Assembly (NCBI GenBank): GCA_009838735.1 | Contig: VXQZ01000033.1 | Span: 50,826-114,825 of the forward strand | Direction of reading: 5' to 3' | Source: Chloroflexota bacterium | GTDB lineage: Bacteria; Chloroflexota; Dehalococcoidia; Bin125 | Length of the DNA stretch: 64,000 nucleotides | In this document: piece by piece, positions 1 through 64,000 of the stretch | Position numbering within the stretch: position 1 is the first letter of the stretch | How the letters are laid out: every line of letters starts with the position of its first letter | The notes under the pieces: generated by a model | The model's database searches: none | Told to the model about the DNA's origin: nothing | What the model saw: only the letters and a program-made list of their open reading frames with translations | Translations under genes and position numbers: made by a program

Positions 1-150
1 TTCGCCGCTCTCAACCCAGACGGCGCCATCGCCATCTTCATCTGGGACGGCTCGACCTGGGCTCGGTTCGCGATGGTGGGCGGCCTCCTGGTGCCTGGTT
101 CGCTCGACGTCGATATCGAGCACGGCAACATCCTCCACATCACCAGGTAG
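1..150 (+). CDS. 3' end (49 codons) of a CDS entering from upstream of the window; product unknown
   Basis: Frame 1 open from nt 1 to TAG at 148-150; GC3-rich codons like neighbouring genes; tail too short for family assignment. Confidence 0.4.
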   Translation, partial: FAALNPDGAIAIFIWDGSTWARFAMVGGLLVPGSLDVDIEHGNILHITR

Positions 151-383
151 GTCGTGTTGATGCGACCCTGGGGCCGAACGTTCTCGTCGGTCACGGTATG
201 CAACCTGGGCCTCAGCAGTCCCCGCCCTCTCCTCCTCAAACCAGGCGAAATCGGGCACGATCAGAATTGATGTACGTACGCGACCAGAAGACGACCGCAA
301 TGCCTATTCGGCAACCTGTGCCCGGCCTGAACAGACCCGCATTCGACCGGATTCCGCTGGAGAGAAACTGTCCTGATCGAGCC

Positions 384-423
384 CGATCTGGACGAATCTG
401 GACAGATCTGGACAAATTTGGAC
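384..423. repeat. Four tandem copies of a 10-bp motif (gatctggac/gaatctggac/agatctggac/aaatttggac) in the ~500-nt leader of the molybdoenzyme gene
   Basis: Read directly in sequence at 384-423; region is lower GC than coding flanks. Confidence 0.6.
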
Positions 424-654
424 CGTCGAACGCACGATCCTTCGTCCAGGACTGGAGATCCAGACAACCCACCCGGAAAACTCTCCTCATGGCATCGCAA
501 TCAAGAATTCGCTGGTGTCCTGTTCCCGCGGTCGATCCTTGGCTATGTCGAATCTCTTGCGCCGTGCCGTCATGCCATGCTGAACGGTGCGTCGAGCGAA
601 TATCCTTTGGACGACGACCAATCATGACCCAACCTAGCGATTGAGGAGCGGACG

Positions 655-2943
655 ATGACTACTGAGACCAAACCGGCGTACAACGTGGTGGGCACGCGAC
701 CGATCCGGCCTGACGGAGTTGACAAGGTCACCGGACGGGCCAACTACGGCGCCGACATCTCGCTGCCGGGGATGCTCTACGGTCGCATCCTGCGCTCGCC
801 ACACGCGCACGCGCGGATCCTCAGCATCGACGCCTCGAAGGCGGAAGCGCTGGACGGCGTGCGCTGCGTGATCACGCACGCGGATCTGCCCGGCGCATCG
901 GACACAATCCTCGACTTTGGTGAGAGCGTGTCGCCCTACAAGTGGGTGCTGGAGCAGACGTTTGCCTCGGAGAAAGTGCTGTATCAGGGTCATCCGGTCG
1001 CAGGCTTGTGCGCGACCGATCCGCATATCGCCGAGGACGCGCTGTCGCTGATCGAGGTGGAGTATGAGGTGCTGCCGCCGGTGCTATCGGTTCACGACGC
1101 GATGGCGGACGGCGCGCCAATCTTGCATGACGGCATGAAGACGGTCGAGATGGTCGCGCGATTCGTGCCCGGCGACGGGCGATCGGATCGCGATTCGAAC
1201 ATCGCATCGCAGCTTGAGCTCGAACACGGCGATCCGGCGGCGGGCTTCGAGGAAGCGGACATCATACTCGAAGGCGAGTTTGAGACGGCGGCGGCGCACC
1301 AAGGGTACATCGAACCACAAACCGGCACCGCCCTCTGGAATCCCGACGGCACGCTGACGATCTGGACATCGTCGCAGGGGCCGTTCGCGATCCGCGATAC
1401 GGTCGCGCACATGCTCGGCATTCCGATGGCCGACGTGAAAGTGATCCCGATGGAGATCGGCGGCGGCTTCGGCGGCAAGACCAAACCGTACATGGAGCCG
1501 GCCGCGGCGGTGATGTCGAAGCAGACCGGCCGCCCGGTGAAGATGTATATGAACCGCGAAGAGGTGCTGATCGGCACCGGCCCGACCTCAGCGACCTACG
1601 TTCGCTGCAAGATCGGGGCCAAGAATGACGGCACCCTGGTTGCAGGCGAAGCGACGCTGGCCTACGAGGCCGGCGCGTTCCCGGGCTCGCCCGTGGGAGC
1701 GGGCGCGTCCTGCATGTTCTCTTCCTACGATGTCCCCAACCTCTACGTCAACGCGCTCGACGTGCTCACGAACAAGCCGAAAGCACACGCCTACCGCGCG
1801 CCGGGGTCGCCTCAGGCGACCTACGCCGTCGAGTCGCTGCTCGACCAGCTTGCGGAGCGGCTGGAGCGCGATCCGATGGAATTGCGCGCGCAGAACGCTG
1901 CTCAGGAGGGCACGCGTCGGGCGGACGGCACGCGGATGCCGGCGATCGGGGCTGAGGAGACGATGCAGGCGGCCATGGACTCGCCGCACTACCGCTCGGA
2001 GCTTGGCCTCGATGAGGACGGCCGGCTGCTGGGTCGCGGCGTCGCGATGGGATTCTGGCACAACGCCGGCGGAGAGTCCTCGGCCTACGCCATGACCAAT
2101 TCCGACGGGACCGTCAACCTGTCGCTCGGCTCGGTAGACATCGGCGGACAGCGCGCCGGTCTGGCGATGCAGTTTGCCGAGACGATGGGGATTGGCTACG
2201 AGCAGGTGCGGCCGCAGGTCGTCGACACTGATCAGATCGGCTTCACCAACGTCACCGGCGGCTCGCGCGTTTCCTACGCCAGCGGACTCGCGGTCCATGA
2301 AGCGGCGCTCGAGATGCAGCAACAGCTGGCGGCTCGCGTGGCGCGGATCTGGGACTGCGACGAAGCAGCAGTGTCCTATGCGGACGGTGCCGTGCATGGC
2401 CCTGACGGTCAGTCGATGCCGTTCGCTGAACTCTGTGGACACCTGCAAGGGACGGGCGGTCAGATTCAGGGGGCGGCCGACGTGTCGCCGAATCGCCCTG
2501 GTCCGGCGTTCGGCTGCCACATCGTCGACGTGGCGGTGGATCAGGACACTGGCAAGGTCGACGTGCTGCGCTACTCGGCGGTGCAAGACGTGGGCACGGC
2601 GGTCCACCCGGATTATGCAGAGGGACAGGTGCAGGGCGGCGCGGCGCAGGGCATTGGCATGGCGCTCTCGGAGGAGTATGTCTACTCGCCCGAGGGTCGG
2701 ATGACCAACGCCAGCTTGCTCGATTACCGCATGCCGACCTCGCTCGACCTGCCGGAGATCGAGACGATCCTGGTCGAGGTCCCAAACCCCAGCCACCCAT
2801 ACGGAGTGCGGGGCGTCGGCGAGGTGCCGATCGTGCCGCCGCTGGCCGCGATCGCCAACGCCATCTACGACGCCACAGGAATCCGAATGAACTCACTACC
2901 CGCGAGTCCGACCAAGCTGCTTGATCGTCTGCTGGACGAATAG
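655..2943 (+). CDS. Xanthine dehydrogenase family protein, molybdopterin-binding large subunit (aldehyde oxidase/CoxL-like)
   Basis: 762 aa; N-terminal VGTRPIRPDGVDKVTGRANYGADISLPGMLYGRILRSPHAHARI typical of the a/b-hammerhead plus Mo-binding family; GAGGAG RBS 7 nt upstream of ATG. Confidence 0.9.
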   Translation: MTTETKPAYNVVGTRPIRPDGVDKVTGRANYGADISLPGMLYGRILRSPHAHARILSIDASKAEALDGVRCVITHADLPGASDTILDFGESVSPYKWVLEQTFASEKVLYQGHPVAGLCATDPHIAEDALSLIEVEYEVLPPVLSVHDAMADGAPILHDGMKTVEMVARFVPGDGRSDRDSNIASQLELEHGDPAAGFEEADIILEGEFETAAAHQGYIEPQTGTALWNPDGTLTIWTSSQGPFAIRDTVAHMLGIPMADVKVIPMEIGGGFGGKTKPYMEPAAAVMSKQTGRPVKMYMNREEVLIGTGPTSATYVRCKIGAKNDGTLVAGEATLAYEAGAFPGSPVGAGASCMFSSYDVPNLYVNALDVLTNKPKAHAYRAPGSPQATYAVESLLDQLAERLERDPMELRAQNAAQEGTRRADGTRMPAIGAEETMQAAMDSPHYRSELGLDEDGRLLGRGVAMGFWHNAGGESSAYAMTNSDGTVNLSLGSVDIGGQRAGLAMQFAETMGIGYEQVRPQVVDTDQIGFTNVTGGSRVSYASGLAVHEAALEMQQQLAARVARIWDCDEAAVSYADGAVHGPDGQSMPFAELCGHLQGTGGQIQGAADVSPNRPGPAFGCHIVDVAVDQDTGKVDVLRYSAVQDVGTAVHPDYAEGQVQGGAAQGIGMALSEEYVYSPEGRMTNASLLDYRMPTSLDLPEIETILVEVPNPSHPYGVRGVGEVPIVPPLAAIANAIYDATGIRMNSLPASPTKLLDRLLDE

Positions 2944-3000
2944 CGGTGCTCGGCGGTCATGCAGTCGGTCCCGGGCAACCGGCACCGTTGCCGCCATGTG

Positions 3001-3729
3001 TTAAGCGGCGTATTCGCGAGCCAGGTTGTCCAGCAGCTCGACCACGAGATCGGGTGCCGAGAAGAACGGGGAGTGGTCCGTAGCCCACTCGACCACCCTG
3101 TCGGCTCGCCGGGCCAGGGTTCGCTGGCCCTCCGCGAGGAGCGCCTGATCCTCCGTGCAGACGACATACGTTGTCGTGATCTTGCTCCAGGCGGTATCAC
3201 GCGCAGCATCAAACGGGACCGCGCCCTCATCGCGAACCAGCAGGCCAAGGGCTCGCTCGTAGTCTTCGTCCGAGCACTGGTGGTAGAAGGCGTAACGGAT
3301 CTTGTCTTCCTGAACGGTCGTTGACCCGTCTTCGCCGGGAACCACGGCCGTGATCAATTCGGGATTGACGAAGTTGTCAGGGATCGTGCCTTCGGTATCA
3401 GGCATAATCGCCGTGAGATAGACCAAGTGCTTGACGCTGTCGTTGCCCAGAGGGGCGGTCGTCAGCGAGACGCCGCCAAAGGAGTGGCCCAACGCGACGA
3501 TGGGACCATCAATCTCTTCAAATGCCCGACGCACGATCGCCTCGTTCTCGTCGGAGTCGGTCACGCCCCTCAGTTCACCGCTCGCTTCGTGCATTCGCCG
3601 GCGGTCGACCGTGACGACCGGGACGCCTCGGGACTCAAGGCCCGCGACCACCTTGTCGAAGCACCATGGTCCGTGCCAGGCGCCGTGGATCAGTACGACG
3701 GTTGCCGGGGTTGTCGAGGAAGTGGTCAT
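3001..3729 (-). CDS. Alpha/beta hydrolase
   Basis: VVLIHGAWHGPWCF and GHSFGG nucleophile elbow; start moved to internal ATG (MTTSS) preceded by GGAGCAC RBS. Confidence 0.8.
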   Translation of the reverse strand: MTTSSTTPATVVLIHGAWHGPWCFDKVVAGLESRGVPVVTVDRRRMHEASGELRGVTDSDENEAIVRRAFEEIDGPIVALGHSFGGVSLTTAPLGNDSVKHLVYLTAIMPDTEGTIPDNFVNPELITAVVPGEDGSTTVQEDKIRYAFYHQCSDEDYERALGLLVRDEGAVPFDAARDTAWSKITTTYVVCTEDQALLAEGQRTLARRADRVVEWATDHSPFFSAPDLVVELLDNLAREYAA

Positions 3730-3748
3730 GGTTGTGCTCCAATGCCTG

Positions 3749-4300
3749 TCAGGACGGGAATCGATCCGTCGTTGTGGATTCAAACTGCACGCCGAAGCTG
3801 TTCAGCGCCATTGACACGATGTGATATTGACCAACTGCAAAGACAACGTCCATGAGCTGTTGCGTCGAGTACCGCTCGGCCAGCTTGCTCCAGGTGTCGT
3901 CGGAGATGAACGCGTCGTGGTGCAGTTCATCGGCTGCGCGGAGCAGCGTGGCGTCAAAATCGTCCCAGCCGTCGATGTCGGGACCGAGCGTGATCCGGCG
4001 GATTTCGTCATCGGTCAGACCGATGGACCGACCGAATCGGGAATGCTGGGCAAACTCATACTCCGATTGACAGTTCCAGCCGGTGCGGAGGATCAAGATC
4101 TCCCGCTCGCGAGCAGGCAGTGAGGTCTGGCGCATGACGTGGCTCGTGAACGCCTGACGCGACCTGGCGAGCTCTGGGTACTGCGCGATCGTCCGCTGCA
4201 CGTTGAGCGGCGACCTGCCGGATGCAGCCAGGATTTCTCGCTGCTCGTCGGTCGCGTCTTCGTCGGAGACGGGCTCGATTCGGGGCCGCGAAAGTCGCAT
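3749..4300 (-). CDS. Carboxymuconolactone decarboxylase (AhpD-like) family protein
   Basis: 183 aa with CMD-family helical core (ILILRTGWNCQSEYEFAQH); AGGTGA RBS upstream of ATG. Confidence 0.75.
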   Translation of the reverse strand: MRLSRPRIEPVSDEDATDEQREILAASGRSPLNVQRTIAQYPELARSRQAFTSHVMRQTSLPAREREILILRTGWNCQSEYEFAQHSRFGRSIGLTDDEIRRITLGPDIDGWDDFDATLLRAADELHHDAFISDDTWSKLAERYSTQQLMDVVFAVGQYHIVSMALNSFGVQFESTTTDRFPS

Positions 4301-4329
4301 CGATCACCTGCCGCGGGCAGGGTAATGCA

Positions 4330-4406
4330 TGGTCGGAGCGGCCGGATTTGAACCGGCGACCTCTTGACCCCCAGTCAAGTGCGCTACCAAACTGCGCCAC
4401 GCTCCG
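4330..4406 (-). tRNA. tRNA-Pro (anticodon GGG)
   Basis: Reverse complement folds as a cloverleaf: acceptor CGGAGCG/CGCTCCG, D arm GCGC-AGTTTGGTA-GCGC, anticodon arm CTTGA-CTGGGGG-TCAAG (anticodon GGG), T arm GCCGG-TTCAAAT-CCGGC, discriminator A, encoded CCA. Confidence 0.85.
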
Positions 4407-4524
4407 ACGCGGCCCAGCGTATCACTGCGGCATTGTCCGACACGCTTCCGAATGGCCTCCTAAACGAAATCACCGAGGTTCTCTTTAGAGAACAGAAGTT
4501 CATCATATGCAGTAGGCTAACGAT

Positions 4525-4800
4525 ATGGCGCTCGACAGACTTCGGTTCCACAGCATCCTCGTCCAGGAGATGAGCGCTCCGACGGAAACGGCTGAGCGTC
4601 TGGCTGAAGTCGTTGCCCAAGCCACCGATGAAGCCGTCACAGACGAGCAGTTCCAGACTCGAATGGACCTGACGGAAGCACGCCTGCTGGCGGATCACCG
4701 TGCCGAGATCAATCGCCTCCTCAAGTGGATGGTCGGGCTCGGTGTTGCCGTGGGCGGAGGGCTGATTGCGGTGATGGGAATGCTGGTCGCGAAGCTCTAA
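4525..4800 (+). CDS. DUF1640-like small coiled-coil protein with C-terminal transmembrane helix (paralogue 1 of 4)
   Basis: 91 aa; N-terminal ALDRLRFHSILVQE, central coiled coil, C-terminal LKWMVGLGVAVGGGLIAVMGMLVAKL; resembles DUF1640 architecture from memory. Confidence 0.6.
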   Translation: MALDRLRFHSILVQEMSAPTETAERLAEVVAQATDEAVTDEQFQTRMDLTEARLLADHRAEINRLLKWMVGLGVAVGGGLIAVMGMLVAKL

Positions 4801-4810
4801 CTGCGCAACC

Positions 4811-5266
4811 CTACTCGGTCGGTCGCTTGAGCATCATCCCCGTGCGCCGGCACTTGACCACCAGCTCGCCTCGTTGGTTGGTCCCTCGATGCTCGAAGAC
4901 CACGATCCCCCGATCGGGGCGGCTTCTCGATTCTCGCCGCTCGATCACTTCGGTTTCGCAGGTGATCGTGTCGCCGATAAAGACAGGATTGGGAAAGGTG
5001 GTCTCGTCGAATCCGAGATTGCCCAGCGTCGTACCCAGGGTCGTGTCGGCGACGCTCAGACCCACCGCCAGGCCGAGCGTGAAGATGCTGTTCACAATCC
5101 GCTGGCCGAACTGGGTGCTTCCCGCGAACTCGGCATCGAGGTGCAGTGGCTGACTGTTGTGCGTCAGCGCAGTGAAGAGGAGATTGTCGGCCTCGGTCAC
5201 GGTGCGCGAGGGCTCGTGCCGGATCACCAGACCCGGTTCCAACTCCTCGAACCACTTGCCGGGCAT
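4811..5266 (-). CDS. MaoC-like (R)-hydratase/dehydratase domain protein
   Basis: 151 aa hot-dog fold signature ([15 protein letters not shown]...[10 protein letters not shown]); GAGGA RBS. Confidence 0.8.
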
Positions 5267-5279
5267 GGGAGTCCTCGGC

Positions 5280-5990
5280 CTAGGCGAAGCGGGTCATGTC
5301 GTCGGCGGCGTACTGGGCGACGGCATGGTCGGCCGCGGCGGTGGTCTCCAGGCTCTCCAGCAAATCGGAGAGCTGGCCGGCCGGGATGGCGCAGGTCACT
5401 TCGGCGTTGGGCATCTGGGTGCGCACACGCGAGAGCTGGCAACCGACCGAGGCCGCCATTTCCCCGGCCTTGGCAATCGCGATGATGTGACACTGCGGCT
5501 TGCCCTCGATCCGCAGATCGGGGAACGCGTCGTGCAACACCATGAGCTGTCGCCCGGTGATCCTTAAGAAGACGACATCGGGCTCCGTCGGCGACTCGCC
5601 CAGTGGGCCGTAGACGACCTCTTGCGGCTGCTCTTCGACAACGGGAACGGCCATCGCCGCTTCGGGCGTGACCCAGCCTGATTCGAGCAGCGCGCCGACG
5701 TCGCCATTCTCCATCACATCCATCAAGCCGAGGAATCCGTGAGTGACCGAGCCGACTGAGCAGTTGGCGTGATCCTGGGCAACCGTCGAGAATGTCCGGT
5801 CGGTCGCGTGCATCCAGAACACGCAGCCGGCGGGCACTGCGCCCGTGCGGCCGTCGTCTGCCGGCGATGGCATGTTCGACTGGAAACGGTCGACGCCGCT
5901 GGCCGCATCGTGGAACGTGATCGCGAGCGGCTTGTTGGCCAGTCCGAGCGTGCCTTCGAGCTGATCAGAGAGTTCGGCCCAATTGGTCAT
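5280..5990 (-). CDS. DUF169 domain-containing protein
   Basis: 236 aa with DUF169-like conserved Cys/His pattern (recalled); start overlaps the stop of the upstream membrane-protein gene (ATGA), suggesting an operon. Confidence 0.6.
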
Positions 5991-7315
5991 ACGTGAGTTC
6001 CTTCCTCAGGAGTCGCGCCGGGCCGTTGAAAGGCCTCGCGCAGAGTGGGCGGGAAGAGCCGCCAGTGACTCGGCAACATCGCCGCCGCACAGCCAAGATA
6101 GATGACGCCGAAGATCCAGCGAATCAAGTTGTTTTCCTGAAAGAAGAACTGGCAGATCAACTGCGCCAGGAACACGCTGAGCAGCGCGAAGCCGGCGCGT
6201 GCCGTGAGCTGGCGATCGATGATCAGCATGACGCCGAAGACCGACTGCGCAGCAGTGATGAATATCTCCGCCACTTGTGTGTCGCTCGACGTGATTCCCG
6301 ACAGCGCGCCGCCGCCGGCGATGTAGGCGATCGGCACCGACGCGATCAGCAGCGTCCACTGGTTGACCTTGCTGGAGATGAGCATGTTGACGCCCATCCC
6401 TGCCGAGCCCCGCCAGACCAGATAGAGCGCCGCCAGGAACTCGGGAGACTCCGATGCGAGCGGCGCGATCCACTGGATCACGAAGAACTCGCCGATGCCG
6501 ACGTCACGCCCGACGTACTCGAGTCCGTGCACGAACGGCTCGGCAGCGAGCCCGATCACGATGGCCGAGTAGACGATGAAAAAGAGCACGACGGCGCGCC
6601 GCGGCCAGACCGGCAGCCGTCCGATCGCCTCGGCCGGACCTTCCAGTTCAGGTTCGCGGACCGGCGCGCGCGCGAGGCGAATCACGTACCAGAGAAACAG
6701 CACGCCGAGAATGACCGTGTCCTCGAGCGCGATGCGTCCCTTGGCGACGATGATGAACGAGTACAGCGTGGCGACGATCAAGATGCCAACGTCGAGCGTG
6801 ACGCCGCGCGGAAGGGTCAGTTCCGGCTCCGTGCCATCGTTAGGCCGTCCGCGCAGGTCTCGCCAGGCGTGACGGGCAGTGGAGGTGATCAGCTCGCGCG
6901 GACCCGCCGCCTTCCAGGCGAACAGGAAAATCACGGTCGCCCAGCCCACCCCGAGCAACAGCCGGTTGGCGCCGGTCATGTTTGCCAGGGCCAGGTTGGC
7001 CTTCTCCGAGAAACCCGAGAACGCCACCGGGTCGGACGCGTACTGTCCCGCCTCGTAGGCCAACAGTAGATCGACTGCGTACTCGGGCAGCACAGCGATG
7101 AATGCGACCAGCGCCACCGACAGCGCCGCCGGAATGTCATACTGCGACGCCTCCGCGCCGGAGGAGATCAGGAACGCCGCCGACAGGATCGCCAATCCGG
7201 AGATCGCCACCTCCGGGTACGTGTCCAGCTCAATCCCACCGAGTCGGAAGACCAGCGACGGAATCCCCGCCAGCACAGCCAGGATCAGCAGCGTCCACGG
7301 AGATCGAAGTCGCAT
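5987..7315 (-). CDS. Polytopic membrane protein, Ca2+/cation antiporter (CaCA)-like
   Basis: 442 aa, about 10 predicted TM helices, two internal repeats with alpha-repeat-like LPEYAVD / SESPEF motifs. Confidence 0.55.
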   Translation of the reverse strand: MRLRSPWTLLILAVLAGIPSLVFRLGGIELDTYPEVAISGLAILSAAFLISSGAEASQYDIPAALSVALVAFIAVLPEYAVDLLLAYEAGQYASDPVAFSGFSEKANLALANMTGANRLLLGVGWATVIFLFAWKAAGPRELITSTARHAWRDLRGRPNDGTEPELTLPRGVTLDVGILIVATLYSFIIVAKGRIALEDTVILGVLFLWYVIRLARAPVREPELEGPAEAIGRLPVWPRRAVVLFFIVYSAIVIGLAAEPFVHGLEYVGRDVGIGEFFVIQWIAPLASESPEFLAALYLVWRGSAGMGVNMLISSKVNQWTLLIASVPIAYIAGGGALSGITSSDTQVAEIFITAAQSVFGVMLIIDRQLTARAGFALLSVFLAQLICQFFFQENNLIRWIFGVIYLGCAAAMLPSHWRLFPPTLREAFQRPGATPEEGTHV

Positions 7316-7367
7316 CGAATCAGGACAAACAGGTTTCGACTGTCAGTCTCGGGCGCCGTTGCTCACG

Positions 7368-7784
7368 TTATGCCTCGGAGACATTGTCCAACCGTTCAAT
7401 CTGCTGGCGGAGCCGACTCATCAGGAGTAACCAAAGTGCTGCCTCATCCCGAGGCACGATGGACCGAACGTCATGGGAGTAAATGTTTCGGACTCCAGTC
7501 GTCACGCCCAACATCAGATATCGAAGGGACGCGTGCTCATTTCGCTCCTTTGCGGTCTGACGTTCATTGAAGGCCAATGACGGCTTGTCATCAGCAAGAA
7601 CTGACTGCACCAGGCTCTGTCCGTTCAGATCGTCTCTACCGCTCCGATCCGCGATTTCCGCGAGCAGGTCTTGTGCCTCATGACGGATCGCATCACGGTG
7701 AAACCCGCTGGCAAACAGCGATCTGGCGTGGCTAGTGATGCTCATCTCCGCGAGCGTGAACGCCACATCCGAGTCGTCGGTCAT
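7368..7784 (-). CDS. HEPN-like (Rx4H) protein, TIGR02391/Abi-like; candidate RNase toxin
   Basis: 138 aa; ERNEHASLRYLMLGVTTGVRNIYSHD contains R-x4-H; lower GC than surroundings; start codon overlaps the stop of the upstream gene (TGATG). Confidence 0.6.
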   Translation of the reverse strand: MTDDSDVAFTLAEMSITSHARSLFASGFHRDAIRHEAQDLLAEIADRSGRDDLNGQSLVQSVLADDKPSLAFNERQTAKERNEHASLRYLMLGVTTGVRNIYSHDVRSIVPRDEAALWLLLMSRLRQQIERLDNVSEA

Positions 7785-8428
7785 CAGGCGACCAACCGCT
7801 GCGCAAATTCCCGCGCGGAATGTACTCCTGAGCCCCTCAACCGAACCGTTCTCTGGCTGCTCCGGGGCTTCCCCAATACGACCAGATCAGGACTCGTCTG
7901 TAAGGCCTTCGCGAAGTTCGGCTTGTCGTATTTTCGGTACTGTTCGACGACTTTGCGGATGTGGTCCATCTGGGTGTCAAGGCCTAGAGCGGTTCGCGCG
8001 CTTAGCACTAACAGCGCAATCTCGCGGGTGGCCTTGCCTTTCGCCGGGGACAGAAGATTGGGGCGCACTTGAACCTCGGGTTCAGCGTCTTCCAAGCCGA
8101 ACAGCATCTCTGCCTGTTCACCTTCGATCTCCAGATAGGAGGAAATCGCATCCATTCGCAGCTCAGGTGTCGAGTAAATGTCGTCCGCCTGTGATCCGTG
8201 CGGTTCTGCCGCGAGCGACGACTCACTCTCCTCGGTGCCGTCGGAGCGCACAGCATCTCCATTCCGGAGCATCGCTTCCAGGACAAGTCTGAATGCCGTT
8301 TCGCGCGTTTCCGGCGCGACTTCATCGCCGAGTTGCGATGCCGCTAGCCAAGCTTCCCGAACCAAGCCGGCCATCTTTAGGCCGGCGTTGGTCAGCGGCG
8401 CATCTGCGGTCTGAGCTTCTGAAACCAT
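7784..8428 (-). CDS. Hypothetical protein, partner of the HEPN-like gene (candidate antitoxin/sensor)
   Basis: 214 aa from the internal ATG (MVSEAQ) preceded by a GGGAGGG RBS; the longer ORF-track start lacks an RBS; no recognisable domain; acidic, helical. Confidence 0.55.
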   Translation of the reverse strand: MVSEAQTADAPLTNAGLKMAGLVREAWLAASQLGDEVAPETRETAFRLVLEAMLRNGDAVRSDGTEESESSLAAEPHGSQADDIYSTPELRMDAISSYLEIEGEQAEMLFGLEDAEPEVQVRPNLLSPAKGKATREIALLVLSARTALGLDTQMDHIRKVVEQYRKYDKPNFAKALQTSPDLVVLGKPRSSQRTVRLRGSGVHSAREFAQRLVA

Positions 8429-8454
8429 GGTTCCCTCCCGACTGCACAAGCGTA

Positions 8455-11400
8455 CTAGATAATAGCCAACTTCTCCAACACTGACGTCAGCACCGACTCC
8501 CAATCCGATTCTGCCAGCCGCCGAGCAGGCTGGTATCGCAGTTGCGTGGAGCCGATCTGCACCTGCCGAGGAACGGCGAGCCGTCGTTGCGACGAGCTGA
8601 AGTTCAGACCTGGCGCCAGGCGCAGGACCACGTTCTCTCCCTCGGACTGGATGGACTCGGCCCCGATCCTCGAAGCGAGCACCTTGAGCTTGACCGCGCC
8701 GAGCAGATTCTCGGTCGGCTTCGGCAGAACCCCGAATCGATCGTTCAGCTCGAGCCTGAAGTCTTCAATTTCATTTGGCGATTCGACGGCGGCCAGCCGC
8801 TGGTAGAGGGTCATACGCAGCCCGACATCGTCGACGTAGGACTCCGGAAGATAGCGAGGGATCGCGAGGTCGAGGTTGACCCTGGTTCCCTGACGGCGGC
8901 TGACGGGCCGCTGTCCAGATCGTTTCGCCTTCGATCGCTCGACTGCCTCGCCGAGCAGCTGAGTGAACAACGTGAAGCCGACCGCCCCGATGTGCCCCGA
9001 CTGTTGCGCGCCAAGCAGGTTGCCGGCGCCGCGGATTTCCAGGTCCTTGAGCGCGATCTGGAATCCGGCCCCGAGGTCGTCCGCCTCCATGATTGTGGCC
9101 AGTCGGCGCTGCGCCACTTCGGACAACGAACGGTACGGCTCGGTCATCAAGTAGGCGTACGCGCGCACGCTGGCGCGCCCGACACGCCCGCGGAGTTGGT
9201 ACATCTGCGCCAGTCCGAGCCGTTCGGCGCGGTCGATGATCATCGTGTTGACGCGAGGAATGTCGACGCCTGACTCGATGATCGTGGAGCAGACCAGAAC
9301 GTCCGCTTCGCCGTGGGTGAAGCGTTCCATGTGCTCGCGCAGGACATTGGCCGGCATCTGTCCGTGAGCGACCAGAAAGCTCGCCTCCGGCACCAGGCGG
9401 CTCAGCTCATTGGCCTCCCGGTCGATTGTTCTCACCTCGTTGTGCAGGAAGTAGACCTGACCGCCCCGATCGAGTTCCCGCAGGATCGCCTCGCGGATCA
9501 CGCTGTTGTCGCGTTCCATGACGTAGGTGCTGATCGGCAGTCGCTCTTCGGGCGGTGAAGCGATCGTCGACATGTCGCGGATCCCGGTCACCGCCTGATG
9601 CAGCGAGCGGGGAATCGGCGTCGCCGAGAGCGTGAGCACGTCAACCTCGCGGCGCAGCTTCTTCAGACGTTCCTTGTGTTCGACCCCGAAGCGTTGTTCC
9701 TCGTCGATCACCAGCAAACCAAGGCTCTTGAAGCCGATGTCCTTCTGCAGCAATCGGTGCGTGCCGATCGCGATATCAATCTTGCCGACCTTGAGTGCGT
9801 CCACTGTTTGTTGCTGTTCGGCCGATGTGCGTAGCCGGGACAGCAAGCCAATCTCGACCTGCATCGCAGCCAGGCGTTGGCGAAACGTCTCGTAGTGCTG
9901 TTGCGCCAACACCGTGGTCGGCACCAGCACGGCGACCTGATGACCGGACATGACCGCCTTGAATGCGGCGCGGATGGCGACTTCGGTTTTGCCGTAGCCG
10001 ACATCGCCGACGATCAGCCGATCCATCGGCCTGGACGCTTCCTGGTCTCGGCGGACTTCTTCAATCGCGCGATGCTGGTCGGTGGTCTCCACGTAGGGGA
10101 ACGACGCTTCCAGCTCGATCTGCCAGGGAGTATCCGGCTCGATCGGGATTCCCGGCTCGGTCTCCCGGGCGGCATGGAGCTCGAGCAAATCGTCGGCGAT
10201 CTCGGCGACCGCTCCACGGACCCGAGCCTTGGCCCGCTGCCACTGGCCGCCTCCGAGCCTGGTCAGCGTCGGCGGCGCATCGGAGGGGCCGACGTACGGC
10301 TGGACCCGGTCGAGCTTGTCGGTCGGCACCAGCAGTCGGTCGCCTTTGGCGAAACGCAGGTCTAGGTACTCGCCCTCGCGACCACCGATCCGTTCGCGAA
10401 CCACGCCATGGAAACGTCCAATGCCGCTATCGACGTGGACCACGTAGTCGCCTTGCTTGAGGCTTTCCAGCAGATGAGGATCCGAGGCAGGTACGGCACG
10501 GGTCTTGAGCGGTCGGCGCTGACGCTGACGCTCGAATCCGAATATCTCTGTGTCGCTGATCAACGTGACCAGACGCTCTCCGGTCTGCGGATCGTCAAGC
10601 CGCCAACCCTCCGCGATCGCCGCTCGCCCGATCGAGATCGCCAACCGATCAGGCCTGCTCCCAGGTTCCAGCTTCGACAGTGGCAACCCGAGGTCCGTCA
10701 TCAGTTCGGCCAGCCGCGCCTCTTGCAGGGAGACCACGACGTGGGCGCCGCGCCCTCTGGATTCGCGCAGCGATTCGAATAGCTGCGACAGTTTGCCCGC
10801 CAGTCGCGGAGTCGGTCGGAAGGGCAGACGCTGGTCGCCGCTGGCGAGACGGGACAGCGATCGGACCCGACGCGTCGACCGATACATCTCAGCTTCCAGC
10901 TCATCGCAGGTGAGCCACGGATGAGGGAGCCCGTGAGGGATGCGAGCCTCCCACTCCAGCTCACCGCGAGCGTCCTCGGCACGCTGATCACGCTCCTCGG
11001 CTCGAGCAGATACGTCGTGCGGCTCGTCGACGATGATCAATGCATCGTCGCCCAGATGGGCAAAGACCGTGCCGGATGCGAGAAACTGCGTCCAGAAGTC
11101 CGGCCGTGCCGTGGGACCGCCGTTTCGCAGGTGCTCCAGATCCAGCGTCAACAACGCGGCTTCCGCGGTCGGCTCCGCAGCGTCGTTCTCATCCCTGCGA
11201 TCCTGATCAACTGCCGTCAACAGTGCTTCGACCAGCGGTTCGCTGGCCGGCCCCGGACTCCACTCGCGAGCCGGCCGAACGGCGACCCGTTCGACAGCCT
11301 GCGTCGAGCGCTGGGTGAGCGGATCGAATCGGCGAATCGAGTCGATGTCATCGCCAAACAGCTCGACCCTGACCGGCTCGTCCTCGGCCGGCGGCCAGAA

Positions 11401-11964
11401 ATCGACAATCCCGCCTCGCACGGCAAACGTCGACGGTTCTACCACGAGTCGGCGTCGTTCGTAGCCGTTGGCGTCAAGCGATCGAACCAGGTCGGCCATT
11501 CGGATTGAGGATCCCAGACAGAGTTCGATAGGAGCAGAGACCGCGGCGACGGTGCGTTGCGCAGCGGCGTCAACGTCGGCGACGACGATCGGCGAGCCCT
11601 GGCGCAGCGATTCGATCGCGGAGAGCCGCGCTTCGACAGTGTCCGGCGCGGGCTTCTGCCGTTCATACGGGGCCGTCTCGCGGGCCGGAAACTGGAGCAG
11701 CCGGCTACGGTCGCGCTCCCCGAGCCAGAGCGGCAAGGCGTCGACCAGATCGGCGGCGTTGGTGGGTGTTGGCGTCAGGACGAGCACCGGACCCTGATGC
11801 CGGGCGGCCAGCACGGCGATGACGGCCGGCTTGGCGGCGTCGGGCAGGCCCAGCATCGGCTGGGCATCGAACGGCTCAATCGCCCCAAGCACGACGGGGC
11901 CCAGCCCGTCGAGCAGACCCGGCGGGGTGTCGTGCGGGATGTCGTGCGGGTCGGTGGCGCTCAC
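8455..11964 (-). CDS. mfd: Transcription-repair coupling factor
   Basis: 1169 aa; DEAD/DEAH helicase motifs (GDVGYGKTEVA, VIDEEQRFG), CarD-like and TRG domains; GTG start. Confidence 0.95.
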   Translation of the reverse strand: MSATDPHDIPHDTPPGLLDGLGPVVLGAIEPFDAQPMLGLPDAAKPAVIAVLAARHQGPVLVLTPTPTNAADLVDALPLWLGERDRSRLLQFPARETAPYERQKPAPDTVEARLSAIESLRQGSPIVVADVDAAAQRTVAAVSAPIELCLGSSIRMADLVRSLDANGYERRRLVVEPSTFAVRGGIVDFWPPAEDEPVRVELFGDDIDSIRRFDPLTQRSTQAVERVAVRPAREWSPGPASEPLVEALLTAVDQDRRDENDAAEPTAEAALLTLDLEHLRNGGPTARPDFWTQFLASGTVFAHLGDDALIIVDEPHDVSARAEERDQRAEDARGELEWEARIPHGLPHPWLTCDELEAEMYRSTRRVRSLSRLASGDQRLPFRPTPRLAGKLSQLFESLRESRGRGAHVVVSLQEARLAELMTDLGLPLSKLEPGSRPDRLAISIGRAAIAEGWRLDDPQTGERLVTLISDTEIFGFERQRQRRPLKTRAVPASDPHLLESLKQGDYVVHVDSGIGRFHGVVRERIGGREGEYLDLRFAKGDRLLVPTDKLDRVQPYVGPSDAPPTLTRLGGGQWQRAKARVRGAVAEIADDLLELHAARETEPGIPIEPDTPWQIELEASFPYVETTDQHRAIEEVRRDQEASRPMDRLIVGDVGYGKTEVAIRAAFKAVMSGHQVAVLVPTTVLAQQHYETFRQRLAAMQVEIGLLSRLRTSAEQQQTVDALKVGKIDIAIGTHRLLQKDIGFKSLGLLVIDEEQRFGVEHKERLKKLRREVDVLTLSATPIPRSLHQAVTGIRDMSTIASPPEERLPISTYVMERDNSVIREAILRELDRGGQVYFLHNEVRTIDREANELSRLVPEASFLVAHGQMPANVLREHMERFTHGEADVLVCSTIIESGVDIPRVNTMIIDRAERLGLAQMYQLRGRVGRASVRAYAYLMTEPYRSLSEVAQRRLATIMEADDLGAGFQIALKDLEIRGAGNLLGAQQSGHIGAVGFTLFTQLLGEAVERSKAKRSGQRPVSRRQGTRVNLDLAIPRYLPESYVDDVGLRMTLYQRLAAVESPNEIEDFRLELNDRFGVLPKPTENLLGAVKLKVLASRIGAESIQSEGENVVLRLAPGLNFSSSQRRLAVPRQVQIGSTQLRYQPARRLAESDWESVLTSVLEKLAII

Positions 11965-12036
11965 GCGCGCAGACTCCGTCCGCTGACGTCTGGACTCAGC
12001 TTATGGGAGCCTGATCCAACGAACGTTATGCCAGGT

Positions 12037-12690
12037 TCAACTCTGGCCGTCCGGCGCCGAACGGTTGTACAGGTTCATCGCCGACTCGACGCCATGCTCC
12101 AACAGGTGGACGACCGCCTCGGCAGCGCGCATTTCGGCATCGTGCAACAGCCGACGCTCCGCCGGAGTCGGGTCACTGAGCAACCAGTCCGCGACATCAT
12201 CGGGATGATGCGACGGTTTGCCGTCGACCATCGGACGGCCAACGCCGATCCGAATCCGAGGAAAGTCAAGCTCACCGATCGTGGCGCGAATCGAACGCAT
12301 GCCACGCTGACCGGCGTCGGACCCTGAGGGCCTGATCCGGATCCGTCCGGGTTCCAGATCAAGTTCATCGACGAGCAGGATCAGGTCCGACGGCTCGGCG
12401 CGGTACTTGTCGAGCAGCGATTGCACAGCTTTGCCCGACTCGTTCATGAACGTTCGCGGAACGACGACGGCGACCGGTCCATGAGCCGTCTGAGCCTGAG
12501 CGACGCGGAAGCGTGCCTCACGCTGAAGCTGCGGCAGTCCGAGCCCACGTCGGATGAGCTCAGCCGAGCGTGCGCCTGCGTTATGTCGGTTCTGCGAGTA
12601 GTCCGCTCCAGGATTTCCCAGACCAACGATCAGCCGGGCACCCTGAAGCGGCTTGAGTCCGCGCCTTCGAAGTTTGGGCAGTCTGACCAT
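12037..12690 (-). CDS. pth: Peptidyl-tRNA hydrolase
   Basis: LIVGLGNPGADYSQNRHNAG signature; N-terminal extension of about 18 aa, so the true start may lie downstream. Confidence 0.85.
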   Translation of the reverse strand: MVRLPKLRRRGLKPLQGARLIVGLGNPGADYSQNRHNAGARSAELIRRGLGLPQLQREARFRVAQAQTAHGPVAVVVPRTFMNESGKAVQSLLDKYRAEPSDLILLVDELDLEPGRIRIRPSGSDAGQRGMRSIRATIGELDFPRIRIGVGRPMVDGKPSHHPDDVADWLLSDPTPAERRLLHDAEMRAAEAVVHLLEHGVESAMNLYNRSAPDGQS

Positions 12691-12783
12691 GCGCCTATTC
12701 TTTCATCGGATGCCGACTTGGCGGTTGCGTCAAATCGGGCTAGATCACGCCTAACCGGCAAGTTGGGAGTTTGCGTCGTGCCG

Positions 12784-13068
12784 ATGCCCTCAGAGGCAGA
12801 AGTTAGCCGCGTGCTACTTCTGTTGCTGCACCGGAGCGAATCGGGAATGCGAACTGGAGATGCCATCGTGGCTGTTTCAGTAGCGTTTCCCCAGATCACG
12901 GAGAGCGATCTCAACGAGACTGTCCCATCCGGCGAAAACAGATGGCAGAACCGCGTGCGCTGGGCGCGAAACGATCTTGTGAAGGCCGGCCTCCTTGATC
13001 CATCGCAACACGGATTCTGGCTCTTGACCAAGAAGGGTCACGAGGACGCAAGGCGAATCTTCCCATAG
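12784..13068 (+). CDS. Mrr_N (restriction-system Mrr N-terminal) winged-helix domain protein, standalone
   Basis: 95 aa; SGENRWQNRVRWARNDLVKAGLLDPSQHGFWLLTKKG aligns with the E. coli Mrr N-terminal domain (recalled); GGGAG upstream; a GTG at 12778 is an alternative start. Confidence 0.7.
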   Translation: MPSEAEVSRVLLLLLHRSESGMRTGDAIVAVSVAFPQITESDLNETVPSGENRWQNRVRWARNDLVKAGLLDPSQHGFWLLTKKGHEDARRIFP

Positions 13069-13189
13069 CCCTCTTTGAAGCGTCTACGGATTTCTCAAAG
13101 TAGCTCAGCTCAATGAGCTGTCGTGGGCACCGCCCGGCTGCAGAGCAATGCTCAAAGTGTCCGCGCTCGTAGCACTGAGGGACTTCAGC

Positions 13190-14773
13190 TCACTCTCCGA
13201 CGTACTTCTCGCCCAGGGCGGTTTCCCAGCGCAGGTAGTGCTGCATGTCGGCGTAGCCGCGCTGCGGACCGAAGGTCAGGATGTCGTTGGGCGGCGCGAG
13301 CACTCCCGTCAGGCCGTACTCGATCGGGAGCCCAGCCGCGTGCCAGTTGCCCATGCCGCCTGCGATCGCGGAGACGTTCGGGCGCCCCAATTCGAGCAGC
13401 GTCTGGGCTGCCAACAACGATTGCCGGCCGGACTCGCAGACGATAATCAACGGCGTCGACTCCTCCGGGGCCAACGATTGGATATCCCGCTCCAGCCAGC
13501 CTCTGGGCGCCCATCGAGCTCCCGGCGGATGCGCCCGAGCGAACTCCTCGCTCGTACCGACGTGCAGGATCACCGCGTCGGGCTGATCGAACGTCTCTGA
13601 AGCCTCAATGGTGATCACGGTCTGGCGTGCCTGCGACAACAGACCAGGCTCAGTTGTCCTCATGCCTGATTCCAATCGCCGGCCGGCCGAAGTCCACGCC
13701 TCTATCCCTCCATCGAGCGCATAGATGTGTCGATGGCCCATCTGCCGGTACCACGACGCCGTCAGCGCGGCGCGCGCCACGCCGTCGCAGGCGAACACGA
13801 TCGGCGCATGGTGAACAACCGCAACGTCATCGCTGCGCTGCACTGCCTGTCCACCGGGGAACCAGCGGAAGCCGGGGATGTGTCCGGCCTCGTGCTCGGC
13901 GTCGGTACGGACGTCGATGAGGTACACACTCTCCGACTGGCTCCGCCCGCGAAGCTCGTTCACTTGCTCGACGCCAATGAGTTGAACGCCATCCTCTTCA
14001 GCGCAGCGCCGCGCATACTGTTCGGCCGCAGCCTGACCCTCGGCGGAAACGGCGGGCAGCGCATCGCGGTCGGCGCCAAACTCAAGCTCGTGACCGGCCA
14101 GCATCCAGCCCGCGGTGCCGTTCTTCAGACCAATGACCTCGCGCTTCAAGGACATCCGCTGCAACACCCTGGTGCCAATGATGCTGCGCGTCCGTCCGGC
14201 GCAGTTGACCACCACCGTGGCGTCGTCCGGCGCGTCGGCAAGCACATCGGTGATCCGGAAGGCAAGTTCGCCTCCGGGCATGCTGCGCCCGCCGGGGATG
14301 CAGGAACGCCGGTACTCCTCCGGCGTCCGCGTGTCGAGGATTACCAGCGGGTCGCCGCGTTCTATCCGCGCATGCAGGTCGTCCGCGTCGATCTCCGGAA
14401 CGCGGTGCACGACCTCGACCCGCTCACCAAAGTCCTTGCTGGGCACATTGACGCCCCACTCGGTCGGCAGGTCGAGAAACGCCCAACGGTTGGTCCCGCC
14501 GGAAAGCGTCGAAACATCGGAGTAGCCCATGCGCTCAACCGTCTCGGCGGCAAAATGAACGCGCCGCTCATCCTCGTCGCACAGCACAATCGGCGTATCG
14601 CGATGTGGCACAGCCTCGGGAAGCTCGAACTCAAGCATCCGCCGAGGAATCAGGCTGGCCCCAACGATATGCGACGCGTTGTACTCAGGAGGATCACGAA
14701 CGTCTATCAAAGCAATCGGCGCATCGTCGGAAAGCCGGTCGTGGAGGTCGTCGGGTGTGATTGGTGGTGGCAT
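13190..14773 (-). CDS. Multi-domain rhodanese-like sulfurtransferase (four tandem rhodanese domains)
   Basis: 527 aa; repeated rhodanese modules with active-site Cys loops (CDEDERR, CAGRTRS, CDGVARA, CESGRQS). Confidence 0.85.
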   Translation of the reverse strand: MPPPITPDDLHDRLSDDAPIALIDVRDPPEYNASHIVGASLIPRRMLEFELPEAVPHRDTPIVLCDEDERRVHFAAETVERMGYSDVSTLSGGTNRWAFLDLPTEWGVNVPSKDFGERVEVVHRVPEIDADDLHARIERGDPLVILDTRTPEEYRRSCIPGGRSMPGGELAFRITDVLADAPDDATVVVNCAGRTRSIIGTRVLQRMSLKREVIGLKNGTAGWMLAGHELEFGADRDALPAVSAEGQAAAEQYARRCAEEDGVQLIGVEQVNELRGRSQSESVYLIDVRTDAEHEAGHIPGFRWFPGGQAVQRSDDVAVVHHAPIVFACDGVARAALTASWYRQMGHRHIYALDGGIEAWTSAGRRLESGMRTTEPGLLSQARQTVITIEASETFDQPDAVILHVGTSEEFARAHPPGARWAPRGWLERDIQSLAPEESTPLIIVCESGRQSLLAAQTLLELGRPNVSAIAGGMGNWHAAGLPIEYGLTGVLAPPNDILTFGPQRGYADMQHYLRWETALGEKYVGE

Positions 14774-14877
14774 GGCTGAAGTCTAGGTCCGAACTCATCG
14801 ACTGACTTCAGTTCGTCCCCCTCCGCCAATTCGCCGCGAGGAGACCCGCGCGTCGACCACGGACTTGCAGTTGCCGT

Positions 14878-14910
14878 CAACCCCCTCTCCCTCGGGAAGA
14901 GGGGACCGGA
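14878..14910. repeat. GC-rich palindromic repeat, family B (CCCTCTCCC-N3/4-GGGAGAGGGGACCGGA)
   Basis: ccccctctccctcgggaagaggggaccgga; related copies at 17298-17395 and 44166-44241. Confidence 0.7.
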
Positions 14911-14941
14911 ATGAGGATTGCGGATAGGTCTTGGGACGCCC

Positions 14942-16354
14942 CTATACCGCCGCCAACCGCGACGCCTTCTGCAGCGCATTCGCCGCGCGCTCGAAGCTGG
15001 GGAACGTGGCGATCCCCTCCTCCTGCAGCCTCATCCTCGCAGTCAGCGCGGCCTCCTCAACGTGGCTCGGATGCAGCGCCGCCAGGAACGGTTTGCCCGA
15101 CTCGGCCATGAACTTCTTCAGCGAGCCGATCAGGCGGTCGAACTCCTCCGGCTTGTCCTGCCAACGACGGGCCATGAATGTGGCCGAGAGTTCCATCCCG
15201 ACCGCGTCGATGTTCTCGTCTGCGTTGAGGATGTCGAAGATCGTGTCCAGGTGCTTGGGGTCCTGGCCGATCGTCCCCGCGGCGTCTAGCGGGTTACGGT
15301 AGCTGCCGCCGATGATGTTGAAGAACTCGGAGAGCTGGGCATAGCTCTCGTCTGAGAGCGTCGGCACCTTCCAGCCCGCCTTCTCAAAGGCGTCGGTAAG
15401 CACGACCGACTGTCCCCCGGTCATGGCGATCAGGCCGAGCCGATTGCCCTGGGTGCGCTTGGTCAGCAACGTGGCCTTGACCACATCGATCATCTCGTCG
15501 AGGTTATGCACCGCGACCGCGCCGACCTGCTTAATCATCGCCTCCCAGATCGCCTGGTCGCTGGCCAGCGAGGCCGTGTGCGAGCGAATCGCGCGTCCGC
15601 CGCCCTCGGTCTGGCCGCCCTTCCAGATGATCACCGGCTTCTTCGCGGCGACCTCGCGCAACGTCTTGAACAGGCGCTGCCCATCGCGGGCACCCTCGAT
15701 GTACATGCCGATCACTTCGGTCTGCGGGTCGTCGGCGAGGTACTCGAGGTAGTCGGCGGCCTCGAGAATGATCCCGTTGCCAAAGCTGACCAGGGTCGAG
15801 CAGTACAGGCCGTGCGCGGCGCCGGTCAGGGAGAAGTTCATCCCGTGGGTACCCGATTGCGAGACAAAGCCGATGTTGCCCTGCACGCCGGCCGGTTGGT
15901 CGCGGTTGAAGCGCACGCCGAGACCGGGCACGTGCAGCCCCATGCAGTTGGGTCCGATCAGGGCCAGTCCCGAGGGGTCGGCAATCTCAAAGATCTTGTT
16001 CTGCAGCTCGACGCCGATGTCTTCGCCGGTCTCGGCGAATCCGGAGGTGAACAGCGTGACGCCGCCGACGTTGGCCTCAACACAACCCTGGACGATGAAC
16101 GGCGCGACTTGTCGCGGCACTGCACAGACGGCGAAGTCGACCTGATCCGGAATGTCGGTCAGCGATTTGTAGTTGGGGATGCCCAGCTCTTCGATCCCGG
16201 GAATCTCGTTCTCGTCGACTTGCACGCTGTAAACGGGGCCGTCGAACTCTTTCATTGAGCGCAGCCAGTTGTAGCCACTCGCCTTCTTGTCGCCAATGAC
16301 GGCGACCACCTTGGGCGCAAGTGCACGGGTCAGGCGTTCACGTGTGACGGCCAT
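14942..16354 (-). CDS. Acetyl-CoA synthetase (ADP-forming), alpha subunit (CoA-binding/succinyl-CoA-synthetase-like)
   Basis: 470 aa; N-terminal CoA-binding Rossmann (VVAVIGDKKASG) plus ligase-CoA domains. Confidence 0.85.
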   Translation of the reverse strand: MAVTRERLTRALAPKVVAVIGDKKASGYNWLRSMKEFDGPVYSVQVDENEIPGIEELGIPNYKSLTDIPDQVDFAVCAVPRQVAPFIVQGCVEANVGGVTLFTSGFAETGEDIGVELQNKIFEIADPSGLALIGPNCMGLHVPGLGVRFNRDQPAGVQGNIGFVSQSGTHGMNFSLTGAAHGLYCSTLVSFGNGIILEAADYLEYLADDPQTEVIGMYIEGARDGQRLFKTLREVAAKKPVIIWKGGQTEGGGRAIRSHTASLASDQAIWEAMIKQVGAVAVHNLDEMIDVVKATLLTKRTQGNRLGLIAMTGGQSVVLTDAFEKAGWKVPTLSDESYAQLSEFFNIIGGSYRNPLDAAGTIGQDPKHLDTIFDILNADENIDAVGMELSATFMARRWQDKPEEFDRLIGSLKKFMAESGKPFLAALHPSHVEEAALTARMRLQEEGIATFPSFERAANALQKASRLAAV

Positions 16355-16377
16355 CGGAAGTCTCCTAGCTCAATCAG

Positions 16378-16502
16378 CCTCCCCCTCGCAGGGGGAGGTG
16401 CCGAACGCGGAGGGGGTCCCGCCCGGCATTGGCGAATCTGCTCGTAACACCGCGAAGGACCCCCTCAGTCGCTACGCGACAGCTCCCCCTGCGAGGGGGA
16501 GC
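16378..16502. repeat. Inverted pair of ~43-nt GC-rich repeat units, family A (GCTCCCCCTCGCAGGGGGAGC-TGCCGAA-N-GAGGGGGTCCC), MITE-like
   Basis: Left unit 16378-16420 and right unit 16457-16502 are near reverse complements; each unit contains a 9-bp-stem hairpin; a single copy lies at 22017-22058. Confidence 0.75.
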
Positions 16503-16509
16503 GGGATTT

Positions 16510-17205
16510 CTACGAGTCTGAAGTCAGCAGAATGCGGGCGTCAACGGCGATCGCCCCATCGGGACGCGCGAAGACGGGATTGAGGTCCAGCTCCGCGATT
16601 TCCGGGTTTGCTTCCGCAAACTCCGAGAGCTGCAGCAGCATCGACTCAATTGCCTCGAGGTTGGCCGCCGGCTGACCGCGGAAGCCCTCGAGCAGCGGGA
16701 ATCCCTGGATCTCGCGAACCATCTCGGCAGCGTCACGCGGTTCGAGCGGGACAATACGGAAGGCGACGTCCTTGAGCACCTCGACGAACACGCCGCCGAG
16801 GCCGAACATCAGGACCGGTCCGAACTGCTGATCCTGGGTAATCCCCAGAATCACTTCCGCGCCCGGCTCGGCCATCGGCTGCACCGACACGCCCTGCGCC
16901 TGTGGATCGTCCACAGCGGCGGTCACCCGTTCGTGGATGCGCTCACAGGCGGCGCGCAACGCGTCCTCATCGGCGACGCCCAACTCGACGCCGCCGACAT
17001 CGGTCTTGTGCGTGATCTTGTCCGAGACCACTTTGAGCGCAACCGGATAGCCGAGCTCGGCAGCGTGTGCGGCGGCCTCGTCGATGGACGTGGCTAGCCG
17101 AGTCTCGGTCACATTGATCCCGGCCTCGGCCAGTAACTGCTTGGCCTCCACCTCGGACAGAATGGTGCGGTTCGCGGCGCGCGCGGCGGCAATGACATCG
17201 GTCAT
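16510..17205 (-). CDS. Acetyl-CoA synthetase (ADP-forming), beta subunit (ATP-grasp)
   Basis: 231 aa from the internal ATG (MTDVIAAAR) with GGAG RBS; ATP-grasp motifs (GYPVALKVVSDKITHKTDVGGV). Confidence 0.85.
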   Translation of the reverse strand: MTDVIAAARAANRTILSEVEAKQLLAEAGINVTETRLATSIDEAAAHAAELGYPVALKVVSDKITHKTDVGGVELGVADEDALRAACERIHERVTAAVDDPQAQGVSVQPMAEPGAEVILGITQDQQFGPVLMFGLGGVFVEVLKDVAFRIVPLEPRDAAEMVREIQGFPLLEGFRGQPAANLEAIESMLLQLSEFAEANPEIAELDLNPVFARPDGAIAVDARILLTSDS

Positions 17206-17297
17206 GGGCGTCTCCGGCAGGAATGGGCGTTCAACTGCGCGCAGAATACACGCCGACTTCCGAACCGCGGACGCGGACCTGGTCCGCATGAGGCGAG

Positions 17298-17395
17298 ACT
17301 CCCTCTCCCTCTGGGAGAGGGCTGGGGTGAGGGTCCCTTCTCGCTAACCGGCGGACCCTCACCCTAACCCTCTCCCTCGGGGAGAGGGGACCGGA
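17298..17395. repeat. Inverted pair of family-B palindromic repeat units
   Basis: ctccctctccctctgggagagggctggggtgagggtccc (17298-17337) and ggaccctcaccctaaccctctccctcggggagaggggaccgga (17354-17395) are near reverse complements; located in the divergent promoter region. Confidence 0.7.
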
Positions 17396-17470
17396 GCTAA
17401 CTCTCGGCGTTGGGCGACCGGCTATTCTGTATACTCAGTTTCGCAGTTAAGAATCGCTGAGGAGTTGGCC

Positions 17471-17689
17471 ATGGCCGAGGGTGACCCGTTCGAGGACTGG
17501 CTGGACATCGTCGAGGCGGCGAGGGAGCTGAACATCCATCCGCAATCCATGCGCCGGCTAATCAAGCAGGGCCGGGTCCCCGCCCGCCTCTACGGCGGCA
17601 AGTACCTCATCGAGCGAGACCAACTCCTCATGTTCAAGTCCAACTACGACCCCCGCCCCGGCCGCAAGCGCTCCCCTCGGCTGCTGTAG
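17471..17689 (+). CDS. Helix-turn-helix (excisionase/MerR-like HTH_17) DNA-binding protein
   Basis: 72 aa; ARELNIHPQSMRRLIKQGRVPARLYGGKYLIERDQL is a classic HTH_17 pattern; GAGGAG RBS 6 nt upstream of ATG. Confidence 0.8.
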   Translation: MAEGDPFEDWLDIVEAARELNIHPQSMRRLIKQGRVPARLYGGKYLIERDQLLMFKSNYDPRPGRKRSPRLL

Positions 17690-17701
17690 GGGGCTCCTCA
17701 C

Positions 17702-18109
17702 TTAGCCGAATGCAATGAGCAACCCTGAGACGAGCACCGTGGCGGAGAATCCCAGGCCGACGACTCCGATCACCCAACCGCGCAATTTTGCATCTCGTTC
17801 TTCTTGGTCTCGCGCGCGCTGGCGCTCACGTTCATCCCGTTCCCGCTCCCGCACATTGTTCTCTTCTCGGAAATCACTGATTTCCTTGCGAACATCGGCC
17901 ATGAACTGCGCTTGCTGAGCTGCAATCTCCGCTCGCTCAATCCGCCATTGTTCGATCAGCGCCTCCAGCGTGTCCTTACGCGCCAGCGGCTCCATGGCTT
18001 CATCGAGCAGTTCATCCGCGAAAACTGCGAGAGGCTCGGCCATCGATTCCGGGCAAAGGTGTTGGGTGATCAGCGAGTCACGTGTCTTGAGAACGTCGAT
18101 CGATGCCAT
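17702..18109 (-). CDS. DUF1640-like coiled-coil protein with C-terminal TM helix (paralogue 2, longer)
   Basis: 135 aa from the internal ATG (MASIDV) with GAGG RBS; Glu/Arg-rich coiled coil; C-terminal KLRGWVIGVVGLGFSATVLVSGLLIAFG. Confidence 0.55.
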   Translation of the reverse strand: MASIDVLKTRDSLITQHLCPESMAEPLAVFADELLDEAMEPLARKDTLEALIEQWRIERAEIAAQQAQFMADVRKEISDFREENNVRERERDERERQRARDQEERDAKLRGWVIGVVGLGFSATVLVSGLLIAFG

Positions 18110-18260
18110 AGGTTTCCTCGACCTGCTCACGAACGACTTCAACCACCTGGTCGGCCTTGTCTTCTTGTACCCACCCTCGCGCGATCGCTTCTCGCCTGAA
18201 GCGCGCGAGCGTCTCTTCAACCAGGCGCTCGGGCAGCGGACCGTCCACACGTCGCATCAC
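18078..18260 (-). CDS. Possible small (60 aa) charged helical protein overlapping the start of the previous gene
   Basis: ORF-track entry MMRRVDGPLPERLVEETLARFRREAIARGWVQEDKADQVVEVVREQVEETYGIDRRSQDT; overlaps 17702-18109 by about 30 nt in another frame; coding status unresolved. Confidence 0.3.
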   Translation of the reverse strand: MMRRVDGPLPERLVEETLARFRREAIARGWVQEDKADQVVEVVREQVEETYGIDRRSQDT

Positions 18261-18279
18261 GTGCTCCTACAAACTCATC

Positions 18280-20262
18280 TTAGTGCGCCGACGACGCCCC
18301 CTCGATGATCTCCTCGACCACGTGAGGCTCCGCCAACGTCGTCACATCGCCGACGTTTTCCGGCTCGCCCTCCGCGACCTTGCGCAAAATCCGACGCATG
18401 ATCTTCCCCGACCGCGTCTTCGGCAACCCGCCGACGAACTGGATCCGGTCGGGCGTCGCGATCGGACTGATCTCCGCCCGCACCTGTCGCTTCAGCTCGA
18501 CCGCCAGGTCAGGTCCGGGGTCGAAACCGTCCTTGAGCAGCACGTAGGCGTAGATGCCCTCGCCCTTGATCTCATGCGGATAGCCGACGACCGCCGCCTC
18601 AGCGCAACCGGCATGGCCGACGAGGGCGCCTTCAATCTCCGCCGTGCCCAGCCGGTGGCCCGAGACGTTGAGCACATCGTCCACCCGGCCGGTCAGCCAG
18701 TAGTAGCCGTCGTGGTCGCGGAATGAGCCGTCGCCGGTGAAGTACTTGCCCGGATACTGGACGAAGTACGTGTTGATGAATCGCTCGTGGTCCCCATAGA
18801 CCGTGCGCATCATCCCCGGCCAGCTCCGAGCCATGCAGAGCAGCCCGCTCTGCTGATTCCCCTCAAGCTCGTTGCCGTCCGGATCGACTAGCACCGGCTC
18901 GATGCCGAAGAACGGCAGTGAGGCCGAACCGGGCTTCATGTCGTTGGCGCCGGCCAGACCGGTCAGAATGTGCCCGCCCGTCTCGGTCTGCCAGTAGGTG
19001 TCCACGATCGAGCAGTGCCCGTCCCCGACGATTCCGTGATACCAGCGCCAGGCCTCGGGATTAATCGGCTCGCCGACGGTGCCGAGCACACGCAGGCTGG
19101 TCCGCTCGTGGACCTTGACCCACTCGTCGCCCTCGCGCATCAGGGCGCGGATCGCCGTCGGCGCGGTATAGAGGATGTTGATCCCCAGCCGATCGACCAT
19201 GTCCCAGTAGCGTCCCGCGTCGGGATAGGTCGGAATCGACTCAAACATCACCGAGGTCGCCCCGTTGCCCAGCGGTCCGTAGACGATGTAGCTGTGCCCG
19301 GTGATCCAGCCGACGTCGGCCGCGCAGCAGTAGATGTCGCCCTCGCGGTAATCGAACGTGTAGCGATGGCTCAGCATGGTGAACAGCAGGTACCCGGCCT
19401 GCGTGTGCAGCACGCCCTTGGGTTTCCCCGTCGACCCCGACGTGTACAGGATGAACAGCGGATCCTCGGCGTCGAGAATCTCGGGCTCGCACTCTTCCGA
19501 CTGGTGAGCAACGGTCTCGTGCCACCAGACGTCGCGGCCGTCCGTCATCGTCACGTCGCCGCCGGTGTGCTGATGGCAGATGACGAACTCGACGCAGTCG
19601 ACGCCGGCAGCGTCAAGCTGGTCCATCGCCGCGTCAACGTTGGCCTTGAGTGGCACCGTCCGCCCGCCGCGCTTGCCCTCGTCCTGCGTGATCACGGCCT
19701 TGCAGAGCGAATCCTCGACTCGGTCGGCGATCGCCGTCGCCGAGAATCCACCGAAGATCACCGAGTGAATCGCGCCAATCCGAGCGCAGGCCAGCATCGC
19801 CGCCACGACCTCAGGAGTCATCCCCATGTAGATCGCGACCCGGTCGCCCTTGCCGACGCCGCGGCTACGAAGCTCATTCGCCAGCCGGCAGACCTCGGCG
19901 TGCAGTTCGCGGTACGAAATCGACTCGTTGTCCGCCGGCTCGTCGCCCTCCCACAGGATCGCCGTCTGGTCGCCGCGCTCTGCCAGGTGCCGGTCGAGAC
20001 AGTTGACGGACACATTCAGCTTCGCCCCAAGGAACCAGGCGATCTTGCCCTCAGCCAGGTTCTCCTCGCTCAGCGTGTGCCACGGCTCGACCAGATCGAG
20101 ATGTTCATTCGCCATCTCCGTCCAGAAGGCGTCCGGCTCGTCCAGCGATCGCCGCCACAGCGCTTCATAACCCTCGCGCGACACAACCAGCGCGCCCTCG
20201 CGCACATTGTCAGGCGGCGAGTACGTCTCGTTGACCGGCATGGCAGCGTCTGGGGTAGTCAT
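18280..20262 (-). CDS. acs: Acetyl-CoA synthetase (AMP-forming), acetate--CoA ligase
   Basis: 660 aa with the canonical Acs N-terminus and AMP-binding motifs ([11 protein letters not shown]). Confidence 0.95.
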
Positions 20263-20384
20263 GTCAGCATCCTCGTCTACACAGGCGAAGTCGTCATGCC
20301 AAAAATCCTAACGCGCCCCGACATTCCCCGTCCCCTCCATCGAGCGGGGACCAGCTCCGCGCCGAACGCCTTCCTCACCCGTAA

Positions 20385-20432
20385 CCGTCATTCCCGCGCC
20401 CTCTCCGTCATTCCCGCGCCCGGCGCGGGAAT
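20385..20432. promoter_or_regulatory. Two direct copies of ccgtcattcccgcgccc followed by the inverted copy ggcgcgggaat, forming an ~11-bp-arm palindrome
   Basis: Read in sequence upstream of acs (minus strand) and just downstream of the stop of 20509-20790; could be an operator or a terminator. Confidence 0.5.
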
Positions 20433-20508
20433 CTCGCCCCATTCCGCAGAGACGACAAATCATCCGACTTGGCCACTGACGCAAATCGTGGCCCGACAGC
20501 TTGGACCC

Positions 20509-20790
20509 TTATCCTCCCCGAGCGAGCAGCGCACCCAGGGTCGCCAGCACCGCCGCGAACCCGATCCCGATCCCCCACATCAACAGCTTCAGCTTCGCGT
20601 CCACGTCGGCCCGCAAATCGTCGATCCGGCCATTGACCTCAGAACGCAGATCACCCATTCGTTCGTTGATGTCACCCATTCGTTCGTTGAAGTCGGAACG
20701 CAGATCGTCGATGCGCTGGTCTATTCGCGTGAGCGCATCACTCACACCAACATTCCCATCCACTTCGCCCGAGCGCTCACTCGACACCAT
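20509..20790 (-). CDS. DUF1640-like coiled-coil protein with C-terminal TM helix (paralogue 3)
   Basis: 93 aa; tandem heptad-like NERMGDINERMGD encoded by a 21-nt tandem DNA repeat at 20650-20691; C-terminal KLLMWGIGIGFAAVLATLGALLA. Confidence 0.6.
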   Translation of the reverse strand: MVSSERSGEVDGNVGVSDALTRIDQRIDDLRSDFNERMGDINERMGDLRSEVNGRIDDLRADVDAKLKLLMWGIGIGFAAVLATLGALLARGG

Positions 20791-20862
20791 GCGGACCTCC
20801 CGACATCATTCAACGCTCGCGATGCAACCACAGTGTAGCTTTCCACCGGTCACCATGCACCC

Positions 20863-21117
20863 TCACCGCCCATCACCCGACCCGCCGGGAACCAGCCCGT
20901 CATCCGACAGCGCGTCCGCCGTCATCTCCAACACTCCGAACCAGAACGCCGCCGTCGACCCTGGAAAGTCGTGAATCAACTCCCGGATCAGACTCCGCCC
21001 GTCAGGCATGTCGCCATAGGCCAGCATGATCACGATCAGCGAGTCCACCGCCTCGCGATAAATCTTCTCAACCTCCGCTTGCTCCTGTAGATCCTCCAGG
21101 TTGCGCAGCTCCGACAT
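20863..21117 (-). CDS. Hypothetical small protein (84 aa)
   Basis: Strong GAGAGGAG RBS; co-directional and immediately upstream of the DUF1640-like gene; no domain recognised. Confidence 0.5.
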   Translation of the reverse strand: MSELRNLEDLQEQAEVEKIYREAVDSLIVIMLAYGDMPDGRSLIRELIHDFPGSTAAFWFGVLEMTADALSDDGLVPGGSGDGR

Positions 21118-21248
21118 CCGACGCTCCTCTCTTATGCAGCGTGCCCTCGGCCAACGGACGTTCGCCCCGACACACTTGGCTCTCCATTCAGAACATATTC
21201 ACTATATGGTAAGGCGAACATCTGTGCTCTCCGTGAAAGGAAACAACG

Positions 21249-21965
21249 ATGCAGATCTCACCCCGACGACGACAACGCGCCCTCAGAGTCCACGAGCTGC
21301 GACAGAGAGGACGTTCGCTACGCAACATCGGCAAACAACTCGACATCTCTCACTCCACGGTGCTCGCCGATCTCAAGCTGATCGAAACGCGCTGGAGCGA
21401 GCTCACGCGGCAATCCACCGACGACTTCCAGCTCGAACAACTCGCCCTGATGCAGCGGCGCCTGCGCATGCTCCTCCGGCGCGACCTGCTCAAGGAGTTC
21501 GGGCGGCTCAGTCCCATCGACTTCGTCCGCATCCACGAGGCCCACAACCAGGAGCTCGCCATCCTCCTCCGCGAGACGCGGCGACTCGCCGCTGAGCTCC
21601 GCGAACGAGCCGATCTCCGTGATCTCGATCCCGCCGAGCTCCCTCCGGAACTCGACTTCCCCGAGGAAGAACTGGTCTCGGCTCTCAAATCGACAAGACC
21701 GGCGAAATCGACCGAGTCGGCCAGAGCCGCAAGGGCAGGAGAGCCGACCACCACTCACCACGGCCTGCCAAAATCTTCCAAACCCAACCACTTCAACCAC
21801 CCAATTCCCCGCAAAACACTGGAAATCGCGTCATCGACCGCGCCAGAAAAAATCTCCAACCAACCGCCCGCGGACCTCACCCCCGAACAGCTCAACCAAC
21901 AAGCCGAGACCTTCCTCCGCAACTACAACAGACAGGAGCTCCAACCCACCGCCGCCGGCGGCTAG
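21249..21965 (+). CDS. HTH DNA-binding protein with long Pro/Ser/Thr-rich disordered C-terminal tail
   Basis: N-terminal LRVHELRQRGRSLRNIGKQLDISHSTVLADLKLI (sigma-70 region-4 or IS-type HTH-like); AGGAAA RBS; AT-rich promoter-like region at 21118-21248. Confidence 0.6.
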   Translation: MQISPRRRQRALRVHELRQRGRSLRNIGKQLDISHSTVLADLKLIETRWSELTRQSTDDFQLEQLALMQRRLRMLLRRDLLKEFGRLSPIDFVRIHEAHNQELAILLRETRRLAAELRERADLRDLDPAELPPELDFPEEELVSALKSTRPAKSTESARAARAGEPTTTHHGLPKSSKPNHFNHPIPRKTLEIASSTAPEKISNQPPADLTPEQLNQQAETFLRNYNRQELQPTAAGG

Positions 21966-22016
21966 GTGCGGGACCTACCGGCCGCGCAACATGCGCTAAC
22001 CCTCTCTATCTTCTTC

Positions 22017-22058
22017 GCTCCCCCTCGCAGGGGGAGCTGCCGAAGGCTGAGGGGTCCC
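22017..22058. repeat. Single copy of the family-A GC-rich palindromic repeat unit
   Basis: gctccccctcgcagggggagctgccgaaggctgaggggtccc, near-identical to the units at 16378-16502. Confidence 0.75.
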
Positions 22059-22212
22059 GTTCCCGCCGAACGAACGCGTCGTTGTACCCGCCTTCCCTCT
22101 CCCGTCCACTCTTGTTCCGAGAGCGTGTTTGCTCCCTCGTAGCCTGCCCCCCACCCGACGCGGTGATACGATGCGCAACAGGGCACACAGAGCCGAGTCG
22201 AGAGGTCCCACG

Positions 22213-22557
22213 ATGGCGCAGCAGGAACCGTTTCAGCGAATCTCCGTGGAGCAAGCGGAAGAGAAGCGACAGGCCGGCGTAACCCTGGTCGACACCCGCG
22301 AACTGGACGAGTACCAGGATGGCCACGCCGCCGGCGCCCCACTGATGCCGCACATGTCCGTCATGACCCGCGCCGACGAACTCGAGCAGATCGCCGGCGG
22401 CAAGGACGAACCGATCATGTTCATCTGCGCCAAGGGCCAGCGCTCCGCCGTCGCCTGCGAGTTCGCCGCCGCGCTCGGCTTCACCGACCTCTACAACGTC
22501 GAGGGCGGCACCGACGCCTGGATCGCCGCCGGCTTGCCGATCGAGCATCCCGCCTGA
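22213..22557 (+). CDS. Single-domain rhodanese-like protein
   Basis: 114 aa from the ATG preceded by GAGAGG; active-site loop FICAKGQRS. Confidence 0.8.
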   Translation: MAQQEPFQRISVEQAEEKRQAGVTLVDTRELDEYQDGHAAGAPLMPHMSVMTRADELEQIAGGKDEPIMFICAKGQRSAVACEFAAALGFTDLYNVEGGTDAWIAAGLPIEHPA

Positions 22558-22596
22558 CGTGCGCCCGACGAGCCGCGCCGCGAGCGGTCCACACCA

Positions 22597-23175
22597 ATGC
22601 TGAGCGGATTAAGCGGCACCCAGCGCTACGCGCTGTTCGTCCTCCTGGTCGTGATCGTGGTCGTCATCTACCTCTTCGTCTCCGGCGGACTTGGCGATCT
22701 GATCGGCGGCGATGACGAGGACCAACAGGTCACCGAAGAGCCGACCAGCGCCCCGGAGGCCCTGAGAACCGTCGCCGTCGAGTTCGGCGAGTCCCAACAG
22801 GTCGGCCCGGTCGAGGTCTCCATCATCGGCCTCACCTTCCCCGACCAGATCCGCGCCGAGGGCCTCTGGCGAACGCCGGCCCAGCGCTTTGCCGCCGTCC
22901 ATCTGACCATGACCAACCGCTCCAAGCAGGCCGTCGAACTGCCCCTCGATGGACTCCAACTCGTCACCGTTGACGGACGCGCCTACCTCGCCGATGCCGC
23001 CCTCTCCCTCGGCCACGCCCGAGCCGCCGAGTCGGTCGCATACTCACCGCCGTTAATCCTTCAGCCCCAGCTCACGATCACCGTCGTCGCCGTCTATGAC
23101 ATCCCCCTCGACGCCTCCGGCCTCCAACTCCGCGTCCGCGGCGGCTGGACCGACTTCGCCCTGTTCGAAGAATGA
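22597..23175 (+). CDS. DUF4352 domain-containing membrane-anchored protein
   Basis: N-terminal TM helix, acidic linker, then a beta-rich domain matching the DUF4352 pattern (recalled). Confidence 0.6.
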   Translation: MLSGLSGTQRYALFVLLVVIVVVIYLFVSGGLGDLIGGDDEDQQVTEEPTSAPEALRTVAVEFGESQQVGPVEVSIIGLTFPDQIRAEGLWRTPAQRFAAVHLTMTNRSKQAVELPLDGLQLVTVDGRAYLADAALSLGHARAAESVAYSPPLILQPQLTITVVAVYDIPLDASGLQLRVRGGWTDFALFEE

Positions 23176-23182
23176 ACCAGCG

Positions 23183-23848
23183 ATGACCATCCTCATGTTC
23201 GACATCGACGGCACCCTCTCCCTCTCGCAGGGCGCCGGCACCCTGGCGATGACCCGGACCTTCAAGGAACTCTGGGGCATCAGCAACGCCCTGGAAGGGA
23301 TGAACTTCGCCGGCCGATCCGATAGCTGGATCGTTCCCACCGCGCTCGCCAACCAGGGCCGCGAGTGCTCCCCCGAGGACCTCGCCCGCTTCATCGACCA
23401 TTACGTGCCGCAACTGGACCGGGCGCTGCCGCGACGTCGGTCGCGGCTCTGCCCGGGAGTGTCGGAGCTGTTGGACGTCCTCAGCCGCCTGACCGTCACG
23501 GTCGGCCTCGGGACCGGCAACTTCCGCCGCGCCGCCGAGGCCAAGCTCGCCCCACTCGGCGTCTGGGACTACTTCATCGACGGCGGATTCGGCGACGACC
23601 ATCCCGACCGTACCGAACTGCTCGCCGCCGGCCTCGAACGCCTCAGGCAACACGCCGACGACGGCTCCGACGTCGTCGTGATCGGAGACACCGCTCACGA
23701 CATAGAGGCCGGCCACGCGATCGGCGCGCGAGTCGTCGCCGTCAGAACCGGCTACTCGGAACCGGGCGACCTCGATGAGGCCGACGTCACACTCGACGAC
23801 CTGTCCGACCTGCAGGAGTCCCTGGCCGCGTTGCTGGGAGTAGCCTGA
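23183..23848 (+). CDS. HAD-superfamily hydrolase (phosphoglycolate-phosphatase-like)
   Basis: Begins MTILMFDIDGTL (HAD motif I); later GDTAHDIEAG (motif III). Confidence 0.85.
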   Translation: MTILMFDIDGTLSLSQGAGTLAMTRTFKELWGISNALEGMNFAGRSDSWIVPTALANQGRECSPEDLARFIDHYVPQLDRALPRRRSRLCPGVSELLDVLSRLTVTVGLGTGNFRRAAEAKLAPLGVWDYFIDGGFGDDHPDRTELLAAGLERLRQHADDGSDVVVIGDTAHDIEAGHAIGARVVAVRTGYSEPGDLDEADVTLDDLSDLQESLAALLGVA

Positions 23849-23852
23849 GCTC

Positions 23853-24521
23853 ATGTCAACCGGGCTGATCGTCGGCATCATCATCATCCTGCTCGTGGTC
23901 GGCGTGCCAATCTTGCAGGCGCTCATCCGCGGCGCTCAGCGCCGCCGATCGCTGGCCGCCGAAGGCGTCCCCGCCTTGCGCGACGCCGGACTGCGACCCG
24001 AAGAACTGCCCTCTGGCCTGTCCCGTCAGACCGCCGAGGCCGTCACCTCCGAGGACATCGCGCTGGCCGACGACAACCCGGAAGCCACGATCACCCAGCT
24101 CGACGACGCAGGCCGGATCATCGGCTATCGCGAGAGTTTCCGCGAGCCGCGATCCTGGGGCGAATTCATGGACTGGGTCCTGGCCCAGTCAATCTTCCGC
24201 AACCGGCAACATCGCCGGGTCGAAGTCGAACTGACCAGATACGACTCGTCTGAGCACGCCAATGAGGCGCTGCAGGCCGATCCACCCTCAGACCTCGGCG
24301 ATGCAGGCGTCAGCGTCGAAGACGCTGGTGAGCGTGGCGGACTCATGGCGCGCGAATGGATCCGCACAGAGCACGGCGACACGGTGCAGCGCATGCTGGA
24401 GTTGCGCTGGGCCTCCGGCGATGTGCTCGGCGTCGTCCGTGGCGACTCTGAGCCCTCCGGAGCGCTCGACGATGAGGAAGTGCGTCGCCTCGCCGGGTTG
24501 GTCAAGGCCCGCCTCGGATGA
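23853..24521 (+). CDS. Hypothetical membrane-anchored protein
   Basis: 222 aa; N-terminal TM (GLIVGIIIILLVVGVPIL); no domain recognised. Confidence 0.5.
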   Translation: MSTGLIVGIIIILLVVGVPILQALIRGAQRRRSLAAEGVPALRDAGLRPEELPSGLSRQTAEAVTSEDIALADDNPEATITQLDDAGRIIGYRESFREPRSWGEFMDWVLAQSIFRNRQHRRVEVELTRYDSSEHANEALQADPPSDLGDAGVSVEDAGERGGLMAREWIRTEHGDTVQRMLELRWASGDVLGVVRGDSEPSGALDDEEVRRLAGLVKARLG

Positions 24522-24991
24522 ACGCTGAGCAACGCGATGAACTCCTTGCCCGCTACCGTGCGGCGCCGAAGCTGTTGGCCGACTCGGTCGCCGGATCATC
24601 AATCGCCCAGCTCGACGGCGCGCCGCCCGAGCCAGGCTGGACCGCGCGCGAGAACGTGCATCACGTGTCCGACATCGCAATCATGGCCGGTCTGCGCCTC
24701 CGCCTAATGCTGCTCGACATCGAGGTCGAAATGTGGCCGATCGACGGCGACACCATGCAGAAGCGGCTACGCAACGACCAGCGGCCGATCGGTCCGGCGC
24801 TGAGGACGGTGGACGGGTTGGTCGAGTCGGCCTGCTCGATCCTCGGCTCTCTAAGCGAAGAAGAGTGGACCCAGCCGCGTCCCATGCCGGTGGCCCGATC
24901 CCGTAGCGTCGAGGAATGGCTTGAAGCCAGCGTGCGGCACATCGAACAACACGTCGATCAGATCCGCTACGCCCTCACCGGCACCTGCTAG
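24518..24991 (+). CDS. DinB_2 (DinB/YfiT-like four-helix-bundle metal-dependent) family protein, copy 1
   Basis: 157 aa; conserved His positions (HHVSD ... HIEQH) typical of DinB_2. Confidence 0.65.
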   Translation: MNAEQRDELLARYRAAPKLLADSVAGSSIAQLDGAPPEPGWTARENVHHVSDIAIMAGLRLRLMLLDIEVEMWPIDGDTMQKRLRNDQRPIGPALRTVDGLVESACSILGSLSEEEWTQPRPMPVARSRSVEEWLEASVRHIEQHVDQIRYALTGTC

Positions 24992-25001
24992 GACGTGCCA
25001 G

Positions 25002-25478
25002 ATGAGCCAACATCCCGCCGAACGTCCAGAACTGTTGGTTGCGTACCTCGAGTCGACCTCCGACATCGAACTCGTGCTCGGGGAACTGTCCGAGGATCAG
25101 TTGGAGTCGCGCGAACGCCCGGGTGAGTGGTCGGTCCGCCAGATCGTCCATCACCTCGCCGACAGCGAAGTCGCCGACGCCATGCGCCTGCGCCAGATGC
25201 TCGCCCATGACTCGCCCCTCATCGTCCCCTTCGACGAACTGCTCTTCACCGAGCGGTTGCACTATGACCGCGAGATCGAATCCTCGGTAGCGACCTTCTT
25301 CGCGCTGCGCGCCTCCAGCGGCGCGATCCTCGAACAGATCTCGGACAACGACTGGTCGCGCTCCGGCCGCCACGAGGAGCACGATCGCTACACGGTTGAG
25401 ATCCTGGTCCAGAAGAACATCGAGCACGACCACGCCCATCTGGAGCAAATCCGGCGGGCGCTGGCGTCAGCGGATTGA
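25002..25478 (+). CDS. DinB_2 family protein, copy 2
   Basis: 158 aa from the internal ATG; VRQIVHHLADSE ... EHDHAHLEQI. Confidence 0.65.
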   Translation: MSQHPAERPELLVAYLESTSDIELVLGELSEDQLESRERPGEWSVRQIVHHLADSEVADAMRLRQMLAHDSPLIVPFDELLFTERLHYDREIESSVATFFALRASSGAILEQISDNDWSRSGRHEEHDRYTVEILVQKNIEHDHAHLEQIRRALASAD

Positions 25479-25504
25479 CAACGACGGAGAATCGGAGACC
25501 GATC

Positions 25505-26083
25505 ATGGCCACGCCGCCGACCTACACGCCGGACGATGTCGAGGCGCTGCTTGCGAAGATGGCCCTGGAGCGCGGCAAGCTAATCACCGCCGCCGAGGGG
25601 CTGCGCGGCGATGACGCCGACCGCGTGCCCGTCGACGCCGTCGGCGAGGAACAGTGGACGGCCAAGGAGCAGCTCGCCCATCTGATGGAAATGGAGCGCG
25701 GCTACATCTCCTGGTGCCGAGCCGCGCTGGTCGAGAGCGGCGCCGACGTCAGCGCCGTCCGCGGCATTCCCGTCGACGTTCCGATTGAGCATGCGCCTGA
25801 CCACACTGTCCGCGAGCTGTTGGACACGTTGATCGAGGAACGCGAGCGGACCAACCACTTCATCCGCTCACTCCTGCTGCAACAGTTCTCTCACACTGCT
25901 GTCACGCCCGGCTTCGGCGAGCTGACAGTAATGCAGTATCTGCGCTCCTTCTACCGCCACGACCGGCAGCACACGGCCCAGATCGAGGGTCGGCAGTCGG
26001 ACTACCAGCCGAACTTCGCCTCGGGCGTTGAGCCAAATCAGCGGCAGATGCGCATTGACCAGGTGGCTCAGCGGGCTGAGTGA
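25505..26083 (+). CDS. DinB_2 family protein, copy 3
   Basis: 192 aa from the ATG preceded by GGAGA; EQLAHLMEME ... DRQHTAQI. Confidence 0.6.
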   Translation: MATPPTYTPDDVEALLAKMALERGKLITAAEGLRGDDADRVPVDAVGEEQWTAKEQLAHLMEMERGYISWCRAALVESGADVSAVRGIPVDVPIEHAPDHTVRELLDTLIEERERTNHFIRSLLLQQFSHTAVTPGFGELTVMQYLRSFYRHDRQHTAQIEGRQSDYQPNFASGVEPNQRQMRIDQVAQRAE

Positions 26084-26101
26084 TCGGAGTAGCATCGGCC
26101 C

Positions 26102-26527
26102 ATGACAGAACCAGAAGAGGAAGTCGTGCAACCGGACTCGGTGACCGACTGGGCCGAGTGGGGTCGCCAGCGTGGAGGTCGCTGGGGCAAGGAGTTCAGC
26201 GGCAAGGCTCAGAACTGGCGCAGCGAGGCCTGGTCCTGGAGCCATCCGCAGGACCGGCCCACAGGGCCCTGGTGGAGCCGCCTGATCTGGGGCATCGTCG
26301 GGTTTCCGGTCTACCTGCTTGGCAGCGTCGTCTTCCTCGGACTGGTCATCGTCGGCGCTGCCGCCGCCCTGTTGGGCGGAGCAATGCTGGTCTGGTTCGC
26401 CTGTGGAGCCGGTGGCGCCGCCTTCGCATCGCGTAGAGGCTGGCCCGGACAACTGGGCGGACTCCTGGGCTTCGCGCTCGGACCGATCGGCCTGCTGATC
26501 ATCCGCCGACTGCCGGAGCGGGCATGA
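26102..26527 (+). CDS. Hypothetical membrane protein (Trp-rich N-terminus, two TM helices)
   Basis: 141 aa; hydrophobic segments VGFPVYLLGSVVFLGLVIVGAAAALLGGAMLVWFA and LGGLLGFALGPIGLLII. Confidence 0.5.
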   Translation: MTEPEEEVVQPDSVTDWAEWGRQRGGRWGKEFSGKAQNWRSEAWSWSHPQDRPTGPWWSRLIWGIVGFPVYLLGSVVFLGLVIVGAAAALLGGAMLVWFACGAGGAAFASRRGWPGQLGGLLGFALGPIGLLIIRRLPERA

Positions 26528-26533
26528 TGACCG

Positions 26534-26965
26534 CTACAGGCAGTCGGCCCGCCGCAACGTCGCCCGAATCGACGGGTCCAGCGCATCGATCGCGCGCGAC
26601 AGTTGAGTCGCAATGCGAACCGCGTTGAGGCCGAAGGCAAGCGGGTTGGCAGGCTCCTCAGCAGGCTGTTCCTCAGCCACACCGACGACGAAGTCCAGCG
26701 TCTTGATTGAAGACCGGTGGAACTCCGCCAGCTCGTCCGGCGGCTCCACAGCTCTCAAGCGCTGCAACGAAGGCTCTCCGAGGCGGACGAGGTCGCCCCA
26801 GGTAACGGACTCCGGCTCAATCAGTGTCCGGGCGCTGGCGATGCCATCAGCGCAGAACTCGGCGTACTCCGAGACACTCAACCGCTCACTCGAAGCGCAC
26901 GCCGCGACCAGGATGCCAACGCCCATCGATGGCACAATGAACACGATGAACAGTGAGCGAGTCAT
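26534..26965 (-). CDS. Putative lipoprotein, unknown function
   Basis: Signal peptide with lipobox (ILVAAC) when started at the internal ATG. Confidence 0.5.
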   Translation of the reverse strand: MTRSLFIVFIVPSMGVGILVAACASSERLSVSEYAEFCADGIASARTLIEPESVTWGDLVRLGEPSLQRLRAVEPPDELAEFHRSSIKTLDFVVGVAEEQPAEEPANPLAFGLNAVRIATQLSRAIDALDPSIRATLRRADCL

Positions 26966-27049
26966 CCGTCGACCTGATACGCCTTGACAGACCCGGTTCG
27001 TCATCCAGCCCCGTCCCCACTATCTTGACCGTGAAGCGGGAGGCTGTGT

Positions 27050-28027
27050 ATGACGGCGCCGTATCGGGTGTTCATAACTCGTGAACTCCCCGGCCGGGAA
27101 TTTGCCAAACTGCGCGACGATCCGGCATTCGAGCTCGACGTGTGGCCGGGAGATTTCCCGCCATCGCGGAGCGATTTGCTCCAGCACGTAGCCGGCGTCG
27201 ACGGACTGGTCTGCCTGATCACCGACAGCATCGACTCCCCGGTGTTGGACGCGGCGGGCGCACGGCTCAAGGTGGTCTCGCAGATGGCGGTCGGAGTGGA
27301 CAATGTCGATGTCGCCGCCTGCGCAGCACGGGGGATTCCCGTGGGGAACACGCCCGGCGTCTTGACCGAGACCACAGCCGACATGGCCTGGGCGCTAATT
27401 CTCGCCTCCGCCCGGCGCGTGGTCGAGGCAGCGGAGTACGTCAAAGACGGACAATGGCAGACCTGGACGCCGACCCAGATGGCCGGAATCGACGTGTATG
27501 GATCGACCCTGGGCATCATCGGCTTTGGCGCAATCGGTCAGGCAATCGCGCGGCGAGCCCAGGGATTCGGCATGCGGGTGCTGTGCTGGAACCGATCCCC
27601 CCGGCCAACTGAGTCCGCAGCGGTTGGCGCCCAGCAGTGCGAGTTTGACCACGTGTTGTCGCAGGCGGACTTCGTCTGCGTCAGCATCGCCCTGACCGAC
27701 GACACCCGCGATCTGATCGACGCGAGAGCGTTTGAACTGATGAAACCGGGCGCCATCCTGGTCAACACCGCTCGCGGTCCAATCGTGGACGAAGACGCGC
27801 TGGTCGAGGCATTGCAGGGCGGCCAGATCGGCGGCGCCGGCCTGGATGTCACCGCAGTGGAACCCCTGTCGATGGAATCGCCGTTGTTGAGCATGGACAA
27901 CGTCGTTGTGTTGCCGCACATCGGCTCGGCATCGATGGCAACGCGAGGCAAGATGGCCGATATGGCGGTCGCCAATCTGCGCGCCGGACTCGCCGGCGAG
28001 TCGCTGCCCAACTCGGTGGGCGGCTGA
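27050..28027 (+). CDS. D-isomer-specific 2-hydroxyacid dehydrogenase (glyoxylate/hydroxypyruvate reductase-like)
   Basis: 325 aa; NAD-binding GxGxxG (GIIGFGAIG) and catalytic His region (HIGSAS). Confidence 0.9.
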   Translation: MTAPYRVFITRELPGREFAKLRDDPAFELDVWPGDFPPSRSDLLQHVAGVDGLVCLITDSIDSPVLDAAGARLKVVSQMAVGVDNVDVAACAARGIPVGNTPGVLTETTADMAWALILASARRVVEAAEYVKDGQWQTWTPTQMAGIDVYGSTLGIIGFGAIGQAIARRAQGFGMRVLCWNRSPRPTESAAVGAQQCEFDHVLSQADFVCVSIALTDDTRDLIDARAFELMKPGAILVNTARGPIVDEDALVEALQGGQIGGAGLDVTAVEPLSMESPLLSMDNVVVLPHIGSASMATRGKMADMAVANLRAGLAGESLPNSVGG

Positions 28028-28707
28028 TGTCGGAATCCGGTCGGGCCGCCTGGACGCCGCAAGGCGATGAACCCGGCAACCTCTGGTTGGCGCGGGCCCT
28101 GTGGGACTCGGGCGGAATCATGTTCGGCGATTTCGACCTCGGCGCCACGCTCGGTTCACCGGTCTACCTCAACGTCCGCCGGCTGATCGCCCATCCCTGG
28201 GCGCTGCGCCGGATTGGCGAATTGCTCAACGATGAAACACGCATGTTGGGCGGCATGTTGCGTCCGACAATCGCGCCGTTCGAGCTGATCGCTGGCGTGC
28301 CGATGGGCGGTCTGCACGCGGCTACCGCCTTCTCACTCTCCAGCAACGTGCCGATGATCTACGTGCATCCATCGAGCCAGATCAGGCACGTCGCCGAGGA
28401 GATCGAAGGCGCCTACTACCCCGGTCAAACCGTGATCCTCGTCGACGACCTGATGACTCGCGGCGGCTCGTTATCGGAAACCGCCGATCTGTTGCGCTCG
28501 GCCGGCCTCATGGTCCACGACGCCTTCGTCCTCATCGATCGCGGAGCTGGCGGCGGCGAACGTCTGCGCCGGGAAGGCATCACGGTGCACTCGCTGCTCA
28601 CGCTGGAGGGACTACTCAACTTCTTGCTGACGCGAGAACTCATCACCGAAGCGATCTACGCCAAATGCCTGACCTGGCTCGAAGGCGTCCGGGATAGCAA
28701 CCGATGA
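28027..28707 (+). CDS. Orotate phosphoribosyltransferase-like (type I PRTase) protein
   Basis: PRPP-binding motif VILVDDLMTRGGSL; start overlaps the upstream stop (TGATG). Confidence 0.75.
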   Translation: MSESGRAAWTPQGDEPGNLWLARALWDSGGIMFGDFDLGATLGSPVYLNVRRLIAHPWALRRIGELLNDETRMLGGMLRPTIAPFELIAGVPMGGLHAATAFSLSSNVPMIYVHPSSQIRHVAEEIEGAYYPGQTVILVDDLMTRGGSLSETADLLRSAGLMVHDAFVLIDRGAGGGERLRREGITVHSLLTLEGLLNFLLTRELITEAIYAKCLTWLEGVRDSNR

Positions 28708-28714
28708 GGCTGTT

Positions 28715-29464
28715 GTGAGGCTCTTGCAAACGCTGTTGGCCTTCGTCACGGGCGCCATCGCCGCGATCATGTGGCTGGAGCGTCAGGCAGCGGGCGATCG
28801 GTCGCGGCCTGCCTCGCCGGCGCAGCCCGAACCCGCATCGCCTCCACCCGCCCCGGAACCTGTGGTGGAGCAGGTCGAAGTCCCCGACCCCGAGCAGGAA
28901 TCGAGGATCGCTGAGCTCGAGGCCGAGCTGGCCGAGCAACGCTCGCTGCGCACGCCGGAACCGGGCGAGGCCCATCCCGGCGTCGATGCGATCCGCGCCG
29001 CGCGGACACGGGCGCTAGAACTGGAGCGACAGCTCCTTCAGCAGTCGGATGACGGTGCAACACGATGGTTCGACGTCTCGCCGTCCGCAGATGACCTGAT
29101 CGAGGCGGCAATCGAGTATCTGCCGCAGGTCGCAGTGAGGGTTCAGCCTGACTCGATCGATCCGAGCGATCTGTGGGGAGTGCTCGGTGCGATGCAGGAG
29201 TTCGCCGCGGCCTCCGGTGGCGCCTGGTTCGAGTTCGATGGAGACTTCGCCCGCTGGTGCGCGGAAAGCGGGCACCCCCACGCCCTCGATCCGGACGTAC
29301 CGGGCACGGACGAGGAGCGCCCGACCTTCGCGGTCGAGGCGAAGGTCAATCGTTCCGGCCAGATGATCGTGCCGACCTTCGTCGCGATCGGCGAACACCG
29401 CTGCTACTACGTCGACGATGTCGCCGGCGAGACGGGCCGGATGCACATCGTCGGACTCGTCTAG
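28715..29464 (+). CDS. Hypothetical protein with N-terminal TM helix, Pro-rich linker and coiled coil
   Basis: 249 aa; no recognisable domain. Confidence 0.5.
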   Translation: MRLLQTLLAFVTGAIAAIMWLERQAAGDRSRPASPAQPEPASPPPAPEPVVEQVEVPDPEQESRIAELEAELAEQRSLRTPEPGEAHPGVDAIRAARTRALELERQLLQQSDDGATRWFDVSPSADDLIEAAIEYLPQVAVRVQPDSIDPSDLWGVLGAMQEFAAASGGAWFEFDGDFARWCAESGHPHALDPDVPGTDEERPTFAVEAKVNRSGQMIVPTFVAIGEHRCYYVDDVAGETGRMHIVGLV

Positions 29465-29746
29465 CGGCGACTGTGGAAGAAGCCGCAACCTGGCGTGTCG
29501 GCCTCCGGCGCCAGGATTCCACTGGCAGGGTGGTCGCAGGTTCCCTTGCCGCCCATCGCGTCGGCCCGAGGCGGAAGCCATTCCAGGCAGTTGCCGCAGA
29601 GGCTGGGCAGCGATCGCGCGGGCTGATCGTCGAGGACCATCAGTTCCCGGCGCTCCCGTCGAGCTTCGCGTGAGCTGTGATATCGGGCGGCCTGCTTTCG
29701 CGGCCGCTGACTCGGTCGGCGTCCCTTGCGGTTGCGGCGGGGCACG

Positions 29747-30274
29747 TCAGCGCCGCTCCAACGCGTAGCGGTCGGCGCTGAGCAGCATCGAAAGCGCGGA
29801 CAACCAGCGGTCGCGGACCACGGTGTAGTCGCGGCCGGTGCGCCGATTCGGATTGCGTGGTACCCGATGCCCATAGGGACGGCGCAAGGCGTAATGGGAG
29901 CCAATCCACTCGGTGCGCAGCGTGCGATCGGCCTGCGGCGCCCAACGAACACGCAACCGCGTCCGGCGAGCGCGCCTGCGATCGGGTGGTCGCCACTTGA
30001 TGACCAGGTCGCGACCGCGGGAGGGTCTGACATCCTCGACCAGCGACGCCGGAATGTGCAGCAGGGGCCGGCCATCTTCTCGCAGGAACGTCGCCCCGTC
30101 GACATCAAGAATGAGGTCACCCTGGTGATCGCTGAATGGAACCGGACCGACCAGCGTCGCGGCGTCGCGGCTGGGAAGCGCAATTGGACGCTGCAAGGCG
30201 ACATCAGCGCCGCAGCGATGACAGGCGGCGCGTCCGTCAAAGGTCTCTCGGTGGCACGCGGGGCAGATCTTCAT
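29747..30274 (-). CDS. Hypothetical protein with N-terminal CxxC-x10-CxxC zinc ribbon
   Basis: MKICPACHRETFDGRAACHRCG; Arg-rich C-terminal half; ATG with GGGAAG upstream. Confidence 0.5.
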   Translation of the reverse strand: MKICPACHRETFDGRAACHRCGADVALQRPIALPSRDAATLVGPVPFSDHQGDLILDVDGATFLREDGRPLLHIPASLVEDVRPSRGRDLVIKWRPPDRRRARRTRLRVRWAPQADRTLRTEWIGSHYALRRPYGHRVPRNPNRRTGRDYTVVRDRWLSALSMLLSADRYALERR

Positions 30275-30361
30275 TCCGCTTCCCGTCCACGCGAACGGTA
30301 CCAACAGTGCTCCCTCACCGGGAGAATGAGGGATTGGAGGAAGGCGGCAACCGTTGGCGCG

Positions 30362-31498
30362 TTAGACCGCGACGGGCGAGCCGAACTTCTCGATCAGCTC
30401 TTCGGCCTGGCTGACCATGGTCTCGACAACCTCGGTTGCGGGGCGGATGGCCTTGATCAGACCAGCGCCGTTGCCAGCGGGGCCGCCGATCAGTTCCTCG
30501 ATGTGCGCTTCGCGGGCGCCGCGCAGCGCTTCACCGACGAGCAGTCCCTGAAGCGGCATGGGGAGTGTGGGCGGAGCTTCGGGTCGTTCCCAGGCCTCGG
30601 TCCAGGCGTTGTACATGTGGCGCATGGTCTTGCCCGAGTACATCCGGCCGATGCGGGTGTCCTCGTCAACCGCGGCCACGAGCTTGTCCCATTGGACCTT
30701 GCGGGTCCATTCGTCGGTCTCGCCGCGTTCTTCGGAGTCCTGGTAGGCCTCCCAGGTGCCGAGGAAGGCGGTGCCGCACCAGATCGCCTCGGCGCCCAGC
30801 GCGAGCGCGGCCAGCAGGCCGCGACCGTCCATGATTCCGCCGGCGGCAATGGTCTTGGTCGGAGCGATTGCATCGGCCACCTGGGGCACGAGCGCAAGGG
30901 TGCCGATCCGGCCGGTGTGGCCTCCGGCCTCGGTGCCCTGGGCAACGACGGCGTCGACCTTGGCGGCCGCCACACGGCGTGCATTGCGGGTGTTGCCGAC
31001 CAGACCGATGACTTTCATGCCCTGCGCGTGGGCGTCGTCAACCATCCAGCCGGGGCTGCCCAGGCCGGAGGCGAAGACGGGTACGTTCTCGTCGAGGATC
31101 ACCTCGACCTGCTTGCGGAAGTAATCCTGCGTCAACGGCGGCCGATCGAGCTGTTGGGACGGCTCGGGGATCTCGAACTCCTGCTTAAGCTGATCGACGA
31201 AGTGGTGATGCTCGGCCGAGATCTCGAGCTCCAGATCCTCGCGGTTGCCGGAGTCGGCGATCGAAGAGGGCAGGAGCAGATCAACGCCGAATGGCTTGTC
31301 GGTCAGCGAGCGGACCTTGGCGATCATGCCGTGCAGCTCATCCGGCGTGTAACCGGTGGCGCCGACCACGCCGAGCCCACCGGCCTCGGATACGGCAGCG
31401 GCCAGCGTCGGCCCGGCGGCGCCACCCATCCCGGCGAGCATCACCGGATACTCGATGCCCAGCATGTCGCAGAGTTCAGTTTTCAGAGGGGAAGCCAT
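30362..31498 (-). CDS. Nitronate monooxygenase (2-nitropropane dioxygenase, NMO family, FMN-dependent)
   Basis: 378 aa from the internal ATG (MASPLKTELCDMLGIEYPVMLAGMGG); characteristic NMO glycine-rich FMN-binding stretches. Confidence 0.85.
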   Translation of the reverse strand: MASPLKTELCDMLGIEYPVMLAGMGGAAGPTLAAAVSEAGGLGVVGATGYTPDELHGMIAKVRSLTDKPFGVDLLLPSSIADSGNREDLELEISAEHHHFVDQLKQEFEIPEPSQQLDRPPLTQDYFRKQVEVILDENVPVFASGLGSPGWMVDDAHAQGMKVIGLVGNTRNARRVAAAKVDAVVAQGTEAGGHTGRIGTLALVPQVADAIAPTKTIAAGGIMDGRGLLAALALGAEAIWCGTAFLGTWEAYQDSEERGETDEWTRKVQWDKLVAAVDEDTRIGRMYSGKTMRHMYNAWTEAWERPEAPPTLPMPLQGLLVGEALRGAREAHIEELIGGPAGNGAGLIKAIRPATEVVETMVSQAEELIEKFGSPVAV

Positions 31499-31769
31499 AC
31501 GTGGCCTTTCAGTGAGTCTCAGATGTGTTGGAGGGTTCGCGGGTATGGTATCAGCGCCTCGGCCTGCGCTGGCCGGGGTCAAGAGAGCGACGCCATGAGG
31601 GTCACCGCAGTATCCAAGGATTGGTTCAGGATCGAGCGCGACACAGCGGGTGCGCTCGCTTCGATCGATGTGGGTCCGCCTGGCGTGGCGCGAACGACAG
31701 ACTGCGCGACCACTCTGTTCTTTGGGTATCAAGAGAACACAACAGCGATACTTGAAGAAGCGACTCGCC

Positions 31770-32117
31770 ATGTCTAGTCTGGTGACTAGTCACGTACAGT
31801 CGTCGCAGGGTTGGGGGTGCGATTTGGCGAACAGCTATGAAGGCCGCGAGCAGGAATCGACTGGTACCTGGCAGGTGCAGGAGGCGAAGGCTCGCTTTAG
31901 TGAGTTGCTGGAAACCAGCTTGCGGGATGGACCGCAGGTGGTGACTCGGCGCGGGGTGGAAACTGCGGTGATCGTGCCGTACGCGGAGTGGCAGCGGATC
32001 AAGAAACCCAGGTACCGCAACGTCAAAGAGTGGCTGCTGGCGCCCGAAGCCCGCACCGACGATCTTGTTCCAGAGCGACTCGACTGGGAACTCGGGTCGC
32101 CGCCCAGATTCGACTAA
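31770..32117 (+). CDS. Type II antitoxin, Phd/YefM family
   Basis: TWQVQEAKARFSELLE ... VIVPYAEWQRI; start uncertain (ATG 31770 or TTG 31824 with GGGGG upstream). Confidence 0.7.
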   Translation: MSSLVTSHVQSSQGWGCDLANSYEGREQESTGTWQVQEAKARFSELLETSLRDGPQVVTRRGVETAVIVPYAEWQRIKKPRYRNVKEWLLAPEARTDDLVPERLDWELGSPPRFD

Positions 32118-32123
32118 CGCTCC

Positions 32124-32537
32124 GTGTATCTGCTCGACACCAACGTCGTCTCCGAGCTGAGGCGCCCACGACCGAATCGGTCGTTGCTCGCCTGGTTTGA
32201 GGGCGTCCACTCGGAGGATCTGCACTTCAGCGCGATGACGATTGCAGAGATTCAACGCGGCATTGAACAATGTCGGATCAAGGATTCTGAACAGGCTCAG
32301 GAGTTGACGGAGTGGTTGGAGAGCCGGTTGCTTACTGGCTTCGAGGTATTGGCCTTCGACACTCGCGCGGCGCGTGAGTGGGGGCGAATGATGCACAACC
32401 AGTCGGCCAAGTTGGCCCAAGACGCGGTCATTGCAGCCACAGCGAGAACGAACTCTTTGACAGTGGTTACGCGCAACGTCAAAGACTTCAGGCGCCTGGG
32501 CGTCGCCTATCTCAATCCGTTCGAGTTCGGCCGCTGA
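32124..32537 (+). CDS. vapC: PIN-domain ribonuclease toxin VapC
   Basis: Begins (GTG) YLLDTNVVSEL with the conserved acidic PIN residues; 6 nt downstream of the antitoxin stop. Confidence 0.85.
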   Translation: MYLLDTNVVSELRRPRPNRSLLAWFEGVHSEDLHFSAMTIAEIQRGIEQCRIKDSEQAQELTEWLESRLLTGFEVLAFDTRAAREWGRMMHNQSAKLAQDAVIAATARTNSLTVVTRNVKDFRRLGVAYLNPFEFGR

Positions 32538-32550
32538 GGGGATCGTCCCA

Positions 32551-33774
32551 TCAGGTCCCAGCCGGTCCGACGATGGTGATCTCTTCACCCAGCGCGGCCA
32601 GCCCCAGCGAGTGCTGGAGTTCGTCAGTTTTCCAGGCCATGACGATGCCGCCGGTAAGGTCGCGGTACAGGCGCTCGAGCGGCTGGCCCTTGACATAGGC
32701 GTGGGCGCCGGTGGTCTTGATGCTGATCTGGGCGACTTCCTCGGCCATGCGGCGCAAGTGGTGTGTGGTTCGAACTTGCATGCGGACGAACGACTGGCGA
32801 TCGTTGTAGGCCCGGTCCACTTCCTTGACGGCGTGGTACAGCATCGTTCGTCCGGAGGCGAGCCAGCTGTCCATTTCGCCCAGCGCCATCTGGGCCCATG
32901 CCTGTTGCGAGCGGAGCTCGTTGGATCCGCCGAGCGGGCTGTTGGCCGAAGCGAGATAGCCGCGTCGCTGCTGAAGGTATTCAACGGTCTCGTCGAACAT
33001 GGCCTGGGCGTTGCCCAGCCAAATCGCGCAGATCCCCAATCCTGGTAGCGCTCTGCGTTGCCACTGGCGCTGGGGGATCATCTGTTCGCCCATGCGCAGC
33101 AGAGAGAGCGGTACCACGAAGCAATCGGCCCGCGGGAGCCTGAGTTCCTCGATCACTACGTCGTGCGAGGCGGTCGAGCGCAGACCCATGCCGTCCCAGT
33201 TGTTGCGATTCGTGATCGCTTCGTCCGTGAAGGCAGGCAGGGCGATGACCAGGTCCGGTTCTGTTGGCCTGTCGATCAGGGCGCCGACCATGGCGAACCG
33301 GGCGGCATCGGCACCTGAAGCAAAGCCTGCTCGCCCGCTGATGACCAGATCCGTGCCGTCCTCGGTTGCCGAGAAGCCGGTTGAGGTGTTGTCGAGCTCT
33401 CGTGATGGAATGCTGCCGGGTGCGCAACACCAGGCGCCCTCGGCGCAGGCCTTGAGCACATTGTCGCGGTGCGGATAGGGAGGCAGGGCTCCGGCGATCG
33501 CGGTGACGAGCACGTGCATGTTTAGCGCGACCGCCGTCGAGGCGTCGCCGTAGGCGATCTCTTCGATCAGGCGGACGAAGGTCTCGCCGTCGGCCTCAAG
33601 CCCGCCGAGCGCCTCCGAGATCAACAGACCGGAAATGCCCAACTCGGCGAGTTCGTTGAAGTTGTCGATCGGTAGCTGGCCGTCACGATCGGCGTCGGCG
33701 GCTCGGTCGCGGATCGATCCTCGAGCGAGTTCGCGGACCTGTTTAGTCAACTGTTGTGATGCATCGGCGTCCAT
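32551..33774 (-). CDS. Acyl-CoA dehydrogenase family protein
   Basis: 407 aa with the ACAD N/M/C-domain pattern. Confidence 0.75.
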   Translation of the reverse strand: MDADASQQLTKQVRELARGSIRDRAADADRDGQLPIDNFNELAELGISGLLISEALGGLEADGETFVRLIEEIAYGDASTAVALNMHVLVTAIAGALPPYPHRDNVLKACAEGAWCCAPGSIPSRELDNTSTGFSATEDGTDLVISGRAGFASGADAARFAMVGALIDRPTEPDLVIALPAFTDEAITNRNNWDGMGLRSTASHDVVIEELRLPRADCFVVPLSLLRMGEQMIPQRQWQRRALPGLGICAIWLGNAQAMFDETVEYLQQRRGYLASANSPLGGSNELRSQQAWAQMALGEMDSWLASGRTMLYHAVKEVDRAYNDRQSFVRMQVRTTHHLRRMAEEVAQISIKTTGAHAYVKGQPLERLYRDLTGGIVMAWKTDELQHSLGLAALGEEITIVGPAGT

Positions 33775-33884
33775 GGGAACTCCCGTTGTCGATACGAGTC
33801 AGAACGAAATCAGCGTATCGGCCAACTGTGCCCGAGCGTTAGCATTTCGGCAGGAATGGCAAGCCTCTGGGAAGGACGCTGCTG

Positions 33885-34838
33885 ATGCCCTCAATCAACA
33901 CATTGCACGGAGAAGTAGATACATCCGAGCTGGGTCGGACGCTGATCCACGAGCACATCGGGATCCGATCTCCCGGGATCTCCGAGAACTGGCCGGAGTT
34001 GTGGGACGAGGCGGGCTGCGTGGCTTCGGCGGACGAGAAGCTCAACGCGCTCCAGCAGCGCGGCGTCAGCACGGTGGTTGACCTCTCGACGGCGGATCTG
34101 GGCCGTGATATGGGCTTCCTTCAGAAAGTGTCGGAGGTGACGTCGATCAACGTCGTGCTCTGCACCGGGATCTACTGGTTGCGCTCGATGTATTGGCGCG
34201 GACGGCCGGCCGAGATGATGACGGAGGTGTTTGTCAGGGACATCACTGAGGGAATCGCCGGCACGGGCGTCAAAGCCAACATCATCAAGCTGGCTTCGGA
34301 CGAGCAGGGCGGCGGGGTTGACCGCTACAACGAGAAGTGCTTGCGTGCCGGGGCGCGTGCGCATCGCGCAACCGGCGTGCCGATTGCGACGCACAACGGT
34401 CCGCCTGAACTGGGTGCGAAACAGCAGGATGTCTTCGAGGACGAGGGCTGCGACCTGTCGCGGATCGTGATCGGCCACGTCGGCGATACGGCGGACACGG
34501 ACTATCTCAAGTCGCTGATGGACCGGGGCTCGTACGTCGGGCTCGATCGCTTCGGACTGGACCAGATCCTGCCCTTCGACGACCGAGTGAATACGGTCGT
34601 CAAGCTCGCGGCCGACGGCTACACCGAGCGCATGTTGCTGGCCCACGACGCCTCTTGCTGTCTGGACTGGATTCCCGACATCGATGCAATGCGGCAGGCG
34701 CAGCCGAACTGGCACTTCAATCACATCTCCGACGACGTCGTTCCGGCTCTGTTGGAACGCGGCGTGACGCAGGCTCAGGTTGATCAGATGCTGATTGGCA
34801 ATCCGCGAACCCTGTTCGAGAATCAAGGCGCGTACTAG
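33885..34838 (+). CDS. Phosphotriesterase-related (PTE/aryldialkylphosphatase family, TIM-barrel amidohydrolase) protein
   Basis: LIHEHI metal-binding start and a later conserved His/Asp pattern. Confidence 0.85.
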   Translation: MPSINTLHGEVDTSELGRTLIHEHIGIRSPGISENWPELWDEAGCVASADEKLNALQQRGVSTVVDLSTADLGRDMGFLQKVSEVTSINVVLCTGIYWLRSMYWRGRPAEMMTEVFVRDITEGIAGTGVKANIIKLASDEQGGGVDRYNEKCLRAGARAHRATGVPIATHNGPPELGAKQQDVFEDEGCDLSRIVIGHVGDTADTDYLKSLMDRGSYVGLDRFGLDQILPFDDRVNTVVKLAADGYTERMLLAHDASCCLDWIPDIDAMRQAQPNWHFNHISDDVVPALLERGVTQAQVDQMLIGNPRTLFENQGAY

Positions 34839-36482
34839 ATGGGCGCAACGGCGCTGGAACCTGCCGACCTCCTGTCGGCGGCACGCGCTGGATTTGCCGG
34901 TGCGCCGCTTCAGGACTCTCCGGGTGAGGTGGCCGCGCGGGCACGACTGTGGCGCAACGGCCACCTTGTCGCAGAGGCGGAAGTGTCGGCCTTCGATGGC
35001 CTATCTGCCGCTCAGGCAGCCGGAACAGCGCTGCAGGCGGCCTTGGTCGACGAAAGCGATCAGCCCGGCGATGCACTGAGCATCGAAGTGGAAGCCGAAC
35101 GCGTTTCGCGAAACCCCGAGGGGCTGATCGGGCTGATCCAGACGCCGCTTGCGGGCCGGCATGGGCTCATTCTTCGAGACGGCGACCAGGTCGCCCGGGG
35201 ATGGCCGTTTGAAGCCTTGCGCACCGACGGACGCACGGCGGCCTGGGTGAAGCAACTGAATCGCAGCGTTCGGCGTCCTGGCGCGAGGCTGGCGGCGAGC
35301 ACCTCTGTGGAAGTCTTCACGACGGTCGAAGCGATCGGCAGCGTTGCGCCGGCGGACGGAGAACGGATCTCTGCCCGTGCCGGCGGCTTCCGGCTGGTCG
35401 AGATGGCGGAGGTGCTGCCCGACCGGCTGACCGGCTCGGCTCTGCAGGCGGCGGCCTGGCTGCTGCGGCATCAGCGGCCCGACGGTTCGTTCGCGTATGA
35501 GTACGCGCAGTCGGCCGCCGGCGAGCAGGGCGACTGGACGCCGTACGACCAGCTCGTTCGGCAATGCGGTTGCGCCTGGGCGATTGCGATGGTCGCGCGA
35601 TTGTCGCGAGATCGGAAGATCGGCGAAGCGGCCGCGACCGCAATCAGCGGCATCCTCGAGCGTCACCTCAGACGGGATGGACCGGGTCGGCTGTTCTACC
35701 TGCGAGACATGTACGGCGAGGCCAAGCTGGGCGCTCCGCCGCTGCTGTTGCTCGCGATCACGGAGATGGGTTCGTCGCTGCGGCTGCCTCGGGAGACCGT
35801 CGACCAACTGACGGCATCGCTGTTAGCGGTGCAGGCGGCCGACGGCCACTTCGGCACCAGGGCCCGGGGGATGGAACTGGAGGGCTCCGAGACCTACTAC
35901 GCCGGGCAGATCGTCCTGGCCCTGGCCAGGCTGTTCGGCGTCCGCAAGCGGCCGCGACTCCGCTCAGCCGTGGAACGAGCCTTGAAGCACTACCAGGCGC
36001 GCTGGCAGGACGAGGATGAACGCGATCTGTCCTTCACGACCTGGATGATCCAGGCCTGCGATCAGTGGCACGCCCTGGCGGACGACGAACTGTCCCGGGA
36101 CTACGCCTACGAGATGGCCGACTGGGCGCTGGAGGAGCAACACGGCGAGGACTGTGAGAACCCGCTCTGGGTGGGCGCGTTCCAGAACACGCCGGGGATT
36201 GGGACAGCGGCGTACAGCGAGGGGATCGCGAGCGCGCTCTCAATTGCCCAGCGGGCGGGTAATGAAGAACGGATCGAACGGTATCGGACGGCGCTGTTGC
36301 TCAGCATGCGATTCCTGCTGTCGCTCTCGGTGGACGGTCCCGAGCATGCGCTGGTCGGCGGCAGTGAACACGTCGGCGCGGTTCGGTCGGCGCTGCATCG
36401 CTCGGGGCTGCGCTGCGACAACGCGCAGCACTACCTGATGTCGATGCTGCGCGCTCGGGCATTGTGCTGGGAGAGCGAATAG
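34839..36482 (+). CDS. Hypothetical two-domain protein; C-terminal alpha/alpha-toroid (prenyltransferase/terpene-cyclase-like) repeats
   Basis: 547 aa; repeated Q-x-x-DGSF/HF-like motifs (QRPDGSFAYEY, QAADGHFGTR); start codon abuts the PTE stop (TAGATG). Confidence 0.5.
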   Translation: MGATALEPADLLSAARAGFAGAPLQDSPGEVAARARLWRNGHLVAEAEVSAFDGLSAAQAAGTALQAALVDESDQPGDALSIEVEAERVSRNPEGLIGLIQTPLAGRHGLILRDGDQVARGWPFEALRTDGRTAAWVKQLNRSVRRPGARLAASTSVEVFTTVEAIGSVAPADGERISARAGGFRLVEMAEVLPDRLTGSALQAAAWLLRHQRPDGSFAYEYAQSAAGEQGDWTPYDQLVRQCGCAWAIAMVARLSRDRKIGEAAATAISGILERHLRRDGPGRLFYLRDMYGEAKLGAPPLLLLAITEMGSSLRLPRETVDQLTASLLAVQAADGHFGTRARGMELEGSETYYAGQIVLALARLFGVRKRPRLRSAVERALKHYQARWQDEDERDLSFTTWMIQACDQWHALADDELSRDYAYEMADWALEEQHGEDCENPLWVGAFQNTPGIGTAAYSEGIASALSIAQRAGNEERIERYRTALLLSMRFLLSLSVDGPEHALVGGSEHVGAVRSALHRSGLRCDNAQHYLMSMLRARALCWESE

Positions 36483-36524
36483 CCACGGTTTTCCAAAGAG
36501 AACAGTTGTACCGGTATCATATGG

Positions 36525-36836
36525 GTGCAGTTGAGAGAGTCTGCGTTGGCGATTCGCATCGACCGTCCGAGATTTCGAGACATCTTTGCTCGTATGGAGA
36601 TCCCGCAGGCTCCGGCGGACGACTTCGTTGACGCCGTTGAGGACACGGTCAACGAGGGACGTGACGAACTTGCGACGAAAGATGATCTACGTGCTCTTGC
36701 AGCCGAACTCATGCAGGACGCTGCCGAGCGAGAGGCTCGGATTCTGCAGAATCAGCTCGTCATGGTCGGCGTGATCCTTGGAGCCATGGCAATCGCAACA
36801 GGCGTCATCATCGCGGTTGTCACGCTCTCTGCTTAG
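36525..36836 (+). CDS. DUF1640-like coiled-coil protein with C-terminal TM helix (paralogue 4)
   Basis: 103 aa from GTG; N-terminal ALAIRIDRPRFRDIFARM parallels paralogue 1; C-terminal LVMVGVILGAMAIATGVIIAVVTL. Confidence 0.55.
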   Translation: MQLRESALAIRIDRPRFRDIFARMEIPQAPADDFVDAVEDTVNEGRDELATKDDLRALAAELMQDAAEREARILQNQLVMVGVILGAMAIATGVIIAVVTLSA

Positions 36837-37735
36837 CCGCCCTTGACCTCGGGCCAGACTTCTCGCCAGGCGGTTTCGATGGTCTGCAGGTATTGGTCAA
36901 CTGGGATTGACAGCTCCCGGTCGTAGTTGGGCATGCCAATGCCGAGTCGGGTGATGCCCATGTCGCGCGCGGCGCTCAGCATCCTCAACGTGTTCGACAT
37001 GTCGCCGTCCAGAGGCGGCAGCCACTGGATCGGAAAGTCGTCAGGCTCTCTCTCATTGGCCTCGAGCTGCGCGCGCAGGCGTCCGATCAGCTCGGCCAGT
37101 TGTTCCACGGTGGACTGGACGGGTGCGATCCAGCCGTCGCCGAGGCGGGCTGTCCTTTCAATCGCAGCTTGAGCAAAGCCGCCAAAGAGGATCGGTGGAC
37201 CGCCCGGCGTGACCGGCTTGGGCATCACCGACATCTGGTCGATGTTGACGTAGCGGCCGTTGAAGGTGATCGGTTCCTCGGTCCAACAGGCGCGGAGCAC
37301 TCGGATGTACTCCTCCATCCGGCTCGGGCGCTGGCGGAAGTTGGCGGTCAGTGCGTCGAACTCCTGCCATTGCCAGCCGATCCCGATCCCGAGGCGCATC
37401 CGTCCGCCGGACAGGATGTCGACCTCGGCGGCCTGCTTGGCCACGAGTACGGGTTCGCGTTGGGGCAGGACGAGCACGTTGGTTTGCAGCGCCACTCGGC
37501 TGGTGATGGCGGCGAGCCAGGCAAGCGTCGTCATCACCTCATGCTGGTGTACATCGTCGGTGTAGGGACCGGTCTGCGGCCGGTCGTCGCGCGCGTAGGC
37601 GTAGACGATGTGGTCGGCCATCGAAATGAAGTCACAGCCGATCGCCTCGACACCCTGGGCCCAGTCGCGCAGCTCCGAGACATCCCAGTGCCAGTGCCAG
37701 GCGGGGATCTGACAGCCGAATTCAAACTGTGCCAT
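36833..37735 (-). CDS. LLM-class flavin/F420-dependent oxidoreductase (luciferase-like monooxygenase)
   Basis: 300 aa from the internal ATG (MAQFEFG) with GAGGAG RBS; LLM TIM-barrel signature. Confidence 0.8.
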   Translation of the reverse strand: MAQFEFGCQIPAWHWHWDVSELRDWAQGVEAIGCDFISMADHIVYAYARDDRPQTGPYTDDVHQHEVMTTLAWLAAITSRVALQTNVLVLPQREPVLVAKQAAEVDILSGGRMRLGIGIGWQWQEFDALTANFRQRPSRMEEYIRVLRACWTEEPITFNGRYVNIDQMSVMPKPVTPGGPPILFGGFAQAAIERTARLGDGWIAPVQSTVEQLAELIGRLRAQLEANEREPDDFPIQWLPPLDGDMSNTLRMLSAARDMGITRLGIGMPNYDRELSIPVDQYLQTIETAWREVWPEVKGG

Positions 37736-37825
37736 TTGGGTACTCCTCGTGACTGGTGAGATTGAAGCGCGGTCGGTCAGGTGTATCCTAAGCGCATCCC
37801 GACGGCTGCTGGAGACTGGTGAGGT

Positions 37826-38065
37826 ATGGCGCTGGATGAACGGCATGCTGGCGAAGAGGGCGTCCTACGGAGCGACATCGCGGATGTGATCGACCGCGCG
37901 GCGGCAATGGCGGTCTATGCATTCGCCTCAGTCAATCAGGCCGGTGCGACCGAGGGCCTGCGCTTGCCGCCGCAGTTGGCGGAGCATCTGGCAGAAGCAA
38001 CGTACGTCGACGTCCTGCGCTATTCGCTGGACGAGTGCACCTGTCCCTGCCATCAGGAGCATTAG
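37826..38065 (+). CDS. Hypothetical small protein (79 aa, Cys-rich C-terminus CTCPCH)
   Basis: GGTGAGG upstream of ATG; divergent from the LLM gene; no homology recognised. Confidence 0.3.
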   Translation: MALDERHAGEEGVLRSDIADVIDRAAAMAVYAFASVNQAGATEGLRLPPQLAEHLAEATYVDVLRYSLDECTCPCHQEH

Positions 38066-38220
38066 GCCTCCGAGAACTCCCTCCGCCTCGCCCCTTCGGC
38101 CAAGGCCTGGCCCTGGCATCTTCCCTCCGTGCGCGAGGGGAGAGCGGATTCCGGCTACACTGCGGTTGACTGCGCTTGCGCAGATGAGATTTCACGCGAC
38201 GACATGAAGGAGCATGCGCG

Positions 38221-38856
38221 ATGACCACGGCAACCAAGGATTCGGTGGTAACCCCGGAGCGGTTCAAGTCGGGGATGACCTGGAACCAGTACCTGGCCTT
38301 CATCAACTCGGAAGAGAACTTTCAGCGCCTGACTCCGGGTGGCCAACCGCGCGGCGACGCGAACGTCGAGCGGTTTGTCCGCAACATGAGCGCCTGGCAA
38401 ATCTCGGAAGATGGCCGCGAGGCGCTGCAGTCGCTGCCTCGGCTGAAGATGCTGGTCCTGGGTGAGGACTGGTGCCCGGATGTCTACCGCGGACTGCCGG
38501 TACTCGCCGAGATCGCCGCGACGGCAGGGTGGGAGATTCGAATTTTCGCCCGCGACGAGAATAACGACATCATGTCCGAGTTCCTCAAGGACGGCCTGCA
38601 CGAGTCGATCCCCACGGCAGTGATCTACACGATGGACCACGAGTACATCGGTCACTGGATCGAGCGTCCGGCAGTGGCGAACGAGCACATGGCCAACATG
38701 CAGAAGCTGTTCAGCCGCAAAGAGGGTGAATCCGAGGACGACATGCGGGCGCGCATCCGGCAGGGCTACCGAGACCTGCAGTCGTCGGACGAGTGGGCCT
38801 CGTGGCGCGACGAGACGGTCAACGAGATCGTCACTCTGGTGCGGGCGAACACCTAG
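38221..38856 (+). CDS. Thioredoxin-fold family protein
   Basis: 211 aa; LVLGEDWCPDVYRGLP (single-Cys thioredoxin-like site); AAGGAG RBS. Confidence 0.65.
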   Translation: MTTATKDSVVTPERFKSGMTWNQYLAFINSEENFQRLTPGGQPRGDANVERFVRNMSAWQISEDGREALQSLPRLKMLVLGEDWCPDVYRGLPVLAEIAATAGWEIRIFARDENNDIMSEFLKDGLHESIPTAVIYTMDHEYIGHWIERPAVANEHMANMQKLFSRKEGESEDDMRARIRQGYRDLQSSDEWASWRDETVNEIVTLVRANT

Positions 38857-38884
38857 CGGTTGCATTCTGGCTCGACCAGAGACC

Positions 38885-38915
38885 TCACCTAGCCCCCTCA
38901 CGGAGGGGGCTAGGT
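38885..38915. terminator. Perfect 14-bp-stem hairpin between convergent genes (candidate bidirectional terminator)
   Basis: cacctagccccctc-acg-gagggggctaggtg. Confidence 0.55.
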
Positions 38916-38924
38916 GATGGTTCG

Positions 38925-39626
38925 TCAGTCGGCCACTGTTCCACCGAATGGGCTATCGGGCGGCTCTTCCGGTTCGTCTTCCTTCTCGGCGATCGGTGCA
39001 CGCTGCTCGATCGCGCGCATCGCTCGCCAGGTGATGAACCAGCGCTGCAGTGCCGTGAGGTTGGTGAGCACGGCGAGCAGCCAGAGCATCGGCACGATCT
39101 GCGATGAGAGCAACCCAATCGCCACGATCAGGACGCGCTCGAGTCGGGTTCCCAGCCCGGTGCGGATGCTGACGCCGAACTCGCCCGCCTTGGAGCGGGT
39201 GTAACTGACCATCATGCTGCCGAACAGAGAAACGGCAATCAGGACGATTGCCGTGCGATCGAAGCGCTCGGCGGCGCTGTACCAGATCAGCAGTCCGAAG
39301 AGGATTGCGAAGTCGGCGAAGCGGTCGGAGACGGCATCGAAGACGGCGCCCCAGTCGGAAGCTCGACCGGTGGCGCGGGCGACGGCGCCGTCGAGCAGAT
39401 CGAACAGCGCGGCGGCGAGCATGACGATCCCCGCCTGCCAGAACTTGCCATAGGCCACCAGCGTGGCCGCGCCGGCCATGCCGAGCAGGCCAATCAGGGT
39501 GAGCGCGTTTGGTGTGAGACCGGTGCGAGCAACGGCCCGTCCGAGCCGCTCCGAAACCTCAGTTGATATCGAGTGGGGAAGGAGAGACACGCAGTTTCCG
39601 AGTGAACTCGCCCGCAGTGGATTCAC
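38925..39626 (-). CDS. CDP-alcohol phosphatidyltransferase family protein (PI/PGP-synthase-like)
   Basis: D-x2-DG-x2-AR ... G ... D-x3-D motif (FDLLDGAVARATG...DAVSDRFAD); multiple TM helices. Confidence 0.85.
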   Translation of the reverse strand: MNPLRASSLGNCVSLLPHSISTEVSERLGRAVARTGLTPNALTLIGLLGMAGAATLVAYGKFWQAGIVMLAAALFDLLDGAVARATGRASDWGAVFDAVSDRFADFAILFGLLIWYSAAERFDRTAIVLIAVSLFGSMMVSYTRSKAGEFGVSIRTGLGTRLERVLIVAIGLLSSQIVPMLWLLAVLTNLTALQRWFITWRAMRAIEQRAPIAEKEDEPEEPPDSPFGGTVAD

Positions 39627-39655
39627 TCTACACAGCGAGCAGAGCTTGACCGGAG

Positions 39656-40564
39656 TTAGTCGTAAAACATTCGCTTGCCGACAAAGAAGAGAAGGAATGC
39701 GACGGGGATCGCCGCGGCGATCATGATGACGTGATTGAGGTTGAGCTGATCATAGAAGGGCTTGTCCTGGGATTCGATGTACGGCCAGTTGAGGAGCAGT
39801 GCGCGCTCGGCGTTGTCGGTGAATTTGGAAATGAGCTCGTCTTCGGGAATGCCGCAGATCTCCTCGACAGCGTCATAGAAGGGCACGCCTTCGCCCACGG
39901 CTCGAAAGAGATCGGCAAGCGCATCAGGGCCCCAGTCCTGAAGGAGCCAGGCGAGCATGCCGCCGGCCTGTCCGAAGTACTTGGCCTGGAATTGCCCGGT
40001 GGTAGGGACGACCTCGAGTTGCTCTGTTGTGTAGAACTCCTCGTAGTCGAGATAGAGGACGGAACCGGCGCGTCGGAGGAAGAAGCCGGGCAGCGGTCCC
40101 TGGGACCACAAGCCGAGCGCGGCGCGCATCCAGACGGGGACCTCAGTGGCATATTGCCTGGTGGCGGCGTTGATCAGCGCGTTGGTGACGGCATTGCGGA
40201 CGTCGCCGGATGTGCTGCGCAGCACGTTCACGGGAGGGATCTCGGCTGTGACTCCGTCTGGAAGCTGTTCGGGGTCTGACGGGTCGGCGCCCGGCGGCCA
40301 GACGACGATGGTCAGGGAAGCGGATATCTCGGTGTCGATGAGTTCGCTGACCAGGTCGTAGGCTCCCTGGGCATGGTCGGCCAGGTCGTCGGCGCGTTCT
40401 TGGCCCTGTGAATGCCAGAGCGTCAGGTCGCCTCGTTTGGCCGATGACCATTGGCGCTCCTCGTCCTGGGCGCCGATCGAGGTGAACGAACAGGCCAACC
40501 AACCGGCACAGAAGGCTACCAAGAGGAGCACGTGAGACCGTCGGGGTACGCGAGACCGGGTCAC
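39656..40564 (-). CDS. Secreted/membrane-anchored peptidase_MA-like protein lacking HExxH (paralogue of 49982-51502)
   Basis: Signal peptide, C-terminal TM; central region aligns by eye with the HExxH peptidase downstream (WLLQDWGPDALADLFRAV vs VLYLLGEYGNEKMNELFATF). Confidence 0.5.
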   Translation of the reverse strand: MTRSRVPRRSHVLLLVAFCAGWLACSFTSIGAQDEERQWSSAKRGDLTLWHSQGQERADDLADHAQGAYDLVSELIDTEISASLTIVVWPPGADPSDPEQLPDGVTAEIPPVNVLRSTSGDVRNAVTNALINAATRQYATEVPVWMRAALGLWSQGPLPGFFLRRAGSVLYLDYEEFYTTEQLEVVPTTGQFQAKYFGQAGGMLAWLLQDWGPDALADLFRAVGEGVPFYDAVEEICGIPEDELISKFTDNAERALLLNWPYIESQDKPFYDQLNLNHVIMIAAAIPVAFLLFFVGKRMFYD

Positions 40565-40573
40565 GGGGCCAGA

Positions 40574-41623
40574 CTACGCGGGCACGAGGGACTGATACAG
40601 GTCCAGGTGCTGTCGAGCGATCACATGCGAGTCGAAGCGGTTTGCGGCCTCCCGTCCGCGATTGGCCAGGCGTTCTCGCAACTGGGCGTCGTCGAGGAGT
40701 CGCAACAGGTTCTGGGCGAGCGCATCCGGATCGTTGGGAGGAGAGAGCAAGGCGGCGTCGCCGTTGTTTGTGGCGATCCGGTAACCGGGAATGTCGGAGG
40801 CAACCAGCGGGACGCCTGCTGCCATCGACTCGATGAGCACGAGCCCCAAGGCTTCGCCGCCCGAGGCGGGAAACGCGGCGCAGGTCGCCGACTTCATGAG
40901 CAACGGGATTTCCTCGTGTGGGATCGGTCCGAGGAATGTCGTTCGGCCGTCGGCCAGCTGGCGAGTCGAGTGGCGGACAGGTCCTGCAATCACCAGTTTC
41001 GCCTGAGGTAGCTGCCGGATGGCACGCAGGAGGAGCGTGAGCCCTTTTCGCGGCTCGTCTCGTCCGACAAAGAGGATTGTGTTGGGTTCGGGATTGCGCG
41101 TAACGGCGCTAAAGGCGGCCAGATCCAGACAGGGGTAGATGATCCGGGGCTCGTAGCTGATGGCAGGGACGGCAGTCTGGTGTGAGATTGGGCTGGCGCA
41201 GATCAGGGCGTCGGCGCGGCGCATCAGTCTTCGGGTTAGTGGCGCCGTCCAGCGGTAGAAGCGATGCGCGACGACTTCGGCCGAGTGCAACGTGACGACG
41301 GTCGGGACCGGAGACGGATGGAGCAAGGCGAGGGGTCCGACCGCCGGCAGGAGCGGTTCCTGGATGTGAAGGAGGTCGTGCGGCAGGCGGAGGAAGCGCC
41401 GTAGGGCGAGCGCGTCGAGTGGATGGAGGGCGAGGTCGGCTCGTGTGCCTCCCAGCGAGACTCGGAGCGGCCGTGAAGGCGCGAAGATGGTCGAATCGTG
41501 GCCGACATCGCTGAGCGCTCGTGAGAGCGCGTATGTGTGGGTCTGGACGCCGCCGGGTTGCCTGGGATCATAGGGGAGGACATGTTGGATTCTCACGGCT
41601 TCGAGTCCGGTTCGCCCTGTCAA
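40574..41623 (-). CDS. Glycosyltransferase family 4 (PimA-like)
   Basis: 349 aa; GT-B fold with the E-x7-E C-terminal region. Confidence 0.8.
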   Translation of the reverse strand: MTGRTGLEAVRIQHVLPYDPRQPGGVQTHTYALSRALSDVGHDSTIFAPSRPLRVSLGGTRADLALHPLDALALRRFLRLPHDLLHIQEPLLPAVGPLALLHPSPVPTVVTLHSAEVVAHRFYRWTAPLTRRLMRRADALICASPISHQTAVPAISYEPRIIYPCLDLAAFSAVTRNPEPNTILFVGRDEPRKGLTLLLRAIRQLPQAKLVIAGPVRHSTRQLADGRTTFLGPIPHEEIPLLMKSATCAAFPASGGEALGLVLIESMAAGVPLVASDIPGYRIATNNGDAALLSPPNDPDALAQNLLRLLDDAQLRERLANRGREAANRFDSHVIARQHLDLYQSLVPA

Positions 41624-42381
41624 GCGCCGGTGCGTCGTCGCCGGAGTATCGCGCGAGGAGTGGCGCTAATCCCTCTCCATTGCTGATGAAGGAGGCGTCC
41701 GGCGCCGATGTTGCGCAGCCGCGGATACTCTCCGAGCTCACCGACCGTGGTTCCAGCATCGAGCGCCGCGCGCAGCGCGTCCTGTCCGTTTCCCTCAAAG
41801 ATGGTCACGGAAGAGCCGACCTGTTCGTGAAAGTGTGCGTCTGATCCACCGGTTGTCACCAGGCCCCACGCCTGGTTGGCCTCGATCACCCGGTTGCGGC
41901 GCCAGCGGGCGGAGGGGATGGGATTGGCGGTCTCGATCCCGAGAATCGGCGGTTCATTGCCGCCGCGTTCGGGGGCGAGATCTCGCACCAGACGGTCAAT
42001 GTCGCCGATGTTGAGCGCGATTGGCATGACGGCGCACGGGTGGGCGATGATCGCCACGCCGCCCTGCTTCCAGATCGCCTCGACGGTTGCGGCGGCGCTG
42101 CGGAAGAACGGGATCGGTTCCTCAATCCAGAGCGCGAGGATGTGTCCCTGTCGACTGGTGACCTCACTACCGATGATCACCTCGACGGGATGGTTGTTGC
42201 GCGCGGATATCTCACGCGCGATCTGGGCGCCGCGGGTGTGGTCGTGGTCGGTCACGGCGATGATGTCTACGCCGCGTCGGTGAGCGGCGTCAAGGATTGT
42301 CAGCGCATCGTCCATTCCATCCGATTCCTCGGTGTGGATCTGCAAATCGGCGCGGCCGATGTTCCGCTCTGGATCGCTCAT
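41620..42381 (-). CDS. PHP (polymerase/histidinol-phosphatase) domain phosphoesterase
   Basis: ADLQIHTEESDG ... VTDHDH metal-binding motifs; start overlaps the GT4 gene (ATGA). Confidence 0.8.
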   Translation of the reverse strand: MSDPERNIGRADLQIHTEESDGMDDALTILDAAHRRGVDIIAVTDHDHTRGAQIAREISARNNHPVEVIIGSEVTSRQGHILALWIEEPIPFFRSAAATVEAIWKQGGVAIIAHPCAVMPIALNIGDIDRLVRDLAPERGGNEPPILGIETANPIPSARWRRNRVIEANQAWGLVTTGGSDAHFHEQVGSSVTIFEGNGQDALRAALDAGTTVGELGEYPRLRNIGAGRLLHQQWRGISATPRAILRRRRTGA

Positions 42382-43310
42382 GTCCGGACCTCGGCTGGTT
42401 GATCGCGGGGATGGAGATCGTCCCAGGGGGTATCTCGACAGGGCGCCCAGGGCGACTCCGGAACGCGCCAAAAATGGGCGTGTTCTTCGATGATCGGCTC
42501 GAAGAGCCGGGCCAGATTGGCCGTGTTCGTGCGGGTGTCCAGGGCTCGGTTGCCCTTGAGCAACAGATCCAGTGGCGGCAGAAACGTGACATTGAACTGC
42601 AACCGATCCGGGCCGGGTCGGCGGACGGCGTACAGGGGGAGCACTTCGGCCTTGGCGCGAATCGCCAGATCGATGGCGCCAACCGGGAATCGCGCCTGGC
42701 GTCCGAAGAAGGGCACACAGGCTCCGCCGCCCTGGCGATCACGGTCCCAGAGGATGCAAACCACACCGCCAGCTCGCAGCGTGCGTAGCGCCGAGGCGAT
42801 TCCGGTTTGTGAGGCAGTCAGGAACTCAATGCCCACCGCTGCGCGAGCGGCGTTGACGGCGTCGAGATGATCCTGGTCGTCCAGGCGCTCGACGAGGGCC
42901 ACGGCAGATATGTCAAGCGCGGCCAAGGCCTTGACCGCAACCTCGGGATTGGAGATGTGGGCTGTGGTCAATACGACGCCGCGGCCGGACCGGTGGGCGT
43001 CGAGCAGATGGTCGAGTCCGGCGACGTGCAGGTGGCGGTCGAGGACTACCCGGGGCGAGATGGATGGCAGCAACGCGAGGTCGACGTAGTAGCGAGCGGT
43101 CTCGGCGATGACCTCAGCAGTGTCGCGGTTGAGCTGGGCCGGAGTGTGTTCCGGATGGATGCGCTGGAGGTTGTTGCGAATGCGGATGCGTCGCCGTTCG
43201 AGCAGGGGCAGCGCCAGAGAGGCGGCGGTCTCGGCGATGGCGTAGAGCCACTGTCGGGGTAGGAATCGGGAAAGCCAGGCCAGAACGGCCAGGGCGTAAG
43301 CGGTCGTCAT
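42378..43310 (-). CDS. Lysophospholipid acyltransferase (LPLAT/HtrB-PatA-like)
   Basis: 310 aa; N-terminal TM; LABLAT-type fold (recalled). Confidence 0.75.
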   Translation of the reverse strand: MTTAYALAVLAWLSRFLPRQWLYAIAETAASLALPLLERRRIRIRNNLQRIHPEHTPAQLNRDTAEVIAETARYYVDLALLPSISPRVVLDRHLHVAGLDHLLDAHRSGRGVVLTTAHISNPEVAVKALAALDISAVALVERLDDQDHLDAVNAARAAVGIEFLTASQTGIASALRTLRAGGVVCILWDRDRQGGGACVPFFGRQARFPVGAIDLAIRAKAEVLPLYAVRRPGPDRLQFNVTFLPPLDLLLKGNRALDTRTNTANLARLFEPIIEEHAHFWRVPESPWAPCRDTPWDDLHPRDQPAEVRT

Positions 43311-43322
43311 AGAGACATCTTC

Positions 43323-44183
43323 TCACGTCTTGAAGAAGTCCCTGAACTGGTACCACTGGTCCGGCGCCGCGTCGACTGCACGCTGGAAGGCTGGCAGCAG
43401 CGGAACGCCTGCGCGGTGGTCCAGGTCGATGTGGGGTACGAAGCGAAGGTCGTGACCCTGGCGGGTCGCGGCGAGGGGGACGAGCTTGGCGCCGGTTGAC
43501 TCGGCGATCCGGTGGATTTCGTTGGGAAGGACAACTCTGTGGCCGAACAGGGTTTCGGTGGTGGTCCGTTCGTTCGGGCGGGGCGGGCGGTCGAAGAGGA
43601 TGGCGGCGGTTCCGTTGTCGTTGAGATGGGAAACGATTTGACGCAGGCCTCGGCGACCGCTGGCCGGGGCCATGCCGAGGCGGGATCGCTGATCCTGGAT
43701 GGCTCGATTGAGGGCCGGGTGGCCGAGGTCTTCCACGAGGACCATTGAGGGACCGATCCGGTGGGTGTAGGCGCCGCCGAGGATGTCCCAGTTGCCGAAG
43801 TGGATGACGGCGAACAGGATTGGGCGGCGTTGGTACAACTCTTCAAGTTGCTTCCACTGGTCGACCCAAACCGGATCGTCGCCTCCGACTGCCGCGTAAC
43901 AGTCGGCCGAACTGAGTTCGTCGAGGCGGACGGCGTCAACCAGGTACTCGCCGTACCGTTGAAACTGGGCGCGGGCCAGGGATGAGGCAGAGCCGATCCA
44001 ATCAACGTGCGGTAGGAGCAACTCGGCGTTGCGCCGGGCGGCGTTGCCGCCTCTGGGCCAGCCGAGGTAGACGGCGTCCATGAGGCGTCGGGCGGTGGCG
44101 TAGGCGAGGGGCCGTGGGAGGGCTCGGGCTGCGCGACCCAGTGTCTGATAGCCGAGGGCGAGCGGATTCATCGGAGCCCTCAC
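43323..44183 (-). CDS. Second LPLAT-family lipid acyltransferase
   Basis: 286 aa; HFGNWD acyltransferase H-x4-D motif. Confidence 0.75.
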   Translation of the reverse strand: MRAPMNPLALGYQTLGRAARALPRPLAYATARRLMDAVYLGWPRGGNAARRNAELLLPHVDWIGSASSLARAQFQRYGEYLVDAVRLDELSSADCYAAVGGDDPVWVDQWKQLEELYQRRPILFAVIHFGNWDILGGAYTHRIGPSMVLVEDLGHPALNRAIQDQRSRLGMAPASGRRGLRQIVSHLNDNGTAAILFDRPPRPNERTTTETLFGHRVVLPNEIHRIAESTGAKLVPLAATRQGHDLRFVPHIDLDHRAGVPLLPAFQRAVDAAPDQWYQFRDFFKT

Positions 44184-44241
44184 CCTAACCCTCTCCCAGA
44201 GGGAGAGGGGACGAGAGATCTTCAGCCAGAGGGGGAGGGAA
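44166..44241. repeat. Family-B palindromic repeat unit plus a partial copy
   Basis: gagccctcaccctaaccctctcccagagggagaggggac followed by agccagagggggagggaaccgga; overlaps the first 18 nt of the LPLAT gene (43323-44183) and continues into the gap before the ino1 stop (44250). Confidence 0.65.
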
Positions 44242-44249
44242 CCGGAAGG

Positions 44250-45353
<1,104 letters not shown>

Positions 45354-45595
45354 GGAGAGTTCCTTCCGCGGATGGTGCGGTCGATGAGGATTGCCGAGCA
45401 AATTCGGAATCTCGCCGTGAGACGACCGCCCCGGATCACTCAGATGTCACCTGCGAGTACTTCAATCTACCAGCCGCATTTGTGATCCGCAGTCATTGAA
45501 GACATAGATGGAACGGCCGAATCGGTCGAAGATTGGGCGGTCTGGGCGGATCAGCCGCGGGCTCAGGGCATGGCGGCACGCGGTAGGCTGAGGCA

Positions 45596-46405
45596 ATGCC
45601 CGACCCTCGCGAGATGATGGCGGAGATGTATCTGCAGTTTGCAGGGGAGTTGGCGGATGCCGCGGGCGAAGCGATTCGGCCGTGGTTTCGGGCCGAGATG
45701 CAGGTTGACCGCAAGAGCGACGGCTCACCGGTTACTCAGGCCGACCGAGCCGCCGAAACCGCGATCCGAGAACGGATCGCCGACCAGTTTCCACTGCACG
45801 GCGTGATTGGCGAAGAGTACGGGAGCGAGGGCTCGGATTCCGAGTGGGTCTGGGTCGTTGATCCGATTGACGGCACCGGTGCGTTTGTGTCGGGATTGCC
45901 GACATTCGGCACGCTCATCGCCCTGGTTCACGATGGCAAACCCCTGCTGGGCGTACTTGACCAACCGATATTGAACGAGCGCTGGTCGGGAGTGCACTAC
46001 CCGGGAGTGACACGACGAACTACACACAATTCACACCTTGTCCACACGTCCTCCACGATCGAACTGGAAGCCTCGATCGGCTTCGCCACGACGCCGGAGA
46101 TGTTCACGGGCGCCGACCACACGGCGTGGCAAGCGTTGTCGTCCTCGTTCGAGCGAATTCGCTATGGGGCTGACTGCTATGCGTACGGCCTGCTGGCCTC
46201 CGGGTTTGTGGACATTGTGTGCGAAGCCTCGTTGAAGTCGTGGGACTACCTGGCGCTGGCCCCGATTGTGGAAGGGGCAGGTGGTCGGATGACGGACTGG
46301 GAGGGTGCGGAGCTGACCACCGGGTCAGGTGACAGAGTCGTGGCTGCGGCGAGTGCGCGTCTGCATCAGGCTGCTGTGGAACGACTGATGTGTGCGGATC
46401 GTTAA
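45596..46405 (+). CDS. Inositol monophosphatase family protein
   Basis: WVVDPIDGT metal-binding motif; 269 aa. Confidence 0.85.
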   Translation: MPDPREMMAEMYLQFAGELADAAGEAIRPWFRAEMQVDRKSDGSPVTQADRAAETAIRERIADQFPLHGVIGEEYGSEGSDSEWVWVVDPIDGTGAFVSGLPTFGTLIALVHDGKPLLGVLDQPILNERWSGVHYPGVTRRTTHNSHLVHTSSTIELEASIGFATTPEMFTGADHTAWQALSSSFERIRYGADCYAYGLLASGFVDIVCEASLKSWDYLALAPIVEGAGGRMTDWEGAELTTGSGDRVVAAASARLHQAAVERLMCADR

Positions 46406-46511
46406 CCCGGCTGTGGACAGCTCGTGGAATTGGGACAGAAATGTGGACAGAGAGACAGCAACACTCGAAGACAATCGAGAAGTGTTATCAGCCAGAACCA
46501 GTTGGAATCGA

Positions 46512-46733
46512 TCAGCCGGCAGCGTCGGCGTGAGCCTTGACCTTGCGCAAGACAGGCAATCCGGTGCGCGGATTTTCGACGATTTCATAGCCGTCGGGGA
46601 CCGCGTCGATAGCTCCAGGCTTCTCCGACTTGGCGAAGAAGTAGATGCGTTGCGAGTGGTGGTTTCTCAGCTCGATGTCTCGAGCGTGGAGAAAGTAGGT
46701 CTCGTGGCGGCGGTTCGTGGTGGAATAGGCCAT
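46512..46733 (-). CDS. Conserved small protein of unknown function (73 aa)
   Basis: ETYFLHARD ... IYFFAKS ... GYEIVENPRTGLPVLRK resembles a widespread hypothetical family (recalled, unnamed). Confidence 0.5.
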   Translation of the reverse strand: MAYSTTNRRHETYFLHARDIELRNHHSQRIYFFAKSEKPGAIDAVPDGYEIVENPRTGLPVLRKVKAHADAAG

Positions 46734-46806
46734 GGCTGCCAGCCTCCGTCTAAATGATCAGGCGCCTATGCGGTTGCATCATATATTCAAGCGACTTTCG
46801 CGCCAG

Positions 46807-47835
46807 ATGTCAAACCCACGCCGTTTCCTCGTTACGTCGAGTGTGCACAAGTCGTTGACGAATCGGCGATTGCTGGTTGTCGCTGCAGCGACCGCTTTGC
46901 TCTTGAGCGGATCGGCGTGCGGCAACGGTTCGGATGAGCTGCAACAATCGTCGCAACGCGAGACTGACGCCTGGGCGGTTGCCCAGCCTGATCCGGCGGC
47001 CCGGTGGTTACCGATTCTGGCGACGCAGGATCTTGCCGTCGGGGTGAAACGGATTGCGTTCAGCCTGGATGGACTGGGGCCCGACGACACACCACCCACG
47101 GTTCGGGTGTCGCTGTTCGCGCTCGACGCCGACCGCCAATCGCCGCGAACGGTCCAGTACGCCAGGTTCATCGCCTATGACCCGAAGATCGGTATTGCGC
47201 CGCACGGGCACGCCAATGCGACGGTTTCCGATCGCTCGTTGCCGATCGGCCGCGGGGTCTATGTCGTGCCGGTCCGATTCACATCGGCCGGGCTCTGGGG
47301 CGTGCTGCTTGAGATGGCTGTGGATGATGTCCAGGAGTCGGTGCGACTGCGATTCTCTGTTCGCGATCGGCAGGCTGCTCCGTCGGTGGGTGACCGCGCT
47401 CCATCCGTCGATTCTCGCACTCGAGATGACGTGGCGGCGCTGTCGGAATTGACATCTGATCCGGATCCTGAGCCTGGGTTGTATGCGTCGTCAATCTCCG
47501 AAGCGTTAACTGACGGCCAACCGCTGGTCGTTGCCTTTGCGACGCCTGCCTTCTGCCATTCGCGGACGTGCGCTCCGGTCCTGGAGGCGGTCAAGGTGGT
47601 CTGGCGCGAGTTGTCCTCCGAGGTGACGGGGATTCACATTGAAGTGTTTGAGAATCCGGGCGAGCCGGAACGGCTGGTTGAGGCAGAGGCGTTTGTCGCC
47701 TGGCGCCTGCCCTCCGAGCCGTGGGTCTTTGTCATCGATCGAGATGGCGTGATTCGATACGCCTTCGAGGGGGCGGTGACCGAGGAGGAGTTGCGTTCCG
47801 CGGTCGAGTGGGTTGTGCAGGACGGGTCGGACTGA
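46807..47835 (+). CDS. Lipoprotein with C-terminal thioredoxin-fold (TlpA/redoxin-like) domain
   Basis: Signal peptide with lipobox LLSGSAC; VVAFATPAFCHSRTCAP Cys pair. Confidence 0.6.
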   Translation: MSNPRRFLVTSSVHKSLTNRRLLVVAAATALLLSGSACGNGSDELQQSSQRETDAWAVAQPDPAARWLPILATQDLAVGVKRIAFSLDGLGPDDTPPTVRVSLFALDADRQSPRTVQYARFIAYDPKIGIAPHGHANATVSDRSLPIGRGVYVVPVRFTSAGLWGVLLEMAVDDVQESVRLRFSVRDRQAAPSVGDRAPSVDSRTRDDVAALSELTSDPDPEPGLYASSISEALTDGQPLVVAFATPAFCHSRTCAPVLEAVKVVWRELSSEVTGIHIEVFENPGEPERLVEAEAFVAWRLPSEPWVFVIDRDGVIRYAFEGAVTEEELRSAVEWVVQDGSD

Positions 47836-47888
47836 ACGTTAGGCTGGTAGCAAGGCGAGAGCGAGGATGGGCGAGAGCGAGGATCGGC

Positions 47889-48755
47889 ATGGCGCTGGCG
47901 AGTTCGGAGCGAGCTCAGATTCGGCAGCAATTTGCGGCCATTGAGGGTCCGCTGAAGCTCGAGTACTACCACCAGAGCCCTCGCCGCGTGATGGTTCCCG
48001 GTCGGCCTGACAAGCCAAGTTGCGTGCTGGCCAAAGAGCTGTACGAGGAGATAGCCGACCTGTCCGATCAGATCTCGTTGACGGTCTTCGAGCACGAGGA
48101 ATCCGAGGAGCAGGTTTCGCGGCGCGACATCGTTGACGTGCCATGCGTCCTGATTCGCGGTGAATTGAATCGCCCGCTGCGCTTCTATGGCGCTCCGAAC
48201 GGACACCTGCTGGTCGCGATGATCCGGGCCATGGTGCTGGCCGCCACGCGTCAATCGAAACCGTCGGTCAAGATGAAGCGGATCCTGGGCAAGTTGCGTC
48301 GTCCGACGCGGCTGCGGTTACTCGGCTCGGCAGATGATCCGATGGCCGGTCAGGCGGCGTTGGCTGCCTGCGCCGCAACCTTGCTGTCGCCCAAGCTGCA
48401 AGCCGATGTGTTCGCAATTGAGGAGTTTGCGGAGATTGGCGCACGCTCAGGCGTGACGGCGCTGCCGGCGTTGTTCATTGACGATCAGCTGTTCGCGGAG
48501 GGACTGGTGGAGCCGTTCGAGCTGGTCGAGTTCATCGGTGTGTGGCAGTCCAATCCTGAGAAAGCGCAGCTGAATCCTCCGCCAACTCAACCAGGCTCTG
48601 CGACTCCCTGGCGCCCGCCCCAACCCCCTCCCCAGCGGCGAGAACCGGCGGCGATCGATCCGATCGCAGCGGCGGCCGGCCGAGCGCGTGAGGCGGCGGT
48701 CACGCCCGAGGGCATGCGGCGCACATCGGGCGGCCTGATCGTCCCGAATCGGTAG
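47889..48755 (+). CDS. Two-domain thioredoxin-fold protein (protein-disulfide-oxidoreductase-like) with Pro-rich C-terminus
   Basis: 289 aa; VDVPCVLIRGE and thioredoxin-like repeats; a 17-nt tandem duplication (47854-47887) abuts the RBS. Confidence 0.55.
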   Translation: MALASSERAQIRQQFAAIEGPLKLEYYHQSPRRVMVPGRPDKPSCVLAKELYEEIADLSDQISLTVFEHEESEEQVSRRDIVDVPCVLIRGELNRPLRFYGAPNGHLLVAMIRAMVLAATRQSKPSVKMKRILGKLRRPTRLRLLGSADDPMAGQAALAACAATLLSPKLQADVFAIEEFAEIGARSGVTALPALFIDDQLFAEGLVEPFELVEFIGVWQSNPEKAQLNPPPTQPGSATPWRPPQPPPQRREPAAIDPIAAAAGRAREAAVTPEGMRRTSGGLIVPNR

Positions 48756-48847
48756 TACGCTGAGCGCATCCGAGGCATCGGTGCTGCAAGCGACGAGTTG
48801 CCCGCAGCCAGTGCGGGTCTGACGACGATTTGGTACGGAGATGCGTT

Positions 48848-49985
48848 GTGGCTGATGTTGACGAATTGCGCGGCTCGCTTGAAGAGATGTCGGAGCAGCT
48901 AAGCGACGTCCTGGAGCGTCTTTGACCTGCCAGCGATCGAGGCCGAAGCAGCGCGGTTGGAGTCGGACTCAACGGCGCCGAGTTTCTGGGACGACTCCGA
49001 GCGCGCGCGCGCCGTGATGAAGCGTCTGGCTACGCGTCAGCGCACGATCGAGGTCTGGCGCGGCCTGGAAGCGCGCGTCGACGAGTCCGTTGAACTGCTC
49101 GAATTGGCGGATGACGATGAGCTTGCGGCCGACCTGGCTCAAGAGGCGCTGTCGATCGGCGAGGAGATCGAGCGGCGGTCGTTCGAGTTGGCCTTCTCCG
49201 GACCATATGACGATCGGTCTGCCGTGATCTCGATCTATGCAGGCTCGGGCGGGATCGACTCACAGGACTGGACCGAAATGCTGCTGCGCATGTATCAGCG
49301 CTGGGCGGAGCGGGCCGGCTTTGACGTCGACCTCGTCGACCTGGTCGAGGGTGAAGAGGCCGGTTTGAAATCGGCGATGCTCGAAGTACGCGGCGATGCA
49401 GAAGGCGGCGGAGCCTATGGCTGGCTGCGGGCGGAGCACGGCGTCCATCGGCTGGTGCGGATTTCGCCGTTCGACCAGAACCACGCTCGGCACACCTCGT
49501 TCGCGCGAGTCGAGATCATGCCGGAAACCGAGGGCGCGGCCGAAGTCGAGATCGATGACGACGACATCAAGATCGACGTATACCGCGCCTCGGGCAACGG
49601 CGGCCAGAATGTGCAGAAGAACTCGACGGCGGTACGCATCACGCACCTGCCTACCGGATTCGTGGTGAGCTGCCAGAACGAACGATCGCTGCGGCGCAAC
49701 CGTGAATCGGCGATGCGCGTGTTGGAAGCGCGGCTGCTGATGCTGGAGGAACAGAAGCGCGAGGAAGAGCGCCTGGCGATTCGCGGCGAGCATATCGAGG
49801 CGGGCTGGGGCAATCAGATCCGCTCCTACGTGCTGCAACCCTATCGAATGGTGAAGGACCTGCGCACGCTGCACGAGACATCGGACGCCGACCGGGTGCT
49901 TGACGGTGAGATTGACGAGTTCCTGCGCGCGTCGCTGCAGCATCAAATCGGCCAGCAGTCTCAACCAGAAGAGGCGCTGGCATGA
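48848..49985 (+). CDS. prfB: Peptide chain release factor 2, requiring a programmed +1 ribosomal frameshift (join 48848..48922, 48924..49985)
   Basis: Frame 0: GTG then 25 codons ending L E R L then TGA (CTT TGA C at 48920-48926); the +1 frame continues DLPAIEAEAARLESDSTAPSFWDD...; SPF tripeptide and GGQ motif present; GGAG 3 nt upstream of CTT. Confidence 0.9.
48913..48925 (+). promoter_or_regulatory. prfB autoregulatory frameshift cassette: internal SD-like GGAG, 3-nt spacer, CTT TGA
   Basis: ggagcgtctttga read in sequence; matches the canonical RF2 recoding site architecture. Confidence 0.85.
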
Positions 49986-51502
49986 GGCGAGGCGTCCTGC
50001 CGTCGGTCTTCGCCGTGCTGGTCGCAGGGATCGCGTTGCTGTCTGGCAGTCTGGGAGCGTCCGCACCGGCCGGCGCGCAGTCGGTCGAGGAGGGCCCGGT
50101 CGTCCAGGGCACTCGATTCGAGAATTCGTGGCCCGACTCCGTGGTTGTGACGGCTCTGGTCGACGACGCGGCGGAGGTTGAGTCCGTCACCTTCCTGTAC
50201 ACGATTCTGCCGGAGGGCGCTTTGACTCGTGAGGCGGCCGAGATCAACCAGGGCGACGTGACCCGCATTCGCGCGGAGTTTCCGACGCGCAATCCCCAGT
50301 TGTGGATTCCCGCCGGGGCCGACTTTGAATGGCGCTGGGAGTTCGTCTTTGAGTCGGGTGAGAAGTTTGAAACCGAGCCGGAGATCTGGCGGTATGAGGA
50401 TCCCCGATTCGAGTGGCAATCACTGAAGGAGGGCGATCTGGAGGTCGTCTGGTACGACGACCGAGGTGTCGCCGAAACGATGTTGCGGGAAGGGCTGTCG
50501 GCGCTGGAAGAGATCTCGCCGTTCCTGGGTCTGCAAGAACTGATTCCGATCAAGATCTATGTCTGGGCCAACACGGGAGACGCCCGCGAGGTCGAGCGGA
50601 TTGAATCGGAGCGGTTTGAGGAATCGGTGATCACGGGGGGCACTCGCGTGCTGGCCGATCTGGTGCACATCTATCAGCCTTCGCGATGGGTCGTCCGACA
50701 CGAGCTGACCCACGTGCTGACGAAGCTGGCCGGCGAGGGTCCCTACGGAGACCTTCCGGCCTGGCTCGACGAAGGCATGGCGACCCTGGCTGAGGGAGAC
50801 TGGCTCGAGCGGCGGGGCGGCGCCCTGCAGTTCGCGATCAACAACGACCAGGTGCTGTCCCTGCGGAGCATGGAATCGCCGTCCAATCTGCCCGGATTCG
50901 TCGACATTTTCTATGGCCAATCAGCGGCGATCGTGCTGTATCTGTTGGGCGAATACGGCAACGAGAAGATGAACGAGCTGTTCGCCACGTTCAAAGAGGG
51001 GTCGTCGGTCGAAGACGCGCTGAACAAGGTCTACGGACTGAGTCGCGACGAACTGGATAACGACTGGCGCGAATCTGTCGGGCTGGGGCCACGGGAAGTT
51101 GGGGAGGACCGCTCGACGGAGATCGAGGATGAGGTAATCGCCGGTCCGGAGGTGGCGGAAGACGAACAGTCGGAGATGGACAGTGCCGACGGCCGGACCG
51201 ACCGGACTGACCGAGAGGCGCCTGCCGACAGCGACGACGATCGAGACGCCGCAGAGCAGGCGGCGCAATCATCGCAGCAAGACGAATCCGAGTCGGAGCA
51301 GGCATCCGACAGCCGGAGCGAGGCAGAGGTTGCGGAACGCACCGATGAGATTCAGCGCCGCCAGGATCAGCGTCGATCGGGTCCGGTCTTTGAGGCTCCG
51401 GCGCCATTCCCGTGGGAGTATCCACTGATCGGCGTGGCGGGCGCGCTCGTGCTGCTCAGCGGTCTGTTGCTGGTCCGAGTGTTGACGCCGCGTCGGGACT
51501 GA
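49982..51502 (+). CDS. Membrane-anchored peptidase_MA-like zinc metalloprotease (HExxH) with acidic low-complexity linker
   Basis: Signal peptide; VRHELTHVL zinc motif; D/E/S-rich stretch; C-terminal TM helix. Confidence 0.7.
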   Translation: MRRGVLPSVFAVLVAGIALLSGSLGASAPAGAQSVEEGPVVQGTRFENSWPDSVVVTALVDDAAEVESVTFLYTILPEGALTREAAEINQGDVTRIRAEFPTRNPQLWIPAGADFEWRWEFVFESGEKFETEPEIWRYEDPRFEWQSLKEGDLEVVWYDDRGVAETMLREGLSALEEISPFLGLQELIPIKIYVWANTGDAREVERIESERFEESVITGGTRVLADLVHIYQPSRWVVRHELTHVLTKLAGEGPYGDLPAWLDEGMATLAEGDWLERRGGALQFAINNDQVLSLRSMESPSNLPGFVDIFYGQSAAIVLYLLGEYGNEKMNELFATFKEGSSVEDALNKVYGLSRDELDNDWRESVGLGPREVGEDRSTEIEDEVIAGPEVAEDEQSEMDSADGRTDRTDREAPADSDDDRDAAEQAAQSSQQDESESEQASDSRSEAEVAERTDEIQRRQDQRRSGPVFEAPAPFPWEYPLIGVAGALVLLSGLLLVRVLTPRRD

Positions 51503-51629
51503 GTCGACTCTCGGTGCGACCAACGGCGCCGGCTGCGATGATCGCGCAGCACTCCACCCAATTCTCCGGGCGTCGGTGGTGGTTCGGCGCTACGCCTGCA
51601 ATGTCGGTGTGGGAGGCGACCGGTGTTCG

Positions 51630-52526
51630 CTAACGCTGCTGCGATATGCGGGCGGCTCGCGTGACGTTGTTGAGCAGCATCGCCACTGTCATTGGACCAA
51701 CACCTCCAGGCACAGGTGTGATTGCCGATGCGACAGTTGAGACCGACTCGAAATCAACGTCACCAACCAGCCGATAGCCGCGTTTGCGGGTCGCGTCTTC
51801 GACGCGGTTGACGCCAACGTCGATGACGGTCGCGCCGGGGCGGACCATTTCCGAAGTGATGGTGTGCGGCCGGCCCGTCGCGGCGACGAGGATGTCAGCT
51901 TCTCTGGTGATCGCAGGCAGATCGGTGGTGTTGGTGTGACAAAGGGTCACCGTCGCGTTGGCGCCCTGACGTTTCTGTGAGAGCATCGCAGCCAGCGGCA
52001 TGCCGACCAGCCGGCTGCGTCCCACAATCGCCACGCGCTTGCCGCCCGGATCGGCGCCACTGCGGACCAAGAGTTGCTGCACGCCGTGCGGCGTTGCCGG
52101 CAAATATCGCTCGCGGCCCTGGAGGATGCGTCCCTGATTGATTGGGTGCAGACCATCGACATCCTTGAGCGGATCGATCCGATCAAGAAGAGCATCAGGG
52201 TCGACCCCATCAGGCAGCGGCAGCTGCACGATGACGCCGTGTACATCCGGATCGGCGTTGAGCAGGTCAATGCGGTCACGGACTCGGCGCTCGGTCTGCT
52301 GCGGATCGGCGTCGGCTTCGATCTTATGGATGACGACCTTGATCCCGGTCTCCTGACCGGCGCGCTGTTTGCCTGTGACATAGGAGGCGGAAGCGGGATT
52401 CTGACCGACCAGGATGACAGCGAGGTGAGGCAGCAATCCTCGAGCGATCATGTCCTCCACCTGCCGCGTCAGCGCCTCGCGAATGCCGGCGGCTATGGCA
52501 GCGCCATCAATGATCGTGGCCGTCAT
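51630..52526 (-). CDS. folD: Bifunctional methylenetetrahydrofolate dehydrogenase/methenyltetrahydrofolate cyclohydrolase
   Basis: 298 aa; conserved YVTGKQRA and NAD(P) GRS motifs. Confidence 0.95.
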   Translation of the reverse strand: MTATIIDGAAIAAGIREALTRQVEDMIARGLLPHLAVILVGQNPASASYVTGKQRAGQETGIKVVIHKIEADADPQQTERRVRDRIDLLNADPDVHGVIVQLPLPDGVDPDALLDRIDPLKDVDGLHPINQGRILQGRERYLPATPHGVQQLLVRSGADPGGKRVAIVGRSRLVGMPLAAMLSQKRQGANATVTLCHTNTTDLPAITREADILVAATGRPHTITSEMVRPGATVIDVGVNRVEDATRKRGYRLVGDVDFESVSTVASAITPVPGGVGPMTVAMLLNNVTRAARISQQR

Positions 52527-52600
52527 GCGCTCAGGGTAAGTCAGAGGCGGGGGCCGAAATGTCGCCTGGTTGCTCGAGCGCGTTGATAGGCTGCGAATCG

Positions 52601-52987
52601 ATGTTCGGCGACCTGACCTGCGGCGTAGACCTGCTGCTGATAGAGCGGTTTGAGAGCGTGCTCAATCGGCACCCCGAGCGTTTTCCTCAACGCATCCTGA
52701 CCGACCGGGAGCGCGAATATTGCGGCGACCGAATCGCCGAAATGGCGGTCCGCTTTGCCGGCAAGGAAGCCGTGATGAAGTGCCTGGGGACCGGGGTTCG
52801 CGGCGTCAAGTGGAAGGAAATCGAGATCCTGGCCAATGCTCGGGGCAAGCCGGTCGTGATACTGCACGGCGGCGCGAGGGAACGAGCCCATGAGATCGGT
52901 CTGGAGCGGATCGAGATTAGCCTGACCCACGAAACACATATGGTCTGCGCGTTCGCCGTAGGACAACCGAAGTTGGGCACCCGATAG
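52601..52987 (+). CDS. acpS: Holo-[acyl-carrier-protein] synthase
   Basis: GVDLLLIERFE ... GKEAVMKCLGTG; start placed at the ATG giving a canonical N-terminus (the ORF-track start is 14 aa longer). Confidence 0.85.
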   Translation: MFGDLTCGVDLLLIERFESVLNRHPERFPQRILTDREREYCGDRIAEMAVRFAGKEAVMKCLGTGVRGVKWKEIEILANARGKPVVILHGGARERAHEIGLERIEISLTHETHMVCAFAVGQPKLGTR

Positions 52988-52998
52988 GGAGAGGGACG

Positions 52999-54684
52999 AT
53001 GAAACTGTTGACGTCGGCGGAGATGCGAGAGCTGGAATCGCGAGCGGAGGCGGCCGGCGTCTCGACCGACACCCTGATGGAGAACGCCGGTCTCGCGGTC
53101 GCGCAAGAGATCTGGATGCAACTCGGCTCGCTTGAGGACCGGCGCATCGCCGTGCTGGTCGGGCCGGGCAACAACGGCGGCGACGGCCTGGTCGCGGCGC
53201 GTCACCTGTTCGAGTGGGGGGCGCAGGTCCGCGTCTACGCACTTCGGGAGCGCAGTGACAGCCAGTGGACTCAAACCGTCGAGCTGGGCGTGCCCTGCGG
53301 CACGGTCGCCGAAGACGAGAACTTCGAAGCGCTCGAGGGGCTGCTGACCGGCGCGGAAGCGATCGTCGATGCGTTGCTGGGGATCGGTTCGTCGCGGCCG
53401 ATCGAGGGCGATCTGGCCGGGATCATGCAGCGACTCGCCGCAATTCGAACACGCACGGTCAAACCCAAGCTGGTTGCTGTTGACCTCCCGAGCGGTCTCG
53501 ACGCCGATAGCGGACGTCTCGATCCGTTGTCCGTCGCTGCCGACGAGACTGTCACCTTCCACGCACCGAAGGTGGGGTTGTACATGCAGCCCGGGGCGTC
53601 GGCGGCGGGATCGGTACAGCAGGTCGAGATCGGGATACCCGCCGGTTTGGACGACGATCTGCAGACCGAGGTGCTCGAGCGCCGCGCGGCCAAGTCATTG
53701 TTGCCGGATCGGCCGGCCGACGGGCACAAGGGAACATTCGGACGCGTGCTGGTGATTGCGGGGTCGGCGCGGTATCCGGGCGCGGCGGTCCTCTCCGCTC
53801 GTGGCGCTTATCGGGCGGGGGCCGGATTGGTTACGATTGCCACCCCCCAATCGATCGCTGCACACCTGGTTGCGGCCATACCGGAGGCGACCCTGCTGCC
53901 GCTGCCCGAGTACGACGACGGCGTGATTTCCGGGTTCGCCGCCTGGGAAGTCGTCCGAGACGAGTTGCCCGGTGTCGACTCCGTCGTGATCGGTTGCGGA
54001 TTCGGACGGCATGACCATAGCGGGAAGTTTGTACGAGAGTTCCTCGTTTCTCCCGAGGTCGGCTCGGTCAATGGCGTGGTGGTCGACGCAGATGGATTGA
54101 ATTTGCTCTCAACGGACATGTCGGGGCTGGCGAACGCGGTGGCGCCCATTGTGCTGACACCGCACCCCGGCGAAATGGGCACGCTGACTGGAATGGCGAC
54201 GGATGAAGTCCAAGGTCAGCGCCTGACGCTCACGCGCGATTGTGCGGCAGAGTGGAATTGCCACGTGGTGCTCAAAGGTGCGAACACCGTTGTGGCCACA
54301 CCGGACAATCGAGCACGGGTCTCGGAAGTCGCGCAGCCGGCCCTGGCCACCGCCGGTACCGGAGACGTACTGAGTGGAGCGATTGGCGCGCTGATTGCGC
54401 AGGGGCTGGATCCGTTCGATGCCGCCACACTGGGTGTCTATCTGCACGGCGATGCTGGAAACCGGGCAGCGCGGGCGCGAGGGACGATTGGAGTGACAGC
54501 GGGCGATGTCGCCGATCAGCTCGCGATGGCTGCACGATCGCTCGCCGGGGAAGAGCCGGTGGAGGCGCCGTCGTTCGGTGGTGGACTCGGGTTGGGCGGT
54601 GGAGACATGGGCGGCCTGGGTCAACCGGGCGGCGCCGGTGGACTGGGCGGCGGTCTTGAAGGATTGCTCGGCGGGCAGCAATGA
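52999..54684 (+). CDS. nnr: Bifunctional NAD(P)H-hydrate repair enzyme (epimerase plus ADP-dependent dehydratase) with Gly-rich C-terminal tail
   Basis: VLVGPGNNGGDGLVAARHL (YjeF-N) and a carbohydrate-kinase-like YjeF-C domain; last ~45 aa are GGLGLGGG low complexity. Confidence 0.9.
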   Translation: MKLLTSAEMRELESRAEAAGVSTDTLMENAGLAVAQEIWMQLGSLEDRRIAVLVGPGNNGGDGLVAARHLFEWGAQVRVYALRERSDSQWTQTVELGVPCGTVAEDENFEALEGLLTGAEAIVDALLGIGSSRPIEGDLAGIMQRLAAIRTRTVKPKLVAVDLPSGLDADSGRLDPLSVAADETVTFHAPKVGLYMQPGASAAGSVQQVEIGIPAGLDDDLQTEVLERRAAKSLLPDRPADGHKGTFGRVLVIAGSARYPGAAVLSARGAYRAGAGLVTIATPQSIAAHLVAAIPEATLLPLPEYDDGVISGFAAWEVVRDELPGVDSVVIGCGFGRHDHSGKFVREFLVSPEVGSVNGVVVDADGLNLLSTDMSGLANAVAPIVLTPHPGEMGTLTGMATDEVQGQRLTLTRDCAAEWNCHVVLKGANTVVATPDNRARVSEVAQPALATAGTGDVLSGAIGALIAQGLDPFDAATLGVYLHGDAGNRAARARGTIGVTAGDVADQLAMAARSLAGEEPVEAPSFGGGLGLGGGDMGGLGQPGGAGGLGGGLEGLLGGQQ

Positions 54685-54729
54685 CACTGAGTTGGACTGA
54701 TCTGTAGCCTTGATTGAGGAGGCCGCGAG

Positions 54730-55368
54730 ATGGTCACGACGGAGGCTCAGACGCCTACGGTCCAGGAGACGGAGATCGATCCGGACGGATTGCCCGCACC
54801 ATTCAGGCTGAAGTTGCCGACAGATTGGGCTCTGTCGGACGAGGCGCTGATCGCCCTGTCCGACCTCAATGAACCCTGGCAGTTGGAACTGACCGCCAAC
54901 GGAGAGCTGGTGATCATGGCGCCGGAGGGTCCGGAAAGCAGCGAGCGGGCCAGCGAGATTGGCGCGGACGTAGCGATTTGGAACCGGCTGGCCCGTGGAG
55001 GGCACGTCTTCGGTGCGCAGCTGGGAGTGCGCAACTACGATGACGGTTCACTGCGCGCGCCCGATGTCGCCTGGATGAGCAACGAAGGCTGGGATCAACG
55101 CGATCCCGAGCGAGGATTCCTCAGCAACTGCCCGGAATTCATTGTCGAGGTCGTGTCGCCGTCCAGTTCCTTCCGCCAGCAGCGGGAGAAGATGCTGGAA
55201 TGGATGAGCAAGGGCGCGCTCCTTGGCTGGCTCGTAGATCCGTTTAGAGAGATCGTCGTGATCTTTCGGCCTGACACCGAGCCCGAACAGCTTGACAGGC
55301 CGGACACCCTCAGCGGCGAGGATGTGTGCGAGGGGCTCGAAGTGAACCTTGAGCGCATTTGGAAGTAG
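54730..55368 (+). CDS. Uma2-family (DUF820) restriction-endonuclease-fold protein
   Basis: 212 aa with the conserved D ... E-x-K-like core (PDVAWM ... EFIVEVVSPSS). Confidence 0.75.
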   Translation: MVTTEAQTPTVQETEIDPDGLPAPFRLKLPTDWALSDEALIALSDLNEPWQLELTANGELVIMAPEGPESSERASEIGADVAIWNRLARGGHVFGAQLGVRNYDDGSLRAPDVAWMSNEGWDQRDPERGFLSNCPEFIVEVVSPSSSFRQQREKMLEWMSKGALLGWLVDPFREIVVIFRPDTEPEQLDRPDTLSGEDVCEGLEVNLERIWK

Positions 55369-55389
55369 CGAGAGCAGAGGAGCCTTGAC

Positions 55390-55716
55390 ATGTCGCGAGT
55401 GAGTTTCAACTGCACCATGCAGGAAGGCCAGGTCGGCGAGGAGATGCGTGCCAGGCTGGCCGTTGCTCTCCAGCAGATCACACAGGATGTACTCGGCGAG
55501 TCACCCGATGATGTCCCGGTCACCTTCAGCGACATCCCAAGAGGCTTCGGATTCCGCGGCGGCGAGCCGTCCACCACGTCACTGGTTCGCGGCAGCATCG
55601 TCGGCGGCATAACGCAGGACGTTCGCGAGGATTTCATGCGCCGAATCTGTGACAGGTGGATGGAAATCAGCGGCTGCACCGTCGACGAACTGGTGGTATC
55701 GGCTCGCGACGCATAA
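55390..55716 (+). CDS. Putative tautomerase-superfamily-like protein (no Pro1)
   Basis: 108 aa; two beta-alpha-beta units resembling the tautomerase fold; weak assignment. Confidence 0.4.
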   Translation: MSRVSFNCTMQEGQVGEEMRARLAVALQQITQDVLGESPDDVPVTFSDIPRGFGFRGGEPSTTSLVRGSIVGGITQDVREDFMRRICDRWMEISGCTVDELVVSARDA

Positions 55717-55767
55717 CGCTGTGGGCTAGCATGAGTTCGTACTCCGAGACGAGAGAGGAAGTCTGAG

Positions 55768-56163
55768 ATGCCGTATTACCGTTGCGTGGTCCCCAAGGAC
55801 TCGGTTCCCTACGAGCAACGAGCGGCGGTGGCCAAGGCGTTCACCGACATCCATTGCGGCAACACCGGCGCGCCGCGCAGCTTTGTCCACGTCGTGTTCG
55901 ACGAGGTCGACGACAGCTGGGACACGGCGTACTTCCTCGACGGCGGCAACCGCGCCGGACGCTCGGAAGAGGTCAAGGCGGAATTGCTGAGCGACCTGAT
56001 GGGCGCCTTCCGCGAGATCACCGGCGTGTCCTCGGAGGAATTCAGCGGACGGATCACCGAGGGTCCGGCGAAGTGGACGATGGAGGGTGGGATGGTCCTA
56101 CCCGAGCCGGGCGAAGAGACCGAGGAGTGGTACTCCCACGGTCAGGCCGCCGCCGGCGGATAA
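55768..56163 (+). CDS. Tautomerase family protein (Pro1, tandem beta-alpha-beta)
   Basis: Begins MPYYRC...; AAVAKAFTDIHCGNTGAPRSFVHVVFDEV resembles the 4-OT pattern. Confidence 0.55.
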   Translation: MPYYRCVVPKDSVPYEQRAAVAKAFTDIHCGNTGAPRSFVHVVFDEVDDSWDTAYFLDGGNRAGRSEEVKAELLSDLMGAFREITGVSSEEFSGRITEGPAKWTMEGGMVLPEPGEETEEWYSHGQAAAGG

Positions 56164-56316
56164 CGCCAACGACCGCGCGTCTCTCTGTTTTGAGCCGGAC
56201 CAACCGGCGGCGCTAGCCGTCCGTGCGGATCCGGCTCGCGCCGTGTCTTCACTCATTCGGGGACCCCAGGCCCAGTGACGGGGTAGGCTGAGAGCGCACT
56301 GAGCTTGGGGGACCAT

Positions 56317-57558
56317 ATGGACGAGCGCATTGTCGTGACGGGGATGGGTGCGGTAACGGCGGTTGGCGGCACGGCTGAAGAGACGTGGGACTCGCTGGTC
56401 TCAGGACGCTCAGGCGTGAAAGGGATTTCGATCTTCGACCCGTCTCGACTATCGGTGCGCTTTGCGGCGGAGGTCAGCGACTGGAAGCCGGACGAGTACA
56501 TGCCGCGCAAGGATGCGCGACGAATGGATCGCTACTCGCAGTTTGCCATCGTCGCTTCGCGCGAAGCGGCGGCCAACGCCGGGTTTGACGGCGGATTCGA
56601 CGGTTCCGATCGCGTCGGTGTGATGATTGGCACGGGAATTGGCGGTATCGCCACGACCCAGGAGCAGTTCCGGATTCTGGACTCGCGCGGGCCCGATCGC
56701 GTCTCACCGTTCGCCGTGCCGATGATGCTGCCCAATATGGCTTCCGGACAGGTGTCGATCGCCCTACAGGCGCGCGGACCAAACTTCGCTCCGATGTCGG
56801 CGTGCTCTTCCGCCGCCGACGCCCTCGGACTTGCGGCTCAGACAATTGAACGCCGCGAGGCAGATGTCGTCGTCGTCGGAGGCGCAGAGGCGCCGCTTTG
56901 TGAGATGGCCGTGGCCGGGTTCGCATCCGCTCGCGCTCTGTCCTCGCGCAACGAAGATCCTGAGGGCGCGTCGCGTCCCTTCGATGCCGAGCGGGACGGT
57001 TTTGTGATGGGAGAGGGCGCAGCGGTCATGGTGCTCGAACGAGCCGAGCACGCCACCGCGCGCGGCGCGGAGATTCTGGCCGAGGTTTGCGGCTACGGCT
57101 CGGTCGGCGACGCGTATCACATCACGCAACCGGCCGAGGGCGGCGACGGCGGCGCTCGGGCGATGTCTCTGGCGCTGGAACGTTCAGGTATCGCTCCGTC
57201 GGACGTCGACTACGTCAACGCGCATGGCACTTCGACGCCGCTCAACGACAAGTTTGAGACGATGGCGATCAAGAGTGTCTTTGGAGAAGCCGCATACGGG
57301 CTGTCGGTCTCCTCGACCAAGTCCATGACCGGCCACCTGTTAGGAGCGGCCGGAGCGGTCGAAGCGCTGGCCACGGTCGAGGCGATTCGTCGCGGCGTCA
57401 TTCCGCCGACGATCAATCTGCAGAACCCTGACCCGGACTGCGACCTCGACTACACGGCCAACGTCTGCCGCGAACGCGATGTGCGCGTGGCGATTTCGAA
57501 TTCGATGGGTTTTGGCGGGCACAATGCCTGTCTGGTCTTCCGTCGTTGGGAGGCCTGA
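56317..57558 (+). CDS. fabF: Beta-ketoacyl-[ACP] synthase II
   Basis: RIVVTGMGAVTAVG start; Cys-His-His active-site arrangement (ACSSAA ... HGTST ... GHLLGAAG). Confidence 0.95.
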   Translation: MDERIVVTGMGAVTAVGGTAEETWDSLVSGRSGVKGISIFDPSRLSVRFAAEVSDWKPDEYMPRKDARRMDRYSQFAIVASREAAANAGFDGGFDGSDRVGVMIGTGIGGIATTQEQFRILDSRGPDRVSPFAVPMMLPNMASGQVSIALQARGPNFAPMSACSSAADALGLAAQTIERREADVVVVGGAEAPLCEMAVAGFASARALSSRNEDPEGASRPFDAERDGFVMGEGAAVMVLERAEHATARGAEILAEVCGYGSVGDAYHITQPAEGGDGGARAMSLALERSGIAPSDVDYVNAHGTSTPLNDKFETMAIKSVFGEAAYGLSVSSTKSMTGHLLGAAGAVEALATVEAIRRGVIPPTINLQNPDPDCDLDYTANVCRERDVRVAISNSMGFGGHNACLVFRRWEA

Positions 57559-57576
57559 TTCGGCAGGCAGTGCATC

Positions 57577-59286
57577 GTGGTGCGGGAGCGCTCGGACGGT
57601 TGGCTCGGCCGCACGTGGCGGATCGCCGAGCCTCACGACTCGCCGCCGATTGAAGGACTGGATGCGCCCTCGTTTGTGGGCCGACTGCTTCGTCAGCGCG
57701 GCGTCGACACGGTGCCGGCGGCCCAGGAATTCCTCAATCCTGAGTGGTATCAACCGGCCGACCCGACCGTCCTGGGCGATTGGACGGCCGCGATCGACCG
57801 AGTCGAAGTCGCCGCCCAGCGCAGCGAGCCGGTCGCCATCTACGGCGACTATGACGTGGACGGAATCACCGGCACGGCGATCCTGACGGAAGCGCTGCGC
57901 ATTGCGGGAATCGACGCCAGGCCGTTTATTCCTCACCGCGAACGGGAGGGCTACGGTCTGCAAGACGAGGCGGTCGGTCGGCTTGCTGCAGACGGCGCCC
58001 GCGTCCTGATCACGGCCGACTGTGGAATCACAGCGCTCACGGAAATCGCGGCGGCGCGTGAAGAACACGGGCTCGACGTCATCGTCCTTGATCATCACGA
58101 ACCGGCCGATTCGTTGCCCGAGGCGATGGCGATTGTCACGCCGAAACGCGCTCCCAGCGGACATCCGTTGTCGGAACTCTCGACCGGGGGCCTGGCCTAC
58201 CGGTTCGCCCAGGCGTTGGCCCAGCGTGTGGCGTCCGAGGACGATCGGGCACGATGGCTGGACCTGGCGGCCATGTCGACCGTCGCCGATGTCGTCCCGC
58301 TACGGGGTGAGAACCGCTGGATCGTCCACCAGGGGTTGCGAGCGCTGGAGTCGACGGAACGTCCCGGTCTGCGAGCGCTGCTCAAGGGCCGACGGGGCAA
58401 CGGGCCGATCGACACCGAGACCATTGGTTTCCAGTTGGCCCCGAAGATCAACGCCGCCGGACGGCTGGACGACGCGTCGCTCGCGCTGGAGATGCTGATG
58501 GAACGCCAGCCGGAGACGGCACGAGAGCTGGCCGGCCGACTGGAACAACTCAACGATCAGCGCCGACGATTGACTGACGAAGCCATGCTCTCCGCCGAGC
58601 GGCAGATACGGCAGCAGCTCGACGCGTCCGGCCAAGCGCCGCTGGTGCTGTTCGCCGGGGGCGAAGAGATCCACCACGGCATCGTTGGAATCGTTGCCGG
58701 ACGGCTGGCAGATCAATGGTCGCGTCCTGCGTTTGTCTGGTCGCTGGTAGATGGCGAGGCGCGGAGCTCGGGGAGAAGCGCGGCCGGATTCGACCTGGTG
58801 AGGATGCTGGATGCCTCGCGCGATCTGCTGATCCGCGGCGGCGGACATGCAATGGCAGCCGGCTTCTCGGCCGAGCCATCGCACCTGGGAGCTTTGATGT
58901 CCCGATTCAACGAGGTCGCGCAGTCGCAGCTGGATGCCGGCGAAGCCGGCGCCTGGGCCGCGCTCGAGGGTCGGATGGAGATTGACGCCCAGGTCCCGCT
59001 ATCGGCGCTGACCCGGCAGACCGTGGGTTGGATTGAGCGGCTGGCGCCTTTTGGCGAGGGCAATCCAGCGCCGACCTTTGTCAGCAATGGCGTAGGGGTA
59101 CGGCAGGCGAAGACGGTAGGAGCGGACGGCGCTCATCTTCGACTGGATCTCGACGGTTGGTCTGCAATCGGCTGGCGTCTCGGCGGCGCGGCGGCGGCGG
59201 TCGGGTCTCAAGTTGACATCGTCTGGCGACTCAGGCGCGGGCTACAGGGTCGGCCAGAGCTGGAAATCGTCGATCTGGCGGTGTAG
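57577..59286 (+). CDS. recJ: Single-stranded-DNA-specific exonuclease RecJ
   Basis: DHH motifs (YGDYDVDGITG, ITADCGI) and DHHA1; GTG start. Confidence 0.9.
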   Translation: MVRERSDGWLGRTWRIAEPHDSPPIEGLDAPSFVGRLLRQRGVDTVPAAQEFLNPEWYQPADPTVLGDWTAAIDRVEVAAQRSEPVAIYGDYDVDGITGTAILTEALRIAGIDARPFIPHREREGYGLQDEAVGRLAADGARVLITADCGITALTEIAAAREEHGLDVIVLDHHEPADSLPEAMAIVTPKRAPSGHPLSELSTGGLAYRFAQALAQRVASEDDRARWLDLAAMSTVADVVPLRGENRWIVHQGLRALESTERPGLRALLKGRRGNGPIDTETIGFQLAPKINAAGRLDDASLALEMLMERQPETARELAGRLEQLNDQRRRLTDEAMLSAERQIRQQLDASGQAPLVLFAGGEEIHHGIVGIVAGRLADQWSRPAFVWSLVDGEARSSGRSAAGFDLVRMLDASRDLLIRGGGHAMAAGFSAEPSHLGALMSRFNEVAQSQLDAGEAGAWAALEGRMEIDAQVPLSALTRQTVGWIERLAPFGEGNPAPTFVSNGVGVRQAKTVGADGAHLRLDLDGWSAIGWRLGGAAAAVGSQVDIVWRLRRGLQGRPELEIVDLAV

Positions 59287-59392
59287 ACGCCATTCGTCTC
59301 CACGGCATACGTTCCGATGCCCGTCGTTCGTCAGCAGCCTTCCATCCGTTAACCTGTGGCCAATCTGGCGGTCAGGTTCGGAGGGTTTCGCG

Positions 59393-61354
<1,962 letters not shown>

Positions 61355-61361
61355 AGCAACA

Positions 61362-61420
61362 AGCTCCCCCTGTTGGGGGAGCTGTCACAAGGTGACCGAG
61401 GGCGCTCCCCAATTGGGGAG
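61362..61420. terminator. Three consecutive GC-rich hairpins between convergent genes (family-A-like)
   Basis: agctccccctgttgggggagct, gtcacaaggtgac, gctccccaattggggag. Confidence 0.55.
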
Positions 61421-61437
61421 GTCTCAGTGCCGCTACC

Positions 61438-62322
61438 TCAGTTTCCGTTCGACTCGTCAGTAGCTCGTTCTTCGACCTCAGCCAGCGGACGTAGTTCGAA
61501 GACTATTCGCACGCGCGACGTCACGGACTCGCTGCCGCCGAAGACCGGCGTTGGCTCGAACGAATCGTCGGCCATGGCCGACTCGGCGGATTCCAGAACT
61601 GTTCGGGACGCGGTCAGACTGCCGACCGGACTCAACTCCACCACCCGCACAATCTCGTATCCCATGTGATCGGCGATGGAATCTGCCGTGGCCTGGGCGT
61701 CGTCAATGGCGTCCAGCAATGCCAGCCGCTCAGCTTCGGCGCGGCCGGAGGCCGTGAAGTCGAGCCCGTCGAAGCGGACGTGGTCGCCGCCGGCGATCAG
61801 GATCGTATCGATCAGCACGCCCGCTTGATCGACGCCGTCGAGCCGGGCGAGCAGTGAGTTGCGGTACTCGAAGCCAAGCGAGACGCGACCCTGCTCGGTC
61901 CAGTCAAACTGCTCGCTGATCCGGATCGACGTAGTCTGCAGCTGGTCGTTCGGCACGCAGAGCTGCTCCGAGTCGTCGTCGTTGCAGCCCATCTGCAGCG
62001 CGGTGCGCACGTCAGCGAGCGCGCTATTGCCCGTTGAGACGGCATCCCGCACGGATGTATCCAAAACCGTGATGCTGAAACGGGCGACCGTGCCGTCGCG
62101 TTCGATGCTGCGAGTGGCCGCGCCTTCGATCGTCAGTGTGGTGGCCGATGACTTCTCCGGCCACGTGGTGACCGTTTCCGTGACCTGCTTCTCGATGTAC
62201 TCTTCCGCGCCGACTGAACTCGAGCCGGTCAGGGTCAACAGTGCCCCAACCGCGATCAGCGCGGCGGCCAGCCCGACCGCGATGAGTTTGCGCCCATTCC
62301 GGATCAAAAACGAATCGCTCAT
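61438..62322 (-). CDS. SIMPL (DUF541) domain-containing secreted protein
   Basis: 295 aa from the internal ATG; signal/TM anchor then SIMPL-like beta-rich repeats. Confidence 0.65.
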   Translation of the reverse strand: MSDSFLIRNGRKLIAVGLAAALIAVGALLTLTGSSSVGAEEYIEKQVTETVTTWPEKSSATTLTIEGAATRSIERDGTVARFSITVLDTSVRDAVSTGNSALADVRTALQMGCNDDDSEQLCVPNDQLQTTSIRISEQFDWTEQGRVSLGFEYRNSLLARLDGVDQAGVLIDTILIAGGDHVRFDGLDFTASGRAEAERLALLDAIDDAQATADSIADHMGYEIVRVVELSPVGSLTASRTVLESAESAMADDSFEPTPVFGGSESVTSRVRIVFELRPLAEVEERATDESNGN

Positions 62323-62381
62323 TGTCGTCACTCCAAGTCTTTGCGAAACGGCATGCACGTTCTTCAGTGACCACCGTATGA

Positions 62382-63119
62382 CTAAGAAACGTCCGGCGGT
62401 GCGCCGAGGTTGCGTTGGAAGAACGCCAGCATTGTTGCCCAGGCTGCTTCCGCGGACGCTTCGTGGTAACCGACCGCCATGGGCGAGAGGCGGACCAGCA
62501 GCGAGCGAACCGGTCCGTGCCGGTTCATGAATGAGTGTCCGGCACCGGGATACACGGTCACCTCATGTTCAACCCCGAGCTGTTCCAGATGTCCGCGCAA
62601 CCTGTCGGCCTGTCCGACGAAGACGCGATCCCGCTCGCCGTACCCGGCGAACACCGGACAGATGCCTTGGAGCGCTTCCTGTTCCCGAGGAACCGCACCG
62701 TAGAAGTCCGCGGCGGCGCCGATCGGCGCCCGCGCGGCATAGAGGATGGCAAACCCGCCGCCCATGCAAAATCCGGCAATCGCAATCTGCGAGTCTTCGA
62801 CGTCGTCACGCGCGGCAAGCCAGGAGCGGGCCGCCTCGATATCGTCGAAGGCCCGCCCTTCACCGCTGCGCAGGGCCTGCATGGTTCGGCGAATACAGAT
62901 CGGCTTGGCTCTCGGTCCGACCGAGTACAGATCGGGGGCCACTGCCACGTATCCGTTGTCGGCAAAGCGACGCGCAATCCGCCGGATGTCGTCGTTAAGC
63001 CCGAACAGCTCATGCAACACCAGCACTCCGGGTCTGGGCGCTGCTGCTGGGTCCGGCGCTGCCACGAAGGCGGTCAGGTCGCCGTTACCGGTCGGTATGG
63101 AAACGGTCTGCTCAGACAT
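62382..63119 (-). CDS. Dienelactone hydrolase family protein
   Basis: 245 aa from the internal ATG (MSEQTV); GFCMGG nucleophile motif and HSF histidine. Confidence 0.8.
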   Translation of the reverse strand: MSEQTVSIPTGNGDLTAFVAAPDPAAAPRPGVLVLHELFGLNDDIRRIARRFADNGYVAVAPDLYSVGPRAKPICIRRTMQALRSGEGRAFDDIEAARSWLAARDDVEDSQIAIAGFCMGGGFAILYAARAPIGAAADFYGAVPREQEALQGICPVFAGYGERDRVFVGQADRLRGHLEQLGVEHEVTVYPGAGHSFMNRHGPVRSLLVRLSPMAVGYHEASAEAAWATMLAFFQRNLGAPPDVS

Positions 63120-63204
63120 GGGAATCTTCCGTTCTCGCGATAGCCTGCTGTTGAAACGGCTCGCGTGAGCCAACAGTAACGAAGAACCGGCTAGGAGTTG
63201 GGCA

Positions 63205-63990
63205 ATGGCTGAATACAACACGCTGGGATACGACGTGGCCGACAGCGTCGCAACGATCACGATCAACCGGCCCGAGGCGGCGAACTCGCTGTCGCTGGAA
63301 ATGTGCAAGGAGCTGATGGATGCATCAATCCTCGTGGACGACGATCCGGATGTGCGCGCGGTCGTGTTCCGAGGATCCGGGCGATTCTTCTGCACGGGCG
63401 CCGATTTGCGCGGCTTCCCGCCGGCCGGTCCGGAGATGGCGACCTATGTCAAAGAGATGACGACCTACCTGCACGCCGCCGCCTCGCGTTTCACCCGTAT
63501 GGATCCCCCGTTGATCACCGCGATCAATGGCACCTGCGCGGGAGCCGGCATGAGCCTCGCCCTGATCGGCGATCTCGCGTTGGCCGGTGAGTCGTCGCGC
63601 TTCACGATGGCCTACTCGCGCATCGGCCTCACCCCCGACGGTTCCTCGACCTACTTCCTCCCACGTCTCGTCGGTCTTCGCCGTTCGCTCGAGCTCTGTC
63701 TGACCAACCGAATGCTCTCGTCCCAGGAAGCGCTGGACTGGGGCATGATCAATCGCGTCGTGCCCGATGAGGATTTGCAGACCGAAGCGCACGCGCTGGC
63801 CGCGCAGTTGGCGGCCGGTCCGACCGAGTCGATCGGCGCGGCCAAGCGCCTCTACCACAAGTCGTGGAATGAGGGTCTGGAGACGCAGATGGAGTGGGAG
63901 ACCCGCGAGATCTGCGACGCCGCCCGCCGCCCCGAGGCGAAAGAAGGCATGACCGCATTCTTCGAGAAGCGCGATCCGGTGTTCCGCTAG
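63205..63990 (+). CDS. Enoyl-CoA hydratase/isomerase (crotonase) family protein
   Basis: FCTGADL and ING-x-C-x-GAG oxyanion-hole motifs. Confidence 0.9.
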   Translation: MAEYNTLGYDVADSVATITINRPEAANSLSLEMCKELMDASILVDDDPDVRAVVFRGSGRFFCTGADLRGFPPAGPEMATYVKEMTTYLHAAASRFTRMDPPLITAINGTCAGAGMSLALIGDLALAGESSRFTMAYSRIGLTPDGSSTYFLPRLVGLRRSLELCLTNRMLSSQEALDWGMINRVVPDEDLQTEAHALAAQLAAGPTESIGAAKRLYHKSWNEGLETQMEWETREICDAARRPEAKEGMTAFFEKRDPVFR

Positions 63991-64000
63991 CAAGGCGCAC

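Follow-up and report, generated by a model that had tools for sequence, protein, structure and literature searches.

Three very divergent DUF1640/CCDC90-like genes and a headless fourth in a Dehalococcoidia genome segment

Results

Analyzing the 64-kb window, the whole stretch of DNA considered here, we found all four ORFs of the original prediction, designated P1 to P4, which encode small, helical, C-terminally anchored proteins. The neighbors it had named, a tRNA-Pro gene, an HTH_17 gene, acs, and a Bac_luciferase (LLM) gene, lie beside them. The genes and associated features are as follows.

4330-4406: tRNA-Pro, neighbor of P1
4478..4501, + strand: 24-nt promoter-proximal element GTTCTCTTTAGAGAACAGAAGTTC, with core GAAC-N4-GTTC at 4490-4501
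4513..4518, + strand: -10-like hexamer TAGGCT, 6 nt 5' of the P1 ATG
4525..4800, + strand: P1, 91 aa, hypothetical protein F4038_07190, divergent DUF1640/CCDC90-like
17465-17689: HTH_17 gene, neighbor of P2
17702..18109, - strand: P2, 135 aa, divergent DUF1640-like subfamily; NCBI form F4038_08970 truncated, 113 aa
17780..17863, - strand: ER-rich membrane-proximal segment of P2, residues 83-110, ENNVRERERDERERQRARDQEERDAKLR
18078..18260, - strand: orf60, conserved ORF of 59-63 aa, its last 32 nt overlapping the P2 start
18280-20262: acs, in the P2/P3 neighborhood
20509..20790, - strand: P3, 93 aa; NCBI form F4038_08985, 78 aa
20651..20694, - strand: 21-nt tandem duplication in P3, 2.1 copies, 95% match, heptads NERMGDI / NERMGDL
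36488..36511, + strand: GTTTTCCAAAGAGAACAGTTGTAC, the 24-nt element repeated 5' of P4, core GAAC-N4-GTAC
36546..36836, + strand: P4, 96 aa from TTG 36546 (MAIRIDRPRF...), F4038_09100, divergent DUF1640-like
36833-37846: Bac_luciferase gene, neighbor of P4

The P4 start is better placed at the TTG at 36546, since the N-termini of its relatives P0154 and P0158 agree and NCBI annotates the same form. When every stop-to-stop ORF of at least 50 aa was checked for a hydrophobic C-terminal tail, those of <200 aa in the window that carried one were P1 to P4 and two ORFs antisense to larger genes; the architecture is therefore real and rare here. Its predicted details are shared unevenly: a conserved N-terminus is found in P1, P2, and P4 and not in P3, and the K/R-L..W..G.G motif opening the membrane helix is loosely present in P1, P2, and P3 and missing from P4. 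The four proteins share only four invariant columns in a multiple alignment, and outside the membrane helix their pairwise Smith-Waterman similarity is weak (z 1.2-3.3).

P1 is built from a two-helix head (residues ~3-35), a neck, a short stalk, and a C-terminal membrane helix. P2 has the same parts with a longer stalk (head, 1-42; neck, 42-47), and P4, between its head and short stalk, carries LATKDD (residues 42-47), which fits the beta-layer neck motif perfectly; the published motif, [aliphatic]-A-T-K-[polar]-[DE] (PMC4786415), is degenerate in P1 (AVTDEQ) and P2 (LARKDT). AF2 models of P1 (helices 5-16, 20-35, and 40-90, with a break at 36-39; pLDDT 82.9) and P2 (helices 6-15, 21-42, and 45-134, with a break at 43-44) share one topology. 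None of P1, P2, and P4 has a signal peptide. The P1 family comprises 9 sequences, and P2 has 53 homologues; M1, I4, L7, R10, and C19 of P2 are invariant across 40 sequences.

The stalk of P2 is distinctive. Residues 83-110 are 71% charged, and the 22-residue run from 87 to 108 contains no bulky hydrophobic residue and only two Ala, so that the segment looks like a single-alpha-helix spacer. Because a hydrophobic core is absent along much of the stalk, a coiled coil may not form there. The segment varies in 7-residue steps among orthologues, and homologue lengths follow 135+7n in 47/51 cases (range, 135-170). Upstream, orf60 has orthologues with the identical overlap in three related loci (L007, L027, and L028) and no match in Pfam, PHROG, or PADLOC; it is likely a translationally coupled partner of P2.

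All four proteins were predicted to be DUF1640-like. None of them matches PF07798 at E<=10, and a direct search of Pfam and NCBIfam gave no match for any, so the assignment stands for P1, P2, and P4 through remote-homology methods only. When P1 relatives and P4 were combined into a profile and run against 1.84e9 proteins, 79 matches were obtained at E<=1e-3, and PF07798 is matched by 26 of the 80 aligned sequences (78 profile matches, P1, and P4; best E, 8.7e-12). In hhalign, G1 (the P1 group) pairs with G4 at 99.3% and with canonical DUF1640 at 98.7%, and G4 pairs with canonical at 99.1%; F2 (the P2 group) reaches 97.6% with G4 and 95% with canonical. The signal persists in the head: with membrane helix and stalk removed, profile-profile scores are 29-61 in five of six pairs and 18.3 for the P2-P1 pair, against column-shuffle nulls of 8-10. 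Against canonical, the P1 head scores 33.8 (null, 8.5+-2.2), while the P2 head scores 39.4 against G4 and 29.1 against canonical (nulls, 9.5+-2.1 and 7.9+-1.2).

Moreover, a canonical HMM built from non-window DUF1640-type proteins alone, when run against all window ORFs of at least 40 aa, found P4 (1.6e-13), P1 (1.5e-12), and P2 (1.2e-4) and nothing else, leaving P3 unmatched; the canonical set was chosen from the matches of the same profile search and is thus independent of P2 and not fully independent of P1 and P4. This HMM also matches P2-type paralogues in L027 (1.5e-11). P4-like relatives align in register with PF07798, beginning at profile position 1 (E 0.003-0.06). The best sequence match of a broad profile in PDB is 6h9m (E 0.0099), a three-chain crystal structure of the CCDC90B head; the narrower profile of P1 relatives and P4 alone did not reach CCDC90B there. 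Judged from profile comparison, then, P1, P2, and P4 are remotely homologous to one another and to DUF1640/CCDC90-like proteins.

P3 does not share this standing, and the claim of four paralogues holds for the other three. It lacks a head and consists of a heptad/hendecad coiled-coil stalk of RIDDLR-type units (hydrophobic spacing, 3-4-3-4-4) followed by the C-terminal membrane helix; its 21-nt duplication shows recent growth of the stalk by repeat expansion. Since its likeness to the other families (hhalign probability, 54-80%) is confined to stalk and membrane helix, P3 is at most a possible member of the family. Small coiled coils that are rich in charge and end in a membrane helix evolve readily, and P3 could be an unrelated RIDDLR-repeat protein of convergent architecture, a reading that we regard as possible while leaning against it. 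Besides the missing head and the failed HMM match, it is favored by the occurrence of RIDDLRADV-type repeats in proteins of quite different topology, by database matches of P3 that are deltaproteobacterial proteins with signal peptides, and by genomic position, P1, P2, and P4 being syntenic whereas P3 is accessory. However, the P3 membrane helix (KLLMWGIGIGF...LLARGG) is close to the P1 type (RLLKWMVGAGV...VMRGG), RxDxRF repeats of this kind also build the stalks of head-bearing paralogues in the lineage, and the part of PF07798 that distant P3 relatives match is its stalk/membrane-helix end (positions 97/115-173; E 1e-5 to 1e-6). For P1, P2, and P4, convergence is ruled out by the head-only comparisons.

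The relatives of P3 are P0010 (110 aa, 61% identity) and 63-aa proteins in L029/L030, and no P3 is present at the same position in L007, L027, and L028. P3 is thus an accessory gene at a variable spot, with a relative beside transposases (in L029, directly 3' of an IS1595 transposase). As a headless stalk plus anchor, it is either a truncated derivative or an analogue, and it might co-assemble with P1, P2, or P4 or act alone.

P1 and P4 share a putative regulatory element. The -10-like hexamer lies so close to the P1 ATG that the P1 mRNA would be leaderless, and TAnnnT is found exactly at -12..-7 in 18 of the 20 P1-type loci and off by one base in the other 2. The perfect GAAC-N4-GTTC core, 24-35 nt 5' of the P1 start, occurs once in the 64-kb window and is a candidate operator that covers the P1 -35 region. 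In 12/20 P1-type loci an element GTTYNC-N6-GNAC-N4-GTTC stands at -47/-48. Of the 13 matches to the degenerate pattern across 397 kb, 12 precede P1- or P4-type genes. At the equivalent position, the L008 orthologue of P4 has GTTCTCTATTGCGAACGCCCGTAC.

The core equals the LexA motif of Firmicutes and Actinobacteria, of which variants exist in Chloroflexi/Dehalococcoides (PMC4951493). P1 and P4 might accordingly belong to an SOS or other stress regulon, with the shared palindrome as LexA operator and with the proteins induced by damage to act at the membrane, for example, in modulating division or the envelope. For the stress association first suggested, this palindrome is the single hint. Such regulation would be compatible with the structural reading favored below, as it concerns expression only. 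It would fit the near exclusivity of the 24-nt pattern to these genes, the same core kept at fixed spacing to the start in L001/L016 and L010, and the one-mismatch cores upstream of P4 and of its L008 orthologue. However, we consider it unlikely: chance alone predicts a mean of 0.99 perfect cores in 64 kb, against the one seen; most orthologues either have GCAC or GTAC as first half-site or, in 8/20 loci, are without the element, and such changes usually abolish LexA binding (PMC4951493); and the element is absent from P2 and P3. It also occupies the exact position expected for the -35 hexamer and may therefore be mere promoter sequence.

P1, P2, and P4 are vertically inherited, lineage-specific DUF1640/CCDC90-like members in Dehalococcoidia (Chloroflexota). 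Positional orthologues occur across Dehalococcoidia MAGs: P1 beside tRNA-Pro (20 loci), P2 in the acs neighborhood with the order acs ... orf60-P2 ... HTH_17 conserved, and P4 by PTE/LLM, its PTE / 498-aa / P4 / LLM context being identical in L008. These genes diverge far more quickly than their neighbors (identity, 37-63% versus 70-100% for flanking genes); most of the change falls in the stalk, whose variation comes in heptad units, and the head is conserved. In marine Dehalococcoidia the family is expanded, and related loci carry tandem copies that range from 85 to 264 aa. Four copies in 64 kb, first thought unusual, are normal here, since Dehalococcoidia loci of 12-20 kb have 1-4 copies, often in tandem.

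The suggestion of selfish spread does not survive for P1, P2, and P4 and is possible for P3 only. A selfish or phage origin, for instance as holin/XhlA-like lysis proteins or as toxin-antitoxin-type cassettes that spread round the genome, is very improbable for these small membrane proteins: although P1 adjoins a tRNA gene, P2 adjoins an excisionase-type HTH_17 gene, the orf60/P2 overlap resembles a two-gene cassette, evolution is fast and copy number variable, a P3 relative follows a transposase, prophage remnants contain some DUF1640-annotated genes (PMC5291501), and weak sub-threshold matches to DUF2951 and XhlA exist, P1, P2, and P4 are flanked in many genomes by conserved housekeeping genes (70-100% identical), the HTH_17 gene is itself syntenic and 89-100% conserved, no integrase or phage genes surround the three genes, none of 2.9 million viral contigs holds a relative of them, and PHROG and PADLOC give no significant match.

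Discussion

The finding is real and mostly ordinary: three of the four genes belong, as very divergent copies, to a known, functionally obscure family. As a whole, the observations are best explained if P1, P2, and P4 are divergent DUF1640/CCDC90-like tail-anchored oligomeric scaffolds, which we think probable. The two-helix N-terminal head is followed by a break at the beta-layer neck and by one long helix, whose last ~22 residues form a membrane anchor at the extreme C terminus. Tail anchored in the cytoplasmic membrane, the protein would hold head and stalk in the cytoplasm and oligomerize via the stalk, probably as trimers, by analogy with the solved CCDC90B. As a scaffold or spacer, it may fix how far the head stands from the membrane, and there the head would bind a partner. 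Under this model the head is strongly constrained and the stalk may vary freely in both sequence and length, by heptad/hendecad duplication, which would explain the fast divergence, the tandem copies of differing length, and the failure of Pfam models. MCUR1/CCDC90B and yeast Put6/Put7 are hetero-oligomeric membrane scaffolds facing the matrix (PMC7519068; bioRxiv 10.1101/2025.10.14.682030). For the prokaryotic members, the proposed role is drawn from these mitochondrial relatives.

Among known systems, the phage/prophage proteins XhlA (PF10779) and DUF2951 (PF11166) are likewise small, with a coiled coil and a C-terminal anchor, and sub-threshold matches link P2 to DUF2951 (E 0.0018) and P0010 to XhlA (E 0.13). 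Unlike them, the proteins described here have a conserved chromosomal position and no phage context, viral relatives, or significant match to these families. For P3, the closest relatives after P0010 are deltaproteobacterial proteins of the form PRITDREIVERLTRLEEGQ - (NKRIDDLRAEMN)n - membrane helix - tail (P0011-P0085; some named DUF1640 by NCBI). They share RIDDLRA(D/E) repeat units followed by an (L/F)xWxxG membrane helix, a likeness restricted to low-information repeats, and match the stalk/membrane-helix end of PF07798. However, they have an N-terminal signal/anchor and a ~45-residue tail beyond the membrane helix, suggesting that their stalk is probably outside the cell, and P3 has neither.

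Like ER/K-type single-alpha-helix spacers, the P2 segment is highly charged, forms an unbroken helix in the predicted structure, and changes length by 7 residues at a time. Its repeats are of R/E/D/Q rather than E/K, and the assignment is made from composition only. Inside a trimer, the segment might still pack.

A further comparison is with PF07798 (CCDC90-like, formerly DUF1640). Its members include the mitochondrial human MCUR1 and CCDC90B, yeast Put6/Put7, and short bacterial 'TFDTLKF...QAEA...LATKxDL...W..G' proteins. P1 to P4 all fall below the Pfam model and are far shorter than eukaryotic members; their head consensus is MALDRLRFHNILV / MAIRIDRPRFR / MSSIDVLxxR and not TFDTxxF, the neck departs from the motif in P1 and P2, and P2 has its coreless ER-rich segment. 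In contrast, the order of parts is the same, a small N-terminal head, a neck, a helical stalk, and a single C-terminal membrane helix; the head is homologous by profile-profile comparison; and the P4 neck is the published motif. The predicted orientation has the soluble part on the cytoplasmic side, the counterpart of the mitochondrial matrix. Moreover, each genome has several paralogues, a parallel to MCUR1/CCDC90B and Put6/Put7, pairs that form hetero-oligomers.

Results

The four open reading frames of the original prediction are all present in the sequence, with a shifted start for P4, and their neighbors (tRNA-Pro, an HTH_17 gene, acs, and a gene for a luciferase-like monooxygenase) are as it named them. 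They encode small proteins with a C-terminal membrane helix, here called P1 to P4:

4525-4800, + strand, P1, 91 aa
17702-18109, - strand, P2, 135 aa
20509-20790, - strand, P3, 93 aa
36525-36836 as first given, better from TTG 36546, + strand, P4, 96 aa, beginning MAIRIDRPRF...

The P4 start is placed at TTG 36546, preceded by GAGAGAG, because relatives have the same first residues and NCBI annotates exactly the 96-aa form. All four are hypothetical proteins of a "Chloroflexi bacterium" MAG in NCBI (F4038_07190, F4038_08970, F4038_08985, and F4038_09100). The public annotation is N-terminally short for P2 (F4038_08970, from residue 23, 113 aa) and P3 (F4038_08985, from residue 16, 78 aa), and we favor the longer forms since their full N termini are conserved in homologues. 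When every stop-to-stop ORF of at least 50 aa was screened for a hydrophobic stretch inside its last 32 residues, the ORFs under 200 aa with such a tail in the window were these four genes and two others, both antisense to larger genes.

The AlphaFold2 models of P1 (helices 5-16, 20-35, and 40-90, break 36-39; pLDDT 82.9) and P2 (helices 6-15, 21-42, and 45-134, break 43-44; pLDDT 84.2) are alike, with a two-helix head, a break, and a single long helix leading to the C-terminal membrane anchor. All of P1 to P4 have a hydrophobic stretch of at least 19 residues within the last 32, followed by one to four residues. The helix break coincides with the site of the DUF1640 beta-layer motif, the neck at the head-stalk junction, with the pattern [aliphatic]-A-T-K-[polar]-[D/E] (Hartmann et al. 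2016, PMC4786415). P4 has a perfect match there (LATKDD), P2 has LARKDT, P1 has AVTDEQ, and P3 has none. Some P1 orthologues carry LATKQD or LVTKQD, and the strict motif occurs in 9 of 20 P4-like, 4 of 17 P1-like, 0 of 51 P2-like, and 11 of 21 canonical proteins (DUF1640-type proteins from outside the window).

By per-column identity, the head is conserved and the stalk only poorly so. Helix continuity in the P1 and P2 models is that of a coiled-coil stalk, with the caveat that P2 residues 87-108, a 22-residue run with only two alanines and no bulky hydrophobic residue, have no hydrophobic core. Given this run, the 71% charge of residues 83-110, and lengths of 135+7n in 47 of 51 P2 homologues, the membrane-proximal stalk of P2 reads as a variable ER-rich spacer. 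Hydrophobic spacing in P3 is regular (3-4 / 3-4-4), and a 21-nt tandem duplication at 20651-20694 (95% match) encodes two NERMGD(I/L) heptads. Separate from this duplication, a 20-nt tandem pair (CCGTCATTCCCGCGCCC...) lies at 20385-20424, within the 246 nt that separate P3 from acs.

Direct tests of family membership were negative or weak. The Pfam check on which the DUF1640 assignment was to depend gave no match to PF07798 (CCDC90-like, formerly DUF1640) at E<=10 for any of P1 to P4, and a direct NCBIfam scan matched none of them. The PF07798 gathering score is 33.5 bits, and short bacterial proteins with a canonical head reach only 24-29 bits against it. A four-way alignment of P1 to P4 has four invariant columns, and pairwise Smith-Waterman scores without the membrane helix, with shuffles as the null, give z of 1.2-3.3, too weak to decide; the shuffled test is also biased, as shuffling destroys the membrane helix. 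Matches to XhlA and DUF2951 (phage lysis, holin-like) were sub-threshold, and phage context was not found. Foldseek with the P1 model gave nothing below E 1 in the PDB, and fold searches proved uninformative with small helical models of this kind. Because of these outcomes, families were built for each protein.

Nine relatives were collected for P1 and 53 for P2; P3 gave one close relative (P0010) and many repeat-driven matches, and P4 relatives surfaced only in an exhaustive profile search. In a word-indexed homologue search that joined P3 and P4 into one query, words from the P3 repeats dominated, and even the entries of the proteins themselves were not recovered; exact look-up found all four in the collection. 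A profile of the P1 relatives and P4, run against 1.84 billion representative proteins, gave only 79 matches at E<=1e-3: P1-like and P4-like proteins, with a tail of short bacterial proteins bearing the classical DUF1640 head (TFDTLKF..AG..QAEA..LATKxDL..W..G). PF07798 was matched by 26 of 80 aligned sequences (78 matches plus P1 and P4; best E 8.7e-12), and its alignment to P4-like relatives is weak, yet in register from profile position 1. Since membrane helices and coiled coils inflate profile-profile scores, the comparison was redone with the head alone (hhalign, first ~45 residues), with the target profile column-shuffled 25 times as the null.

Profile comparisons among the groups of relatives of P1, P2, and P4 and the canonical set (percentages are profile-profile probabilities)
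P1 group vs P4 group: profile-profile 99.3%, E 2e-20
P1 group vs canonical: profile-profile 98.7%, E 2.4e-16; head-only score 33.8, null 8.5 +- 2.2
P4 group vs canonical: profile-profile 99.1%, E 6.6e-19; head-only score 53.2, null 7.7 +- 1.7
P2 group vs P4 group: profile-profile 97.6%, E 3.4e-12; head-only score 39.4, null 9.5 +- 2.1
P2 group vs canonical: profile-profile 95%, E 3.6e-8; head-only score 29.1, null 7.9 +- 1.2

An HMM of the canonical set, built without any window sequence, matched only three proteins of the window, P4 (1.6e-13), P1 (1.5e-12), and P2 (1.2e-4); in a different genome (L027) it matched P2-type paralogues at E 1.5e-11. The top PDB sequence match of the broad profile was the human CCDC90B head (6h9m, E 0.0099), and the profile of P1 relatives and P4 alone did not reach CCDC90B in PDB sequences. 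Thus, from the profile-profile, head-only, and canonical HMM results, P1, P2, and P4 are very probably true, very remote paralogues inside the DUF1640/CCDC90-like superfamily. The original prediction of four DUF1640-like paralogues is therefore borne out in part: P1, P2, and P4 have the DUF1640-type head by head-only hhalign, with a likeness beyond composition when set against shuffled nulls, whereas P3 has no head, is not matched by the canonical HMM, and is linked through its stalk and membrane helix only. The interpretation attached to that observation is likewise supported in part.

Against the other families, P3 gives probabilities of 54-80%, limited to the stalk and membrane helix. Its membrane helix is similar to those of P1-type proteins, the RxDxRF stalk type is shared with paralogues of the lineage that do bear a head, and its distant deltaproteobacterial relatives match PF07798 positions 97/115-173, the stalk/membrane-helix end (E ~1e-5 to 1e-6). 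Lacking a head and connected by stalk and anchor only, yet similar in both, P3 is an analogue or else a derivative without a head. The gene is accessory, lying between orf84 and acs in this genome only. One P3 relative (L006) sits among several Uma2-family genes, and another, of 63 aa (L029), directly follows an IS1595-family transposase near a DDE_Tnp_1 transposase (3935-4894 and 2241-2996), so P3-type genes occupy variable regions. Around P3 itself, terminal inverted repeats and target-site duplications were looked for and not found; the repeats are internal only. P3 and orf84 have a further neighbor:

21249-21965, + strand, 238-aa ORF, only a weak HTH_38 match, unusual composition (GC skew -0.24, AT skew +0.2)

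This ORF is absent from the syntenic regions of three related loci (L007, L027, and L028) and is therefore a probable recent insertion. Cumulative GC skew over ~20000-27000 has its minimum near 25-26 kb, with a sign change there. A DnaA-box cluster is absent at this switch near 26 kb, so gene orientation, and not a replication origin, probably explains the change.

P1, P2, and P4 are vertically inherited at fixed positions. A genome scan found 18 P1-type loci, each of them in a Dehalococcoidia MAG; a P1-type gene follows tRNA-Pro without exception and is flanked by conserved CMD/hydrolase and MaoC genes. The P2-type setting is conserved as acs ... orf60-P2 ... HTH_17 / ATP-grasp_5 / CoA-ligase, and the P4 orthologue at L008 has the identical setting PTE / 498-aa / P4 / LLM. 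Two scans of 2.9 million viral contigs found no relatives, and PHROGs and PADLOC gave nothing significant. Selfish spread, one of two explanations first offered for the scattered copies, is thus unsupported for P1, P2, and P4, given their syntenic housekeeping flanks and absence from viral contigs. Nor are four copies in 64 kb unusual, as had been supposed. Copy number is high across this lineage, with three tandem P1-type genes (85, 92, and 96 aa) and also a paralogue of 245 aa at L002, tandem pairs at L008, L011, and L023, and P2-type genes in three copies at L027, so the window's count is typical. A fifth copy was looked for at the window's left edge, where L001 has one, and is absent.

Divergence is much more rapid in these genes than in the flanking ones: identity between genomes is 37-52% for P1, 63% for P4, 56% for P2, and 40% for orf60, a conserved small ORF overlapping the P2 start, against 70-100% for flanking proteins. 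At L011, which represents the closest genome, flanking DNA aligns with 79-91% identity, and inside the P1 gene only 105 nt, coding for the head, align: the head is constrained and the stalk plastic. The P1 locus has the form of a hypervariable cassette (window 4425-4820 vs L011 5900-6582), with two tandem copies in L011 and one in the window.

A TAnnnT hexamer occupies exactly positions -12..-7 relative to the ATG at 18 of 20 P1-type loci (from the set L001, L002, L004, L009-L026) and is off by one base in the other two; the window copy is at 4513-4518, 6 nt upstream of the P1 ATG. From this fixed position, leaderless transcripts are very probable for P1-type genes. A divergent tRNA-Pro promoter (conserved AGCGTA/TACGCT) also lies in this short intergenic region. 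Further upstream, at -47/-48, 12 of the 20 loci carry a 24-nt element, GTTYNC-N6-GNAC-N4-GTTC, which is also found upstream of P4 and of its L008 orthologue (pattern over both types, GTTYNC-N6-GNAC-N4-GTWC):

4478-4501, + strand, 24-nt element upstream of P1
36488-36511, + strand, 24-nt element upstream of P4
L008 9941-9964, 24-nt element upstream of the P4 orthologue

In 397 kb, 12 of 13 matches to the degenerate 24-nt pattern lie upstream of P1- or P4-type genes. An ECF-sigma-type promoter at the GAAC element was considered and rejected, given the conserved sigma-70-like TAnnnT -10 and an unsuitable spacing. Upstream of P1, the element core (4490-4501) matches GAAC-N4-GTTC perfectly; no other perfect match lies in the 64 kb, and chance predicts one per window. 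Firmicutes and Actinobacteria have LexA motifs of this class, and variants of it occur in Chloroflexi (PMC4951493). The core is also perfect in three related loci (L010, L001/L016) and has one mismatch before P4; in most orthologues the first half-site is GCAC or GTAC or the element is absent, and the core coincides with the expected -35 position. Judged on these motifs, LexA control of P1- and P4-type genes is unlikely.

The small ORF at the P2 start recurs in three related loci:

18078-18260, - strand, orf60 in the window
L007 9763-9954, orf60
L027 5850-6032, orf60
L028 5853-6032, orf60

It encodes 59-63 aa, overlaps the beginning of the P2-type gene by 32 nt in all genomes examined, and evolves fast (40% identity, vs 95% for acs); L028 additionally carries a 91-aa relative. 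No match was found in Pfam, PHROGs, or PADLOC. A translationally coupled partner of P2 is a possible role for orf60.

Discussion

Conservation of DUF1640/CCDC90-like proteins extends from bacteria to mitochondria; what MCUR1 and CCDC90B do is still debated, and we know of no prokaryotic member with a known function. The window holds a lineage-specific, fast-evolving expansion of this known family together with one look-alike, P3, and current family models miss whole subfamilies of it. What is gained in practice is modest: better annotation, through revised starts of P2, P3, and P4 and a family for three "hypothetical proteins". Three concrete leads come with it, namely, the leaderless promoter, the common 24-nt element, and the orf60 partner. 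Moreover, a single bacterial lineage retains many copies at fixed loci, their heads conserved and their stalks free to vary, and such a natural series lends itself to the questions of which partner the head binds and whether the length of the stalk is important.

We envisage tail-anchored proteins whose cytoplasm-facing stalk would keep a small binding head a fixed distance away from the membrane. The stalk would be a parallel oligomer, probably trimeric, as the CCDC90B entry 6h9m has three chains; our structure models are of the monomer only. The soluble part would lie on the cytoplasmic/matrix side, in keeping with the lack of a signal peptide and with positive residues before the membrane helix, and family knowledge points to a scaffold role: the mitochondrial pairs MCUR1-CCDC90B and Put6-Put7 are scaffolds of the inner membrane that form hetero-oligomers (PMC7519068; bioRxiv 10.1101/2025.10.14.682030). 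In such an assembly, orf60 may partner P2, and P3 could be a head-less variant, co-assembling or independent. Taken as a whole, this head-presenting, tail-anchored stalk scaffold is a tentative proposal, one that we hold with considerable doubt.

A more elaborate reading, which we consider highly improbable, would make the Dehalococcoidia copies a co-regulated, hypervariable set of tail-anchored "rulers", with constrained heads and, at loci that stay fixed, stalks that change rapidly in length and sequence. A LexA-like operator on the leaderless promoter would switch P1- and P4-type genes, paralogues including P3 would mix into hetero-oligomers, and orf60-P2 would be a dedicated partner module. 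Were the "ruler" reading true, the set would be a prokaryotic counterpart of the MCUR1-CCDC90B scaffold, responding to DNA damage or stress.

Follow-up and report, generated by a model that had tools for sequence, protein, structure and literature searches.

Between mfd and a membrane protein gene, the Dehalococcoidia DNA analyzed here carries two small genes that were originally predicted to be a horizontally acquired toxin-antitoxin (TA) or abortive-infection module, composed of a HEPN-like protein and a partner without a recognizable domain. HEPN RNases are among the most common effectors of bacterial immunity and TA systems. Besides, we found essentially no experimental literature on the Ymh family, to which the HEPN-like protein proved to belong. 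The locus raises two questions, namely, whether the two genes work together as a conflict system and whether they reached this site on a mobile island.

Organization of the locus

We refer to the two genes as A and B. All positions below are those of the window, i.e., the whole 64-kb stretch of DNA that was analyzed.

8455..11964, minus strand: mfd (transcription-repair coupling factor), conserved left flank, outside the module
8429..8454, minus strand: 26-nt spacer between mfd and A, with a GGGAGGG ribosome-binding site (RBS) at 8433-8439
7784-8428, minus strand: gene A, 214 aa from the ATG (ORF list), partner protein, member of an unannotated family
8261..8389, minus strand: A residues 14-56, conserved acidic two-helix hairpin, candidate HEPN-binding region
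8186..8254, minus strand: A residues 59-81, acidic linker, variable in the alignment and disordered as judged by pLDDT
7790..8167, minus strand: A residues 88-213, basic C-terminal domain with a winged helix-turn-helix
7838-8041, minus strand: winged-helix core of A, residues ~130-197
7782..7786, minus strand: TGATG, 1-nt overlap of the A stop and the B start, read from the sequence
7368-7784, minus strand: gene B, 138 aa, stand-alone Ymh-family HEPN protein, predicted RNase effector/toxin
7473..7490, minus strand: RNIYSH, HEPN Rx4H motif at B residues 99-104, read from the sequence
5987..7315, minus strand: Na/Ca-exchanger family membrane protein gene, conserved right flank, outside the module

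The open reading frames, the TGATG overlap, the GGGAGGG RBS, and the 26-nt distance from the mfd stop codon (TAG, 8455-8457), all described in the original prediction, were borne out by the sequence. A longer, TTG-started frame for A reaches position 8503 and would overlap mfd; we took the ATG as the start because the aligned N termini of 25 homologues support it. The TGATG overlap suggests translational coupling of A and B. In relatives, the A/B junction consists of an ATGA, TGATG, or GTGA overlap, and two distant loci have a spacer of ~70 nt with GGGAGG and no overlap.

The 26-nt spacing between mfd and A recurs in two other loci (L001 and L002). A promoter and terminator scan gave nothing between mfd, A, B, and the exchanger gene; since neither element was detected at the mfd-A spacer, A and B are probably cotranscribed with mfd. 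Likewise, an inverted-repeat search upstream of A yielded no operator candidate in the window, and the loci with longer upstream regions had no inverted repeat upstream of A in common. Autoregulation is thus unsupported, as neither an operator-like inverted repeat nor a promoter of its own was found upstream of A.

Gene B encodes a Ymh-family HEPN protein

Gene B belongs to the HEPN superfamily, within the Ymh family. Its product matched Pfam PF09509 (Hypoth_Ymh) with 62.7 bits (GA, 25; E = 3.8e-17) over profile positions 6 to 119 of 119, whereas the match to NCBIfam TIGR02391 (38.0 bits; E = 1.5e-9) missed the cut-off of 39.45 by 1.5 bits. A homologue 78% identical to B (P0032) bears the JGI name "TIGR02391 family." The proposed assignment to the TIGR02391/Ymh-type HEPN proteins is therefore upheld by PF09509, with the TIGR02391 cut-off narrowly missed. 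The Rx4H motif on which it had been based was likewise found, as RNIYSH, and is kept in all 28 aligned homologues, which include sequences at 28 to 30% identity from other phyla; R99, N100, and H104, together with H84, are invariant among them. Besides, the residue following R99 is polar (N100), as the Rx4-6H rule of HEPN proteins asks.

The structural model of B is an all-alpha up-down helical bundle that resembles HEPN structures, with RnlA and LsoA among its best structural matches; a sequence search against PDB chains returned only noise. No defense model of PADLOC-DB v2 was satisfied by B, which gave only weak partial matches, one between its residues 44 to 128 and positions 174 to 259 (of 270) of PD-Lambda-3_B (E = 2.6e-5) and one to Aga_HEPN (0.0019). 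B is predicted to be an RNase effector or toxin, with the metal-independent RNase activity expected of a HEPN protein.

Gene A encodes a predicted winged-helix protein of an unannotated family

The view that the partner has no recognizable domain did not hold, since its AlphaFold2 model (pLDDT, 82.3) contains a winged-helix domain in the C-terminal part. By contrast, the suggestion that the partner family may be undescribed was supported: A matched no family in Pfam, NCBIfam, PADLOC, or PHROGs, 63 diverse members of its family likewise lacked any Pfam match, and a sequence search against PDB chains returned only noise. No recognizable NTPase or signaling domain was found in A. The protein had also been described as acidic, which is correct for the whole chain (pI 5.05) but not for the C-terminal domain, which is basic (pI 9.1).

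The acidity resides in the N-terminal hairpin (pI 4.5), formed in the model by helices 14-31 and 39-56, and in the linker (pI 4.05), where pLDDT is below 50 and the columns of the A1 alignment are variable. The hairpin carries the motif AF..VLE.ML, in which A45 and F46 hardly vary among members of the wide family. A is predicted to act as a neutralizer, regulator, or adaptor.

The pair is conserved at its site but atypical in base composition

All 13 distinct related Dehalococcoidia loci that we examined carry the A/B pair at this site, followed by the same downstream genes; one of them comes from a distant relative with an mfd only 59% identical. In 12 of the 13, mfd lies upstream of the pair; one locus (L012) has a reverse-strand gene inserted between mfd and A, and another (L010) has other genes in place of mfd. 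Furthermore, wherever a locus extends far enough, A is followed by B, and this holds in at least four different genomic contexts, i.e., mfd/Na-Ca exchanger, gcvP (L005), PHP/acyltransferase (L039), and others (L013 and L014). These pairs were found in Dehalococcoidia, in an OM1 bin, and in an unclassified "bacterium" metagenome-assembled genome (RHO1_bin_3). The two genes thus behave as the coupled module that had been proposed.

The proposal of a recent genomic island fared differently. Besides the synteny in 13 of 13 related loci, no integrase, tRNA, or repeat boundary was found at the locus, and neither neighbor is a mobility gene. A distance of 3 kb and three conserved genes separate the pair from the nearest tRNA (Pro, 4330-4406), and an Rfam scan of the window matched a tRNA and no non-tRNA family. 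Of the features expected of an island, atypical GC alone was present, and we therefore abandoned this interpretation.

The atypical composition itself is clear. GC and GC3 are 0.594 and 0.656 in A and 0.561 and 0.640 in B, against 0.651 and 0.776 in mfd and 0.646 and 0.833 in the exchanger gene, in agreement with the earlier remark that the pair is GC poorer than its neighbors. At a GC of 0.582, the 1,061-nt cassette formed by A and B is the lowest stretch of its length in the 64 kb (mean, 0.642; standard deviation, 0.02), and the 0.24% of windows in the GC scan that are as poor all overlap it. In every genome with flanking DNA, the cassette lies 4 to 15 points below its flanks. The original prediction had named, as evidence against acquisition, a pair that occupies the same locus in all relatives and has host-like GC there; the locus is indeed conserved, but its GC is not that of the flanks.

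A hypervariable cassette at a fixed position

Comparison of two related loci (L002 and L007) revealed a sharp contrast between the pair and its surroundings. The products of mfd, the exchanger gene, and the DUF169 gene are 94, 98, and 97% identical, whereas A and B are each 51% identical. At the nucleotide level, an identity of ~90% falls to 50 to 60% at the start of A, and between relatives it is back above 90% just past the stop of B, in the first nucleotides of the exchanger gene. The flanks have a dS of 0.26 to 0.35 and a dN of 0.013 to 0.031; in the cassette, synonymous divergence is saturated (pS, 0.74 to 0.85) and dN is 0.46 to 0.49. Thus, A and B form a sharply bounded hypervariable cassette at a fixed position and not a mobile island.

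Cassette identity of about 50% with saturated divergence, between flanks at 94 to 98%, implies either allele replacement or anciently maintained alleles. Horizontal exchange is therefore supported in a form different from that first proposed, as the cassette alleles are exchanged or anciently polymorphic. Such a pattern would be expected of genes on which conflict-driven selection, diversifying or balancing, acts. The pairwise identities of A and B across genomes correlated only weakly (Spearman, 0.28), and for this reason we did not count the correlation as evidence of an A-B interaction. Decay was asymmetric: B is frameshifted and has a His-to-Tyr change in its motif in one locus (L008) and contains an in-frame stop in another (L039), with A intact in both, and a decayed A beside an intact B was never seen among the examined loci.

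Proposed mode of action

We consider it probable that A and B constitute a two-gene conflict module of the TA/abortive-infection type with a new partner protein. In this scheme, we infer that B is a toxic RNase, that A neutralizes it, and that a trigger sets it free. As judged from family knowledge, B may dimerize like other HEPN proteins and so form an Rx4H RNase site that would cut cellular or invader RNA. A would be made first from the shared mRNA, with B translationally coupled to it, and might restrain B by direct binding, probably via the acidic N-terminal hairpin and linker; its basic winged helix may bind nucleic acid and thereby regulate expression or sense a trigger. If A were lost, titrated, or displaced, the RNase would be released and growth would be arrested. 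Recombination would replace the cassette alleles, or they would persist as old polymorphisms.

Several observations bear on the TA reading. In its favor, A shows a classical antitoxin/regulator layout (upstream position, TGATG overlap, and a basic winged helix joined to an acidic disordered part), and the strict A-B linkage, decoupled fast evolution, low GC, and asymmetric decay of B point the same way. So do the pairing of the wider A family with other downstream genes, with mobile or defense markers close by in two of three long contigs (see below), and the precedent of type IX retrons, where the active site of a HEPN nuclease is occluded by a winged-helix protein. On the other side, TA and defense genes are usually patchy in distribution, whereas this pair occurs in every related genome sampled, among housekeeping genes. 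Moreover, the pair satisfied no PADLOC defense model, A is preceded by neither an operator-like repeat nor a promoter of its own as far as the scans showed, no relatives turned up in the mobile and viral collections searched (a tblastn search of PLSDB plasmids and INPHARED phages with an A-family member and a scan of IMG/VR with the A profile), and the weak identity correlation gives no sign of tight coevolution.

The wider A family and alternative explanations

Besides 26 close homologues of A, a profile search returned 665 cluster representatives (E ≤ 1e-3; clusters at 50% identity), nearly all of ~190 to 210 aa; for the majority, the match covered the greater part of the protein. This family sits upstream of at least three unrelated types of downstream gene. 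The first is the Ymh HEPN gene; the second encodes a recurrent ~280-aa protein with a wHTH-like N terminus and a C-terminal domain without a recognized family (L020, L022, L037, and L038); and the third encodes a protein of 256 aa that weakly resembles PDC-S05 and DrmC/PLD (L024). A 285-aa alternative partner gave nothing against PDB chains. Among three long contigs with gene calls examined, two have mobile or defense markers near A: L020/L021 encodes a serine recombinase together with an rve integrase, and L022 encodes a phage integrase as well as HTH_17 and GmrSD_N; the gene calls examined for the third (L024) contained none.

The variety of downstream genes is what one would expect if A were a constant winged-helix sensor or adaptor for an invader cue, e.g., foreign DNA or a phage protein, that activates the downstream effector, here the HEPN RNase, much as in modular systems that swap effectors. 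The integrases and recombinase near A in two of the three long contigs, one of which also carries GmrSD, agree with such a sensor, as does the allele hypervariability, if a recognition surface is engaged in an arms race. We nevertheless regard this explanation as unlikely. The two cases of decayed B beside an intact A fit toxin/antitoxin asymmetry better, because either gene of a sensor/effector pair could be lost; A lies upstream, is translationally coupled to B, and contains an acidic disordered segment, as is classic for antitoxins; and A has no recognizable NTPase or signaling domain.

It is more doubtful still that the pair is a vertically inherited core component of the mfd operon acting in RNA metabolism or regulation, with a HEPN RNase or RNA-binding protein and a DNA-binding partner handling, e.g., transcripts at stalled polymerases. 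The occupancy of the site throughout the clade, mostly with mfd upstream, and the 26-nt spacing without a detectable promoter or terminator would suit this idea, and some HEPN families, such as Las1 and MtlR, do have housekeeping roles (PMC3710099). However, adjacency to mfd is dispensable, as shown by L012, L010, and the unrelated contexts of L005, L013, L014, and L039. Besides, the cassette dN is 15 to 35 times that of the flanks with dS saturated, the phylogeny of the genes disagrees with that of the flanks, B is a pseudogene in two loci, GC is persistently atypical, and the family is rare, with a patchy distribution over the phyla. Equally improbable is an addictive, plasmid-style selfish cassette trapped in the chromosome, which would confer no benefit but kill a cell that loses A: it would account for the persistence of a fast-evolving pair at a single site in all relatives, for the ability of B to decay once A is present, and for the lack of defense-island neighbors at the locus, but addiction alone leaves unexplained the repeated replacement by very divergent alleles with gene-exact boundaries, which suggests selection for diversity, and in most genomes both genes retain intact frames and catalytic residues.

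Returning to the TA/abortive-infection module, we tentatively offer a broader view of the family. A may represent an undescribed and fairly widespread winged-helix adaptor/neutralizer family (at least 665 clusters) that heads modular two-gene conflict systems with interchangeable effectors (a Ymh HEPN RNase, the ~280-aa protein, or a PLD-like protein); in one Dehalococcoidia clade, one such system would have become a fixed mfd/transporter cassette kept as a long-lived, recombining allelic polymorphism, a chromosomal "idiomorph" rather than a mobile island.

The locus offers a minimal Ymh system open to testing, with proteins of only 138 and 214 aa, and introduces a partner family unannotated in four curated libraries. 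The apparent reuse of A with different effectors would extend the catalogue of modular defense and TA architectures. Furthermore, the locus is a clean natural example of a putative conflict module at one chromosomal address with alleles turning over, which bears on how defense diversity is kept up in uncultivated lineages with few mobile elements.

Comparison with known systems

The Ymh family, including "solo" Ymh proteins, was defined in a survey of HEPN domains (Anantharaman et al. 2013, PMC3710099), which predicts that these proteins act as RNases in conflict systems linked to Abi and R-M and describes fusions to paraMORC ATPases, AbiJ-NTD1/2, and AbiTii as well as R-M operons. B shares the Pfam match, the Rx4H motif, and the HEPN helical-bundle fold with this family; the contexts given in the matching passages of that survey do not include a winged-helix partner encoded by a separate A-family gene.

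No anti-phage system of PADLOC-DB v2 could be recognized in the pair, as A had no match and B only weak partial ones. The nearest entry is PD-Lambda-3 (PDLC03987), listed under the PD-(D/E)xK nuclease domain (PMC10952713), and the partial alignment of B with the C-terminal part of its component B suggests that this component ends in a related HEPN-like domain. A matched no PD-Lambda-3 component, and neither A nor B gave a match to the PD-(D/E)xK Pfam family.

RnlA-RnlB and LsoA-LsoB (type II) and HepT-MntA (type VII) are, like A/B as we read it, two-gene systems in which a HEPN RNase toxin is held by a cognate protein. However, RnlA and LsoA differ in that they are large, comprise several domains, and have their antitoxin genes downstream. 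MntA is a nucleotidyltransferase that AMPylates the HepT toxin (PMC7641770). Membership in HepT-MntA (HEPN-MNT) was ruled out, since A has no nucleotidyltransferase match and a winged-helix fold. With small, adjacent, codirectional, overlapping, and strictly co-occurring genes, A/B does have the layout of type II TA systems. The predicted winged helix and acidic disordered linker of A might serve as the DNA-binding domain and the often disordered toxin-binding region of a type II antitoxin; the scans upstream of A revealed neither an inverted repeat nor a promoter. The two cases of a decayed B beside an intact A give no more than an indirect hint that B is a toxin neutralized by A.

[quoted passage not shown] 2020, PMC7736814), and in Retron-Kva2 the winged-helix protein wraps the HEPN protein, whose active site stays covered until a phage provides the trigger (bioRxiv 10.64898/2026.07.14.738597). 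Membership in type IX was ruled out: the neighbors are mfd and the exchanger gene, the Pfam annotation of the genes that surround A/B in orthologous loci includes no reverse transcriptase, and the Rfam scan of the window gave no msr/msd noncoding RNA, its one match being a tRNA. The two systems also differ in gene order (HEPN first in the retron, A first here), in the canonical Rx4-6H motif (lacking in the retron HEPN protein, present as Rx4H in B), and in the HEPN-binding region (two alpha-beta domains in the retron winged-helix protein, a helical hairpin and disordered linker in A). Nevertheless, in both, a small HEPN gene overlaps a gene for a protein with a C-terminal winged helix. By this likeness of layout and fold, with no sequence homology detected, the type IX retron may serve as the best mechanistic analogue for the restraint of B by A.

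Gene organization and composition of the A-B locus

The two genes under study, designated A (upstream) and B (downstream), lie between mfd and an Na/Ca-exchanger-family gene.

Features of the A-B locus in the window
5987-7315, minus strand, Na/Ca-exchanger-family gene, one flank of A-B
7316-8454, interval between the exchanger gene and mfd, holding the minus-strand ORFs A and B
7368-7784, minus strand, B, ORF of 138 aa
7784-8428, minus strand, A, ORF of 214 aa from ATG
8433-8439, minus strand, GGGAGGG, inside the 26-nt spacer from the mfd stop to the A start codon
8455-11964, minus strand, mfd, other flank of A-B

The original observation of a low-GC gene pair adjoining mfd was borne out in all details (ORFs, ribosome-binding site [RBS], spacer, GC content, and a TGATG overlap read from the sequence as the A stop and B start). 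The aligned N termini of 25 homologues favor the ATG start of A and disfavor a longer, TTG-started ORF overlapping mfd. The cassette has a GC content of 0.58 and a GC3 of about 0.65, compared with about 0.65 and 0.78 to 0.83, respectively, in its neighbors, in agreement with the excess of A/T-containing codons noted originally. In a windowed GC analysis, no other stretch of equal length in the 64-kb window had a lower GC content, and the cassette lay three standard deviations under the mean; the deficit recurred in every genome with flanking DNA (e.g., 0.55 versus 0.67 to 0.70 in L008, one of the A-carrying loci fetched from other genomes). Scans of the A-B locus for promoters, terminators, and operators found none, and autoregulation by A is therefore not claimed.

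A second low-GC patch (about 0.57) contains a stand-alone 96-aa Mrr_N winged-helix ORF (12778-13068, plus strand; PF14338, E=4e-17) between pth and a rhodanese gene, and fetched locus L001 has the same small gene at the equivalent place. Another patch (17600-18250; GC, 0.58 to 0.60), with strongly negative GC skew, holds a 182-aa minus-strand ORF (17702-18250) without a Pfam match.

B is a predicted HEPN RNase

On profile, motif, and modeled fold, B is assigned to the Ymh family of the HEPN superfamily and is a predicted RNase. It matched Pfam PF09509 (Hypoth_Ymh) with 62.7 bits (E=3.8e-17; gathering score, 25) and the equivalent NCBIfam model, TIGR02391, with 38.0 bits, just under the 39.45 cut-off. 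The proposed resemblance to TIGR02391/Abi-type HEPN proteins was correct. The Rx4H motif, RNIYSH, was read from the sequence at residues 99 to 104; R99, N100, and H104, together with H84, were invariant in 28 of 28 aligned homologues, down to 28% identity, and the motif conservation that had been anticipated was thus confirmed. The 2013 HEPN survey (PMC3710099) places Ymh among the HEPN families and describes its Rx4-6H motif as conserved; Ymh domains occur solo or fused to paraMORC, AbiJ-NTD, or AbiTii domains, often in restriction-modification neighborhoods. Literature on the family is almost absent, with four papers on it in the library searched.

A represents a sizeable family with a predicted winged helix

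A had no family match in Pfam, NCBIfam, PADLOC, or PHROGs and none among PDB sequences. Its AlphaFold2 model (pLDDT, 82.3) has three parts.

Parts of A in the AlphaFold2 model
Residues 14-56, N-terminal two-helix hairpin
Residues 59-81, acidic disordered linker
Residues 88-213, C-terminal domain, confidently modeled (pLDDT above 90)

The predicted structure contains a winged-helix domain. Thus, the description of A as a partner without a recognizable family stands with respect to curated libraries, but A is not domain-less. A word-indexed search found just 26 close homologues, whereas an exhaustive profile search recovered 665 cluster representatives at E<=1e-3 (368 of them at E<=1e-10), nearly all about 190 to 210 aa long and most matched over most of their length. 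No Pfam domain was found in any of 63 diverse members scanned. Given the 665 clusters and the lack of library matches, A belongs to a sizeable family without a model in the four curated libraries searched.

A and B are linked across genomic contexts

Wherever a fetched locus extended far enough, a Ymh homologue lay directly after A; in L015, a Thermoleophilia contig that ends after A and before the next gene, the arrangement falls outside this count. Within the clade, A and B overlap at the junction (ATGA, TGATG, or GTGA), and two distant loci have a spacer of about 70 nt carrying a GGGAGG RBS. At least four unrelated contexts, in several lineages, contain the pair: between mfd and the Na/Ca exchanger gene, after gcvP (L005), adjoining PHP and lipid-A acyltransferase genes (L039), and in L013 and L014, from an OM1 bin and the unclassified "bacterium" MAG RHO1_bin_3. 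Since the pairing is conserved across different neighborhoods, there is good evidence that A and B form a functional unit, as the proposed coupled module implied. A and B identities across genomes were weakly correlated (0.28), which lends no support to their coevolution.

The site is conserved and its alleles are divergent

The order pth-(X)-mfd-A-B-Na/Ca exchanger-DUF169-MaoC-CMD-hydrolase was found in 11 distinct Dehalococcoidia/Chloroflexi loci. In L012 and L010, A and B are retained together with the genes downstream, and the differences lie upstream of A: L012, from a distant relative (mfd, 59% identical), has a reverse-strand amidohydrolase gene inserted between mfd and A, and L010 has other genes in place of mfd, so mfd adjacency is dispensable. 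Besides, no integrase, tRNA, or repeat bounding A-B was found at the locus. Because synteny is conserved among the relatives sampled and no mobility boundary was found, recent acquisition, as a reading of the horizontal transfer originally proposed, is refuted.

Upstream of A in L010 (3600-8000) are reverse-strand PHP and lipid-A acyltransferase genes, a flank shared with L039, which suggests rearrangement between paralogous cassettes; beyond these genes lie an N6/N4 DNA methyltransferase-like ORF and another ORF of 319 aa, which may form a restriction-modification pair. L039 and L040 lie on one 127,670-bp JGI contig (Ga0393978_000025), giving two cassettes in one genome, and the L039 copy is divergent (A, 39%). 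A 331- to 350-aa gene without a Pfam match lies between pth and mfd in L001 (1378-2388), L002, and L016 to L018 and is missing from L040 and the window, where the pth-mfd gap is 72 nt (11965-12036); the gene marks a second presence/absence polymorphism here. L041 and the window come from the same organism (99.97% nucleotide identity).

A and B nevertheless diverge in a manner very different from that of their flanks, most clearly between L002 and L007, in which protein identity is 94% for mfd, 98% for the exchanger, and 97% for DUF169 but 51% for both A and B. The blastn match (about 89 to 90%) breaks off about 160 nt inside A and restarts about 20 nt past the B stop, and in a 60-nt sliding profile identity falls from about 90% to 50 to 60% at the A start and returns above 90% just past the B stop. 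Synonymous divergence is 0.26 to 0.35 in the flanks and saturated in the cassette (pS, 0.74 to 0.85), and dN is 0.013 to 0.031 and 0.46 to 0.49, respectively. Because saturation extends to silent sites, the contrast cannot be put down to accelerated protein evolution alone. As judged from this divergence, the two alleles long predate the genome split, which implies either that recombination with divergent donors replaced alleles or that allele classes have been maintained over the long term. Among the 11 loci, window A is closest to that of L001 and window B to that of L016; the two histories are partly decoupled, which suggests mosaicism. Between the window and L040, the copy at the mfd site, A and B are 76% identical and the flanks 71 to 96%; the allele is common to both, and the cassette looks vertically inherited. 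A fixed-site cassette swapping alleles is unusual population genetics.

Proposed function of A-B

We infer, as rather probable, that A-B is a toxin-antitoxin (TA)/abortive-infection-type module. B would act as a dimeric HEPN RNase, and A, translated first from the shared message, would bind and mask it; the winged-helix domain of A would engage nucleic acid, either to regulate or to sense, and the RNase would be set free once A was lost or displaced. B was broken beside an intact A in L008 (8642-9056; a frameshift close to codon 85, with the catalytic His replaced by Tyr, RNIYTY) and in L039 (5677-6015; in-frame stop), and no broken A with an intact B was seen among the loci examined. This asymmetry is expected if B is harmful without A; the two cases are weak evidence.

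Distant A-family members precede genes other than Ymh, and a protein of about 280 aa recurs directly after them.

Positions of the about-280-aa protein
L020, 5588-6445
L022, 5558-6445
L037, 1711-1894
L038, 1275-2114

It has a wHTH-like N terminus with weak ArsR-type matches and conserved C-terminal motifs (NVFCMTRFP, LHLASDR, GNIGAHMW, LNYN..ELGSM, and GRRC.LLKD), and no match in Pfam, NCBIfam, PADLOC, or PDB; its C-terminal domain may be an undescribed effector domain. Other followers occur as well: in L024, the A-family gene precedes one for a 256-aa protein weakly similar to PDC-S05 and DrmC (PLD), and L028 (4761-5937) has tandem A paralogues of 191 and then 188 aa (second paralogue, hmmsearch E=1.7e-35) in place of A and an effector. 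Mobile or defense markers were nearby in two of the three long contigs with gene calls examined: a serine recombinase and rve integrase at L020/L021, and a phage integrase, HTH_17 excisionase-type gene, and GmrSD_N at L022, with none near L024. By gene content, the A family occupies mobile or conflict-related neighborhoods in part of its range. These partners suggest that A works as a reusable module whose effectors can be swapped; that it serves as their sensor or activator is an unlikely but credible alternative to masking. We consider a housekeeping function within the mfd operon improbable, as the cassette is hypervariable, mfd adjacency is dispensable, and B is pseudogenized in places. 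We give equally little credence to pure addiction without host benefit. The locus is compact and well suited to experiments, and its evolutionary pattern is instructive, but its function is inferred.

Comparison with known systems

In type IX retrons, a HEPN nuclease stays wrapped in a winged-helix protein, with its active site occluded, until a phage exonuclease destroys the msDNA (bioRxiv 10.64898/2026.07.14.738597). By analogy, this is the best mechanistic precedent for masking of B by A. A-B is nevertheless rejected as a type IX retron, since its neighboring genes include no RT, the window has no non-tRNA Rfam family, the gene order is reversed, and B retains the canonical motif, which is absent from the retron HEPN protein. 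A-B is likewise not a HEPN-MNT pair, and the PADLOC check proposed originally returned no defense system, PD-Lambda-3 included. It resembles type II TA systems on architecture only and is best classed as a HEPN effector module whose winged-helix partner belongs to a previously unannotated family.

What the first reader, a model, noticed from the sequence alone, without database searches (positions are those of the whole stretch)
12784..13068. Orphan Mrr_N winged-helix protein without a nuclease domain
A 95-aa ORF aligns by eye, essentially end-to-end, with the N-terminal DNA-modification-sensing winged-helix domain of E. coli Mrr (conserved NRxxWARxxLxKAGLL ... G.W.LT..G core). No PD-(D/E)xK domain follows, and the gene is convergent with an unrelated rhodanese gene. 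Standalone reader domains of restriction systems could act as decoys, regulators or remnants. Start-codon choice (ATG 12784 or GTG 12778) is uncertain.
Basis: partly seen in the sequence, partly recalled or inferred. Interest (0 to 1): 0.5.

Follow-up and report, generated by a model that had tools for sequence, protein, structure and literature searches.

The report
Nuclease-less Mrr reader-domain gene
A small, well-conserved gene encodes only the DNA-binding winged-helix domain of an Mrr-type restriction enzyme; in sister genomes the matching nuclease gene lies beside it, here it is absent, and such domain-only proteins are common but uncharacterised.

Summary
Window 12778/12784-13068 (+) encodes a 96/94-aa protein that matches Pfam Mrr_N (E 3.9e-17, 62.6 bits against a cut-off of 29.5). 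It aligns with residues 1-89 of E. coli Mrr and folds as a confident winged helix (pLDDT 95.5). No nuclease domain follows. Only 121 bp separate its stop from a convergent, intact rhodanese gene, and tblastn finds no nuclease remnant.

It is a functional gene, not a fragment. An 82-84%-identical orthologue sits in the same pth/rhodanese slot of another Dehalococcoidia genome, with dN/dS about 0.07, like its housekeeping neighbours.

In sister genomes the same slot holds a roughly 400-420-aa Mrr_N plus FokI/HindIII-like PD-(D/E)xK nuclease. That nuclease occurs alone, followed by the small gene, or preceded by another Mrr_N-only gene. The window gene is therefore a reader-domain-only paralogue whose nuclease partner is missing from the slot.

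Domain-only Mrr_N proteins are common: 36 of the 150 closest cluster representatives. Most lie next to restriction genes.

My best reading is a non-catalytic DNA binder that modulates restriction, retained here as an orphan. That mechanism is inferred, not shown. I rate it a new member of a known kind, of moderate-to-low interest.

The parts
12778..13068 (+). CDS of the Mrr_N-only winged-helix protein. It is 96 aa from GTG 12778, or 94 aa from the alternative ATG 12784, with the TAG stop at 13066-13068.
   Evidence: Pfam Mrr_N E 3.9e-17. AF2 pLDDT 95.5. Orthologue at 82-84% identity with dN/dS 0.06-0.07. hhalign to EcoKMrr residues 1-89.
12765..12769 (+). Likely ribosome-binding site GGGAG, 8 nt upstream of GTG 12778.
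   Evidence: Read from the sequence. GGAG is conserved at the same distance from the ATG start of the orthologue.
12940..12984 (+). Codons 55-69 (RWQNRVRWARNDLVK), the predicted recognition helix of the winged helix and the most conserved part of the protein.
   Evidence: AF2 helix H55-69. 13 of 19 residues in aa 51-69 are invariant among the four small orthologues, against 23 of 77 elsewhere. This is the same motif as in EcoKMrr.
12691..12777 (.). 87-bp divergent intergenic region shared with pth. It must hold the gene's promoter and is too short to hide a second gene.
   Evidence: No sigma-70-like site and no inverted repeat were found. In sister genomes a 400-420-aa nuclease gene is located here.
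13069..13189 (.). 121-bp convergent spacer between the gene's stop and the rhodanese stop. It contains no nuclease remnant and no clear terminator.
   Evidence: tblastn found no hits. Fold z-score is -0.95. The terminator scan found none.
12037..12690 (-). Left boundary of the slot: pth (peptidyl-tRNA hydrolase). It is a flanking housekeeping gene, not part of the element.
   Evidence: Pfam Pept_tRNA_hydro E 2.6e-50. It is syntenic in L001, L005, L098 and L100.
13190..14773 (-). Right boundary of the slot: a 527-aa protein with four rhodanese domains, convergent with the gene. It is a flanking gene, not part of the element.
   Evidence: Pfam Rhodanese E 5.2e-60, four stretches. It is syntenic in L001, L005 and L098.

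Best explanation
Shown:
- This is a real, expressed-type gene for a roughly 96-aa protein that consists only of an Mrr_N winged-helix domain plus a short C-terminal helix ending in a clade-specific IFP motif.
- It is a domain-only paralogue of a Dehalococcoidia-specific Mrr-like type IV restriction nuclease. That nuclease has an Mrr_N domain, a disordered linker, a FokI/HindIII-like PD-(D/E)xK domain and a helical C-terminus.
- In sister genomes the nuclease gene occupies the same slot next to pth, alone or in tandem with a small Mrr_N-only gene.

Inferred:
- The protein binds DNA through the conserved recognition helix (WxNRVRWARxxL), in the same way as the N-domain of the nuclease, but cannot cut.
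- It most likely works as a non-catalytic modulator of restriction. It could occupy the sites that the cognate nuclease would read, or join and disturb the nuclease's oligomer, and so damp self-damage. Alternatively it could repress the cassette.
- It has been retained as an orphan after the nuclease was lost, or the nuclease is encoded elsewhere in the genome.
For: Identity:
- Pfam Mrr_N 62.6 bits; hhalign to EcoKMrr residues 1-89.
- AF2 pLDDT 95.5, with the topology H-H-H-recognition helix-wing-H.

A functional gene:
- The orthologue in a 3.6-Mb Dehalococcoidia chromosome has the same length and the same stop position.
- dN 0.11, dS about 1.6, dN/dS 0.06-0.07, against 0.10 for pth and 0.086 for rhodanese.
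- The recognition helix is the most conserved segment.

Slot history:
- L005: pth | 423-aa long gene | 96-aa small gene | rhodanese.
- L017: long gene, then a 94-aa small gene.
- L098: pth | 157-aa Mrr_N-only gene | 421-aa long gene | rhodanese.
- L100: pth | 402-aa long gene only.

The long protein is a nuclease:
- The TD...x13...DAK motif is conserved.
- Weak Pfam Mrr_cat and FokI_C hits.

Relationship to the long family:
- The small IFP-ending proteins form a clade with 62% bootstrap support, placed next to the N-domains of the long family (that placement itself has only 5-23% bootstrap support) and apart from the distant standalone forms.

Restriction link for the class:
- Of about 10 independent domain-only contexts examined, 5 lie next to R-M genes that carry a DNA methyltransferase and 3 lie next to the long nuclease.

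Accessory character:
- GC 57.7% and GC3 64.9%, against window GC 64.2% and flank GC3 of 69-77%.
Against: - No experiment exists for any domain-only Mrr_N protein, and even DNA binding by the Mrr N-domain is only presumed (PMC3874153).
- No nuclease, methyltransferase or other restriction gene lies in this 64-kb window, so a modulator would have nothing nearby to modulate.
- Strong purifying selection without the partner fits an autonomous role at least as well.
- The long-plus-small tandem is lineage-specific. None of 4 other full-length long-family loci in metagenomes has a small gene beside it.
- Tree support is modest (58-62%) on a 99-column alignment.
- No operator-like palindrome is present upstream.
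- The direction of events (loss of the nuclease here, or gain elsewhere) is not resolved.
Confidence: 0.5

Rival explanations
1. An autonomous transcription factor or nucleoid-associated protein. A winged-helix protein of Mrr_N ancestry has been co-opted to regulate host genes and now has no role in restriction.
Against: No PadR, MarR or other regulator HMM matches; only Mrr_N does. The upstream region has no palindromic operator. Relatives are overwhelmingly fused to, or adjacent to, restriction functions. The small gene diverges about three times faster than its flanks between more distant genomes (dN 0.50 against 0.15-0.16), and its GC content is atypical. Both features are more typical of accessory or defence genes than of a core regulator.
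Confidence: 0.25
2. A trans-acting recognition subunit of a split restriction enzyme. The reader-only protein recruits or activates a separately encoded nuclease located elsewhere in the genome, much as reading and cleavage are divided between the two subunits of heterodimeric R.BspD6I.
For: The cleavage domain of the long family is FokI/BspD6I-like, a kind that works through subunit association. In L009 a 126-aa ORF with a possible D...QDK motif directly follows a small Mrr_N gene. Domain-only Mrr_N genes flank type IIG/IIL/I enzymes.
Against: There is no candidate partner in the window. The L009 ORF has no Pfam support. A word-index search found no long-family member on the contig of the closest relative or in this MAG, although that search is not exhaustive. 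Where the full-length nuclease is present it already carries its own Mrr_N domain.
Confidence: 0.15
3. A decaying remnant: the 5' fragment of a disrupted full-length mrr-like gene, with no function.
For: The full-length gene occupies the same slot in sister genomes. Frameshifted Mrr_N genes do exist elsewhere, for example L096.
Against: dN/dS is 0.06-0.07 at a dS of about 1.6, with ORF length and stop position conserved. A conserved C-terminal IFP motif is absent from the long proteins. The small gene coexists with an intact long gene in L005 and L017, so it is a separate paralogue and not a truncation product. No nuclease-coding remnant is found, and only 87 bp and 121 bp of flanking spacer are available.
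Confidence: 0.03
4. An anti-restriction decoy carried by a mobile element or prophage. It would mimic or compete with host Mrr-type enzymes.
For: GC content is lower than that of the flanks. Decoy logic is plausible for a reader-only domain.
Against: tblastn finds no match in 50,697 phage genomes, and there is no PHROG family. Plasmid hits are only partial matches, most of them under genes annotated as restriction endonucleases. There are no integrase, transposase or repeat boundaries, and the position between pth and rhodanese is stable across genomes.
Confidence: 0.03

Closest known systems
EcoKMrr (E. coli K-12 type IV methyl-directed restriction enzyme, 304 aa)
   Same: The N-terminal winged-helix domain is homologous. 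hhalign aligns residues 1-89 at probability 95.8%, with the shared motif NRxxWAxxxLxxAGL...G.W.LT..G. Both belong to Pfam family PF14338.
   Different: EcoKMrr carries a C-terminal Mrr_cat PD-QxK nuclease domain and is regulated by a tetramer-dimer switch (PMC12707154). The window protein ends after the winged helix, has no catalytic domain, and shares only about 28% identity.
Dehalococcoidia 'long' family: Mrr_N plus a FokI/HindIII-like PD-(D/E)xK nuclease, about 400-420 aa (for example L005 4699-5970, P0187)
   Same: This is the closest group of fused relatives to the window protein's domain (42-47% identity). It occupies the same pth-adjacent slot in sister genomes and is encoded in tandem with orthologues of the window gene in L005 and L017.
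   Different: It has a linker, a nuclease core with a conserved TD...DAK motif and a helical C-terminal domain. The window gene has none of these, and it has its own conserved C-terminal IFP motif.
McrB-S, the truncated product of mcrB that modulates McrBC
   Same: It is a partial-length product related to a type IV restriction subunit that interferes with the full-length enzyme (PMC3874153, citing Panne et al. 1998). This is the precedent for the proposed modulator role.
   Different: McrB-S lacks the DNA-binding domain, keeps the GTPase part, and arises from an internal start within the same gene. Here the product keeps only the DNA-binding domain and is a separate gene. The families are not homologous.
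Controller (C) proteins of restriction-modification systems
   Same: They are small helix-turn-helix proteins encoded beside restriction genes. Distant domain-only Mrr_N genes sit in similar positions, for example directly upstream of an MmeI-family gene in L014.
   Different: C proteins are Xre-type HTH dimers that bind C-box palindromes (from my own knowledge). The window protein is a winged helix, has no R-M neighbour and has no upstream palindrome.
PadR/MarR/RosR winged-helix transcription regulators
   Different: There is no sequence-family membership (only Mrr_N matches), and no evidence for a dimerisation module or an operator.

Membership tests
Pfam PF14338 Mrr_N (Mrr N-terminal winged-helix domain) | HMM score above the curated gathering threshold, over most of the profile | tested here: met
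   62.6 bits against a threshold of 29.5, E 3.9e-17, profile positions 9-83 of 87.
Pfam PF14338 Mrr_N (Mrr N-terminal winged-helix domain) | Homology to the N-domain of the founding member, EcoKMrr, including the NRxxWA...L...G.W.LT..G core | tested here: met
   hhalign probability 95.8%, E 7e-9, EcoKMrr residues 1-89. BLASTP 32% identity over 50 aa, E 3e-7.
Pfam PF14338 Mrr_N (Mrr N-terminal winged-helix domain) | Winged helix-turn-helix fold | tested here: met
Type IV restriction endonuclease of the Mrr type | A PD-(D/E/Q)xK (Mrr_cat or related) nuclease domain in the same polypeptide | tested here: not met
   The protein ends at aa 96. There is no Mrr_cat hit and no remnant downstream or anywhere in the window.
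Type IV restriction endonuclease of the Mrr type | Modification-dependent binding or cleavage of DNA | not testable with these tools
   This needs EMSA or cleavage assays. [quoted passage not shown]
Dehalococcoidia long Mrr_N plus FokI-like nuclease family | Full architecture: Mrr_N, linker, nuclease core with the TD...DAK motif, helical C-terminal domain | tested here: not met
   Only the first domain is present. The long-family profile matches the window only at 12778-13065.
Dehalococcoidia long Mrr_N plus FokI-like nuclease family | The N-domain groups phylogenetically with the N-domains of this family | tested here: inconclusive
   In the NJ tree the small clade (62% bootstrap) is placed next to the long-family N-domains and apart from the distant standalone forms, but the deeper nodes have only 5-23% support.
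R-M controller (C) proteins | Encoded within or directly beside an R-M operon | tested here: not met
   No R-M, methyltransferase or nuclease gene was detected among window ORFs of 200 aa or more. The neighbours are pth and rhodanese.
R-M controller (C) proteins | Palindromic operator (C-box) upstream of its own gene | tested here: not met
   No inverted repeat in 12650-12800.
PadR/MarR-type transcription regulators | Sequence-family HMM match | tested here: not met
   Only Mrr_N is reported at E <= 1 in Pfam, and NCBIfam gives no hit.
PadR/MarR-type transcription regulators | Structural similarity of the winged-helix core | tested here: met

The most novel reading that the evidence does not exclude
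Reader-domain-only paralogues of type IV restriction enzymes may form a general, unrecognised class of restriction modulators. They would act like an antidote or immunity factor: they bind the same modified or structural DNA targets as the cognate nuclease, or poison its oligomer, and so set the threshold for self-cleavage. They could persist as orphans after the nuclease is lost, in the way orphan antitoxins or orphan methyltransferases do.

Three observations here are compatible with this reading but do not demonstrate it:
- The pth slot is variable (long only, long plus small, small plus long, small only).
- The small gene is far more diverged between L005 and L017 than the adjacent nuclease gene (dN 0.53 against 0.08).
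- Other domain-only Mrr_N genes recur next to type I, IIG and IIL R-M enzymes.
Probability: 0.15. Interest if true: 0.65.

Novelty: new member of a known kind. Interest (0 to 1): 0.35.

Why it matters
Type IV (modification-dependent) restriction enzymes are dangerous to their own host, and how cells restrain them is poorly understood. For Mrr the only known control is an oligomeric switch.

Domain-only Mrr_N proteins are numerous, about a quarter of the closest cluster representatives here. The paper library searched holds no study of them. If they bind the same DNA as their nuclease relatives, they would be a simple, testable layer of control. They would also be ready-made probes for whatever feature of DNA the Mrr_N domain actually reads, which has never been shown biochemically.

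This particular locus offers a natural series for such tests: nuclease only, nuclease plus reader, and reader only, all in one chromosomal slot. Taken alone, however, the window gene is one more uncharacterised member of a catalogued domain family, in an otherwise ordinary housekeeping region.

Tried and rejected
1. **Nuclease remnant.** tblastn with the C-terminal parts of five long-family proteins gave only noise (E >= 0.25) in a small database made of window 12000-15000 plus the L001 orthologous region, and E >= 0.47 in the whole window. tblastn of all 150 representatives gave two spurious low-complexity hits, at 21873-22079 and 30404-30724.
2. **Solved-structure homologue.** phmmer against PDB sequences found nothing significant (best E 0.12, JetB). 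Foldseek against the PDB found only generic winged helices, none at E <= 1e-3. The AFDB50 library was not available.
3. **Phage origin or decoy.** tblastn against phage genomes and a PHROGs scan found nothing.
4. **Regulatory signals.** I found no sigma-70-like promoter, no intrinsic terminator, no inverted repeat and no significant RNA structure in the flanking spacers.
5. **Conserved partner next to long-family genes in metagenomes.** Of 80 loci fetched, only 4 carry full-length long-family genes, and none has an adjacent small Mrr_N gene.
6. **A shared '71-aa' neighbour in L009 and L013.** The two proteins are unrelated.
7. **The L009 126-aa ORF as a split nuclease.** It has no Pfam support.
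8. **Searches that failed or were uninformative.** The search for related loci failed with the broad alignments because they had no conserved stretch. The first literature query was swamped by unrelated 'MRRN' terms.
9. **A long-family gene elsewhere in the same genomes.** The word-index search lists none on the 3.64-Mb contig or in this MAG. The search is not exhaustive, so this remains open.

Full report
**1. What is in the sequence**

The plus-strand ORF ending at TAG 13066-13068 can start at ATG 12784 (94 aa) or GTG 12778 (96 aa). It lies between two minus-strand genes.
- Upstream is pth (12037-12690; Pept_tRNA_hydro, E 2.6e-50), transcribed divergently, with 87 bp between the two starts.
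- Downstream is a 527-aa protein with four rhodanese domains (13190-14773; E 5.2e-60), transcribed convergently, with 121 bp between the two stops.
- mfd lies beyond pth (8455-11964).

The window corresponds to a Chloroflexi MAG (GCA_009845885.1, contig VXYU01000055.1). Its public annotation calls an over-long 161-aa product that overlaps pth.

**2. Test of the observation**

- Pfam reports a single family, Mrr_N (PF14338): E 3.9e-17, 62.6 bits against a gathering score of 29.5, covering aa 12-87 of the protein and profile positions 9-83 of 87.
- NCBIfam has no model for it.
- The PADLOC type IV enzyme model matches only through its N-terminal positions 25-92 of 317.
- I fetched E. coli K-12 mrr and compared it directly. 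BLASTP gives 32% identity over 50 residues (E 3e-7). A profile of the orthologues aligns to EcoKMrr residues 1-89 at 95.8% probability.
- AlphaFold2 with 38 homologues gives pLDDT 95.5 and a winged-helix topology with a recognition helix at residues 55-69, a two-strand wing and a C-terminal helix.

**3. No nuclease, and not a fragment**

The spacers on either side (87 bp and 121 bp) cannot hold a nuclease domain. tblastn with the nuclease parts of five related full-length proteins finds nothing in or around the locus, or anywhere in the window.

An orthologue (P0002, 96 aa, 82-84% identical) lies in the same pth/rhodanese slot of a 3.64-Mb Dehalococcoidia chromosome (L001/L004).
- The DNA alignment shows mostly third-position changes inside the ORF and loss of similarity outside it.
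- The stop is at the same position.
- The orthologue has ATG aligned to window GTG 12778, with GGAG 8 nt upstream in both genomes. Because the family N-terminus is M-x-M/L/I-P, I favour GTG 12778 as the start.
- dN/dS (NG86) is 0.06-0.07 (dN 0.11, dS about 1.6). The neighbours give 0.10 (pth) and 0.086 (rhodanese).

This is a functional gene.

**4. The slot in sister genomes**

Related Dehalococcoidia genomes have the same framework: mfd, usually a coiled-coil gene, pth, then a variable slot, then rhodanese and/or a CoA ligase. The slot content varies:

| Locus | Slot content |
|---|---|
| Window, L001 | Small gene only |
| L005 | 423-aa 'long' gene, then 30 nt, then a 96-aa small gene. A complete GmrSD gene lies beyond the rhodanese |
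| L017 | Long gene (C-terminal part 84-88% identical to that of L005), then a 94-aa small gene |
| L098 | A different 157-aa Mrr_N-only gene, then a 421-aa long gene |
| L100 | Long gene only (402 aa), rhodanese absent |
| L099 | Long gene in an unrelated context |

The long protein is a restriction nuclease.
- It has an N-terminal Mrr_N domain.
- The motif IGGSGxTDVLA...x13...DAK is invariant or nearly so.
- It gives weak Mrr_cat, FokI_C and HindIII Pfam hits.
- Its AF2 model (pLDDT 80.5) has a disordered linker at 97-119 and an alpha/beta core.

**5. Relationship of the small and long genes**

The small proteins from the window, L001, L005 and L017 all end in IFP, which the long proteins do not. 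In a neighbour-joining tree they form one clade (62% bootstrap) placed next to the N-domains of the long family (a placement with only 5-23% bootstrap support) and apart from the more distant standalone forms. Because the small gene coexists with an intact long gene in L005 and L017, it is a separate paralogue and not a truncation product.

It also evolves differently from its neighbours.
- Between the window and L005 the flanks are 78-79% identical, but the small protein is only 49% identical.
- Between L005 and L017 the long gene has dN 0.08 and dS 0.6, while the adjacent small gene has dN 0.53 with saturated dS. This suggests old, exchanged alleles.
- Within the clade the recognition-helix region is the best conserved part: 13 of 19 positions in aa 51-69 are invariant, against 23 of 77 elsewhere.
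- The gene's GC content (57.7%; GC3 64.9%) is below the window mean (64.2%) and below the flanks (GC3 69-77%). This fits an accessory gene.

**6. How unusual is a domain-only Mrr_N protein?**

It is not unusual. An exhaustive phmmer search of 1.84 billion cluster representatives gives 1008 hits at E <= 1e-3. The 150 best break down as follows:

| Architecture | Count |
|---|---|
| 130 aa or less with a single Mrr_N domain (33 start with M) | 36 |
| N-terminal domain plus a short extension | 28 |
| N-terminal domain plus a larger C-terminal part | 61 |
| Two to six tandem Mrr_N copies | 20 |
| Internal or C-terminal domain | 4 |
| No hit to the profile built here | 1 |

Of the 114 longer relatives, only 30 have Mrr_cat. 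The others carry GmrSD_N, HNH, AAA_5 or no recognisable domain. Mrr_N is therefore a promiscuous module.

I examined the genomic contexts of independent domain-only genes.
- Five lie beside R-M genes that carry a DNA methyltransferase. These are an N6_N4_Mtase pair (L008), an 841-892-aa MTase (L009-L012), a type I/IIG-like M plus S pair (L013), an MmeI-family enzyme directly downstream (L014-L016) and an 829-aa N6_Mtase directly upstream (L102).
- Three lie beside the long nuclease (L005, L017, L098).
- Two are in housekeeping contexts: this window together with L001, and L103 between argJ and argB.

No match exists in 50,697 phage genomes or in PHROGs. Plasmid matches are partial, and most lie under genes annotated as restriction endonucleases.

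**7. The rest of the window**

PADLOC and Pfam scans of all 75 ORFs of 200 aa or more show housekeeping and metabolic genes. There is no R-M gene, nuclease or methyltransferase. The flanking spacers contain no promoter-like, terminator-like or palindromic element.

**8. Literature**

Reviews describe EcoKMrr as an N-terminal winged-helix domain ('presumed DNA binding', from a model plus mutants) fused to a PD-QxK nuclease. [quoted passage not shown] Winged-helix fusion endonucleases of the DpnI type read 6mA (PMC11037411). That is a different winged-helix family, so it is a lead only. I found no paper in the library on domain-only Mrr_N proteins. McrB-S, a truncated product that interferes with McrBC, is a precedent for partial-length modulators of type IV enzymes (PMC3874153).

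**9. Interpretation**

Shown:
- This is a conserved, selected gene that encodes only an Mrr_N winged helix.
- It is paralogous to the N-domain of a slot-resident FokI-like restriction nuclease that is absent here.
- The class is common and mostly linked to restriction genes.

Inferred:
- It binds DNA through the conserved recognition helix.
- It acts as a non-catalytic modulator, by competing for sites, poisoning the oligomer or repressing the cassette.
- It is retained here as an orphan.

The main rival is a co-opted autonomous DNA-binding regulator. That reading fits the housekeeping context and the strong constraint without a partner. A split-enzyme recognition subunit remains possible. The decaying-remnant and mobile-decoy readings are disfavoured.

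**10. Verdict**

The gene is a new member of a catalogued but functionally unstudied architecture. Interest is moderate to low (0.35). It would rise if reader-only paralogues prove to be a general control layer for type IV restriction.

Noticed in passing
window 7368-7784 (-) and 7787-8428 (-): A 138-aa Hypoth_Ymh protein (PF09509, E 3.8e-17) and an adjacent 214-aa protein with no Pfam hit lie directly downstream of mfd. Both have low GC (56.1% and 59.4%, against 64.2% for the window) and are conserved in L001. They could be a small accessory or defence-like pair.
   Followed up: partly
L005 7927-9747 (-): A complete GmrSD type IV enzyme (GmrSD_N E 1e-34, GmrSD_C E 1e-23) lies just beyond the rhodanese gene in the sister genome. 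There the pth-rhodanese region behaves as a small defence islet.
   Followed up: partly
L008 5001-5336; L009 5001-5288; L013 5001-5360; L014 1823-2098; L102 3637-3921: Distant domain-only Mrr_N genes (91-119 aa) lie beside R-M enzymes that carry a DNA methyltransferase (N6_N4_Mtase, type I/IIG-like M plus S, MmeI family, N6_Mtase) in 5 of 6 independent contexts. This position resembles that of a controller protein, and I found no description of it in the literature.
   Followed up: partly
L009 5445-5825 (+): A 126-aa ORF directly after a 95-aa Mrr_N gene contains 'YDVVW...FVFEVQDKG', a possible D...QxK nuclease motif. This would suggest a split Mrr, but there is no Pfam support.
   Followed up: partly
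L103 1616-2014 (+): A 132-aa Mrr_N-only gene sits between argJ and argB in an arginine-biosynthesis gene run. It is a second example of an orphan in a housekeeping context.
   Followed up: no
L098 4562-5035 (+): A 157-aa Mrr_N-only protein upstream of the long nuclease has a degenerate recognition helix (WRNTVQAVRYQL instead of WxNRVRWARxxL) and a unique 60-aa tail. A run of GACAG repeats lies in its upstream region.
   Followed up: no
L096 3968-4288 (+) and 4209-5156 (+): A 106-aa Mrr_N ORF is overlapped out of frame by a 315-aa ORF. This looks like a frameshifted full-length gene, a genuine example of the 'disrupted mrr' case that the window gene is not.
   Followed up: no
between mfd and pth: window 11965-12036, against L001 6243-7253, L005 2878-3954, L098 2728-3780 and L100 2629-3687: Sister genomes carry a 336-358-aa coiled-coil protein gene, with no confident Pfam family, between mfd and pth. 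The window lacks it entirely.
   Followed up: no
window 21249-21965 (+): A 238-aa ORF has an N-terminal HTH-like segment (RSLRNIGKQLDISHSTVLADLK) and a proline-rich tail. It is unannotated, and its weak tblastn hit to a Mrr-like protein was low-complexity noise.
   Followed up: partly
window 12583-13068 (+): The public annotation of this MAG calls a 161-aa product (P0001) from an upstream start that overlaps pth on the opposite strand. Orthologue alignment shows that the real start is at 12778 or 12784.
   Followed up: yes
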